A stretch of DNA of 63,477 nucleotides, the filler included, from Nemertoderma westbladi (taxonomy: Eukaryota; Animalia; Xenacoelomorpha), in the NCBI GenBank assembly GCA_032718475.1. It is 4 parts of 4 records of this genome, joined end to end, with 100 filler letters (N's around TTAATTAATTAA, not from the genome) between each part and the next. Parts side by side here need not be neighbours in the genome. Positions count along the whole stretch, not along the records: positions 1 to 28,993 come from JAUCBJ010003008.1; positions 29,094 to 47,966 come from JAUCBJ010006229.1; positions 48,067 to 57,632 come from JAUCBJ010005480.1; 1 more part is not named here. One strand, written 5' to 3'. Both the position numbers and the translations under genes were made by a program. Under the pieces are notes generated by a model. That model saw only the letters and a program-made list of their open reading frames with translations, was not told the DNA's origin and did no database searches. Positions 1 through 63,477 of this stretch are shown piece by piece; positions within the stretch are counted from its first letter, which is position 1, and each line of letters opens with the position of its first letter.

Positions 1-136
1 AAGAGAGGTAATCCTGGCCGATCTTATCGAGGGCGAAATCGTAGGCCTGGGCCATCTTCTCGTTGAAACTCGGTAGGGACGATTTGGTTAGGTTCACGTA
101 GTTGAGGTAACAACGCCACAATTCGATATTGAGTAC
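1..136 (-). CDS. CSTF3: CstF-77 (cleavage stimulation factor subunit 3), third visible coding exon; runs off the window start
   Basis: Minus strand after the acceptor ccccAG (137-138) translates [45 protein letters not shown]. This matches the CstF-77 HAT region [40 protein letters not shown] and joins the 14537-14593 exon in phase 0. Confidence 0.95.
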
Positions 137-642
137 CTGGGGGTTACAGAGTCGGTAACAGAGTTAACAGTTTTATATTGAGTAACTGGGGGTTACAGAG
201 TCTGTAACAGTTAACAGTTTTATATTGAGTACCTGGGGGTTACAAAGTCCAGTACAGGTAACAGTTTGATATGGAGTACCTGTGGGTTACAAAGTCCAGC
301 ACAGGTAACAGTTTGATATTGAGTACCTGGGGGTTACAGAGACGGTTAACAGTTTGATATAGAGTAACTGGGGGTTACAGAGTCCAGTACAGGTAACAGT
401 TTGATATTGAGTAACTGGGGGTTACAAAGTCCAGTACAGGTAACAGTTTGATATTGACTACCTGGGGGTTACAAAGTCCAGTACAGGTAACAGTTTGATA
501 TTGAGTACCTGGGGGTTACATAGTCCAGTACAGGTAACAGTTTGATATTGAGTACCTGGGGGTTACATAGTCCAGTACAGGTAACAGTTTGATATTGAGT
601 ACCTGTGGGTTACATAGTCCAACAGGTAACAGTTTGATATTG
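126..642 (-). repeat. ~47-bp minisatellite (~11 copies) made of the CSTF3 exon-3 splice acceptor plus the first ~12 nt of the exon
   Basis: Unit on minus strand GTACTCAATATCAAACTGTTACCTGTACTGGACTCTGTAACCCCCAG. The last copy supplies the real AG and continues into GTACTCAATATCGAA (V-L-N-I-E). Confidence 0.92.
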
Positions 643-675
643 AAATTAAATATTTATTATTGACAAAAAATCTAC

Positions 676-3600
676 AGATAAAGGTTAACAGAGTTCAATT
701 GACCTGGTAGAATAACGGTCAACCGGGTAGATTAAAGGTCAACAGAGTTCAATTGACCTTGTAGACAAAGGTCAACATAGTTCAATTGACCTGGTAGATA
801 AATATCAACAGAGTTCAACTGACCTGGTAGATAAAGGTCAACAGAGTTCAATTGACCTGGTAGAATAAAGGTCAATCTGGGAGATAAAGGTAAACAGAGT
901 TCAATTGACCTTGTAGATAAAGGTCAACAGAGTTCAATTGACGTGGTAGATAAAGGTCAACAGTGTTCAATTGACCTGGTAGGTAAAGGTCAACCTGGTG
1001 GATAAAGGTCAACAGAGTTCAATTGACCTGTTAGGTAAAGGCAACCTTGTCGATAAAGGTCAACAGAGTTCAATTGACCTTGAAGACAAAGGTTAACCTG
1101 GTAGATAAAGGTCAAAAGAGTTCAACTGACCTGGTATATAAAGGTCAACAGAGTCCAATTGACCTTGTAGATAAAGGTCAACCTTGTAGATAAAGGTCAA
1201 CAGAGTTCAATTAACCTTGTAGATAAAGGTAAACAGAGTTGAATTGATCTGGTAGAATAAAGGTCAACCTTGTAGATAAAGGTCAACAGAGTTCAATTGA
1301 CCTTGAAGACAAAAGTTAACCTGGTAGATAAAGGTCAAAAGAGTTCAACTGACCTGGTATATAAAGGTCAACAGAGTCCAATTGACCTTGTAGATAAAGG
1401 TCAACCTTGTAGATAAAGGTCAACAGAGTTCAATTAACCTTGTAGATAAAGGTAAACAGAGTTGAATTGATCTGGTAGAATAAAGGTCAACCTGGTAGAT
1501 AAATGTCAACAGAGTTCAATTAACCTTGTAGATAAAGGTCAACAGAGTTCAATTGACCTGGTAGATAAAGGTCAACCTGGAAGATAAAGGTCAACCTTGT
1601 AGATAAAGGTCAACAGAGTCCAATTGACCTGGTAGATAAAGGTCAACAGAGTTCAATTGACCTGGTAGATAAAGGTGAACAGAGTTCAATTGACCTGGTA
1701 GATAAAGGTCAACAGAGTTCAATTGACCTGGTAGATAAAGGTCAACAGAGTTCAATTGACCTGGTAGATAAAGGTCAACAGAGTTCAATTGACCTGGTAG
1801 ATAAAGGTCAACAGAGTTCAATTAACCTTGTAGATAAAGGTCAACAGAGTTCAATTGACCTGGTAGATAAAGGTCAACCTGGAAGATAAAGGTCAACCTT
1901 GTAGATAAAGGTCAACAGAGTCCAATTGACCTGGTAGATAAAGGTCAACAGAGTTCAATTGACCTTGTAGATAAAGGTCAACAGAGTTCAATTGACCTGG
2001 TAGATAAAGGTAAACATAATTCAATTGACCTTGTAGATAAAGGTCAACAGAGTTCAATTGACCTGGTAGATAAAGGTCAACAGAGTTCAATTGACCTGGT
2101 AGATAAAGGTCAACAGAGTTCAATTGACCTTGTAGATAAAGGTCAACAGAGTTCAATTGACCTTGTAGATAAAGGTCAACAGAGTTCAATTGACCTGGTA
2201 GATAAAGGTCAACAGAGTTCAATTGACCTGGTAGATAAAGGTCAACAGAGTTCAATTTACCTTGTAGATAAAGGTCAACAGAGTTCAATTGACCTTGTAG
2301 ATAAAGGTCAACAGAGTTCAATTGACCTTGTAGATAAAGGTCAACAGAGTTCAATTGACCTGGTAGATAAAGGTCAACAGAGTTCAATTGACCTGGTAGA
2401 TAAAGGTCAACAGAGTTCAATTGACCTTGTAGATAAAGGTCAACAGAGTTCAATTGACCTGGTAGATAAAGGTCAACCGGGTAGATAAAGGTCAACCTTG
2501 TAGATAAAGGTCAACAGAGTTCAATTGACCTGGTAGATAAAGGTCAACAGAGTTCAATTGACCTGGTAGATAAAGGTCAACAGAGTTCAATTGACCTTGT
2601 AGATTAAGGTCAACAGAGTTCAATTGACCTTGTAGATAAAGGTCAACAGAGTTCAATTGACCTGGTAGATAAAGGTCAACAGAGTTCAATTGACCTGGTA
2701 GATAAAGGTCAACAGAGTTCAATTTACCTTGTAGATTAAGGTCAACAGAGTTCAATTGACCTTGTAGATAAAGGTCAACAGAGTTCAATTGACCTTGTAG
2801 ATAAAGGTCAACAGAGTTCAATTGACCTGGTAGATAAAGGTCAACAGAGTTCAATTGACCTGGTAGATAAAGGTCAACAGAGTTCAATTGACCTTGTAGA
2901 TAAAGGTCAACAGAGTTCAATTGACCTGGTAGATAAAGGTCAACAGAGTTCAATTGACCTGGTAGATAAAGGTAAACAGAGTTCAATTGACCTTGTAGAT
3001 AAAGGTCAACAGAGTTCAATTGACCTGGTAGATAAAGGTAAACAGAGTTCAATTGACCTTGTAGATAAAGGTCAACAGAGTTCAATTGACCTGGTAGATA
3101 AAGGTAAACAGAATTCAATTGACCTTGTAGATAAAGGTCAACAGAGTTCAATTGACCTGGTAGATAAAGGTCAACAGAGTTCAATTGACCTTGTAGATAA
3201 AGGTCAACAGAGTTCAATTGACCTGGTAGATAAAGGTCAACAGAGTTCAATTGACCTGGTAGATAAAGGTCAACAGAGTTCAATTGACCTGGTAGATAAA
3301 GGTCAACAGAGTTCAATTGACCTTGTAGATAAAGGTCAACAGAGTTCAATTGACCTGGTAGATAAAGGTAAACAGAATTCAATTGACCTTGTAGATAAAG
3401 GTCGACAGAGTTCAATTGACCTGGTAGATAAAGGTCAACAGAGTTCAATTGACCTGGTAGATAAAGGTCAACAGAGTTCAATTGACCTGGTAGATAAAGG
3501 TAAACAGAATTCAATTGACCTTGTAGATAAAGGTCAACAGAGTTCAATTGACCTGGTAGATAAAGGTCAACAGAGTTCAATTGACCTGGTAGATAAAGGT

Positions 3601-6600
3601 CAACAGAGTTCAATTGACCTTGTAGATAAAGGTCAACAGAGTTCAATTGACCTGGTAGATAAAGGTAAACAGAGTTCAATTGACCTGGTAGATAAAGGTC
3701 AACAGAGTTCAATTGACCTTGTAGATAAAGGTCAACAGAGTTCAATTGACCTGGTAGATAAAGGTAAACAGAATTCAATTGACCTTGTAGATAAAGGTCA
3801 ACAGAGTTCAATTGACCTGGTAGATAAAGGTCAACAGAGTTCAATTGACCTTGTAGATAAAGGTCAACAGAATTCGACTGACCTTGTAGATAAAGGTCAA
3901 CCTTGTAGATAAAGGTCAACAGAGTTCAATTGACCTGGTAGATAAAGGTCAACAGAGTTCAATTGACCTTGTAGATAAAGGTCAACAGAGTTCAATTGAC
4001 CTTGTAGATAAAGGTCAACAGAGTTCAATTGACCTTGTAGATAAAGGTCAACAGAGTTCAATTGACCTGGTAGATAAAGGTAAACAGAATTCAATTGACC
4101 TTGTAGATAAAGGTCAACAGAGTTCAATTGACCTGGTAGATAAAGGTCAACAGAGTTCAATTGACCTGGTAGATAAAGGTCAACAGAGTTCAATTGACCT
4201 TGTAGATAAAGGTCAACAGAGTTCAATTGACCTGGTAGATAAAGGTAAACAGAATTCAATTGACCTGGTAGATAAAGGTCGACAGAGTTCAATTGACCTG
4301 GTAGATAAAGGTCAACAGAGTTCAATTGACCTGGTAGATAAAGGTCAACAGAGTTCAATTTACCTTGTAGATTAAGGTCAACAGAGTTCAATTGACCTTG
4401 TAGATAAAGGTCAACAGAGTTCAATTGACCTGGTAGATAAAGGTCAACAGAGTTCAATTGACCTTGTAGATAAAGGTCAACAGAGTTCAATTTACCTTGT
4501 AGATTAAGGTCAACAGAGTTCAATTGACCTTGTAGATAAAGGTAAACAGAATTCAATTGACCTTGTAGATAAAGGTCGACAGAGTTCAATTGACCTGGTA
4601 GATAAAGGTCAACAGAGTTCAATTGACCTTGTAGATAAAGGTCAACAGAATTCGACTGACCTTGTAGATAAAGGTCAACCTTGTAGATAAAGGTCAACAG
4701 AGTTCAATTGACCTGGTAGATAAAGGTCAACAGAGTTCAATTGACCTTGTAGATAAAGGTCAACAGAGTTCAATTGACCTTGTAGATAAAGGTCAACAGA
4801 GTTCAATTGACCTTGTAGATAAAGGTCAACAGAGTTCAATTGACCTGGTAGATAAAGGTAAACAGAATTCAATTGACCTTGTAGATAAAGGTCAACAGAG
4901 TTCAATTGACCTGGTAGATAAAGGTCAACAGAGTTCAATTGACCTGGTAGATAAAGGTCAACAGAGTTCAATTGACCTTGTAGATAAAGGTCAACAGAGT
5001 TCAATTGACCTGGTAGATAAAGGTAAACAGAATTCAATTGACCTGGTAGATAAAGGTCGACAGAGTTCAATTGACCTGGTAGATAAAGGTCAACAGAGTT
5101 CAATTGACCTGGTAGATAAAGGTCAACAGAGTTCAATTTACCTTGTAGATTAAGGTCAACAGAGTTCAATTGACCTTGTAGATAAAGGTCAACAGAGTTC
5201 AATTGACCTGGTAGATAAAGGTCAACAGAGTTCAATTGACCTTGTAGATAAAGGTCAACAGAGTTCAATTGACCTGGTAGATAAAGGTCAACAGAGTTCA
5301 ATTGACCTGGTAGATAAAGGTCAACAGAGTTCAATTGACCTGGTAGATAAAGGTCAACAGAGTTCAATTGACCTGGTAGATAAAGGTCAACAGAGTTCAA
5401 TTGTCCTTGTAGATAAAGGTCAACAGAGTTCAATTGACCTGGTAGATAAAGGTAAACAGAATTCAATTGACCTTGTAGATAAAGGTCGACAGAGTTCAAT
5501 TGACCTGGTAGATAAAGGTCAACAGAGTTCAATTGACCTGGTAGATAAAGGTCAACAGAGTTCAATTGACCTGGTAGATAAAGGTCAACAGAGTTCAATT
5601 GACCTTGTAGATAAAGGTCAACAGAGTTCAATTGACCTGGTAGATAAAGGTCAACAGAGTTCAATTGACCTTGTAGATAAAGGTCAACAGAGTTCAATTG
5701 ACCTGGTAGATAAAGGTCAACCGGGTAGATAAAGGTCAACCTTGTAGATAAAGGTCAACAGAGTCCAATTGACCTGGTAGATAAAGGTCAACAGAGTTCA
5801 ATTGACCTTGTAGATAAAGGTCAACAGAGTTCAATTGACCTGGTATATAAAGGTCAACAGAGTTCAATTGACCTTGTAGATAAAGGTCAACAGAGTTCAA
5901 TTGACCTGGTAGATAAAGGTCAACCGGGTAGATAAAGGTCAACCTTGTAGATAAAGGTCAACAGAGTTCAATTGACCTGGTAGATAAAGGTCAACAGAGT
6001 TCAATTGACCTGGTAGATAAAGGTCAACAGAGTTCAATTGACCTGGTAGATAAAGGTCAACAGAGTTCAATTGACCTTGTAGATAAAGGTCAACAGAGTT
6101 CAATTGACCTGGTAGATAAAGGTCAACAGAGTTCAATTGACCTGGTAGATAAAGGTCAACAGAGTTCAATTGACCTTGTAGATAAAGGTCAACAGAGTTC
6201 AATTGACCTGGTAGATAAAGGTCAACCGGGTAGATAAAGGTCAACCTTGTAGATAAAGGTCAACAGAGTCCAATTGATCTGGTAGATAAAGGTCAACAGA
6301 GTTCAATTGACCTTGTAGATAAAGGTCAACAGAGTTCAATTGACCTGGTAGATAAAGGTCAACCGGGTAGATAAAGGTCAACCTTGTAGATAAATGTCAA
6401 CAGAGTCCAATTGACCTGGTAGATAAAGGTCAACAGAGTTAAATTGACCTTGTAGATAAAGGTCTCAGAGTTCAATTGACCTGGTATATAAAGGTCAACA
6501 GAGTTCAATTGACCTGGTAGATAAAGGTCAACAGAGTTCAATTGACCTGGTAGATAAAGGTCAACAGAGTTCAATTGACCTTGTAGATAAAGGTCAACAG

Positions 6601-9600
6601 AGTTCAATTGACCTGGTAGATAAAGGTAAACAGAATTCAATTGACCTTGTAGATAAAGGTCGACAGAGTTCAATTGACCTGGTAGATAAAGGTCAACAGA
6701 GTTCAATTGACCTGGTAGATAAAGGTCAACAGAGTTCAATTGACCTTGTAGATAAAGGTCAACAGAGTTCAATTGACCTTGTAGATAAAGGTCAACAGAG
6801 TTCAATTGACCTGGTAGATAAAGGTCAACAGAGTTCAATTGACCTGGTAGATAAAGGTCAACAGAGTTCAATTGACCTTGTAGATAAAGGTCAACAGAGT
6901 TCAATTGACCTTGTAGATAAAGGTCAACAGAGTTCAATTGACCTGGTAGATAAAGGTCAACAGAGTTCAATTGACCTGGTAGATAAATGTCAACAGAGTT
7001 CAATTGACCTGGTAGATAAAGGTCAACCTTGTAGATAAAGGTCAACAGAGTTCAATTGACCTTGTAGATAAAGGTCAACAGAGTTCAATTGACCTGGTAG
7101 ATAAAGGTCAACAGAGTTCAATTGACCTGGTAGATAAATGTCAACAGAGTTCAATTGACCTGGTAGATAAAGGTCAACCTTGTAGATAAAGGTCGACAGA
7201 GTTCAATTGACCTGGTAGATAAAGGTCAACAGAGTTCAATTGACCTGGTAGATAAAGGTCAACAGAGTTCAATTGACCTTGTAGATAAAGGTCAACAGAG
7301 TTCAATTGACCTTGTAGATAAAGGTCAACAGAGTTCAATTGACCTGGTAGATAAAGGTCAACAGAGTTCAATTGACCTGGTAGATAAAGGTCAACAGAGT
7401 TCAATTGACCTTGTAGATAAAGGTCAACAGAGTTCAATTGACCTTGTAGATAAAGGTCAACAGAGTTCAATTGACCTGGTAGATAAAGGTCAGCAGAGTT
7501 CAATTGACCTGGTAGATAAAGGTCAACAGAGTTCAATTGACCTTGTAGATAAAGGTCAACAGAGTTCAATTGACCTTGTAGATAAAGGTCAACAGTGTTC
7601 AATTGACCTGGTAGATAAAGGTCAACCTTGTAGATAAAGGTCAACAGAGTTCAATTGACCTTGTAGATAAAGGTCAACAGTGTTCAATTGACCTGGTAGA
7701 TAAAGGTCAACCTTGTAGATAAAGGTCAACAGAGTTCAATTGACCTTGTAGATAAAGGTCAACAGTGTTCAATTGACCTGGTAGATAAAGGTCAACCTTG
7801 TAGATAAAGGTCAACAGAGTTCAATTGACCTTGTAGATAAAGGTCAACAGAGTTCAATTGACCTGGTAGATAAAGGTCAACCTTGTAGATAAAGGTCAAC
7901 AGAGTTCAATTGACCTTGTAGATAAAGGTCAGCAGAGTTCAATTGACCTGGTAGATAAAGGTCAACAGAGTTCAATTGACCTTGTAGATAAAGGTCAGCA
8001 GAGTTCAATTGACCTGGTAGATAAAGGTCAACAGAGTTCAATTGACCTTGTAGATAAAGGTCAACAGAGTTCAATTGACCTTGTAGATAAAGGTCAACAG
8101 TGTTCAATTGACCTGGTAGATAAAGGTCAACCTTGTAGATAAAGGTCAACAGAGTTCAATTGACCTTGTAGATAAAGGTCAACAGAGTTCAATTGACCTG
8201 GTAGATAAAGGTCAACAGAGTTCAATTGACCTGGTAGATAAATGTCAACAGAGTTCAATTGACCTGGTAGATAAAGGTCAACCTTGTAGATAAAGGTCAA
8301 CAGAGTTCAATTGACCTTGTAGATAAAGGTCAACAGTGTTCAATTGACCTGGTAGATAAAGGTCAACCTTGTAGATAAAGGTCAACAGAGTTCAATTGAC
8401 CTGGTAGATAAATGTCAACAGAGTTCAATTGACCTGGTAGATAAAGGTCAACCTTGTAGATAAAGGTCAACAGAGTTCAATTGACCTTGTAGATAAAGGT
8501 CAACAGTGTTCAATTGACCTGGTAGATAAAGGTCAACCTTGTAGATAAAGGTCAACAGAGTTCAATTGACCTTGTAGATAAAGGTCAACAGAGTTCAATT
8601 GACCTGGTAGATAAAGGTCAACAGAGTTCAATTGACCTGGTAGATAAAGGTCAACCTTGTAGATAAAGGTCAACAGAGTTCAATTGACCTTGTAGATAAA
8701 GGTCAGCAGAGTTCAATTGACCTGGTAGATAAAGGTCAACAGAGTTCAATTGACCTTGTAGATAAAGGTCAACAGTGTTCAATTGACCTGGTAGATAAAG
8801 GTCAACAGAATTCAATTGACCTGGTAGATAAAGGTCAACCTTGTAGATAAAGGTCGACAGAGTTCAATTGACCTTGTAGATAAAGGTCAACAGTGTTCAA
8901 TTGACCTGGTAGATAAAGGCCAACAGAATTCAATTGACCTGGTAGATAAAGGTCAACCTTGTGGATAAAGGTCAACAGAGTTCAATTGACCTTGTAGATA
9001 AAGGTCAGCAGAGTTCAATTGACCTGGTAGATAAAGGCCAACAGAGTTCAATTGACCTGGTAGATAAAGGTAAACAGAATTCAATTGACCTTGTAGATAA
9101 AGGTCAACAGAGTCCAATTGACCTGGTAGATAAAGGTCAACAGAGTTCAATTGACCTTGTAGATAAAGGTCAACAGAGTTCAATTGACCTGGTAGATAAA
9201 GGTCAACAGAGTTAAATTGACCTTGTAGATAAAGGTCAACAGAGTTCAATTGACCTGGTATATAAAGGTCAACAGAGTTCAATTGACCTGGTAGATAAAG
9301 GTCAACAGAGTTCAATTGACCTGGTAGATAAAGGTCAACAGAGTTCAATTGACCTTGTAGATAAAGGTCAACAGAGTTCAATTGACCTGGTAGATAAAGG
9401 TAAACAGAATTCAATTGACCTTGTAGATAAAGGTCGACAGAGTTCAATTGACCTGGTAGATAAAGGTCAACAGAGTTCAATTGACCTGGTAGATAAAGGT
9501 CAACAGAGTTCAATTGACCTTGTAGATAAAGGTCAACAGAGTTCAATTGACCTGGTAGATAAAGGTCAACAGAGTTCAATTGACCTGGTAGATAAATGTC

Positions 9601-12600
9601 AACAGAGTTCAATTGACCTGGTAGATAAAGGTCAACCTTGTAGATAAAGGTCAACAGAGTTCAATTGACCTTGTAGATAAAGGTCAGCAGAGTTCAATTG
9701 ACCTGGTAGATAAAGGTCAACAGAGTTCAATTGACCTTGTAGATAAAGGTAAACAGAGTTCAATTGACCTGGTAGATAAAGGTCAACAGAGTTCAATTGA
9801 CCTGGTAGATAAAGGTCAACAGAGTTCAATTGACCTTGTAGATAAAGGTCAACAGAGTTCAATTGACCTGGTAGATAAAGGTCAACAGAGTTCAATTGAC
9901 CTGGTAGATAAATGTCAACAGAGTTCAATTGACCTGGTAGATAAAGGTCAACCTTGTAGATAAAGGTCAACAGAGTTCAATTGACCTTGTAGATAAAGGT
10001 CAGCAGAGTTCAATTGACCTGGTAGATAAAGGTCAACAGAGTTCAATTGACCTGGTAGATAAAGGTAAACAGAATTCAATTGACCTTGTAGATAAAGGTC
10101 GACAGAGTTCAATTGACCTGGTAGATAAAGGTCAACAGAGTTCAATTGACCTGGTAGATAAAGGTCAACAGAGTTCAATTGACCTTGTAGATAAAGGTCA
10201 ACAGAGTTCAATTGACCTGGTAGATAAAGGTCAACAGAGTTCAATTGACCTGGTAGATAAAGGTCAACAGAGTTCAATTGACCTTGTAGATAAAGGTCAA
10301 CAGAGTTCAATTGACCTTGTAGATAAAGGTCAACAGAGTTCAATTGACCTGGTAGATAAAGGTCAACAGAGTTCAATTGACCTGGTAGATAAATGTCAAC
10401 AGAGTTCAATTTACCTGGTAGATAAAGGTCAACCTTATAGATAAAGGTCAACAGAGTTCAATTGACCTTGTAGATAAAGGTCAGCAGAGTTCAATTGACC
10501 TGGTAGATAAAGGTCAACAGAGTTCAATTGACCTTGTAGATAAAGGTCAACAGAGTTCAATTGACCTTGTAGATAAAGGTCTACAGTGTTCAATTGACCT
10601 GGTAGATAAAGGTCAACCTTGTAGATAAAGGTCAACAGAGTTCAATTGACCTTGTAGATAAAGGTCAACAGAGTTCAATTGACCTGGTAGATAAAGGTCA
10701 ACAGAGTTCAATTGACCTGGTAGATAAAGGTCAACCTTGTAGATAAAGGTCAACAGAGTTCAATTGACCTTGTAGATAAAGGTCAGCAGAGTTCAATTGA
10801 CCTGGTAGATAAAGGTCAACAGAGTTCAATTGACCTTGTAGATAAAGGTCAACAGAGTTCAATTGACCTTGTAGATAAAGGTCAACAGTGTTCAATTGAC
10901 CTGGTAGATAAAGGTCAACCTTGTAGATAAAGGTCAACAGAGTTCAATTGACCTTGTAGATAAAGGTCAACAGAGTTCAATTGACCTGGTAGATAAAGGT
11001 CAACAGAGTTCAATTGACCTGGTAGATAAATGTCAACAGAGTTCAATTGACCTGGTAGATAAAGGTCAACCTTGTAGATAAAGGTCAACAGAGTTCAATT
11101 GACCTTGTAGATAAAGGTCAACAGTGTTCAATTGACCTGGTAGATAAAGGTCAACCTTGTAGATAAAGGTCAACAGAGTTCAATTGACCTGGTAGATAAA
11201 GGTCAACAGAGTTCAATGACCTGGTAGATAAAGGTCAACCTTGTAGATAAAGGTCAACAGAGTTCAATTGACCTGGTAGATAAAGGTCAACAGAGTTCAA
11301 TTGACCTGGTAGATAAAGGTCAACCTTGTAGATAAAGGTCAACAGAGTTCAATTGACCTGGCAGATAATGGTCAACAGAGTTCAATTGACCTGGTAGATA
11401 AAGGTCAACTCAACAGAGTTCAATTGACCTGGTAGATAAAGGTCAACAGAGTTCAACTGACCTGGTAGGTATAGGTCAACCTGGTAGATAAAGATCAACA
11501 TAGTTTAAATGACCTGGTAGATAAAGGTCAACAGAGTTCAATTGACCTGGTAGATAAAGGTCAACAGAATTCAATTGACCTGGTAGATAAAGGTCAACTC
11601 AACAGAGTTCGACTGACCTGGTAGATAAAGGTCAACAGAGTTCAATTGACCTTGTAGATGAAGGTCAACAGAGTTCAATTGACCTTGTAGATAAAGGTCA
11701 ACAGAGTTCAATTGACCTGGTAGATAAAGGTCAACCTTGTAGATAAAGGTCAGTAGAGTTCGACTGACCTGGTAGATAAAGGTCAACAGAGTTCAATTGA
11801 CCTTGTAGATGAAGGTCAACAGAGTTCAATTGACCTTGTAGATAAAGGTCAACAGAGTTCAATTGACCTGGTAGATAAAGGTCAACAGAGTTTAATTGAC
11901 CTTGTAGATAAAGGTCAACAGAGTTCAACTGACCTGGTAGGTAAAGGTCAACCTGGTAGATAAAGATCAACATAGTTCAAATGACCTGGTAGATAAAGGT
12001 CAACAGAGTTCAATTGACCTGGTAGATAAAGGTCAACTCAACAGAGTTCAATTGACCTGGTAGATAAAGGTCAACAGAGTTCAACTGACCTGGTAGGTAT
12101 AGGTCAACCTGGTAGATAAAGATCAACATAGTTCAAATGACCTGGTAGATAAAGGTCAACAGAGTTCAATTGACCTGGTAGATAAAGGTCAACAGAATTC
12201 AATTGACCTGGTAGATAAAGGTCAACTCAACAGAGTTCGACTGACCTGGTAGATAAAGGTCAACCTTGTAGATAAAGGTCAGCAGAGTTCGACTGACCTG
12301 GTAGATAAAGGTCAACAGAGTTCAATTGACCTGGTAGATAAAGGTCAACAGAGTTCAATTGACCTGGTAGATAAAGGTCAACAGAGTTCGACTGACCTGG
12401 TAGATAAAGGTCAACAGAGTTCAATTGACCTGGTAGATAAAGGTCAACCGGGTAGATAAAGGTCAACAGAGTTCAACTGACCTGGTAGATAAAGGTCAAC
12501 CTTGTAGATAAAGGTCAACAGAGTTCAACTGACCTGGTAGATAAAGGTCAACCTTGTAGATAAAGGTCAACAGAGTTCAATTGACCTGGTAGATAAAGGT

Positions 12601-12735
12601 CATCAGAGTTCAATTGACCTGGTAGATAAAGGTCAACAGAGTTCAATTGACCTGGTAGATAAAGGTCAACAGAGTTCAACTGACCTGGTAGGTAAAGGTC
12701 GACGTGGTAGATAGAGTTCAACAGAGTTCAATTGA
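676..12735. repeat. 33-bp satellite (~12 kb, roughly 360-380 units, with 19-bp deletion variants and higher-order blocks) inside CSTF3 intron 2
   Basis: Plus-strand unit GTAGATAAAGGTCAACAGAGTTCAATTGACCT(G/T). Minus-strand unit GTCAATTGAACTCTGTTGACCTTTATCTAC(C/A)AG. Confidence 0.98.
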
Positions 12736-14442
12736 AGGGCTCATTGATAAAAGGTCCTATGTGAAAAAATAGTCATCCTAAGATATAGACACTTCGCGTA
12801 TTTTTTTACCTACTCAGAACAGTTGATATTGGCATTTTGAATTTTTGCATGCAAATTTTTTATGCCTGAGAATACTTTTCTTCCTAACAAAAGGAATATA
12901 TAGAGGTGTACATATGTTATGTATGTACAAATCACTTTTCGATTACTCATCTCTACTATCAGATCAGAATATAGATCGTATTCTAAATTGTTTTAGTTGT
13001 TATTCACATGATCAGCCTCCACAATGGTACAATTAGTTCCGGCTGTCCTGTTGGTTAGATACTTCAGTGTTCCAACCGGAAGGTCGTGAGATCGAGCCCC
13101 AGAAAAGGAACAGCAGTAAAACTGATAGGAACTACTGAAGGTATAGCCTACGGGTTATCGAGAACGCTGAAAATGATGACACTAGTGAAAATGATTACTG
13201 GTATGCAACCATCATTTTTGGTGCTATTCTGGTGCCCCACGATGAAAATTAGAAACTTTGTAACCAAAATGTTAAACTGTTAAATTTTGCATTTCGTTGT
13301 GTAATTCTGAACCTACACTGGTTTTCTAGGTACCGGTAGCTGATAACGGTACAACCCGATAAAAAATATTTCATGGTATCACAACTATCGTTTTTGTTGC
13401 ATTTCTAATGTCTGGTATGACGAAAAATAGAAGTTGCATCACATTTCAAACTGCCAAAAATGGAATTTGGTTGGATAATTTTGAAGCTATAGGGTGTTCG
13501 AGATCGCTGATCACGATAAAACTTGTTATAAACCTTTTATGGAAGTGTCACCATCAAATTTATTATCAAATTGTGCTATTTGTATTTTTGTGCCACATTG
13601 GCACATATTCAAAAATTCGATAATGATTCAGAAAAAACATTTCTGAGAGTCATACTAATTCAGCTACCAAGAAAACACATGAGGCCATATAATTAGGTCG
13701 ATTTGGTTGTTATTTTTCATTATCATATTTACACTACCGGTACTTGTTTTTTTCGTGCCCCAGCGGGCGCATTCCAAATTAACACAAATTTTCTCTAATG
13801 TTATATATGAGTTCTATAATCGTGATCGGCATCGAAAAAAAACTCAAGGCCTACAGTATATACCGCAAATAAATTTATTTTAGCGAGCCATAAAAACTTT
13901 TGAACATTTTAGCACGAAAAAATACTGGAGATGGATGCCAGAAGGGGACCACAGCACGAAAACTAACATAGTTATATAATTGACGTTTGCGCAGCTTGAC
14001 AGCCAAATAAATTTCAGGAAAAGTAACAAAATCTCGGTTTTTCCAACAAACCTGGCCCAAATATACAGATAAATAACTACAAATTTCTAAAATGACCCAC
14101 CCCCGGGCCAAATAGGGTTAAGAAAACGTCTGACCCGATTGGATAATAACCCTCGTCAATAATCAATACTATGTTGTACATAGAATATATATCACAGACA
14201 CAATACTCGGTTACATAGAACTTTTTCTTGCTAATGCTATACAATTTTCCACATGGAAATGGTTCTATGTGGCACATAGACTTTTTCTGTCAACGTCTAT
14301 TTGAGTTTTATACTACATAGTAACCTTTTCCTTCCAAAAAGTATGTTGTTAATTCTGTTCATATGATCACAGAACCTTATGGGGGGGGGGGGGGGGGGGG
14401 GGGGAGTTAAGTCATGTCACAAAGGATTTCTCAAAAATTCCT
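12736..14442. mobile_element. Probable non-autonomous DNA transposon inserted into the 33-bp satellite
   Basis: TCAATTGA (part of the satellite unit) flanks both sides (12728-12735, 14443-14450), as expected for a target-site duplication. Ends are AGG...CCT with degenerate terminal/subterminal inverted similarity (ttgataaaaaggtcctatgtg versus the reverse complements of cacatagactttttctgtcaa and tcacaaaggatttctcaa). No transposase ORF. Confidence 0.6.
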
Positions 14443-14536
14443 TCAATTGACCTTGTAGATAAAAGTCAACCGGGTAGATAAAGTTAAACAGAGTTCAACT
14501 GACCTGGTAAATAAAGGTCAACAGAGTTCATCTAAC
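14443..14536 (-). repeat. First ~3 units of the 33-bp satellite, starting exactly at the CSTF3 exon-2 donor GT
   Basis: Minus strand reads exon ...ATTAAG|GTTAGATGAACTCTGTTGACCTTTATTTACCAG|GTCAGTTGAACTCTG... Confidence 0.9.
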
Positions 14537-14593
14537 CTTAATGAGACACCGTTGGAAGAGCTTCTCCACCTTTTCGTAATTCCGCGCTTTCAT
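14537..14593 (-). CDS. CSTF3: CstF-77 second visible coding exon (57 nt)
   Basis: ttAG|ATG...AAG|GTTAG. Translates MKARNYEKVEKLFQRCLIK versus CstF-77 IKAKNYDKVEKLFQRCLMK. Phase 0 at both ends. Confidence 0.95.
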
Positions 14594-15728
14594 CTAAGGC
14601 AACAAATATATATATATATGTAAATATTAGGAAAACTTTTATGGGAACAAACTTCGGTTGGATTTATATTAATTAGAAAAATAAAAAAATGTGCAAAATG
14701 AAGGACGTTGGAAGTCGCATGCAGTTCACCAACTCGAGTACCGGTTTCTGAATAGGTTTTTGATTATTAACAAGTGAGATTAATTAATCTAAGGTGATTA
14801 AATTTAATGTTACCGTATTCAACCGTACTAACTGCTAAACTTAAGATACCATGTGATGTGTTTTCACGGGTAGACCCATTATTACAGCCCAAATAAGGAT
14901 TAGGTCAAATAAATATTGATATCTAATCTATACTAGTCAGCCAGTCTACCAAACATAGCTTAACTATCGACCTAAATACATACTCAAACACAAAACTACA
15001 ACTATTAGGCCTATATGCCATAGCGTGAGCCGTCTTTTTTTATAGTGTTTAGGGAGTTTTATCTGTTTTTGGTTTTAATTTAATTCATTTGTTTACAAAA
15101 AAAAACTATGACATTGCTGCATTGGTGTCTCCATCTCCACCCGAATATTATTTAAAAAAAATGCCGCACTGGCCAGCCCAACCCTAGCTACCGGTACAAA
15201 GTACGATGAAGGCCCTACTGACAGACTGATGTAAGATGAAAAAAACTACAGGCTGACAACATGTACCGGCAGACCGGTACACACAGTTTTGAAAAATGTA
15301 ACTACCTGCGACCCCCCGTCTCTGTGTATGTCAGTATGTTGGTCTGTCTCCTTCTCCTGGTCTCGGCTCGGTACTCGGCTGGCTGCTGACAACACAGCAA
15401 CAGCTGAACAGTGTTGATGCCGTCCTGCCGTCAGATCATACCGTAGGCCTATGCCTATCAAAACACACCACATACTGACATACATATAGTCAAAAATTGG
15501 CCGCACTAGCTCTATCAGTCTATAGAGCTATGGCCTAGATATCCCAATATTAATATTTTGAAATTTAAAAGATCGATATCTACTGATCTATCTACAGTAT
15601 TTCCTACTCTAACCTGTGCTGTACTATGGTTTGTGCTTGCATATTATTAAAGATATTGCTGTATTGTTGTTTTTTTATCGTTAATATACAGCTACCGGTA
15701 CCGTTACCAAAAATTGATAGAATCTCAC

Positions 15729-15914
15729 CTCATGTTCAATATACATTTTCCAGTATCTTCCGCAGTTTGGAAACTGTGTTACTAAACGTTCGTATATGTG
15801 TCTCGCATTTTCCACTGAGACTCCCTGGCATTCCCGAATTAATATCGCCCATCCCTCGATGTCCCACGGATTGTGTTGGACCCGCTTTTCTAGCTTGCGA
15901 ATTTTATCCGACAT
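15729..15914 (-). CDS. CSTF3: CstF-77 first visible coding exon (true start may be this ATG or in an upstream exon)
   Basis: MSDKIRKLEKRVQHNPWDIEGWAILIRECQGVSVENARHIYERLVTQFPNCGRYWKMYIEHE matches CstF-77 ...NPYDLDAWSILIREAQ...[26 protein letters not shown]. Donor GAG|GTGAGA at 15728. Confidence 0.93.
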
Positions 15915-16429
15915 TTCATAGCCTATACTAGTATACGCTACCGGTACTATACGCAACGCATACGGTCCAGCAGTCTATACAGGAACAGAGACCCTTAGGC
16001 CTATGCAGAATGCGCAAATGTTGGATGGATGTGCGAGGGAATGATCCACAGCCAGACAGTACTGCATTCAGGCTGTCAGGCAGTAGCAGAGAGCGTACAC
16101 TGTACACTGGTCAGCACTTGGTCAGCACGCAATTCCAATATTCAGGTACCGGACCGGTATCTCTTACATCAGTACATAGCCCTACAGCTATGGTCTTACT
16201 TTGTGCAGTGTGCAGTTTATTTGTGCAGTAGTGCTGTAGTGCTGTAGTGGTATTTCAATCTCAGTAGGCCTACCTTACTTACACCTTATCTGTAGGCTGT
16301 AGCATACCAGCATACAGTATGCCTATATCTGTTTATGTTCGTATAGTTTACAGGTGCGGTGGTGTAGCAGAAAATTGCCATTCCCCTTAAACAACACCAA
16401 CAGTTGCACCAACAGACTCAATCTGTTCT

Positions 16430-18125
16430 AAATGATACGTTGCAGATACGTTCCTGACCATAGACTGTGTGTTTGGGAAGACACGGATCAATCTGCAGTT
16501 CTCAAGTCTGCCGCTAGAGGGCGAAATGTCAGAAACTGAAAACCTTCTTCCATTTTGTTATTATTAATGCCTTTTAGCTGATACGTGGCAGAGGTCTACT
16601 ACACCATAGGCTGTGTGTTTTCGGAGAATGCTGACCAATCTGCAATTCCCCAGTCTGCCGCTAGGGGGAGAAATATCTGAAAGTGAAAACCTTATCCCAT
16701 TTCGTTGTTTATAATGCTTTTTTGCTGATACTTGGCAGAAGTCGACTACACCATAGACTGCGTGTTTGTAGAGAACTCTGAATAATCTGAAATTCCTCTG
16801 TCTGCCGGTAGGGGGCGCAATGTCTCAAAGTGAAAACCTTCACCCATTTCGTTGTTTTTACTGCTTTTTTGCTGATACTTGGCAGAAGTCTACTACACCA
16901 AGACTGCGTGTTTGGGGAGGAGCTAGAACCAGTCTGCATTTCTCCAGTCTACTGCTAGGGGGCCAAATGTCTGAAAGTGAAAACCTTATCCCATTTCGTT
17001 ATTAATAATGCCTTTAGGCTGACACTTGGCAGATGTGTATTACACCATATGGTGTGTGTCTGTGGAGGACGCCGAACTACCTGCAGTTCTCCATTCGGCC
17101 GCTAGGGGGCGAATTATCTGAAAGTGAAAACCTTATCCCATTTCGTTGTTTCTAATACTTTTAGGCTGATACTTGGCAGAGGTCTACTACACCATAGGCT
17201 GCGTGTTTGTGGAGAACTCTGACCAATCTGCAATTCCTCTGTCTGCCACTAGGGGGCGCAATGTCTGAAAGTGAAAACCTTCACCCATTTCGTTATTAAT
17301 AATGCTTTTATGCTGATACTTTGCAGAGATCTACTACACCATAGACTGCGTTTTTGTGGAGAACTCTGACCAATCTGCAATTCCTCAGTCTGCCGCTAGA
17401 GGGTGAAATGTCTGAAATGAAAACCTTCTCCCATTTCATTGTTTCTAATGCTTTTTTTTATACTTGAGAAATGCATACTACACCATAGGCTGTGTGTTTG
17501 GGGCGGATGCTAACCAGTCTGCAGTTCTCCAGTATACTGCTAGAGGGTGCGAAATGTATGAAAAGTGAGAACATTCTCACATTTATTTATTAAAAATGCT
17601 TTTAGGCTGATACATGTACTTGGCAGAGGTCTACTGTCCTACTTCATAAGCCGCGTCTTTGGGAAGGACGTTGACCAGTCTGCAGTTTTCCAGTCCGCCA
17701 CTAGGGGACGAATTGTCTGAAAGTGAAATCCTTCTCCCAATTAAATTCTTTAGAGTTAATTCTTGGCAGCGATCTAAAAGTACTGTACAGTATCTACTAA
17801 ACTAAATAAACTATAGGTTATATTTACGAGGATGATAACCACCTGCAGTTCTACAGTTTAACCTTCTTCCATATATTTACTATTTGTAATCCTTTGGAAA
17901 TGGTACTTGGCAGGTATTTAATCTACTTTATACAACCTAAAGCCTTATGTTGTACGTAGTATGTAGATATTTGAAAAGTAAAACAGCTTCAGTCTTTTTG
18001 TTTGAGAGAACACTCAATCATGTGACGTTTTGTTAAGTTAAGTTAATTAATTAATCGAATGTTTGGAATGGTGAGTAGGCTTGTTAACTAGAAAGCCGTG
18101 GCCCGAAGGGCCACGGGCTTTCTAG
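16430..18125 (+). mobile_element. 3' part of a non-autonomous Helitron-like element (copy A): 147-bp repeats, unique tail, GC hairpin, CTAG terminus
   Basis: Ends with hairpin CCGTGGCCC-GAA-GGGCCACGG followed by CTAG (18122-18125), the canonical Helitron 3' signature. The left boundary is approximate. Confidence 0.7.
16440..17760 (+). repeat. ~147-bp tandem repeat, ~9 diverged copies, each with a CTCF-like motif
   Basis: GAAAACCTT recurs at ~16540, 16685, 16832, 16979, 17126, 17273, 17419. Each unit has CTGCA(A/G)TTC(C/T)-N6-GCC(A/G)CTAG(A/G)GGGCG. Confidence 0.9.
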
Positions 18126-18146
18126 TCTATATATATAAATATCATG

Positions 18147-24879
<6,733 letters not shown>

Positions 24880-24899
24880 GGCCTTTTTTGCATCCAGAA

Positions 24900-25583
24900 G
24901 GCCTTTTAATTGATACGTGGCAGAGGTATACTACACCATATAGGCTGTGTGTTTTCGGAGGATGCTGACCAATCTGCAATTCCCCAGTCCGCCGCTAGGG
25001 GGAGAGATATCCGAAAGTGAAAACATTATCCCATTTCGTTATAATAATGCTTTTAGGCTGACACTTGGCAGATGTGTATTACACCATATAGTGTGTGTCT
25101 GTGGAGGACGCCCAACTACCTGTAGTTCTCCATTCGGCCGCTAGGGGGCGAAATATCTGAAAGTGAAAACCTTATCCCATTTCGTTGTTTATAATGCTTT
25201 TTTTAGGCTGATACTTGGCAGAGGTCTACTACACCATAGACTGCGTGTTTGTGGAGAACCCCGACCAATCTGCAATTCCTCTGTCTGCCACTAGGGGGCG
25301 CAATGTCTGAAAGTGAAAACCTTCACCCATTTCGTTATTAATAATGCTTTTATGCTGATACTTTGCAGAGGTCTACTACACCATAGACTGCGTGTTTGTG
25401 GATAACTCTGACCAATCTGCAATTCCTCAGTCAGCCGCTAGAGGGTGAAATGTCTGAAATAAAAACCTTCTTCCATTTCGTTGTTTCTAATGCTTTTTTT
25501 ATACTTGGGAAAGGTATACTACACCATAGGCTGTGTGTTTGGGGCGGATGCTAACCAGTCTGTAGTTCTCCAGTATACTGCTA
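24900..25583 (+). repeat. Second block of the 147-bp CTCF-motif repeat (~4.5 copies)
   Basis: Units correspond to individual units of 16570-17542, e.g. 25561 tgtagttctccagtatactgcta and 17521 gcagttctccagtatactgcta. Confidence 0.9.
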
Positions 25584-26034
25584 CACATTATATGTGTATG
25601 TAATGTATGTAATATTGTTTTACCGGTTTTTACTATGGGCAGTATTGCGTGGTAATCATACCAAAAGTCACCGCTCGCCGCGGCCGCCCGCCGCTGCCGC
25701 TGCCGCTCGCCGCTCGCCGCTCCTGTGGTGTATCATGGCCTTAAAGTACTTTGCAACAAGTATGTATGTAGTTTTATTCCAAAATTTTAACATTACGAAA
25801 TGATTGTACATATACATTATAAGTGATAGAAACTGCACAAATTATATTAGTTGCTGTATAAATAAATGTAAAAATGACATAAATTATGTTATAAATAAGT
25901 TAGCTTATATTTATGGTGGCGTTTGGAGCCATGATATAATAATATAGCTAAGCCCTACTGGTTATTAATAGATATACCCCGCCTACCGGTAGGTAATGCA
26001 GTAGGCCTATCTGGCTCTCAGGGAAATTTTCACC

Positions 26035-26125
26035 TATTGTTTACGTGGTATCCAATGACGGCGTTAAGTTATGTCCCCTTAGTGGACATTACTTAACGTC
26101 GTCATGCGTCGTCACGTAAACAATA
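26035..26125. repeat. ~90-bp imperfect palindrome (fold-back MITE remnant or hairpin)
   Basis: TATTGTTTACGTG pairs with CACGTAAACAATA. ATGACGGCGTTAAGTTATGTCC pairs with GGACATTACTTAACGTCGTCAT. Confidence 0.75.
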
Positions 26126-27271
26126 ACACCAAATACAATACTAAATGTAAAGGCCAATACAATGCTGTAATGTCCTCTAAAGTTGTAAAGTGCTAAAGAA
26201 CAACTCGCTGTTAATACTAACGGGAACGGCGTTAAGTTATGTTACAATTTTGGAATAAAAATTATAATAAGTTCCAATATATTACAAGTTTTCTACAATA
26301 CTCTCACTGAATACTCTTGAATACTGTTGAATACTCTCACTTAGATTAGATATTTTAGATAGTAATTCAACAATAACAGATGGTCTTACCAAGTCATCCA
26401 ACTCAACTGACTTGTGTATGTGTATTCTAACAAAGTGTAATTTTAATGAGGTTCATTATATTAATTAAATGATTATATCAGCGAAACGAGGGCCCACATG
26501 CCAAAATGCGTAAAATTCAACACACGAGAACAGAATATCTTAATTTTACTAAAAAGTGATTGGATCGTTTTGAAACCATTACACAAATTCAACCTAATTT
26601 GGATGGACCTACTAGAAGAAAAGTTCCAATATATTGAACATTTTCGCGGGGCATTCGTGCTGCACGAGTCTTAAAGTAATAACTCGGGTTACCCGTTCTT
26701 GAGTGAGCAGCCGCTCGTGCTGAGTCCTGAATTGCTGTAGTGGAACCACAAACATATCCACACACATACATACTAATAAAGGTGCCGCGATGTCGGGTTA
26801 TAATTCTACTCCAGCTCTCCGAAATATTGATCCAATCGACGGTAAACAAACCGAACATATACAAAAAAAACCACTCCAATTTCAGGGTCTTCATAACTCG
26901 GTGAAAAGGGCTCCTTACCGCTCCGTTTCTAGTTAATTGGTAATTAAATTTTTTAATTCCCCGTGCCGATATATTAACTTGCCAATATGGGATTAACTTT
27001 ATTTTATTTCATGTATTTAAGTAGTCATATTTAGCAGTAAAGTAATATTTAATAATAAATTAATTTAATTTAATTTGGTGTCAAATCATGTAATATTGTG
27101 GGGCATTCTATTAGTGGCGATATATAATAATAACTTTATTAGATTACAGTATTATGTATTACGGGAAAACCTTATACAATACATGTCTCCCTGTATATAT
27201 AGTATATATATAATGATACCAATGACAAAAGCGCGTCAGTATAATATAACCATTCTGTATTTCCTACGATA

Positions 27272-28276
27272 TTACATATCATAAACGAACTCCAAACCAG
27301 TTCCTTCTAAGTTATCTTTCTCCCATTGATCCATTATCGCTATCTGTTGTTTACTAAAGTGATTCTTCCAATCCCCAATCTCCCCTTTCCTTATGAAAGT
27401 GCCCCCATCTTCGTTATTCACAGTGGCATTCTTTTTCATACTTTTAAACGAAAGATGATCTGTAAGTTTTATGAGTTGTTCTTCGCTGAGAGATTTCCCG
27501 AGAAAATTGGATGTCTTCCTAATAACAGCAGTTAGATCTTTCTTCATATCCTCAAACATAAGAAGCAACACATTTTTTCTGTCTCTAATTCTCCAATATC
27601 CAAGATAATGCTGCAATGCTGGAGTATAGTAGCCGCAAACATCATTGACGAATGCGTTGAAGAACACGTCCCAGGATCCAGTGTAACCAGCCACAAATTT
27701 CCAATGGTAGAACAGTGACACACAAGTGTCTCTGGGATTGCGTATAACGTGAATGATTTTGGGTTCCTTTTCTCCAATCCCGTATGGAAGCATATCTATG
27801 GACATGTGGGTTTTAATAATTCTAGGTGAAGATTTTGATTCCGTTAACTCTATTGACGAGGTATATATCCTCGTATCGCTTTCTTCGTGAATTGTTGCAT
27901 TAATGGTCTTTACAAATATTTCATCCGTGATTATTTTGGAGAATTCCAAATACGGTACTCTTCTCTCTAAATTAACCTTTTTTGCTAATTCTGTATTAGC
28001 GTCATTCATAATACACCAAGCCATTTCTTGCGTCCATGTTGTTCCGCATTTTACAAAGGTACAAATCCAGACGTCATCATCTCGCACGGAAAATTCAAAT
28101 ATTTTTTGTTGATATTCTGTTGTGAATATTCTTGGAAGTACTTGACCACTCGGTTGATATCTAACGAAACCATCTGGAAAAGCGCTTTGGTTCTTTGTAA
28201 ATTCTTCATGAGCTTTTCCTTCAATTTCTTCAATCCAAACATTATTGGGACTGTTGCGATTGGAAAAAGTAGCCAT
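27272..28276 (-). CDS. Cytosolic PAPS-dependent sulfotransferase (SULT1-like), intronless, 334 aa
   Basis: 5'-PSB motif TFVKCGTTWTQE, IKTH catalytic His, 3'-PB motif RNPRDTCVS, C-terminal FIRKGEIGDWKNHF. Confidence 0.95.
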   Translation of the reverse strand: MATFSNRNSPNNVWIEEIEGKAHEEFTKNQSAFPDGFVRYQPSGQVLPRIFTTEYQQKIFEFSVRDDDVWICTFVKCGTTWTQEMAWCIMNDANTELAKKVNLERRVPYLEFSKIITDEIFVKTINATIHEESDTRIYTSSIELTESKSSPRIIKTHMSIDMLPYGIGEKEPKIIHVIRNPRDTCVSLFYHWKFVAGYTGSWDVFFNAFVNDVCGYYTPALQHYLGYWRIRDRKNVLLLMFEDMKKDLTAVIRKTSNFLGKSLSEEQLIKLTDHLSFKSMKKNATVNNEDGGTFIRKGEIGDWKNHFSKQQIAIMDQWEKDNLEGTGLEFVYDM

Positions 28277-28993
28277 GTCAAAAATTTTTATTGATACAAT
28301 ATTTTTAAATGGTAATGGCAGGCCTACATACAGTATTCGGTTGACAATGCATTAATTGAAACTGAAGTGTATAAAATTATAACCGTACAACTTACTGATT
28401 TCTGCAATTATTTTCAGTCATAAGGCCTATGTGACACAAATTAGCTGATAGATAACCCTTGTACTGTATTAAAGGGTAATATTTGTCCTAATAATTACAG
28501 TATACAGAGTTTTCGTATGTACCGTGTATCACAATCTTCTTGAATAGACGTATGTCATGCCTTCGTGATATTTACTAGCAAATAATTCAAGTTATACAAT
28601 ATTATTGATAAGATTATTGTTATTATGTAGTTGGACTTATCTTGCCAACTGTTTTTACTTAGGCCTATTGATGTACAATACTTCCCCGCATTATGCAGTG
28701 CCGGATTTAGGACTAGGCCAGGTTTAAGACCTCCACAAAAATACAAATTATAAATACCTAATTTGATTTATTTGAATTATTATATTTGATTTAATTTTAT
28801 TATTATCAAGTAAAGTGTTTAAGACATACATACAGACAAAGACAGATACATCCTAGTGTTGGTCAGTCGTGGAAACTGACATCAGAAATGAAATCAGCGA
28901 CCTGGAAAACCCCCATGGCGAATGTTTTTATTACATAATATGCCTCCTTATTTTTTGACAGGCAGACTGACAGACAAACAGACATACATACAG

Positions 28994-29093
28994 NNNNNNN
29001 NNNNNNNNNNNNNNNNNNNNNNNNNNNNNNNNNNNNNTTAATTAATTAANNNNNNNNNNNNNNNNNNNNNNNNNNNNNNNNNNNNNNNNNNNN
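28994..29093. other. Artificial contig spacer (N44-TTAATTAATTAA-N44)
   Basis: Six-frame stop linker between N runs. Identical to the spacers at 47967-48066 and 57633-57732. Confidence 0.97.
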
Positions 29094-29095
29094 CA

Positions 29096-32000
29096 CCCAG
29101 AATACCGGGACCAGAGCAACGCAGACGAAACAAAGAAAAATACAAACTCAGAGTCGATAAGAATATATCAAAGTGGCTCGGGAACCAACGTGATTCGTCG
29201 GGGGTTGAGGAGCTGGAAGATTGGCACGATGTGGTAGACAGGAACAGTAGACCCCCGCTCGCCCTCACTGTAACCCATATCAACCACAGCCACGACCTCC
29301 AGCGACTACGTGCCGATAGCATCACGAGCAGCGATAATCAAACGTCGGCCGAATGGTTGGGTCTCCACGGGATCAAGGCTCTGGGATTAACCGTGGACGA
29401 CCTCATAAGTAAAGGGGAGATCACCAAAGTAGAAGACGAATATTACAATGGAGAAAAACATCAACTTCAGTTTGATCCCCGATATGTCAATAGCTTTGAA
29501 AGGAGACTGAATGAAGCAATTGGTGACATCAATAATCGTATTAACTGGTTAATGCACAGTAGTCGAAAGAGATTCGGACTTGTTAAAGGAAAGAATATTT
29601 GTTTAATCGTAGATTCGTCCAATGCAAATTTACAAGTTGGTCGTAGAAATGACTTTATACGAGGCCTACAAAGCTTGCTCAATGAACAGTTGAGCGTAAA
29701 ACATAGCATCATGCTCATTGGAGCAGGAAGTACGCTGAACATATTTTATGATGGACTGAAAGAAATAACGCATTATACCTTGGAGGAATCAAAAGAATGG
29801 ATAAAGTCGCTGGAAGGAAACGGCGGGAATAATCTACTCGCCGCTCTACAAATTGCTTTAGGTTTTCAAGATATTGATAATATTTGTTGCATAATGGGTT
29901 CCAGTCCAGATCAAAGTCACGAGATTTTGTGCGGCTTTGTGCAGGAAAAGCTGATTGGACGCCAGTTGCCGATTCAAACTATTTCCTACGAATGCACCAA
30001 TCACTTGACTAACTTGGCGCTCAGAAACATCGCGGAAGTTTCCGGTGGTCGGTTTCACATTTACAATTCCGCAGACATCCGACAAATACATTCCGGCTCC
30101 GACATGGTGGCCTTATTGAGCGAGATCGAGGCTGCCAAAGACGTGGAAAGAAAGATCAACGAAATGAGACAAGGAATGGTAGGCGAGGCTTTAGCAAGCG
30201 CGATGGTGGAAATATCTGAAGAAGTGCGAAAACTTCCAAGTAGTCGATTTTTGCCAAGGCCACCAAATCATACCGGTCCTCTAAAAATTAATGAAGCCAG
30301 TTTCGAGGCAAAATCTACAGCAGAGTGGTTCAAAGAACATGGATTGAGAGCAAACGGTTTAAATTTATACCAGGTTTTGGCACCTAATGCATTCAGTTAC
30401 AAGGAAGGTTTCATTCCGGTAATTGACAAGAGAGTGAAGTCGGTGAATAATGAAAGAGCGATGGTGCAGTTTAAATGGCACGATGCATCTATAAAAAACG
30501 TCCATGTTGATGCGGCAATGTTGTTCGAGTACCAAAGGCGTCTATGTGATATCGTTTCTGTTTACGAGCAAAGAATTGAATGGCTGTCATTAGGAAGTCG
30601 ACGACTTTGGGGTAATGTTATGGGTCAAAGAGTTTGTCTACTCATAGACACGTGCGAACAAAATATGAAATACATCATTCATATCCAACATAGTATTCGA
30701 TTATTACTGGAGCATCAATTCAGTAATAAGAACTATTTCAATATAATTGCTTTTGGCGACAAAGCAAATGCTTGGAAACCACAACCGGTTGTGGTTACTC
30801 CACAATCGCTTCAACTCGCATGGAGTTGGACATTAGGGTTGGAGTGTTCTGGTGGCAGAAACTTTCTTGAAGCATTTAAAATGGCGGCAAGTGACTGTTA
30901 CGATGAGGTCTATCTATTTTCATCAGGATTGCCAGACCACATTCCAGATGTTTGTGTTTCATTCGTGAGAGAGGTATGTGCAGGAACAGACACTAAGTTG
31001 CATACCATTCTTTACTCCATTGATGACAGTTATGAAGATAACGGAAGGTACGGGAACCAGGCAACAATGAGAGAACAATTCAAACAATTAGCACAAGCTG
31101 GAAATGGGCGTTTCCATTGGTTCAAAGACACGGGCGTTGTTGAAAGCGACGATGTTGAAATCATCTTGAACGAAATTCGGAAAGCCGCAACGTTTTGCAA
31201 AAAAGCAGCCAGTCTGATTGAATCTCTGCAGAGAAAATCTTCTAATGTGAAAAAGTTTACAAAACCTGCAGACAAATATCCAATGGTAGCTGAGTTTAGA
31301 CAACCTATTCCCATGCCACCTAGACAAACAATTTTGTCGAGCATGAGGCAAATGATATCACAAGAGAACCTGGAGAAGGACAAGACAAAGAACATGATAT
31401 CTTTGGGTCTTTTGCCACAAAGTTACACGAAAACAAGAAAGCGTATTTTGAAGAAAAATGAGGTGAAAGTTAAGATGTTTTATACCAGCGAAGAGGGAAA
31501 GATGAACAGCAAGGGTGGTGTCCTTCAAGTTACCAAGAAAACAAAGCAAATACAGAATGTTGATATTTCTTCTAGATTTTCCAAATCCGGTGTCATAGCT
31601 TCCATTACCACAAGAAAATGGTTAAAGCAATATGGTCTTAGTAAGCTAGGTCTCAACTTGAACAAAAAAGCTTTGGACCAGCCTGAATGTCGACACGAAA
31701 AAATATCAATAATTTCAAAACGAAAGATACAGAAAGACAATAATTACTGTTCCGTTCTTCCAAGTATTCCAGCGAAAGGAACAGTGAAACACATTCCGAT
31801 GACATTTAACGAAATTAGTAGCTTTATTGCGGACATACAGCATGTTATAAAGCAGTACGTCAAACGTCTCCAGTGGCTCCTAAATGGCAGTAGAAGGGTT
31901 TTCGGAACGGTTGTAGAAAGAAAAGTCGTAATAATTATTGACTCTTCCGGATCTATGGAACCCTACATTGAGAATTTGAAAAAAGATTTGTGTTCTCTAA

Positions 32001-32926
32001 TATGGGACCAGTTGAACAAAAATCAGATTTATTTCAACATATTACGATTTAGTGACACAATCGATTCTTTCGCAGATGGACTACAAGAACCGACAAAGGA
32101 AAATTGTTACAACGCCACACAATGGGTGAATAAATGCATCGTAGCTAACGGGGGTACATGTACATTGGAGGCCCTAAAAGAAGCTCATAGCGACAACGAT
32201 ACAGACGGAATATACTTACTTACTGACGGAAAACCGAACTCAAGTTGTTCTCTTGTTCTATCTGAAATCCAAAAACTTTATGCTACAAGTACAAGCAGCG
32301 TTCCGATTCACACGATATCGTTCAACTGTAATGATGAGATAGCCAACACGTTTTTAATGCAACTGTCAGCCCAGACCCACGGTCGGTACTTGCGTTACTC
32401 CGATGTCGACATGATGACCATTCAACAGTTCTCCCACGCGTTGCAGAAACCCACACTAAACGAAATGGAAGAATTAACATACCCGGATATACAAGGCGAC
32501 GATATTTCTAGGTTAATTTCTGAGATACGTTCGGCTCAAGAGTTCTGGAGTGTCGCTTACAACTGTCTGTCGTGTATCTCGCCAGTGAAGGATGCGATTC
32601 CAGACGACCCCGAAAATGAGGCTCCGGTATTCGCGAATCCATTGAAAGACATTTCGGTTCGACTCGGAACTAAAGTTTGTTTCTCCGTGAAGGTGAGTGG
32701 AACGCCGAGACCGTCAGTGGTGTGGCGTCACGAGGGCTACGAAATTGTACCCGGACTCGAGCATAAAAAACTTTTCAAAAAAGGGGATACATATTTGCTA
32801 ATTATTAGTGGAGCCAATCCTGAAGATGAAGGCAAATACAGCGTCACGGCTGAAAATGCCTCGGGAATTACCATATCCGAAGCCGTGCTTTTAGTTCAAG
32901 AACAAAATTATACTCCGGAACTATAA
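29096..32926 (+). CDS. VWA3A: von Willebrand factor A domain-containing protein 3A homolog, 5'-truncated by the gap, intronless over 3.8 kb, with an extra C-terminal Ig I-set domain
   Basis: Frame is open from the contig edge (the ORF-track start is a GTG). Three WL..(H/Y)GL + VWA modules. LYQVLAPNAF, AMVQFKWHD, YEQRIEWLSLGSRRLWG and YIIHIQHSIRLLLEHQ match VWA3A closely. Confidence 0.9.
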   Translation, partial: PRIPGPEQRRRNKEKYKLRVDKNISKWLGNQRDSSGVEELEDWHDVVDRNSRPPLALTVTHINHSHDLQRLRADSITSSDNQTSAEWLGLHGIKALGLTVDDLISKGEITKVEDEYYNGEKHQLQFDPRYVNSFERRLNEAIGDINNRINWLMHSSRKRFGLVKGKNICLIVDSSNANLQVGRRNDFIRGLQSLLNEQLSVKHSIMLIGAGSTLNIFYDGLKEITHYTLEESKEWIKSLEGNGGNNLLAALQIALGFQDIDNICCIMGSSPDQSHEILCGFVQEKLIGRQLPIQTISYECTNHLTNLALRNIAEVSGGRFHIYNSADIRQIHSGSDMVALLSEIEAAKDVERKINEMRQGMVGEALASAMVEISEEVRKLPSSRFLPRPPNHTGPLKINEASFEAKSTAEWFKEHGLRANGLNLYQVLAPNAFSYKEGFIPVIDKRVKSVNNERAMVQFKWHDASIKNVHVDAAMLFEYQRRLCDIVSVYEQRIEWLSLGSRRLWGNVMGQRVCLLIDTCEQNMKYIIHIQHSIRLLLEHQFSNKNYFNIIAFGDKANAWKPQPVVVTPQSLQLAWSWTLGLECSGGRNFLEAFKMAASDCYDEVYLFSSGLPDHIPDVCVSFVREVCAGTDTKLHTILYSIDDSYEDNGRYGNQATMREQFKQLAQAGNGRFHWFKDTGVVESDDVEIILNEIRKAATFCKKAASLIESLQRKSSNVKKFTKPADKYPMVAEFRQPIPMPPRQTILSSMRQMISQENLEKDKTKNMISLGLLPQSYTKTRKRILKKNEVKVKMFYTSEEGKMNSKGGVLQVTKKTKQIQNVDISSRFSKSGVIASITTRKWLKQYGLSKLGLNLNKKALDQPECRHEKISIISKRKIQKDNNYCSVLPSIPAKGTVKHIPMTFNEISSFIADIQHVIKQYVKRLQWLLNGSRRVFGTVVERKVVIIIDSSGSMEPYIENLKKDLCSLIWDQLNKNQIYFNILRFSDTIDSFADGLQEPTKENCYNATQWVNKCIVANGGTCTLEALKEAHSDNDTDGIYLLTDGKPNSSCSLVLSEIQKLYATSTSSVPIHTISFNCNDEIANTFLMQLSAQTHGRYLRYSDVDMMTIQQFSHALQKPTLNEMEELTYPDIQGDDISRLISEIRSAQEFWSVAYNCLSCISPVKDAIPDDPENEAPVFANPLKDISVRLGTKVCFSVKVSGTPRPSVVWRHEGYEIVPGLEHKKLFKKGDTYLLIISGANPEDEGKYSVTAENASGITISEAVLLVQEQNYTPEL

Positions 32927-33319
32927 ACGAGCAAACTAAATGTTATTATTGATAACTAATTAACTAAGTTTTATTGTCATAGATTTCCTGGTGTGTAATT
33001 CGTACCATCATTTTGTCAAATTATTATTAAACTGTAATATAATATATTATTAATAATAATAATATTTCTACCGCACCTTTTACGTACTGTTCAAAGGCGC
33101 AATCATTGCGTTAGTTAAAATACAATACACATATCATCATCACTCAAATGAAACAGACCAAAACAAAACAATACCAATAAAATAATTGAGGCTATTACAA
33201 TGTAGGTAAAGTATTAGCTATTTACAAAGCATGCAATTAAATTCAAGCAATTGCTCGTTAAATAATTAAAAATTAATAGATAAAATAATCGCCATTAACC
33301 TTCATCCATAATAATGCAG

Positions 33320-33590
33320 TTTAAAGAGGTGTGTCTTCGCAACAGTAGTGGGCGCACGGCGGACTTCGAGTGGAAGAGGATTCCAAATAGTGGGTGCAGA
33401 TACAGCGAAAGATCGCTGACTGTAGCTCTCTAAGTTAAATCGTGGGATGAGGAGGAGACCCTGCCTGATCACTGGAGCGCAGTGGGCGTGGTGTAGAGTA
33501 TGGATGCAAGAGATCAGTAAGATAGGCCAATATTATTAAGGCACTTACTTATAAGCCAAAAGCGGAATTTTAAAATCAATGCGGCAATTG
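33320..33590 (-). mobile_element. Decayed L2/CR1-group LINE 3' fragment
   Basis: Minus-strand translation gives RIDFKIPLLAYK and QRSFAVSAPTIWNPLP, typical post-RT motifs of L2/CR1 ORF2. Confidence 0.7.
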
Positions 33591-34560
33591 AATGAATTGA
33601 AAATTTTCAGAACTACCCTGTTCGAAAAACGTTGATTATTTGTCAAAACTTCCAAACAAGAATGGCTGGCTTTTTACTCTCAGCCCACGATAAGGGAAGG
33701 GTGTGGCGTGTGGGGGAATTTAGATAAGTAAAGAAGATAAAAGTAAATGTGCCAGTACAATATGTTTTTTGTTGCGTTTCTGTTGAAATAAAAGTGCAAA
33801 GTTCAAAGACAGACGACAGTGGTGAATGAGTAATACTTCCTTATTGTTTTTCAAAGACAGACGGCAGTGGTGAATGAGTAAATACCTCCTTATTGTTTTT
33901 GATAATATGCAAAGCGGCAGTTTGACAATATTTATATTATGTTGGTTGAATACATTCTTCAGTCTGACATTAGTTACTGCAGTTGTATTCCTGTCGGGCG
34001 AGCGACGAAAGTAAGCGAGCTTAGCATACAGGTACCACTAACTCAATCGGTGTGTCTGTTGCTCTGTTGTTCTGTCGATCTGTTCTTCTGTTGTTCTGTC
34101 GTTCTGTTGTGTCCAATTTTAAACGTTAATAACTCAGCCAAATGTTAATGAAATTTAACCAAACTTGGTACACATGTAGTCTGGCCAAAGTTTGGAAATT
34201 TTCCAAGTTAAATTTGCGTGGGGTCTTCGTGCAGCATCTGTGTCACTGTCTTACAGTTATAATAAATTAATCTACCCAAAAATTATTAGGCTTGGCATCA
34301 GCTGGTTGCTAGGAGACTACAGGATTACAGTACGGTACAGGTACTGTTAATTGTTGCAGTGGTACAGAGTTACCGGTACCGTCTTCAGGTCGTTGGTCGT
34401 TGGCAGGTGGGCAAGGCCATCTAAACAACTTCTTCATCTAAACAGCTTCCGACAGTCCGGTGTATCTGGACCCGAGCAGCCGAGTGGCATCAAGATGCGA
34501 TTAACTGAGGAATAAATACTACGGAATTGCTTGCTTGTCAGTAAGATTCTATTTACTACA

Positions 34561-34940
34561 GGGGCCGTCCAAGTATGACGTCTGCACTTTTCCCCAAAAT
34601 GTTGACCCCCTCCCTCCCCTAAATCAGATGTCATCAGATAGGCGTTGACCCCCCCCCCCCCCCCCCTAAATCAGATTTAAAAAAATTTCGCGTCCTAATC
34701 ACTGAAACATGGTGACTGGTAACTGAAACAGAAGGTCGTGCTACGGGCCTTCGGGGGCTTCCAACAATTAAAATAGGCAAGCTATTTACTCTTCTGCTAT
34801 ATCTCTTCTAGCACCTATAAATGAACATGCTGACGTCAGATTTTGGCTGACCCCCTCCCCTCCCCTCATCAGCACGTCATCAGATTTTCCCAACCCCCCT
34901 CCCCCCCCCTAAAGTGCTGACGTCATACTTGGACGGCCCC
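34561..34940. mobile_element. MITE with 30-bp TIRs and 3-bp TSD (PIF/Harbinger-like)
   Basis: GGGGCCGTCCAAGTATGACGTCTGCACTTT ... AAAGTGCTGACGTCATACTTGGACGGCCCC (one mismatch). ACA on both flanks. Confidence 0.88.
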
Positions 34941-37691
34941 ACACTGGGAATGCGGCGGTCGGTCGGATCGTAATGCGGGCCACTGCCAAGTTCCTCATGC
35001 CTCACTCAGGCCACCCACCTTGGAGTGCGGTGGGAAGAGTCCGACTTACGTCGACGACTGGACGAATCGACGAGGATTGCGATTTGAGTTTAGCGGCGGC
35101 CCGGACAGCCGGATCCTGGGATCGCCAGGGGGAAATTGTTTAAAGTCGGGCACACGTGTATTGTATCGGATTACGTTCTCTGCCACGCGAAAGTGTGAGG
35201 CGAATTCGTTGTCGAATTGGGTCGGAAGCTGCGGGAATTCTACTGTTCTACGGGAATAAACCGCAGCTGTCCGGTGACTACGGACGGATACTGGGATGAG
35301 CAGGTATTTCGATCAAGTTTCTCGTATTCTCGATTTTCTCAAATTCTCGATATTTCCTATAAACCACATGGCTTCGCATATTGAACGTGTGATTGGAAAT
35401 AAGTTTGTGCTACTCTTCCGCCCCTTGGGTGGTAGATGTCTGTCGCGGTTATGTATTGGTTGGTAGGAAGGGGGGGGGGGGGGGGGGGGGGCAGATTAAA
35501 AGGGCTGAACACGTACTGTCCCCCTTTCTTTGATTGATTGTCGGTATGGTTAAATTTTGAAATACTGATTTTGTGATACAGTCGCTCAGTTTTTATTTGT
35601 ATGTCATAACTGGGCCTCGTCCTGTGCGAAGGCCCCACGAACGTGTAAATACAACTACAGCTATAATAACTACGTCAGAATTCCATAGACTAGATAAAAC
35701 AAACGAAGCTCATTTAAGTCATATTATAATGACTAGTTGGTTTTGTTTAATAAAACTTTTACTCCCAGCTGGCTACTAGAGTCTGTTTTTAGAACTATGA
35801 AGGTGAAGGTACTGTAGTATGTAGGTAGTATGTAGCTAACAAATAGCGGTCCTGCAATGGTAAAGTGCTAACTGTGTTAAAGTGCTAACCTAAAGTGCTA
35901 ACCTAAAGTGCTAACACACCCTGAAAGTAAGTTGTAAAAGACAAAAGTTGACTACAATTTCGGGTTCCGATGGGCTCATTTCGAAGTGTTAGCAGTTTGA
36001 CCCCTTTGCAAGCAGAAATTGAACACGTCAAATACTGTAGCAACAAATTTTAACAACTGCCCTCTAGCGACCAGATTCAGAATTATTGAAAGCACTCAGA
36101 GTTTCTTAATAAGACATATTCTAATTGTTAGCTCTTTAAGGCTAATTTTGTTATATAATTATTGCATAGCAAGCCACAGAGCAGATGTTAGCGTTTTATA
36201 ACTAAAAATTGAAATAAATTGTTTATTAATCGAGCCGAGAGCACAAGAGGAGATTTTGAGATTCTGAAATAAATAATACCGGCCAGCAGAAAACATAAAG
36301 TGCTAACATTAGGCCTATCCATGCTGCCGTGTTGGTGTTACCATTTTACAATGGTGAATGTATGCATTTGAATATTTCACACAATTATCATATGACATGT
36401 GGAATATAATGTCTTTATTGGGGTAGGCCTACCTGAATCCCCCCACAAAAATAACTTCTACAAATCTTAATGAGATTGCTTGAAATTAGAAACAGATAGT
36501 GCGGCACTATATATCTGGATATATCCGCGCTTGAAAATAGTATGTTTTAGCATCTATTTGGGACTATATAATTTCCAAACAAACAATTAATATGTTCAGT
36601 AATATTACTTAAATGTTATATTTTGTTTCACTATTCGTAATATGGCGTTTTATGATATGGCGTAATATGACAAAATAATCGGTACTAATCTGTATTAAAA
36701 TATACATTGTTGTACATTTATTTTAATTTTATGTTTAAGAAAAAATATGTTGACTTTGTTGAAACAAAATAAATATTGATATTTTTGAAACAAATTTATT
36801 AAATATTTAGGCCTTTTATAATATAATTCAATATCCTTTTACATCGAAAATAACGATAACGAGTTAGCACTTTATGATTTGTGATGTTTTGAAATATTTT
36901 TACGATTTACAGATTTAGGCTTAGGCCTACCATCACATCAAATCTTAGCCTAATATTACTATTGTTTTTGGTGTTTTTAGTAAGTTAGCGCATTAGAACT
37001 TGAGCCCTTTTGCGGGTGGTGCAGAATTGGTGTTGCTAAAAAGTATGTTACTGAGTTAGCACATTAGTACTTTCAGAAATCACTGGTACGGTGCCACTTT
37101 AGCAAGGAAATCTCGCGTTAGCGCTTACAGACTTTTATGTGGTGGTGATACTACCAGTAAATTAGAGAAAGTGATACACCAACTCCGGACTGGCACTTCC
37201 TACTCTCTGGGAGGGGGTTGCTATGGCTTTAACATAGAATAAAAGCTCCAAATACGCCATAATATAAATCTTGAGGCAAGCTATAAATTATCACGGGGAC
37301 ATATGAATGTGTGGACCACGGTACCATACCAAGTAGTAGTCTGAACTTAGCGATATTGGTACTGTAGTTTGTTGTTAAGCATTTTTTCTGCATTATTTTG
37401 AACCATTTTCTACAGTAGGCCTAGTAGGTCAATTTTTTTTATTATTGGACGGTTCTTGTTAGACGTCGATGGATGATAAGTTAATAATTAATTCCTGGAA
37501 TGGCATTTTAACGAGAAAATTACTAATTTGTCAAATTAAGAAAGAAGTAATTGAAAATTTTAAATTTTGATGAAAAATTGCCTGCTCTGGCGCAGGCTCC
37601 TGCCAAATTCCAACTCCAATCAAGCCATATATGGTAAAACTATATCTCATACTTGGATACTTGAATATTAATTAACTGCCCAGATTCAACA

Positions 37692-38888
37692 ATGTCAGCT
37701 TCTCTATCAAATCTAACAGAAGATGACTTACCTGTACTACAGGTCCAACTTCAACACTTCCCGGATGGAGACAAGTTTCTATACGCCGATACCGAGGGCG
37801 TCGTTGTTTGCGATGCAACGAACCTCGGAGATATCGGGCGGTACAAAGATGAGGATAAGAGAGGAATATACCGATGCGCTATATCCTGTGATGCTAAGAG
37901 AGTCGCGGGAACTGTCGATAGTGATAATGTTGTTGGGGGTGTAAATGTTTGGGATGCGGAGAGTCGTGAGCTGTTATTCCACGTCGCTCACAATGAACTC
38001 CGTATAAACTGGACTTCTAGAGTAAAAGATCAAATCGCCCTCACCTTCTCCCCATCAGATCCCAACGTGTTCGCGACTGGGTGCCGCGATGGTACATTAT
38101 CCATAATTGCCATCATCGGTACCGCAACGGGTAATACCTTTGCTCATAAAACATGGGCGGCTCATAGTTCCTTGGTAAAGGGTGTTGTATTCTCTAGAGA
38201 CGGTTCCCAGGTGGTTAGCGGTTCCTTGGATGGAACCGTTAATCTCTGGGACCTCAAAGGGAACCTAATAAAGGTTCTTATGGAAGGGGAGAGGGAAGTC
38301 CATTCGGTAGCGTTTAATACAGATGGTACTAAACTGTTAATAGGGGGTGACGGGTTCACTAAATGTATTTCCTTTATAACCGGTGTGGAATTATGGGAAC
38401 AGAGTGTAGATGGGTCGGTGGTTAAATGGGAACCTAAGGGTGGTAGAGTTGCTGTGCTGGACTTTTTCCAAGGTGATTCAATTTTCAGTATAGATTCTAA
38501 TATAAATATATTAGATGAAGGTAACGGGAGGGTAATAAAGAAGTTTGTGGGCCGCCCGGGTGCGGAGTGTGACCCGTTCCGTACTATGGACTTCCACCCA
38601 GACGGGAATTACCTACTGATTGGTTATTTAGAGGGAACTATTATTAAAATTAATATAAACCAAACCGATCAGATAGAACATATTAATGTACGAGAAGTTA
38701 GTGAGAAAATAAAAGGAGCAAAAAAATGGGAAGAAATAGGGAAATACGTTGGGAAGGTGGGCCCGTTAGGAGAAGAAATACAACAAAAGGTTAGGGAATT
38801 ATCGGGTAATTATTATATTATCTGTGCTGTTATGTTTGCTATTATTGCTATTATGTTTGCTTATATTGTTATGGGATATTATTATTAA
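37692..38888 (+). CDS. WD40 beta-propeller protein with a C-terminal hydrophobic helix, intronless, 398 aa
   Basis: Clear WD repeats (AHSSLVKGVVFSRDGSQVVSGSLDGTVNLWD; VHSVAFNTDGTKLLIGG; MDFHPDGNYLLIGYLEGTI). Ends YYIICAVMFAIIAIMFAYIVMGYYY*. Confidence 0.85.
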   Translation: MSASLSNLTEDDLPVLQVQLQHFPDGDKFLYADTEGVVVCDATNLGDIGRYKDEDKRGIYRCAISCDAKRVAGTVDSDNVVGGVNVWDAESRELLFHVAHNELRINWTSRVKDQIALTFSPSDPNVFATGCRDGTLSIIAIIGTATGNTFAHKTWAAHSSLVKGVVFSRDGSQVVSGSLDGTVNLWDLKGNLIKVLMEGEREVHSVAFNTDGTKLLIGGDGFTKCISFITGVELWEQSVDGSVVKWEPKGGRVAVLDFFQGDSIFSIDSNINILDEGNGRVIKKFVGRPGAECDPFRTMDFHPDGNYLLIGYLEGTIIKININQTDQIEHINVREVSEKIKGAKKWEEIGKYVGKVGPLGEEIQQKVRELSGNYYIICAVMFAIIAIMFAYIVMGYYY

Positions 38889-39427
38889 TTCGTAATGTTT
38901 TGTTTTATCCGTTAGATATACGGTTATAATTATTAGTCAGAATAATATTAGTCTAATTAAATTTTTTAAAAAGAGAAAGAGAAATAAATTCACAGAGGGA
39001 CAAATCACTTACAGGTAGAATCGCACAAAATAATAAACTTATTATTATTATTATAATATTATTATTCGGATGGAGACACCATAGCAGCGTATTAACAATT
39101 GAAATAAGATTAAAACCAAAAACAGATATAACTCACTAAACACTATAAATACCAGACGGTTCACGCTATGACATATAATAAAACATTATATAAACAAGTA
39201 GAAAGTCAAATAACCTAAATACAAAAAAAGAAAAATTAAAGTACAGTTATCCTCATAAAATTATTAAGCATTAACCTTAAAAAAAGAGATTAGTCTATAC
39301 ACAGTACATAATTAATAAATACAAAGTAAGAAAAGCTACACAATTACATACAGTATTTCTATTAAATTTTAGATAGTTAGTGAAGTCACGTGATTGAAGG
39401 CGCGATTTAACAAGCGCGAAATCTCTC

Positions 39428-39619
39428 AAAGGTCCGCGTCTACTAACACACGAACTGTCTCCTTGAATGGCTTACTACCAAAGGTCCGCGTCTACTAACA
39501 CACGAACTGTCTCCTTGAATGGCTTACTACTAAAGGTCCGCGTCTACTAACGCAAGAACTGTCTCCTTGAATGGCTTACTACCAAAGGTCCGCGTCTACT
39601 AACGCATGAACTGTCTCCT
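39428..39619. repeat. 52-bp tandem repeat, ~3.7 copies, followed by (CTGA)n
   Basis: AAAGGTCCGCGTCTACTAAC recurs at 39428, 39480, 39532, 39584. Confidence 0.9.
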
Positions 39620-39751
39620 CCTACGAGAGGTTCATTACCGTAATAAGAATTGCTCGTGGCTGGCTGACTGACTGACTGACCGACTGACTGACTGACTGAC
39701 TTTTGGGTAATTTATTATTACCGGTATATATATAATTGTTCATTTAATTTT

Positions 39752-39955
39752 GTGTGTAAACGCTACGCCGACAACCACTGCCAACAATGGGAAGTATGAA
39801 AATGTATCCTGAGTTCGCGACTCTTGTTTATTGTTTTGGTTAGAATAACCTTCCACTGTAACCCGATCCTTTCCCTTAATTGATAATTAACATTAATTTG
39901 TTTTAACAATGGTTGTCGGCGCTGGTTGTCGGTTGTCGGCATAGCGTTTACACCC
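39752..39955. mobile_element. Mutator-like MITE with 9-bp TSD
   Basis: TIR G(T/G)GTGTAAACGCTA(C/T)GCCGACAACC. TTTAATTTT duplicated at 39743-39751 and 39956-39964. Confidence 0.85.
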
Positions 39956-40458
39956 TTTAATTTTGCAGTTGTGTATACTACACAGGGAGATTCCCATTCA
40001 TTTTAATTTTTTGTTATAAAACAGTTTTAATTAATGCAAAGTAGCAAATGCCACGACGTTATCCAAAAACCACAGCTGTGAATATGACACTGAAACCTGT
40101 GCTAATGACTCTCGTTTATTGTTTTGGTTAAAATGACCTTCCGCTGTAACCTTTTATCTGTAACCCTTAATCGATTTATATTTACTTTCAAATGGATTTA
40201 CAGACATTGTGGTGAACACTTTTCAACATGCACGGACGCGAGAGGTTGTGCGTAACTAGAATTGAAATCCCGAAATTATTTGACAGTTAGTACTGTATAT
40301 AGTTTGCTAAGTTCATTTTGACTGGGCCGTGTTATGTTGTAACTGTTGTGTTGGTATAATGACTTAGTAACAAAAATGAATGTTTATAAATGATCGCAAA
40401 AACCAACTATGTGTTTATTGGGTTTGAAAAATTACTTCGCCCATGTGAAGTTTCCCAG

Positions 40459-40652
40459 GATTCCCATTCCTAGCGAAAAAAAACACATCGAAAATGAATT
40501 TGGCCCATTCACTATCATTAGGCAACTTTCCTATTTTCGACCATCTTCCCAAACAGTCTGGGAAACTTCACATGGGGGGTATTTTGGTATTCACGTGCTG
40601 CGCGAAGTCCTCTTTTTTGAGGAGGATGGTCTGTTGATCAGTCGGTCGGACG
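40459..40652 (+). CDS. Candidate internal exon of an unidentified gene
   Basis: tttcccAG| open frame IPIPSEKKHIENEFGPFTIIRQLSYFRPSSQTVWETSHGGYFGIHVLREVLFFEEDGLLISRSD |GTGAGT. No recognised homology. Confidence 0.4.
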
Positions 40653-40658
40653 GTGAGT

Positions 40659-41057
40659 GAGAAGGTGGGTGGGTGGGAAGGGAAGGTGGGTGTGTGGGAA
40701 GATGGGAATGCGGGAAGGTGGATGGGAAGGTGGGAATGTAGGAAGATGGGAATATAGGAAGGTGGGTGGGAATGTGGGAAGATGTGAATGTGGGAAGGTG
40801 GATGGGAATGTAGGAAGATGGGAATGTGGGAAGGTGGATGGGAATATGGGAAGGTGGGTGGTAATGTGGGAAGGTGGGTGGGAATGTGGGAAGGTGGTAA
40901 TGTAGGAAGACGGGAATGTAGGAAGATGGGAATGTGGGAAGATGGGAATGTGGGAAGGTGGATGGAAATGTAGGAAGATGGGAATGTGGTAAGGTGGGTG
41001 GGAATGTTGGAAGGTGGGTGGGAATGAGGAATACGGGAATGTGGGAAGATGGGAATG
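40659..41057 (+). repeat. G-rich simple repeat (GGGAATGT/GGGAAGAT/GGGAAGGT), left half
   Basis: Direct reading. Resumes at 46228 on the other side of the LTR element. Confidence 0.92.
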
Positions 41058-42435
41058 TGTGTCGGGATCAAGGGATCCCGACCGGATAGTTAGTCTACGC
41101 GTCACCGTTGTCTGTATGTTAGCTAGGCCGAGGACGTTGTAATAAATAACAGGGGTTGGATGTTGTCCCTTTGCTGTTCTAATAATGATAGGCTGATAAT
41201 GATAGCACAATAAAGAAATATATATGATGACAGTTTTCCGAAACGGTACCGGTATGTGTTGGTGACGTTAGTGACGGTAAAGAACGTCACCGGTCTGCAC
41301 TGAACTAATGACTGGAATAACTAGACAGGTATTGGTAATGCAACATAATATATGTATGATTACTCTTACACTACCGTGGCCTCTTAATCTAGCGGATGCT
41401 TCCCTCGCCCCTATTGGCTAATAATCTACTTCACGTCCCTCACCTCTGTGGGAGTGCTTCCCCCCCTGTTGGTGCTACTTGCCCTCTCGAGGTGGTTTGA
41501 CCTCTAACCTCCCTTTGTGTGGCTTCTGGGGTTTGTGATATCCCCGTTATTGGGTGTGATACGAGATTGGTTGTTATCAATCTCGTATCTCCAATATTGC
41601 TGAAAAAGGCGCCACTTCCCAACTTTATGGGGGTAATGAGGCGGGATTGACTCACACTCCCCCCCCATGCTATCTTCCCGGTGAGAAGATAGCATCACCT
41701 TTGAGTGCGCTTCAATTCCGCTGGAACCCGATCTACTATCGGATGTGGGGTGGAGTTCTTTTACTCGGTGTCGGCTTTCCAGGCCGCTCCCTCTGGGTAT
41801 GATGTTACTACCCCCTCTTGGTGCAACTCCAACCTATGTTGCACCAAGACATCTGGCGTCTCGGTTCAAGACAATTGTGGACTCCTCTCTCACAATTTTA
41901 AATCTCCACTCCACTCTAACTGACTCTAACTTCTCTCTACTTTCACTCTAACTCCACTCCACTTTCGGACCTCTTTGTCCCTCACTCTGCCTCTTACTCC
42001 CCCCCCCCCCCCCCCCCACATTTGAATCGCACCCGTACTCTCTTCACACGCCTCAACACCACCTCTCCCTATCTCCCCTGCGTTTTATACTCAACCCTTA
42101 CTCATTCCGCTCCACTCACTCCTGACGAACCTCACCCTCCCCTTTCGCGCCGTCGCACTCAAGAAGTGTGAGTCGTCCAGTGTCTCGTCCTGTCATAGTC
42201 AATTGGTCCCCAGTCCCAGTAGCTAGTTGGAAAAGGTTACATGACCATAGTACTTACTTTGATTATATTGGTTATATGATTATATTCTAATGATTATTAC
42301 ATACGTACGTACTAATTGCACTTTTATTAAATTTGCACTTAGGAGTTCGAATTACTTCGCATGTGGTGCCTTCCAGGCATCTCCACATCTCCCCCTCCAA
42401 GTTCTAGTTCGCTCCTCCTGTCTTTGGGAACCATC

Positions 42436-44020
42436 TCAGTTCCTTCCCTCTCTCGTCGTCCTGTCTCGGTCGCTTCCTGGTTGTCGTCGGAAGTTGCACT
42501 TAGAACACCGATTGTGCAACCGTGGACACGCCCCCATCCTATGACTCGACTCGCGGCAGTAGAGGCAGCTCCTTTCCTGGTGAGTAAGCCTCCCGCAGTA
42601 ATCGCAGCCGAGTACCAATGCGTCCCGCCCCAAGTCGTCCTTCGCCCCAAGCGATCTCCTCGGTCTATGGAGTCGCTGGTAAGCAAACTTCTGGACGTTA
42701 ACGTCTCTGTCCATGTCTATGTCCTCGTCTCGCCTGGGCATCGTCTCTCCGAATACTACCCATGGTGCCGTTCCCGGTTGCTCGCCCAACCTGATGGTGC
42801 TCCCCACGAAATCCATCGCTGGGTCCTCATGCACCCAGGCCCGCTTGCCGGGTCTATCCCAGAAGGCCCTCGCCCCGCTGGCCGTCACCACTCTCCCGCC
42901 AACCCAGTCCGTGTCTGAGTGGCCGATTCTCCCGATGGGCGGCATCTCTCCGAACTCGTCGTCATCCTCGTCCTCTGCTGGGAGTGGCTCCAAACCCGGT
43001 ATCCCGGTAGACCCACTGTGTCCCTTCCCACCTTGGCTCTCGCCCGTGACTTTCCATCCTTCCAGTTCCCCTGGCCTTCTCTTCGCATTCTCTAAAGTTT
43101 CTCGCGACCCTCTCAGCCCTCTCTTTATTCTCTCTCGCCAACTCTCTCTCTTTCTCTAGCAACGCAGCTCCCTCATCCAACTGCCTCTCTAATTCATTCT
43201 GGTCTAGCGCTACCATATCTAATTGACACGCCAGATCTATCTCTAACACCCTTCTTGCTTTCGCAGAGGATGTAGCGGACTTATCGGTCGATATGGACTC
43301 CCATCGCCTCTTTGTCCTACTAATTTCCCCTTCTCGCTAACCGACGAGACCAAATCCTCGGGGTTAACCTCGGGTTCGCCCTCGTGCGGATCTGCCCAAC
43401 CCACTAACTTAATTCCCCTAGCATCCACTAAATATGGCCCTACGTACACCACCTCAGGCTCCATAACCCCGGATCGCCACTGTTCAAATAGTTCGGTGGC
43501 GACCCCCCTCGCTCTCTCACTCGCCAGTTCTCCCTGCCCGCCCGAAACGGACTAGATATCTGAAATGTTTATTCGACTCACCTAGCCGCTGGCTCAACTT
43601 CCCCTGGTTTACCTTTGCTCCCTCTCTGGCATCCTTGAGCTGTTTCTTCGTGGCGTTGTAGGCCCATCGAAGCCGATCGCTGGTTCTGACGTCCTCGTCG
43701 CCGACATTTCCTCCTCCTCTCCTGGTTCGGCGTCGTACCGGCGGCCCCACCGTCGCCGTTCCAGTGGGCCGTCCGTCGCCCTCGGCCTGTGGCTGGCCGG
43801 CGACTTCGGTACTCCGACCGTCGTTGTGCGTCGACTCGTCCCCTCCTCGTAGTAGACGGCCGCCCTCCGCTTGGGCTGCCGGATCGTCTCTCGTCGTCGA
43901 ATCCGGCGTCGCGGGTCGATACCGTCGCATCGCGGCCTCGCGGATCGTTTGGTTGGTATCGTCCGGGGTCCGCGGCTGTGTCCTCTGTCCCTCCGAATCT
44001 CGGGGCTCTCCTGAACTCAT
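42436..44020 (-). pseudogene. Disrupted gag-like ORF with coiled coil and CCHC zinc knuckles
   Basis: Consecutive minus-strand ORF pieces (43517-44020, 43243-43464, 42962-43249, 42436-42993). CDYCGRLTHQERSC and CLYCRESSHRMGAC both fit CX2CX4HX4C. Confidence 0.8.
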
Positions 44021-44230
44021 CTTTAACTTTCTCTGGCAGTCTGGTGTCTGGCAGAAAGCGTCACCGTTGTCCTGTTGTCTGTATGTTAGCTAGGCCGAGG
44101 ACGTTGTAATAAATAACAGGGGTTGGATGTTGTCCCTTTGCTGTTCTAATAATGATAGGCTGATAATGATAGCACAATAAAGAAATATATATGATGACAG
44201 TTTTCCGAAACGGTACCGGTATGTGTTGGA

Positions 44231-45535
44231 ATTGGAATTATTTATTAACAATAAAATATACAGTAAAATATACGGGTAATTGAAATAAAAGACATAACTG
44301 TCATAGGGTCAATCCACTGAGGGTAAAAAGTCTAAAAACAACAAACAAACAAACAGTGCATAGCATAATATTTGCATATATAAGTAAATGTATATATTGG
44401 CTATTAGAGTCAAATCGCGGTGACAGTGTTGTGTAGGTACTGTATGGTGTGTGGTGTGTGTATTATTAGTGTATAGTGCGTTTGTATTTGTCTGAGTTGC
44501 GGTTCGGTCCGGTAGGTTTCAGGTGCAGTTGTTTCTCTTAGTGTCCTTTATACTGGGAGTTAGTTTATTGTTCAGGATAGCCCCAAGAGACTGCGTCTCG
44601 TTTTCATGGGGGTCCTGTCGGTTCGGTGTTGTCGAAGTTGTGTGTGTAGTGTAGTGTTTATGACGTGTTAGCGTAAAAAATTGACGATTCGTTTGATATA
44701 ACGTGTTTCATTAGGTGTTCTTTTACTTTGTGTTTGAATATTTCAGTGTTAGTGGATGCTTTTATGTCGCTCGGTAATTGGTTCCAAAGGTATGGTCCCA
44801 GGTATGAGAATGATAGTGTTCCAGCTGCAGTTCTTTTGTGTGGGACAATAGCGTGTGCAAAGCCGTTACGTAGTCTGTTGGTCGTATGGTCAAAGTTTAT
44901 TAAATTCTGTAAGTATGTGGGTGCCTTTTTGTTATAGACGTTGTAGACGTGAGTCAGGATTAGCTGGTGTGTTCGTTGAGTGATCGGTAGCCAGTTCATT
45001 GCCGTGAAATGACTTGCGTCTAAGTGAGTACGAGTTGGAAGTGACAAGCAGAATCTGATGCATTTCCGTTGGAGCGCATCAATTTGTTGTCTGTACCGTT
45101 TGTTGGTACTGAGGTACCAAAATGGAGCTGCGTAGTCTATTAGGGGTTGTATTAGGGAGTTGCACAGCAAGCGGCGTAGAGGCTTATCCAGGACTTCTTG
45201 ATTGCGGTACAAGAACCGAAGGCACGAGTTCCCTTTTTTTATTGTCCTTTGGGCGTTTGATGTGCCGGATAGCGTAGCGTCTAACGAGTATCCCAGGTAG
45301 GTTACCGATTCGGATGTCATTAATTCTTTTCCTTGGTAGGTTACCGAGAAGTCGTCAGTGTTAGTCAGTCGCGCATGGGTGCCGAATAACATTAATTCGA
45401 ACTTGTCCGGGTGGATTCGGAGTCGGTTATCGGATGACCATTGTGAGACTCGTGCCAAGGTTCCTGAGAGACATTCGGCGATATCGTGGTGGTTGGTGCC
45501 GGCGCTGAGCAGGTTGGTGTCGTCCGCGTATTTCA
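44231..45535 (-). mobile_element. 5'-truncated CR1/L2-group LINE (RT C-terminal half plus 3' UTR)
   Basis: KYADDTNL, YLGYSLD, LIQPLIDYAAPFW, FSYLGPYLWNQLP motifs. AATAAA-containing 3' end abuts the LTR breakpoint at ~44230. Confidence 0.9.
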
Positions 45536-45810
45536 TCGCGGTGGCCGGGTTGGCTGGTGGCGTAGTCGCAGCCGGGGTGGCCGATAGAGTGGCGTCAGCC
45601 GGGGTGCCCAGTGGCGTAGACATGGCCGGGGTGGCTGATAGAGTGGCGACGGCCGGGGTGGCCAGTGGCGTAGTCGCGGTCGGGGTGGCCGATAGAGTGG
45701 CGACGGCCAGGGTGGCCAGTGGCGTAGTCGCGGCCAGTGTGGCCGATAGAGTGGCGGCGGCCGGGGTGGCCAGTGGCGTAGTCACGGCCGGGGTGGCCGA
45801 TAGAGTGGCG
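45536..45810. repeat. 54-bp GC-rich tandem repeat (~5 copies) between the LINE 5' break and the LTR
   Basis: GCCGGGGTGGCCGATAGAGTGGCG/GCCGGGGTGGCCAGTGGCGTAGTC alternation. Gives an 18-aa Ala/Thr/Pro period in the ORF track. Confidence 0.85.
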
Positions 45811-46227
45811 TTAGTGACGTTAGTGACGGTAAAGAACGTAAAGAACGGTAAAGAACGTCACTGGTCTGCACTGAACTAATGACTGGAATAACTGGACCGG
45901 TATTGGTAATGCAACATATGTATGATTACTCTTACACTACCGTGGCCTCTTAATCTAGCGGATGCTTCCCTCGCCTCTATTGGCTAATAATCTACTTCAC
46001 GCCTCTCACCTCTGTGGGAGTGCTTCCCCCCCTGTTGGTGTTACTTGCCCTCTTGAGGTGGTTTGACCTCTAACCTCCCTTTGTGTGGCTTCTGGGGTTT
46101 GTGTTATCCCCGTTATTGGGTGTGATACGAGATTGGTTGTTATCAATCTCGTATCTCCAATATTGCTGAAAAAGGCGCCACTTCCCAACTTTATGGGGGT
46201 AATGAGGCGGAATTGAATCCGCTCACA

Positions 46228-47040
46228 GAATGTGGGAAGATGGGATTGTGGGAAGATGGGAATGTGGGAAGGTGGATGGGAATGTGGGAAGTTGGGTGGG
46301 AATGAGGAATACGGGAATGTGGGAAGATGGGAAGGTGGATGTGAATGTATGAAGATGGGAATGTGGGAAGGTGTTTGGGAATGTGGGAAGGTGGATGGGA
46401 ATGTGGGAAGGTGGATGGGAATGTGGGAAGTTGGGTGGGAATGAGGAATACGGGAATGTGGGAAGATGGGAAGGTGGATGTGAATGTATGAAGATGGGAA
46501 TGTGGGAAGGTGTTTGGGAATGTGGGAAGGTGGATGGGAATGTGGGAATGTAGGAAGATGGGAATGTAGGAAGATGGGAATGTGGGAAGATAGGAATGTG
46601 GGAAGATGGGAATGTGGGAAGGTGGATGGGCATGTAGGAAGATGGGAATGTGGAAAGGTGGATGGGAATGTGGGAAGATGGGAATGTGGGAAGGTGGGTG
46701 GGAATGAGAAATACGGAAATGTGGGAAGATGGGAATGTGGGAAGATGGGAATGTGGGTGGGTGGATGGGAATGTAGAAAGATGGGAATGTGGTATGGTGG
46801 GTGGGAATGTGGGAAGGTGGCTGGGAATGAGGAATACGGGAATGTGGGAAGATGGGAATGTGGGAAGATGGGAATGTAGGAAGATGGGAATGTGGGAAGG
46901 TGGATGGGAATGTAGGATGATGGGAATGTGGGGTGGTGGATGGGAATGTGCGATGGTGGCTGGGTGGGAAGATGGGAAGGTTCATGGAATTGTATGAAGA
47001 TGGGAAGGTGGGAAGATTGATGGGAATGTGGGAAGATGTG
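46228..47040 (+). repeat. G-rich simple repeat, right half
   Basis: Same GGGAATGTGGGAAGAT motifs as 40659-41057. Confidence 0.92.
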
Positions 47041-47044
47041 AATA

Positions 47045-47966
47045 ACAATGTATATTGTTTGGATAGAAAAGCCCGTTGCTGTAACCTGCTCTTTTCCCTC
47101 AATGGGTAGGTAAAAACAACGTTTATTGTTTTGTTTAGAAAAGCCCGCCTCTGTAACCTACTCATTTCCTTAAATTGGTAGATAACAACACAACAACGTT
47201 CATTGTTTTGGTTAGAAATGCCCGCTGCTGTGACCTGCTCCTTTCTCTCAATTGGTAGGTAAAAACAACGTTTATTGTTTTGTTTAGAAAAGCCGCCTCT
47301 GTAAACTTCTCCTCTCCTTCAATTGGTAGATAAAGACGTTTATTGTTTTGGTTAGAAAAGCCTGCACCTGTAACCTGCTCCTTTCTCTCGATTGGTAGGT
47401 AACAACATCTTTTATTGTTTCGTTTAGAAAAGGTTAATTGGTAGATAACAACACAACAACGTTTATTGTTTTGGTTAGAAATGCCCGCTGCTGTGACCTG
47501 CTCCTTTCTCTCAATTTGTAGGTAAAAACAACGTATATTGTTTTGTTTAGAAATCCGCCTCTGTAAACTACTCCTCTCCTTCAATTGGTAGATAACAACG
47601 TTTATTGTTTTGGTTAGAAAAGCCTGCATCTGTAACCTGCTCCTTTCTCTGGATTGGTAGGTAACAACATCACTTATTGTTTCGTTTAGAAAAGCCCGCC
47701 TCTGTAACCTGCTCCTTTCTCTCAAATGGTAACAATATCGTTTATTGTTTGGGTTAGAAAAGCCCGCCTCTGTAACCTGCGCTTCTCCCTCAATTGGTAA
47801 CAATATCGTTTATTGTTTTGGTTAGAAAATCACGCCACTGTAACCTGCTCTTCTCCCTCAATTGGTAACAATATCGTTTATTGTTTTTGGTTAGAAAAGC
47901 CCGCCTGTAACCTACTCCTTTCCCTCGGTTAGTAGGCAACAACATCGTTTAATGTTTTGGTTAGAA
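47045..47966. repeat. ~62-70-bp diverged minisatellite running into the gap
   Basis: CGTTTATTGTTTTGGTTAGAAAAGCCCGCCTCTGTAACCTGCTCCTTTCTCTCAATTGGTA recurs. The same core occurs inside the Mutator-like MITE (~39827) and at ~40114. Confidence 0.88.
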
Positions 47967-48066
47967 NNNNNNNNNNNNNNNNNNNNNNNNNNNNNNNNNN
48001 NNNNNNNNNNTTAATTAATTAANNNNNNNNNNNNNNNNNNNNNNNNNNNNNNNNNNNNNNNNNNNN
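47967..48066. other. Artificial contig spacer
   Basis: N44-TTAATTAATTAA-N44. Confidence 0.97.
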
Positions 48067-48084
48067 AGATCCAATCTCACTCAC

Positions 48085-48225
48085 CTTCCAGTTGTTCCAA
48101 CAGATCCCATCTCGGCATTCTGGTCGCAGAACGTACTGGATTTCTTCACATATATCAGATCGTTTTCTGTGTAACTCAACATGTCGGAATATCGTGTTTC
48201 TAACTCGTAACGCATTCCAATTTGT
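48085..48225 (-). CDS. WNT11: Wnt11-like ligand, exon D
   Basis: ttcccAG|A CAA...GGA AG|GTGAGT. Translates (R)QIGMRYELETRYSDMLSYTENDLIYVKKSSTFCDQNAEMGSVGTTG(R), aligning with the Wnt ELVYL.SSPDFC....GS.GT..R segment. Phase 2 fits exon C. Confidence 0.88.
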
Positions 48226-48349
48226 CTGGGAATAATGTAATGACAACGTCATTGAACGGGACTGGTATTTAAACCAGAATGCGAGAGAGAGAGTATTAAA
48301 AATATATGATATTCGAGCGAATTATGGCATCACAATTACGACATCATAA

Positions 48350-48653
48350 AATTGTGGGAGGTGAACCGGCCCCTAAAACCCTAAATAACTCTCACGATGT
48401 TATTGTGGGAAGTGAACCGGCCCCTAAAACCCTAAATAACTCTCACGATGTTATTGTGGGAAGTGAACCGGCCCCTAAAACCCTAAATAACTCTCACGAT
48501 GTTATTGTGGGAAGTGAACCGGCCCCTAAAACCCTAAATAACTCTCACGATGTTATTGTGGGAAGTGAACCGGCCCCTAAAACCCTAAATAACTCTCACG
48601 ATGTTATTGTGGGAAGTGAACCGGCCCCTAAAACCCTAAATAACTCTCACGAT
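48350..48653. repeat. 51-bp tandem repeat, 6 near-identical copies, intronic
   Basis: ATTGTGGGAAGTGAACCGGCCCCTAAAACCCTAAATAACTCTCACGATGTT. Confidence 0.95.
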
Positions 48654-48939
48654 TTTATCATTATTGATGAGATTCGTTTGATTTATGATCTTGAATTTAA
48701 AGATATCCAGAGAACTCATCTGGTAGCTGAACGTGAGCCTCAAAATCTGTGATTGCGGTCGTTAAATGTTAAAAATAACTAATAAAAATTACTTCAAGAC
48801 TTTTATAATCCAGCTATTTTTAAGATTACAACAGTGCCAGGCGTTTTAAAATTCTAGCAGGACCGATGATTTTAGTGTAGAATCGATAATTTAATATTAT
48901 TAAGTGCTAGATTATGACTTGGAGTACTTCTTTCTTCCT

Positions 48940-50695
48940 GGGCGGAAAAGCCAACCAACCACCGCGGAAGAATGACCAGCCGATCGCCTCAATGGTTGGA
49001 AGGCCCACTTTGAAAAGCTCCTCAATAATGACAGGGTATTGCCTGATAACTTAATAGAAGTAAAAGTGTCTGAGTCTGTACAACCAGATATTCCCATTGG
49101 CGATATCTCCTTTGCAGAAGTGAAGGCTGCTGCAAAGAGCATTAAGACCAATCGTGCCAGTGGAGTAGATGGTGTTCCCCCTGAGGTCTTTAAAATACCT
49201 GAGTGTTTAAAGCTCATCTATCCCATCATAGTAGACATGTACAGAACAACAAGAGTCCCACAAGAAATTAAAACAAATAAGTTGGTGCCAGTTCCCAAGA
49301 AGGGCAACCTAACACTCTATGGTTCTTTTCGGGGAATCTCATTGATCTCGATTGCTGCAAAGCTATACAATATAATTCTATTAAATCGCATCAGGGATCC
49401 CATTGAGAGACTATACTCTGTGGAAATCAGAATGGGTTCCGTAAAGGTCGTGGGACCATGGAGCCCATTTTGGCACTTAGAAGGATAATTGAAGAGTTAT
49501 CAAAAAAGAAAGACAGGCATCTGGCTGTTAACTTTGTTGACTTTTTCAAGGCCTTTGATTCAGTCTCTCGCTCACGTATGTTCAGCATACTTTCATCATA
49601 TGGGATTCCTGATGAAATTATTGCAGCAATCAGATCAGTATACGATGGTTCGACAACATTTGTGTCTACGGTTAATGGTGACACAGAACCATTTGAAGAA
49701 TTATGGGGGAACAGTGTGTCTCCAAGGAGACACACTTGCGCCATTCTTATTCATAATTGTGGTTGACTATGTTCTACGCATGTCCTTAGATCAACATAAT
49801 GATGATGGTGTGATGGTAACTCCACCTACTGGCTTCAGAAGTCGAGGAAATCCTGCCAAGTACCTAACTGATCTAGACGTTGCTGATGACTTAGGAGTAC
49901 TCTCAGAATCACTAGAGGGAGCCCAACGGCTCCTCAGCTCATTAGAACAGGCTGCTTCTAGTGTTGCTCTTTTCATTAACTCCAAAAAGACCAACATTTT
50001 GACAGTTAACTTTGAAAGTCCTCAGCAAGTCTCTGATCGGATGAGCATAAGCTCAAAGAATGATATGCTTGAGCATGTGGACGACTTCTGTTACCTGGGA
50101 TCATGGATCCGGAAGTTAGGTGAGGACCTTCGAATACGAAAGGGAAAGGCATGGGCCGCCTTGAATAGGCTTTCCAGGATTTGGAAGTCACAGAGAATTA
50201 ATCGGAAACTTAAGGTCCGATTATTTAGAGCAGCAGTAGTTCCAGTACTCCTCTATGGGAGTACATGCTGGGCTCTAACTGCTGAGGACATCACATCTCT
50301 GGATGGCACATTCACAAGAATGCTACGCCGGGTTCATTGTGTCAAGTACAATGCACACATCTCCAACCTGGCACTATATAACATTGGAGGTGTCTCATTG
50401 GTTCCCCCAAGCTTGACACTAGAACATAGTCGCCTCCGCTTTGCAGGTCATTGCTTTCGCCGTGAGGACAAGCCAGTGCATAATCCTGTGTTTTGGCAGC
50501 CTCATGGAGTGAATAAGCTTGGTGGACAGCCCATGACTTTCTTGAGACGCATCTTAAAGGACACTGGCCTTGAAGATGCGGATGATCTAGCAAATGTCAT
50601 GGGTGATAGGGAGTTGTGGCGGCGCAATTTTGTCGACAAGCCAGCACAGCCTTCTTAAAAATGCAGCTGCAATGCAGCATGCCGATTCTAGTAGT
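48940..50695 (+). mobile_element. RTE-clade LINE, 5'-truncated, frameshifted RT, inside a Wnt intron
   Basis: ASGVDGVPPEVFK, LVPVPKKGNL..FRGISLISIAAKLYN, FVDFFKAFDSV, QGDTLAPFLF, DLDVADDL, LLYGSTCWALT..LDGTFTRMLRR. (TAG)n tail. Confidence 0.93.
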
Positions 50696-51116
50696 GGAGA
50701 AACTAGTTTTATTCGAAATGGAAATATTAAATAAAATGAGAGGATATATTTTTTTTTATTAAATTAAATGTTACACATTATAGCTTTTCACTACTACAGT
50801 AGATGTTATAGTTGTTCTTGTCCATGGTCAGCTACAGTATACAGATATGCAGCTGCTTACTGTTACAGTCCCTATCCTCACGACAAAAAGAAATCATATA
50901 AGAAAAACATTTATTTCAAACTATTTGGTTATATTTATTTATACATAAAAACTACACACTATACACTATACTAACACTATACATAATTAATTGTTGTCTG
51001 TATCTCTAAAAAATATCAAATATAGAGCTTAATTGTTAATAAATAATTATTATACAAACAATTAATTTCCCATTCTACCAAGACATCTCCAGCAGCCACT
51101 ATTTGCCTTTAATCTC

Positions 51117-52220
51117 TTATGCATTCACTTTATCTTCGAGGACATTCCCAGAATTAATTCCATCATCGTATACATCGTGAACCTCTCTTACATTAACATC
51201 ATCAAGTTTCTTATCAACCTTCTCTTTAGTGGCTTCACCGTTAGATATAATCACAGAATTTTCTCTCGGAGAAACATCGACTTCCGAACCTCTGGATTTT
51301 GACTTTAAAGTATTTAAAGATAATAACATAGCTAAGTTGGTGGTCGATCGTTCGTAATGGAACATTCCGGGAGTTTCAAAGTTCTTGTTGACGTTGTCGG
51401 TAGGAACGTTTTTGTCAATGGAGATGATATTCTTATTCTCAGAATCTCCTAAAACTTGTTTCTCGGTTGAGCGAACCACCGATTCTAAAAGCATGGTTGA
51501 ATCGGTATCCGTTGCTATAGCTACTGGTTGTCCAACCTCCCTGCAACTAGAGTCAATATAATCCAAAGAAACCTTCGTGTTACTTATTATTTCGTGTGCT
51601 CTTTCGGTCATGTTGTCAAGGTTTACATCAAAAACCTCTTGAGGAATTTCAGATAATATAATTGGTGTATCTTCGGGAAGGCGACTTAGTACACGATTAT
51701 CGCCGTACAGCTGGATATCCTCAGTTCCGCCATCTAGCGTCCATAAGACGTCATCAGCAACCGCGAGTTCCAGTTCTGGCCACCAGAGAGTGTTAGAAGA
51801 CGATGGGTGCTCGCGATGGAGATGATGAAAGGGGATTCGGGATCGTTTAAAGGGTTTAAAGCTTTTGGTTTCCGATTGGATATCATCAGTGTGGCAATTT
51901 CCATTAACGATCGGTGATTGGATGTCTCTACTCCCAAACTGGAATAAAGTTATTCCAAGTTCCAGATTGTCCAATCGCGATACAACACCACCAAGAGCGG
52001 TAATTGATGAGTGAAACTCAGGTTTCATCTTATGATATATAGAGCAGCTATATCCATGGTAATGGGGATAACGTTTATAATTGGTTGAATAATTAATTGG
52101 ATTTAATACGTCACCAATTGGATCAGCTGTTAGTAAATCAACGGTATTTGGTTGTGAAAATGATTCACTAAGGACAGATTGTACATCCTCAGGCACAACT
52201 ACATCGGAAAGTGATTCCAT
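51117..52220 (-). CDS. Uncharacterised 367-aa single-exon ORF nested in the Wnt11-like intron, same strand
   Basis: ATG-to-TAA 1.1-kb non-repetitive ORF in AT-rich surroundings. Acidic, Ser/Asn-rich. No motif recognised. Confidence 0.55.
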   Translation of the reverse strand: MESLSDVVVPEDVQSVLSESFSQPNTVDLLTADPIGDVLNPINYSTNYKRYPHYHGYSCSIYHKMKPEFHSSITALGGVVSRLDNLELGITLFQFGSRDIQSPIVNGNCHTDDIQSETKSFKPFKRSRIPFHHLHREHPSSSNTLWWPELELAVADDVLWTLDGGTEDIQLYGDNRVLSRLPEDTPIILSEIPQEVFDVNLDNMTERAHEIISNTKVSLDYIDSSCREVGQPVAIATDTDSTMLLESVVRSTEKQVLGDSENKNIISIDKNVPTDNVNKNFETPGMFHYERSTTNLAMLLSLNTLKSKSRGSEVDVSPRENSVIISNGEATKEKVDKKLDDVNVREVHDVYDDGINSGNVLEDKVNA

Positions 52221-53928
52221 GTCGTTTGAATAATAATTTCAGAAATATTCCATCAACTTGTATTCAACTTTATATATTCAACTTTGTTTTCACTCAATAA
52301 ATTTTGGAATATTTTTGTCAGAGTAGTTCACTACAAAATATTTAATTTAAAATTTGAAATACAATATTTTGGTAATTGTTATTATAATTAATTAATTGAA
52401 AAGAATAAATTATATTATAAAAAACTTCAAATGATGTACATTAAAATAATACTGATAATGGAGAAATGATGGAATGGTTTTATTACAACAATAAACTACT
52501 GTAGAGAAACGAAATGGATCTGCCAAAATATAGATATCAAGTGTCAAAACTTTTAGATATGGTGTAACTTAGACGTAGGCCTTCAGTATTTTATAAAACA
52601 ATTAGACTCCAGTTCGAGTTGTCCGTCCTTTATTCATATACAATGCCATATGGGGCAGATTTGGCGAACTTTAATCCAGTCTGGTGTATTTTTGTGCCAA
52701 AAATAATTATTCAATTGTGTTAAGCCTATCAGACATGACATATTATTATTAATAAATATATTATGGTTTACAAAGTAGAATGTGGTTTATAGTTCTGTCA
52801 TATACGAATCACTCACAGCTGCATATTACTGTAGGTGGCAACCATAATGACGATGTATGAAGTGTAACAAGTTAAGTTTACTAACGAATATTACATTGTT
52901 CGATGCACAGTAGGTAATGATGGACTGCAGGAAGTCATATAGATGAGGTGAGCAAGTCAAATCAAATCAGCAACAAAAAATATACCCCAAAATAATTGCT
53001 CCACCCTGATATTATCATAGTTGAGTTAAGATGTAACCTAGGTAACATCTTAGTGCTAAAACCCAGCGCTAACTTGCAGGAGTTTTACCGACTGTCTGAC
53101 TGTCATCTTAGAACAGATCAGCATGATCGTGATCTTTGTTCTGTGGCAGCCGGCCGGTGGTGAACGAAATGTTTTAAGAATAATGGCCGTTTAATGCTGG
53201 TCGTTTCTTATTGTGAATCAAGGTCACAAAACTTATTTCCAATCATATTATACATATCATATTATACAAGTGTTTGGACATAATATTATGTCCATCGACC
53301 CCAAAGACGGACGGTTACTTTGGTGGTTCCTCTAGAGATATTAAACTAAAAGAAAATCTACTGGATTTATCGCGAGTTCGAGGCTCTGAATTGGATAAGG
53401 AATTACAGACAAATCTTCTTTGATAGTATCAACTGGTAATAAATAGTATCATCTTTGTTTTTGTGGTGGATAACTAAACAGTCTCATCCGATATCATTGC
53501 CATTCCGCTAAGGAAATCATGTTTCGGCTCAAAAAACAAATGTTCTTCGAAGATTAAGATCTTGTGTTAGATCAAAACGAAAAATCGATTTTAGATTGTC
53601 TTTTCAAAGACATGAGGAGGTTCGAATGCAACACCAGTGCCTGTTTATCCCGAAGATCAAATGCACATCAAACAGGAAGGTGATTTTATGGAAATGAAAG
53701 CTACATGATTACTATTTGTTTAGAGGATTGCATTGCTACTCTCCCAAAATGTTATCGTTCCAGTAAGTATGATGTTTCACTGTGCGATATTCTATTTTCC
53801 TACCACAGTACCATTTTAGCGAAGTACAAAAGAGCCAGTTTGCCCCAGCTGTTGCGCCATTATGTTACGCAGACAATACGTATCTGTACAATAAATTATC
53901 TTAATTATATTTCTGTTTGATTACTAAC

Positions 53929-54080
53929 CGATGGCGGACCTCTGTGGCGTCATGGTAACGGCTCATCAGTTCATCCCCAACGGCGCTGAACTTTGGTGAG
54001 ATTCTCCAGCATGTCTGAGTCTGACAGCCCCCGGAAACACCGTGGCATTTACACTTCTTTTCCATTGAATTTACCACGGC
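53929..54080 (-). CDS. WNT11: Wnt11-like ligand, exon C (contains the Wnt signature)
   Basis: ccgttAG|GCC...CAT CG|GTTAGT. Translates AVVNSMEKKCKCHGVSGGCQTQTCWRISPKFSAVGDELMSRYHDATEVRH(R). CKCHGVSG is the Wnt family signature. Confidence 0.95.
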
Positions 54081-55132
54081 CTAACGGAGTAAATATAATA
54101 TTACAATAATATTTCATTAATACATAAATGTGACGAATGATTAATGATATAATAGAAAAATTATAATGGGGGATTATATGGAAAGAGCACGAGCTCTAGC
54201 AAAAGCAAGACCTGATGAGTGGAGGGGGGAGGTTTACATTTTTGGTTAACCAAAATAAGTAATGGGTGAACGTGTGAAACAAGAAACACCTGAGGCTACC
54301 CGAACGCTCCTCTCTCTTGGCTGTTACCTGTAAAACAGGGAGGGGAGCACACTAACTCCTAGCGTCCAATACTTTCACTACTTCCTTAGAGTTAAATGAA
54401 AACAGGGATGTTCCTTTTCTGGGGCTAGACTAACAACATTGCAATTGACCGACTTTTTAAACATCTGGACAACCTAGGTACGTTTTCATTAAATATTACT
54501 TTTGTATAGTTTCTATAGTCCATAACTAATTGAATTACAAGAAAGATACATTTTCATGTGTTTACCACGAAATAATTAAATAAATAAATCGGGCCGCGCA
54601 ATAATTATTAAAATGTTATATAACCAACCATTCCACTTCATAAACATAAAAAATTCAGCTGCTTGTACCAAGTATGGCACAATAATCAAAAAAGAAGAAT
54701 CACGAAAGAAGAAAGAAGATCGATGATCAAGAAAGAAGAATTAATTGTGACTCCAGTTTCAATTAAATCAGCTTCATCAAAAACCCTTGCAAATTCTTGT
54801 GGCTTTGCCTTCAATATTTTATTTTTAATTTAATTTTGGCCTTGCCCACATTTCTATAGAGGCTGAATCACTGTGCCTTGGCGTAAAGGATACCGTAAAC
54901 CGTCAAACATCATCCAGGTGTATTCCGGGTAAATAGAAATACTGGACTGGTACTAAAGTATCAGACACATCACATATCCAAGGTCTATCAGACAAGGTAA
55001 TACATGGATACGAAGTTTCAATGAAAGGTTTACTGAGAGCAGGGGGAGGTGAAAAGGCAATATTATGGTAAAAAATGATATTGCAAGAAACAAAATAAAA
55101 GCCATCGTTTTCGATGCAATAAATAGTTTTAA

Positions 55133-56108
55133 TTGTGTTTATCAAACTAAACTTACGTTTCTCCCCGCTCGGTTGTTGTGTTTATCAAACTAAACTTACG
55201 TTTCTCCCCGCTCGGTTGTTGTGTTTATCAAACTAAACTTACGTTTCTCCCCGCTCGGTTGTTGTGTTTATCAAACTAAACTTACGTTTCTCCCCGCTCG
55301 GTTGTTGTGTTTATCAAACTAAACTTACGTTTCTCCCCGCTCGGTTGTTGTGTTTATCAAACTAAACTTACGTTTCTCCCCGCTCGGTTGTTGTGTGTGT
55401 TTATCAAACTAAACTCACGTTTCTCCCCGCTCGGTTGTTGTGTTTATCAAACTAAACTTACGTTTCTCCCCGCTCGGTTGTTGTGTGTGTTTATCAAACT
55501 AAACTCACGTTTCTCCCCGCTCGGTTGTTGTGTTTATCAAACTAAACTTACGTTTCTCCCCGCTCGGTTGTTGTGTGTGTTTATCAAACTAAACTCACGT
55601 TTCTCCCCGCTCGGTTGTTGTGTTTATCAAACTAAACTCACGTTTCTCCCCGCTCGGTTGTTGTGTTTATCAAACTAAACTCACGTTTCTCCCCGCTCGG
55701 TTGTTGTGTTTATCAAACTAAACTCACGTTTCTCCCCGCTCGGTTGTTGTGTTTATCAAACTAAACTCACGTTTCTCCCCGCTCGGTTGTTGTGTTTATC
55801 AAACTAAACTTACGTTTCTCCCCGCTCGGTTGTTGTGTGTGTTTATCAAACTAAACTCACGTTTCTCCCCGCTCGGTTGTTGTGTTTATCAAACTAAACT
55901 CACGTTTCTCCCCGCTCGGTTGTTGTGTTTATCAAACTAAACTTACGTTTCTCACCGCTCGGTTGTTGTGTTTATCAAACTAAACTTACGTTTCTCCCCG
56001 CTCGGTTGTTGTGTGTGTTTATCAAACTAAACTCACGTTTCTCCCCGCTCGGTTGTTGTGTTTATCAAACTAAACTTACGTTTCTCCCCGCTCGGTTGTT
56101 GTGTTTAT
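55133..56108 (-). repeat. 43/45-bp tandem array (~22 copies) of the Wnt exon-B end plus splice donor
   Basis: Minus-strand unit ATAAACACAACAACCGAGCGGGGAGAAAC|GT(A/G)AGTTTAGTTTG. The first copy is the coding exon end (NKHNNRAGRN). Confidence 0.96.
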
Positions 56109-56217
56109 TCATCAACGCTTTCGCAGTTGGAGCCTTCTTCTTCCGTATCAGATGAGCGTCGGCGAACTCTTCGCTGATACGCAGTCCGTGTTGCAGATTG
56201 TCGCCGCATCCACCCCA
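56080..56217 (-). CDS. WNT11: Wnt11-like ligand, exon B
   Basis: ctacAG|TGG...AAC|GTAAGT. Translates WGGCGDNLQHGLRISEEFADAHLIRKKKAPTAKALMNKHNNRAGRN (Wnt WGGC.DN and HNN..GR motifs; WGGCGDNL and F.DA..+KK resemble Wnt11). Confidence 0.95.
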
Positions 56218-56439
56218 CTGTAGACGTAAATAAAAAAAGTGAAATATAATACAACGGGATATATAGTAGCCCGCCCTGTAAAGTTCAGATTAATATGTGT
56301 AATAGCCAACTATAAATACCAGAAGGAGTAAAATATGAACGATTTTTAAAATAAAATGAATTTGATGGCTATTTAGTTTGTTTGAGCAAAAACGTTAGGT
56401 ATAGACATAATTATAGCCTAACAATTTCTAACAATTACG

Positions 56440-56630
56440 TCGGGTTCACTGTGTCCAAGTACAATGCAAATAAATATCTACGACCGTAAAGACAGATTTG
56501 GAGGGGTCTCAATGGTCTCCCAAGCTTGACACTTAACTAGGACAGGAGGTTGACACTGGACTTGAAGATACGGATAATCTTGTAAAAGTCATGGGGGATA
56601 GGGAGTTGTGACGGCGCAATATTGTCGATT
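56440..56630 (+). mobile_element. Short decayed fragment of the same RTE family
   Basis: Similar to 50330-50635 (gggttcactgtgtccaagtacaatgca; gtcatgggggatagggagttgtgacggcgcaat). Confidence 0.75.
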
Positions 56631-56640
56631 GGATACAATT

Positions 56641-57563
56641 GGTTCTGTAACTCACCTTAAACTGTCCGTTTGTCGGGTAGCCTCTTGGTACTGTAACTCA
56701 CCTTAAACTGTCCGTTTGTCGGGTATCCTCTTGGTACTGTAACTCACCTTAAACTGTCCGTTTGTCGGGTAGCCTCTTGGTACTGTAACTCACCTTAAAC
56801 TGTCCGTTTGTCGGGTAGCCTCTTGGTACTGTAACTCACCTTAAACTGTCCGTTTGTCGGGTATCCTCTTGGTACTGTAACTCACCTTAAACTGTCCGTT
56901 TGTCGGGTAGCCACTTGGTACTGTAACTCACCTTAAACTGTCCGTTTGTCGGGTAGCCTCTTGGTACTGTAACTCACCTTAAACTTTCCGTTTGTCTGTA
57001 GCCTCTCGGTACTGTAACTCACCTTAAACTGTCCGTTTGTCGGGTAGCCTGTTGGTACTGTAACTCACCTTAAACTGTCCGTTTGTCGGGTATCCTCTTG
57101 GTACTGTAACTCACCTTAAACTGTCCGTTTGTCGGGTAGCCTCTTGGTACTGTAACTCACCTTAAACTGTCCGTTTGTCGGGTATCCTCTTGGTACTGTA
57201 ACTCACCTTAAACTGTCCGTTTGTCGGGTAGCCTCTTGGTACTGTAACTCACCTTAAACTTTCCGTTTGTCTGTAGCCTCTCGGTACTGTAACTCACCTT
57301 AAACTGTCCGTTTGTCGGGTAGCCTGTTGGTACTGTAACTCACCTTAAACTGTCCGTTTGTCGGGTATCCTCTTGGTACTGTAACTCACCTTAAACTGTC
57401 CGTTTGTCGGGTAGCCACTTGGTACTGTAACTCACCTTAAACTGTCCGTTTGTCGGGTAGCCTCTTGGTACTGTAACTCACCTTAAACTTTCCGTTTGTC
57501 GGGTAGCCTCTTGGTACTGTAACTCACCTTAAACTGTCCGTTTGTCGGGTAGCCTCTTGGTAC
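56641..57563 (-). repeat. 46-bp tandem array (~20 copies) of the Wnt exon-A end plus splice donor
   Basis: Minus-strand unit GTACCAAGAGGCTACCCGACAAACGGACAGTTTAAG|GTGAGTTACA. The first copy is the coding exon end (VPRGYPTNGQFK). Confidence 0.96.
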
Positions 57564-57632
57564 ATTGCCGCAGCCACATCTCCTCACTATACCAGCGGCG
57601 CAATCTCTACTGACGCTCCAAACAATTGCTGC
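57528..57632 (-). CDS. WNT11: Wnt11-like ligand, exon A (5'-truncated by the gap)
   Basis: AAIVWSVSRDCAAGIVRRCGCGNVPRGYPTNGQFK|GTGAGT. Matches Wnt11 [25 protein letters not shown] and joins WGGC in phase 0. The subfamily call is from motif recall only. Confidence 0.9.
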
Positions 57633-57732
57633 NNNNNNNNNNNNNNNNNNNNNNNNNNNNNNNNNNNNNNNNNNNNTTAATTAATTAANNNNNNNNNNNN
57701 NNNNNNNNNNNNNNNNNNNNNNNNNNNNNNNN
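57633..57732. other. Artificial contig spacer
   Basis: N44-TTAATTAATTAA-N44. Confidence 0.97.
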
Positions 57733-58869
57733 ACTAAAGCACTACTTCCTATGTTCACTACTCAAACTATGTTACTACTTTTATGGCCCTACCGGTAGGT
57801 TAGGTGTAGATAACAAAAATATAATATAATTATAATTACTATGTTACTACTTTTATGGCCCTACCGGTAGGTTATGTGTAGATAACAAAAATATAATATA
57901 ATTATAATTGAGGCTACGCGTATCCCTGTAAGTGCAGGCAATGAAATTAAGTAAATAACAATTGTATAGGTATTGAAAAGAAGAAAATAGTTTTGTGATA
58001 TAAAAAATAATTCGCACAGAATTAATATTACTATTAAAAATACCCGTGTATAAATATTTATAACGAGATATTTATACAGTATAAATCTTACCATCCCCGG
58101 TTATAATCTGTTGTATTGCGGGTTATAAGTGTTGGTCAGGTTATTTAGGTCAGTATTCTAGGTCATTGATCAAGAAAACTTGCCTCCTCCATGCAGCACA
58201 AACGAGGTGCCACCTGTAGCTGCATAGACCCTCTTACTAGGGCAAATTTGGTCCTGTAACTAGGACCCCCTTCGTTCTGGGATAAGGACGCCCTTGGTCC
58301 TGGATTAAGGACCCATATACTTGGCTGCAGGTGTATATGGCCTGGCCAGGCAGGTGGTGATCTACCAATGGCTGGTCAGGAGTTGAGTGTTCTCATGTCC
58401 ACTCTGGGTGCACTTCACTGCGACCTGCACCTGGCAGCAGGGGTACAGGGCATGACCCAGCAGATGAGCTGCACAGCCAATGTTGCTTCATGTGCGCCAG
58501 AGTATATATGGGTGATAGGCCTCATATCTGACTCCACTGCGACACCCACCCTGTGGAATGGCAAACCAGGGTGTGGTATTTGCCCCGAGAGCTGACTCGG
58601 CCAAAAAGCACCCCCCAACCCACTAGAGGCCAGTGGAATTACCGGACACAATCGGCCTCAAAGGCGTCAGTTATCTCCTGACCGGGTGCCTGTCTCACCC
58701 CCTACTGGAGAGAGATAGAGCAGCCAACAATTTGAGTCCCTTTCCTGATGCCCAAACCCTGGGTCACCAGGGAAGCCAGATTGTGAGGGGGAGAAGGATT
58801 CTGGAGTTGGAGGCTACTCTCATGTTCCACCCCGACCAACAAAGCCATTGGCGAATCAGAGGCAAGTCA

Positions 58870-59275
58870 CTAGACTAGCCTCAGTAAACACCCTAACACT
58901 CGGGTCAACAATGCGGCAAGGTGAGCTTACTGCCTTGGCAGATAAGCTTTCTCTTAGCGCAGTGGGTGTTCAAGAGCACCGAAAGTAGACTGGACAGACT
59001 GATGAGGTTCTGATTAAGGACATGGGGGTGGTTGGCGACTCGCCCTCGCGTCAGCAGATGATAGTGGCAATGGTGGAATTGGTCTATTGATGAATCCAAC
59101 TGCACATGCAGCATTGGACAAAATAGACCAAATCTCTAACCGCATCATCCGTTGCCACTTCACATGTTCTGGAAGACTGGCTAAGAAGTTTCTTAAGGTG
59201 GTTCTGATTGTGTGCTACTCTCCAACTAGTGTTGCCCCTGTAGAGGTGGTGGAAAATTTCTACCACAATCTACAA
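58870..59275 (+). mobile_element. Decayed APE-endonuclease region of a LINE (RTE-like 5' end; probable 5' UTR from ~58200)
   Basis: LAVGVQEHR-like motif, GGIGLLM, ISNRIIRCHF, LIVCYSPT..VENFYHNL, with frameshifts. Confidence 0.75.
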
Positions 59276-59989
59276 GTTCTGGGCTACGACGGGATTGGGG
59301 TCAACTACGACGAGTTCTGGGCTGACTACGACGGGATTGGGGTCGACCACGAATGGAGCTGGGTCGATTTCCTCGACTACAAAGGGATCCGTGTCGAGTT
59401 GGACAATTACAGACTTCTTCAAACCCCACAAATACACTATGACTGAAACACACGTAGGCACTATTGAAGACCTCACTGAAGACGGCACCTGGGTTACGAG
59501 GAAACCATACAACAGTCTCAACTACACCACAAAGAAACCCCCACTATGTACCTCAACCCAGTACGTTAAATCTGACACTCCTAACTTTCTAACTCCTACA
59601 GAAAAATTCTTCTATAATACCAGCATCAAACCCCTCGACAATGGCACACGGACCTCTCATTTAACCCCCACAACAGACCCACAGTCCAGAAACAATGCCA
59701 AGGTCGTATCCGAGCCGATCACCACACCCGACTGCAGCATGGCATCTAGAAGGACAACCCTAGGACCAGGACACAGCCAGCCCAATACCACCCATGCTGA
59801 CAAGCTAATACTAATAAAAGATGTTCCATATCACCGATATATCATATACATATATATCATATACATATCATATACATATCACCGTTCCATATTCCGAACA
59901 TATCTTTACCTACCCCGACATAGTAGACGGTTTTCATGAAGAAGCAGTCATCATCGCGGCCACGACAAAGCCAACCGCCCACAGAGGCC

Positions 59990-60456
59990 TAGTTCTCCTA
60001 AAACCCGGGGATCCGGACTGGAAATATTTCGACAACAATGTCTACTTGTCTACAGTAATTATTGACTCATTCCTATCAATTCTCAAACGCAAATTCAGCT
60101 GCATAGATTCTTTTCTCGGCTCTAAGATATGACAACCCACCTTCAACACTGCAAGCGCAGTCTCATACATTACTAACTCATGTGATCCTGCCACCACACC
60201 ATTTATCCTATTCCCAGATTGCCACCTCTCACACTTTTTACTACATATTGCAAACCAACAAACGAAGAAAATCTACACACTCTGTAGTCTATCATCCACT
60301 TACACTAACAGAGTAGCCACATCGATATCGAAGCTACTCAACCTAGTACATAGGATAAACTCAGACTCCACTCCCTGGACAGTTGACGAACAATACACAA
60401 GACCCTACCCTGGTCAATCGAACAGCCATGACTGCGGCGCATTGGTCTGCCCATAA
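59990..60456 (+). pseudogene. Ulp1/C48 (SUMO-protease-like) cysteine protease domain, interrupted by stops
   Basis: One frame reads YLSTVIIDSFLSIL...CIDSF...(TGA at 60130)...FILFPDCHLSHFLLHIANQQTKKIYTLCSL...PGQSNSHDCGALVC. The order of His and Q-x-N-x-x-DCG motifs is that of clan CE/C48 proteases. Confidence 0.65.
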
Positions 60457-61170
60457 GCCCTTGCCATTGCCTCCAAAAGCGAGAGTATACTCGGAATACA
60501 TTCAGACAGCAGTCGTCGGTGGTGAGGAACTGCTTTGCTTAGATGAAACAAAAATCCAAGAGATCAATGAAACAGCTGCAATCCACTGCCTTGATAAACA
60601 GAGCCCACGAATTCCGGCACAACTAAACATATCACCACATCCCACAGATATAACTGACCTTAAATCCCTTCTTCAATTCCTGAGGAAGGAGGCTCTGCTG
60701 AAAATCATGTCTGAAAACACAGACACCATCGCCTTAACCAGGTCCAGTCTGCTAGAAGAAGTGAAGCCATTAATGTCCCCAGTACAGAGTCTTACCTGAA
60801 ACTCCACCCATGTACGTCTAGTCACGAGCTAGCAGTTGACATCCTGGAGCTGATACGTAGCCGGGAAGAACATCAATTCTTGGAATCATGCAGAAAACGC
60901 CTACGCAAAGTGGAAACAATGGGCGATTCAGATATTACCATAGAGGGGCTGCGAAATTACTTCCTATCAGCAGTGGCCGCACTTCAATCTCGAATCTGCA
61001 TCACTGAAAGGGATAACAGCCTGATGGATGAATGCATCAAAATACTGGAAGCTGAACTGGAACTGGAACGACATGGTAGAACAGTTCTCGGACACCGTCT
61101 CACAGGGTTAGAAACCATCGCGCAAGAGACCACATTCAAGCCGACTGCCGCAGTATCCCAGCCGGAGGAC

Positions 61171-62060
61171 ACTACTACTACTAGGATCGGCATGCTGCAT
61201 TGCAGCTGCATTTTTAAGAATGCTGTGCCGGCTTGTCAACAAAATTGCACCGCCACAACTCCCTATCACCCATGACATTTGCTAGATCATCCGCATCTTT
61301 AAGGCCAGTGTCCTTTAAGATGCGTCTCAAGAAAGTCATGGGCTGTCCACCATGCTTATTCACTCCATGAGGCTGCCAAAGTACAAGATTATGCACTGGC
61401 TGGTCCTCACGGCGAAAGCAATGTCCTGCAAAGCGGAGGCGATTTTGTTCTAGTGTCAAGCTTGGGGGAACCAATGAGACACCTCCAATGTTATATAGTG
61501 TCTGGTTGGAGATGTGTGCATTGTACTTGACACAATGAACCCGGCGTAGCATTCTTGTGAATGTGCCATCCAGAGATTTGGTGTCCTCAGCAGTTAGAGC
61601 CCAGCATGGACTCCCGTAGAGGAGTACTGGAACTACTGCTGCTCTAAATAATCGGACCTTAAGTTTCCGATTAATTCTCGGTGACTTCCAAATCCTGGAA
61701 AGCCTATTCAAGGCTGCCCATGCCTTTCCCTTACATATTCGAAGGTCCTCACCTGACTTCCGGATCCATGATCCCAGGTAACAGAAATCGTCCACATGCT
61801 CAAGCATACCATCCTTTGAGCTTATGCTCATCCGATCAGAGACTTGCTGAGGACTTTCAAAGTTAACTGTCAGAATTTTGGTCTTTCTGGAGTTAATAAA
61901 AAGACCAACACTAGAAGCAGCATGTTCTAATGAGCTGAGGAGCCGTTGGGCTCCCTCTAATGATTCTGAGAGTACTCCTAAGTCATCAGCAAAGTCTAGA
62001 TCAGTTAGGTACTTGGCAGGATTTCCTCGACTTCTGGAGCCAGTAGGTGGAGTTATCATC
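61171..62060 (-). mobile_element. 5'-truncated RTE LINE copy, near-identical to 49810-50695
   Basis: DLDFADDL...LLYGSPCWALT. (TAG)n tail at 61171-61184. Inserted into the ORF1-like region of another element. Confidence 0.93.
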
Positions 62061-62899
62061 ACCGCGGACCTAGACTCACTCCCCGAGTCAGCGGTATCGA
62101 TAACCGCCTATGTGAAATTGCCTCTATATCTCCTGACAGTGTCCAACGCCACCAGTCAAGACCAAAATACCAACAAGCCCATGTAAAAACTACACCATAT
62201 ACTAGCTCCTCACAAGACCTAGCGATGAATAACCGTGGGTCAAACTACCTCAAAGCCCCCTGGTCACAGTATGACAACCCTGGAGCGACGTCACACTGGA
62301 GTCGCCACAGCCATATAAAATGTAACATACAGGCCCAGAACCCCAATGGACAGTCATCAGGCAGTATCCAAACATCATACCCCTATATGCCTAAAAAACC
62401 CCCCCAGCTTTCATCCAAAGCAGGCACTGCAACGGTACACAGTAGGACCACAAAGGACCACCAACCCAACAGCAGCCTCCCAAAAGAATCCTGAACATAA
62501 AAGGCTATGGAAAGGCCACAATGCCCCCAAGGGATCCAAACCCTCAAACTTCTGCTCTGTGTTTGTCAACAGAATCTCAATGAAACAGAAGACAACATCC
62601 TACATTTCCTAGATAGAAACAGGGTAAGGGTTCAATGATTAACTACACGAATTAATAACTTCACAAATGCTAAGAACATGAGATAACAATCAACAGAACC
62701 GACCTTGAACTCGTAACTGCCCAAGGTTCCTGGCCCCCTGGTATCACCTGCCGTGAATGGATCCAAAACAACAGGAACCAGAGCAATCAATACAGTAGCG
62801 CTAATCAACCACAACGTCCCAACTATCACCCCTCACGACACTCTGGACAGCGGGTTTAACAGCAATTATACCCAAGCGGAGAGCCCAAACAAGTCAGAA

Positions 62900-63471
62900 C
62901 AGCCCCTAAAAGTTCGCTCTTTCAATACACATGGATTTTCATCAAATTCCACATTTATTCTAGACCTACTCAAAGGCCACAACGTTATTGGCATTCAGGA
63001 GCACTGGCTAGACAACATCGAAGCAAAAACCCTACTGGAGAACATGGGCAATAACCTTCAATGCGTGTACAGTGTGAGTGATAAGATGTCTAACCCGGAT
63101 AGGAAAAGAGGGGTTGGCGGGGTTGCCCTGTTCTTCAGCAAGGACATCTTCGAGAATTGGAATAGAATGGCTTGCAGCGACGATATAGTCGAAGTTCTTG
63201 GGAGGACACCAAATGGCCATCAATATCTATCCTATCCTGCTACGCACCGGACAGTAGTAAAGGTACCATCGAGTACAATAACCATCTGGGCCACCTGATG
63301 TCCCTAATCAACCAACATGAAACAGCCATCCCAATCATTCTGGCAGACACCAACGGCGAACTGGGTGACCCCCAGGGGAAGAGAGCTGCTAGACCAAGTA
63401 TCAGGGGTAAGCTACTGAATTCATGGCTCAGTGATAATGGCGTAATAAGTAGACAATCACGGAATGTTTGA
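62900..63471 (+). mobile_element. APE endonuclease (start of ORF2) of a LINE, frameshifted
   Basis: LKVRSFNTHGF, VIGIQEHWL, RGVGGVALF, ILSCYAP, IILADTNG motifs. Confidence 0.85.
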
Positions 63472-63477
63472 TGGGCC

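What the first reader, a model, noticed from the sequence alone, without database searches (positions are those of the whole stretch)
126..57563. Splice junctions amplified into tandem arrays: a recurring exon/intron-boundary minisatellite architecture in two unrelated genes
Seen: four arrays with unrelated sequences (47 bp at 126-642, 33 bp starting at 14536, 43 bp at 55133-56108, 46 bp at 56641-57563) each begin or end exactly at a functional splice site of CSTF3 or the Wnt11-like gene, and their units retain a splice signal. That is 4 of 11 visible junctions, on two different contigs. In the three exon-overlapping arrays the terminal copy is the coding exon edge and the other 10-21 copies are decoy splice sites in the intron. 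Inference: either a mutational process preferentially amplifies DNA across splice sites (splicing- or R-loop-linked slippage, or cDNA-mediated), or the arrays tune splicing. Null model: minisatellites arise everywhere, and junction-spanning ones survive because the extra copies fall in the intron. I am not aware of this being described as a genome-wide system.
Basis: partly seen in the sequence, partly recalled or inferred. Interest (0 to 1): 0.92.

Follow-up and report, generated by a model that had tools for sequence, protein, structure and literature searches.

The report
Mirage repeats at CSTF3, Wnt junctions
In two genes of an invertebrate animal, short pieces at exon edges are repeated head-to-tail 11 to about 375 times into the neighbouring introns, and the one spliced CSTF3 sequence seen uses only the original splice sites, so these are likely harmless examples of a repeat type already described in lancelets, chickens and people.

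Summary
The arrays are real and at the stated coordinates. Three copy an exon edge with its splice site: 47 bp at the CSTF3 exon-3 acceptor, and 43 and 46 bp at two Wnt donors. The 33-bp array starts at the CSTF3 exon-2 donor but shares only AG with the exon, and it resembles the 47-bp family in the same intron. So there are likely three independent events, not four unrelated ones. Every decoy site tested gives a premature stop. One contig that behaves like mRNA joins CSTF3 exons 1-2-3 at the authentic sites; Wnt splicing was not seen. A second sample holds three of the four units. The architecture is published: lancelet "mirage" minisatellites, chicken "exon stuttering" (a genome-wide screen), and human F7, CBS and IFI6 VNTRs. 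This scan has noted it before in at least 14 genomes, often in this one. Junction enrichment here is about 24-fold over a uniform null (P about 3e-4), but it disappears if introns were about 200 nt or shorter when seeded, and the window was picked for the pattern. Verdict: new member of a known kind, likely neutral. A junction-biased mutation process stays open and is testable genome-wide.

The parts
15729..15914 (-). CSTF3 (CstF-77) coding exon 1, 62 codons; donor at 15728, no array
   Evidence: Pfam Suf E 8e-16; PDB 6uro_E residues 16-75; spliced joint 15729 to 14593 in run X4
14537..14593 (-). CSTF3 exon 2, 57 nt; donor at 14536
   Evidence: fills residues 76-94; covered by X4 record 31
14442..14536 (-). 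First 2-3 degenerate copies of the 33-bp unit, starting at the authentic donor; only AG is shared with exon 2
   Evidence: donor edge bridged in sample S2 (X3 record 23, X2 record 16)
12736..14441 (.). 1.7-kb non-array segment with dispersed-repeat fragments, flanked by a 9-bp direct repeat of array sequence (12727-12735 and 14442-14450); likely an insertion that split one array
   Evidence: flanks; high-depth bins inside; left boundary bridged by X3 record 17; no joint skipping it among the rows shown
675..12735 (-). Main 33/19-bp array, about 12 kb. Each unit reads GT...AG; 375 AG|GT sites, 337 with a YTRAY motif 8-25 nt upstream, 16 with +4A+5G
643..674 (.). 32-nt AT-rich non-repeated core, the only unique sequence between the two CSTF3 intron-2 arrays
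118..643 (-). 47-bp acceptor-spanning array (units 41-49 nt): 28 intron nt plus 19 exon-3-like nt; 10 decoy CAG acceptors, authentic acceptor at 137
1..136 (-). CSTF3 exon 3 (runs off the window)
   Evidence: PDB 6uro_E residues 95-138; loose end of X4 contig matches 105-134
57528..57632 (-). Wnt exon A (cut by contig end); donor at 57527
   Evidence: PF00110 positions 74-103, weak E 0.043; open frame with exons B-D
56639..57563 (-). 46-bp donor-spanning array: 36 exon nt plus 10 intron nt; 20 AAG|GTGAGT sites (1 authentic, 19 decoys); 275-bp higher-order repeat
56080..56217 (-). Wnt exon B, 138 nt; donor at 56079
   Evidence: PF00110 positions 109-151, E 1e-9
55133..56108 (-). 43-bp donor-spanning array (some units 47 nt): 29 exon nt plus 14 intron nt; 22 donors (12 GTAAGT including the authentic one, 10 GTGAGT)
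53929..54080 (-). Wnt exon C, 152 nt; no array at either edge
48351..48658 (.). 51-bp x6 intronic array, 125 nt from the exon-D acceptor; does not span a junction (internal control)
48085..48225 (-). Wnt exon D, 141 nt; no array at its acceptor; only 18 nt of the next intron are in the contig

Best explanation
Three tandem arrays copy an exon edge with its splice site into the neighbouring intron and a fourth starts at a donor, and they are likely neutral 'mirage' minisatellites that arose by ordinary local duplication in once-short introns and persist because splicing likely keeps using the copy nearest the exon. Shown: the anatomy; premature stops from every decoy tested; authentic-site joining in one CSTF3 contig; three of four units in a second sample. 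Inferred: (1) a 33-47-bp duplication by slippage or repair seeded each array; (2) it grew by unequal exchange, as the higher-order blocks suggest; (3) duplications inside exons were purged and those across a junction were tolerated; (4) exon-proximal site choice (5' scanning as in F7, exon definition for the acceptor) protects the mRNA, and rare decoy products would be lost to nonsense-mediated decay; (5) CSTF3 intron 2 was about 100 nt or less before two related arrays and an insertion took it to 14.4 kb.
For: Unit anatomy. Open frames from decoys: 0 of 19, 0 of 21, 0 of 10 and 0 of 2; 0 of 301 YAG sites in CSTF3 intron 2. X4 record 31 joins 15729 to 14593 with GT..AG ends, and its loose end at exon 2 is the authentic exon-3 start, found once in the window. 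Apart from the arrays and the 1.7-kb insert, CSTF3 intron 2 keeps 32 unique nt. With five introns of 200 or 100 nt, P(3 or more of 4 at junctions) is 0.13 or 0.48. Ten minisatellite arrays in the window span no mapped junction, so arrays are common here. Published cases splice normally (PMC3087553 and PMC3902484 passages; PMC1557585 abstract and introduction).
Against: With present intron sizes, arrays collapsed, a junction hit is expected in 4-5% of events; 3 of 4 has P 3e-4 to 5e-4, and with 500-nt introns still 0.013. The Wnt introns collapse to 438, 1076 and 5446 nt, not 100 nt, so the short-intron step is inferred for them. All 50 decoys in the three exon-overlapping arrays keep their GT or CAG, which homogenisation explains but selection could too. 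X4 is one contig from one run that is not on record as RNA, and contigs drop rare variants. Published human cases (IFI6, CBS) do use proximal decoys (PMC1557585 introduction).
Confidence: 0.7

Rival explanations
1. A mutational process tied to transcription or splicing (R-loops, spliceosome-linked pausing, repair at exon edges) seeds duplications preferentially at splice junctions in this lineage; the arrays are still neutral afterwards.
For: 3 events against 0.12 expected at 11 junctions from the window's own array density, about 24-fold, P 2.9e-4. In the two genes, 4 of 5 intronic arrays touch a junction. Other notes of this scan report many such arrays in the same genome (unchecked leads, not support).
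Against: The window was selected for this pattern; P of about 3e-4 is 1 window in about 3,000. The excess vanishes for introns of about 200 nt or less. The 33- and 47-bp arrays are probably not independent. No exon-exon (cDNA-type) unit was found: all three exon-overlapping units contain intron sequence in genomic order, which argues against a cDNA route. Seven of 11 junctions have no array.
Confidence: 0.18
2. CSTF3 intron 2 was itself born from, or is built of, repeat copies: the 33-bp unit (GT...AG with a branch-like motif) is a whole ancestral mini-intron, or a degenerate AG|GT-spanning unit, amplified about 375 times. This concerns one intron and can hold together with the best explanation.
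For: Both intron ends sit in AG|GT context. The 33-bp unit aligns with the 47-bp family with AG|GT in register. The first 33 and last 40 nt of this intron share a 12-of-13-nt match, p 0.013, against p 0.40-1.0 in the 4 other introns. From recall only, not checked: human CSTF3 has no intron after codon 94. PMC3087553 proposes intron gain from mirages.
Against: The 33-bp unit does not resemble the exon2-exon3 junction (p 0.38) and the 47-bp unit does not resemble the exon-2 end (p 0.75), which the classic exon-duplication model predicts. A 32-nt unrelated core lies between the arrays. The similarity tests are post hoc on short sequences. No orthologous gene structure could be examined.
Confidence: 0.12
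3. The arrays are selected splicing regulators: decoy sites divert part of the transcript to decay, and array length tunes gene dosage.
For: All decoys in the three exon-overlapping arrays keep canonical dinucleotides, and 10 of the 43-bp copies carry another strong donor, GTGAGT. Every decoy product has a premature stop. Human IFI6 and CBS use proximal decoys (PMC1557585 introduction).
Against: Units are not shared between the genes, copies are near-identical (a sign of recent homogenisation), and the one spliced contig uses authentic sites. Lancelet data suggested no interference with splicing (PMC3087553 passages).
Confidence: 0.05
4. The arrays are assembly or sequencing artefacts.
For: Contigs are short and several end in repeats. 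Array lengths were not verified, and the 47-bp array was not checked in other runs.
Against: Sample S2 of a different study holds contigs longer than one unit of the 43- and 46-bp repeats (73 nt = 43+30; 76 nt = 46+30) and contigs crossing array edges. Copies carry recurring variants in higher-order blocks.
Confidence: 0.02

Closest known systems
Lancelet (Branchiostoma) 'mirage' minisatellites: Adh3, globins BflGb6 and BflGb9, troponin C, PGBD5 (PMC3087553, passages; PMC3902484, one passage; the original Adh3 paper, doi 10.1093/nar/gkf386, was not held and not read)
   Same: Tandem units spanning an exon-intron boundary, at both 5' and 3' boundaries, 10-160 bp, in several unrelated genes of one genome, with normal splicing and a proposed route to intron gain.
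   Different: Apparently another animal (sulfotransferase matches to Branchiostoma only 29-32%). More copies here (11-22, and about 375 for the 33-bp unit, against 3-6 for BflGb6). Length polymorphism and somatic instability were not tested here.
Chicken 'exon stuttering' (bioRxiv 10.1101/2025.09.16.676548; 12 of 14 passages and the whole Discussion)
   Same: Locally born repeat clusters; over 90% of copied exon pieces lie within 1 base of the exon border; 1-44 copies, spans of 112-23,555 bp; found by a genome-wide screen (236 introns in 115 genes).
   Different: Tied to GC-rich dot chromosomes and more irregular; here GC is 34-48% in most 2-kb bins and arrays are clean head-to-tail. Its control, as far as I read, was shuffled introns for false hits, not a test of junction bias.
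Human junction-spanning VNTRs: F7 intron 7 (37 bp), IFI6/6-16, CBS intron 13, LMNB2, PDGF (PMC1557585, abstract and introduction)
   Same: First monomer spans the donor; identical pseudo-donors follow; the most upstream site is used. F7 has only 4 exon bp in its unit, close to the 33-bp case.
   Different: Isolated single-gene donor cases; scanning was shown in mammalian cells, not in this animal. IFI6 and CBS also use proximal decoys, which was not seen or excluded here.
Internal tandem repeats at exon-intron boundaries in human segmental duplications (PMC2812944, outline and 7 passages)
   Same: Minisatellite expansion at exon-intron boundaries, with possible formation of new introns.
   Different: Recently duplicated primate paralogues with altered transcripts; here single-locus conserved genes with an intact frame.

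Membership tests
mirage minisatellite / junction-spanning VNTR | Head-to-tail minisatellite (units of about 10-160 bp) | tested here: met
   unit lists
mirage minisatellite / junction-spanning VNTR | Unit spans an exon-intron boundary of the host gene (47-, 43-, 46-bp arrays) | tested here: met
   19, 29 and 36 exon nt plus intron edge; exons confirmed
mirage minisatellite / junction-spanning VNTR | Unit spans an exon-intron boundary (33-bp array) | tested here: inconclusive
   starts at the donor but shares only 2 exon nt; longest exon-edge word in the intron is 7 nt, like array-free junctions; may derive from the 47-bp family
mirage minisatellite / junction-spanning VNTR | Copies reiterate the splice signal | tested here: met
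   19, 21 and 10 intact decoys; in the 33-bp array mostly acceptor-like, 16 of 375 donor-like
mirage minisatellite / junction-spanning VNTR | Authentic (exon-proximal) site is used in mRNA: CSTF3 | tested here: met
   one contig in run X4, which behaves as RNA but is not on record as RNA; minor decoy use not excluded
mirage minisatellite / junction-spanning VNTR | Authentic site is used in mRNA: Wnt | tested here: inconclusive
   X4 had no cover of Wnt exon B
mirage minisatellite / junction-spanning VNTR | Copy-number polymorphism or somatic instability | not testable with these tools
   only short-read contigs, which collapse arrays
exon stuttering (chicken) | Locally born copies of an exon edge in the adjacent intron | tested here: met
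exon stuttering (chicken) | GC-rich dot-chromosome context and high length variation between alleles | tested here: not met
   GC about 37-41% in the array bins; allele variation untested; it works alike but is not filed there
   Wnt family only; PDB hits to Wnt-5a, -8, -3, -7a without a Wnt11 chain; homologue search found nothing

The most novel reading that the evidence does not exclude
In this lineage a transcription- or splicing-coupled mutational process seeds tandem duplications preferentially at splice junctions, sometimes copying a whole mini-intron (the 33-bp GT...AG unit, about 375 times), and this is a main engine of intron growth and possibly intron birth. The genome would then be a natural library of tandem decoy splice sites for testing how the spliceosome picks one site among hundreds.
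Probability: 0.17. Interest if true: 0.62.

Novelty: new member of a known kind. Interest (0 to 1): 0.24.

Why it matters
As it stands it extends a known, little-studied repeat type to two more genes, and shows one intron that likely grew from about 100 nt to 14.4 kb with the one spliced contig seen still correctly joined past about 300 candidate acceptors. If a genome-wide test showed real junction bias, it would link splicing or transcription to where duplications arise and give a direct route to study intron growth and gain. My eight literature searches returned no such test for an invertebrate genome.

Tried and rejected
No whole genome is held, so the genome-wide intersection could not be run. 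Homologue searches with CSTF3 exon 1 and Wnt exon B among longer proteins found nothing (weak evidence). Run search: no RNA holder listed. X4 gave no cover of Wnt exon B and X3 none of its middle: no evidence either way. No joint skipping the 1.7-kb segment among the 15 joints shown, 11 not shown. Taxon: the sulfotransferase's top 30 hits were unnamed (42-54% identity), the best named hit a copepod protein at 49%, and the Atlas search gave only VWA3A clusters at 0.79; the animal is not identified. Exon-duplication origin of CSTF3 intron 2: no similarity of units to the exon junction. Relatedness among 43-, 46- and 47-bp units: none, p 0.24-1.0. The 46-bp against 53-bp comparison gave p 0.044, 1 of 9 tests, likely through the shared donor motif. 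Microhomology at array ends cannot be told from partial copies without an unexpanded allele, so it is not used. The original mirage paper was not held. Look-ups of earlier findings near this place and by the 53-bp sequence were empty. Supplements of the papers were not read; those of the chicken preprint may list cases or controls that bear on the novelty claim.
Full report
Window. It is four contigs joined by N-linkers: 1-28993, 29094-47966, 48067-57632 and 57733-63477. No whole genome is held. The animal is an unidentified invertebrate. A neighbouring sulfotransferase has unnamed top hits at 42-54%, a copepod protein at 49% as best named hit, and Branchiostoma proteins at 29-32%. An earlier scan note calls this genome a likely acoel; I did not test that.

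Genes. CSTF3 lies on the minus strand: exon 1 15914-15729, exon 2 14593-14537, exon 3 from 136 downward. Exon 1 aligns to residues 16-75 and exon 3 begins at residue 95 of CstF-77 chain 6uro_E, so the 19 codons of exon 2 fit exactly, and the frame is open. The Wnt gene, also minus, has exon A (to 57528), B (56217-56080), C (54080-53929) and D (48225-48085). They match successive parts of PF00110 (exon A only weakly) and give one open frame of 178 codons. The subfamily label Wnt11 was not shown. Other long ORFs in the window (sulfotransferase, VWA3A-like, WD40, reverse-transcriptase remnants) showed no sign of introns.

Arrays. The 46-bp unit is 36 exon nt plus 10 intron nt, with 20 identical AAG|GTGAGT sites. 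The 43-bp unit is 29 exon nt plus 14 intron nt, with 22 donors, 12 GTAAGT and 10 GTGAGT. The 47-bp unit is 28 intron nt plus 19 nt like the start of exon 3 (two substitutions), with 10 decoy CAG acceptors. In each, the copy nearest the exon body is the coding edge. Of 10 exon edges tested for exact words in the adjacent intron, these three gave 30, 29 and 12 nt; the other seven gave 7-9 nt, including the CSTF3 exon-2 donor. The eleventh junction has only 18 nt of intron in the contig and was not tested.

It begins at the exon-2 donor with 2-3 degenerate copies, is interrupted by a 1.7-kb segment (12736-14441) flanked by a 9-bp direct repeat of array sequence, and continues for 12 kb. The segment holds high-copy repeat fragments, so an insertion into one continuous array is likely, though no empty allele was seen. 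The unit shares only AG with exon 2. Of 375 AG|GT sites in the main array, 16 have the +4A+5G found in all 6 authentic donors, while 337 have a YTRAY motif upstream and 212 are YAG: they look more like acceptors than donors. The unit also resembles the 47-bp family. Dinucleotide-shuffle p was 0.03, 0.001 and 0.011 against three copies in the same orientation, and 0.24 or more in the other 13 of 16 comparisons. These tests are post hoc. The two arrays share one intron and leave 32 unique nt between them. I therefore count three independent events and infer that this intron was about 100 nt or less before it grew to 14,400 nt.

Consequence of decoy use. Open frames: 0 of 19 (46-bp), 0 of 21 (43-bp), 0 of 10 (47-bp), 0 of 2 (first 33-bp copies), and 0 of 301 YAG sites in CSTF3 intron 2. 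Decoys can only give truncated products.

Which copy is used. Run X4 is listed as DNA by guess, and no holder is on record as RNA. It has no depth over most single-copy bins of intron 1, and its record 31 (1179 nt, depth 1517, no differences) skips 14594-15728 with GT..AG ends; X1-X3 do not show that joint. Its loose end at exon 2 matches window 105-134, which occurs once and is followed by the two letters that also begin the intron. So this contig joins exon 2 at the authentic donor to the terminal-copy acceptor. I infer that X4 is an RNA library; a processed gene copy is the alternative. It is one contig, and contigs drop rare variants. X4 did not cover Wnt exon B, so the Wnt donors are untested.

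Reality. X1 may be the source and is left out. Sample S2 (runs X2 and X3, one study) holds a 596-nt contig from exon B to 36 nt inside the 46-bp array, unit contigs of 76 nt (46+30) and 73 nt (43+30), and contigs across the exon-2 donor and across the array-insert boundary. No copy-to-copy junction had 31 letters on both sides. Recurring variants form higher-order blocks, such as period 275. An artefact is unlikely; lengths are unverified, and the 47-bp array was not checked.

Chance. With arrays collapsed, the five complete introns total 9,895 nt (8,188 without the insert), and a 44-bp duplication would span a junction 4-5% of the time. P(3 or more of 4 array families) is 2.8e-4 to 4.8e-4. 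From the window's own density (10 non-junction arrays in 37.9 kb collapsed), 0.12 are expected at 11 junctions against 3 seen: 24-fold, P 2.9e-4. Against this, the same test gives 0.013, 0.13 and 0.48 if the introns were 500, 200 or 100 nt when seeded, and the window was picked because it shows the pattern. The excess is suggestive and not decisive.

Mechanism. Most likely (0.70): ordinary local duplication and minisatellite turnover, filtered by selection, in introns that were short when seeded, with exon-proximal site choice protecting the mRNA. The seeding, growth and site-choice steps are inferred from the anatomy and from published cases. Rivals: junction-biased mutation (0.18); CSTF3 intron 2 built from copies of a whole mini-intron or born from repeats (0.12, compatible with the first); selected splicing regulation (0.05); artefact (0.02). 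A cDNA route is unlikely because the units contain intron sequence in genomic order.

Known systems. [quoted passage not shown] PMC3902484 (one passage) adds troponin C and PGBD5. PMC1557585 (abstract and introduction) covers human F7, IFI6, CBS, LMNB2 and PDGF and reports scanning-type choice of the most upstream donor. A chicken preprint (10.1101/2025.09.16.676548; 12 of 14 passages and the Discussion) screened a genome and found 236 introns with exon-edge copies. PMC2812944 (outline and passages) covers boundary repeats in human duplications. PMC10078293 was seen only as a search listing. The original mirage paper was not available. The three exon-overlapping arrays meet the mirage definition; the 33-bp array is a borderline member. 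Eight searches found no test of junction bias in an invertebrate genome, but the library lacks most subscription papers.

Earlier scan notes. Twenty findings in at least 14 genomes hold the same words, and many pieces of this genome carry larger arrays of this kind. These are unchecked leads. They gave me the chicken paper and show that this window is a modest example.

Verdict. Observation partly confirmed; new member of a known kind; interest 0.24. What remains open is whether duplications arise preferentially at junctions in this genome, which needs the whole-genome test.

Noticed in passing
window 19064-24879: 53-bp array of 110 copies whose unit carries a full donor consensus (88 exact copies of the motif) after 41 nt that read open in phase 0, but no exon is mapped. 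Chance is about 0.002 per array and 0.017 over 10 arrays. It may be a mirage of an unmapped exon or an orphaned one. It abuts a 0.9-kb (TGTC)n run and sits between two blocks of a 147-150-bp satellite.
   Followed up: partly
window 16457-17739, 18087-19065, 24911-25541: A 147-150-bp satellite interrupted by a block with a strong palindrome near 18090-18128 and a (TGTC)n run of 230 copies; by recall this resembles Helentron-type non-autonomous elements; not tested.
   Followed up: no
window 56015-56114: Summed contig depth on the 43-bp unit is far above the flank (about 3,900 against 6.8 in X1, about 1,900 against 24 in X2), more than 22 copies suggest. Depth is not copy number, but a much longer allele or a second locus is possible.
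   Followed up: no
window 56440-56630: Fragment of a very high-copy dispersed repeat inside Wnt intron A, resembling the ends of the reverse-transcriptase elements at 48976-50655 and 61217-62107.
   Followed up: partly
window 29096-32923 (+): Uninterrupted 1,276-codon VWA3A-like ORF with a C-terminal Ig I-set domain, intronless in a genome with long introns.
   Followed up: partly
window 27275-28351 (-) and 37665-38885 (+): Intronless sulfotransferase ORF with arthropod-type named relatives and an intronless WD40 ORF.
   Followed up: partly
window 51120-52238 (-): 373-codon ORF nested in Wnt intron C on the Wnt strand, with no Pfam match.
   Followed up: partly
window 39427-39619: 52-bp x3.7 array whose minus strand has an acceptor-like stretch just before it and a donor-like motif in the unit; possibly another small mirage of an unmapped exon; not tested.
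   Followed up: no
window 40657-41830 and 45830-46990: Two related blocks, each with a GGGAATGT-type array and shared flanking sequence, around ORFs including a weak reverse-transcriptase match at 44661-45857; likely a rearranged retroelement.
   Followed up: no
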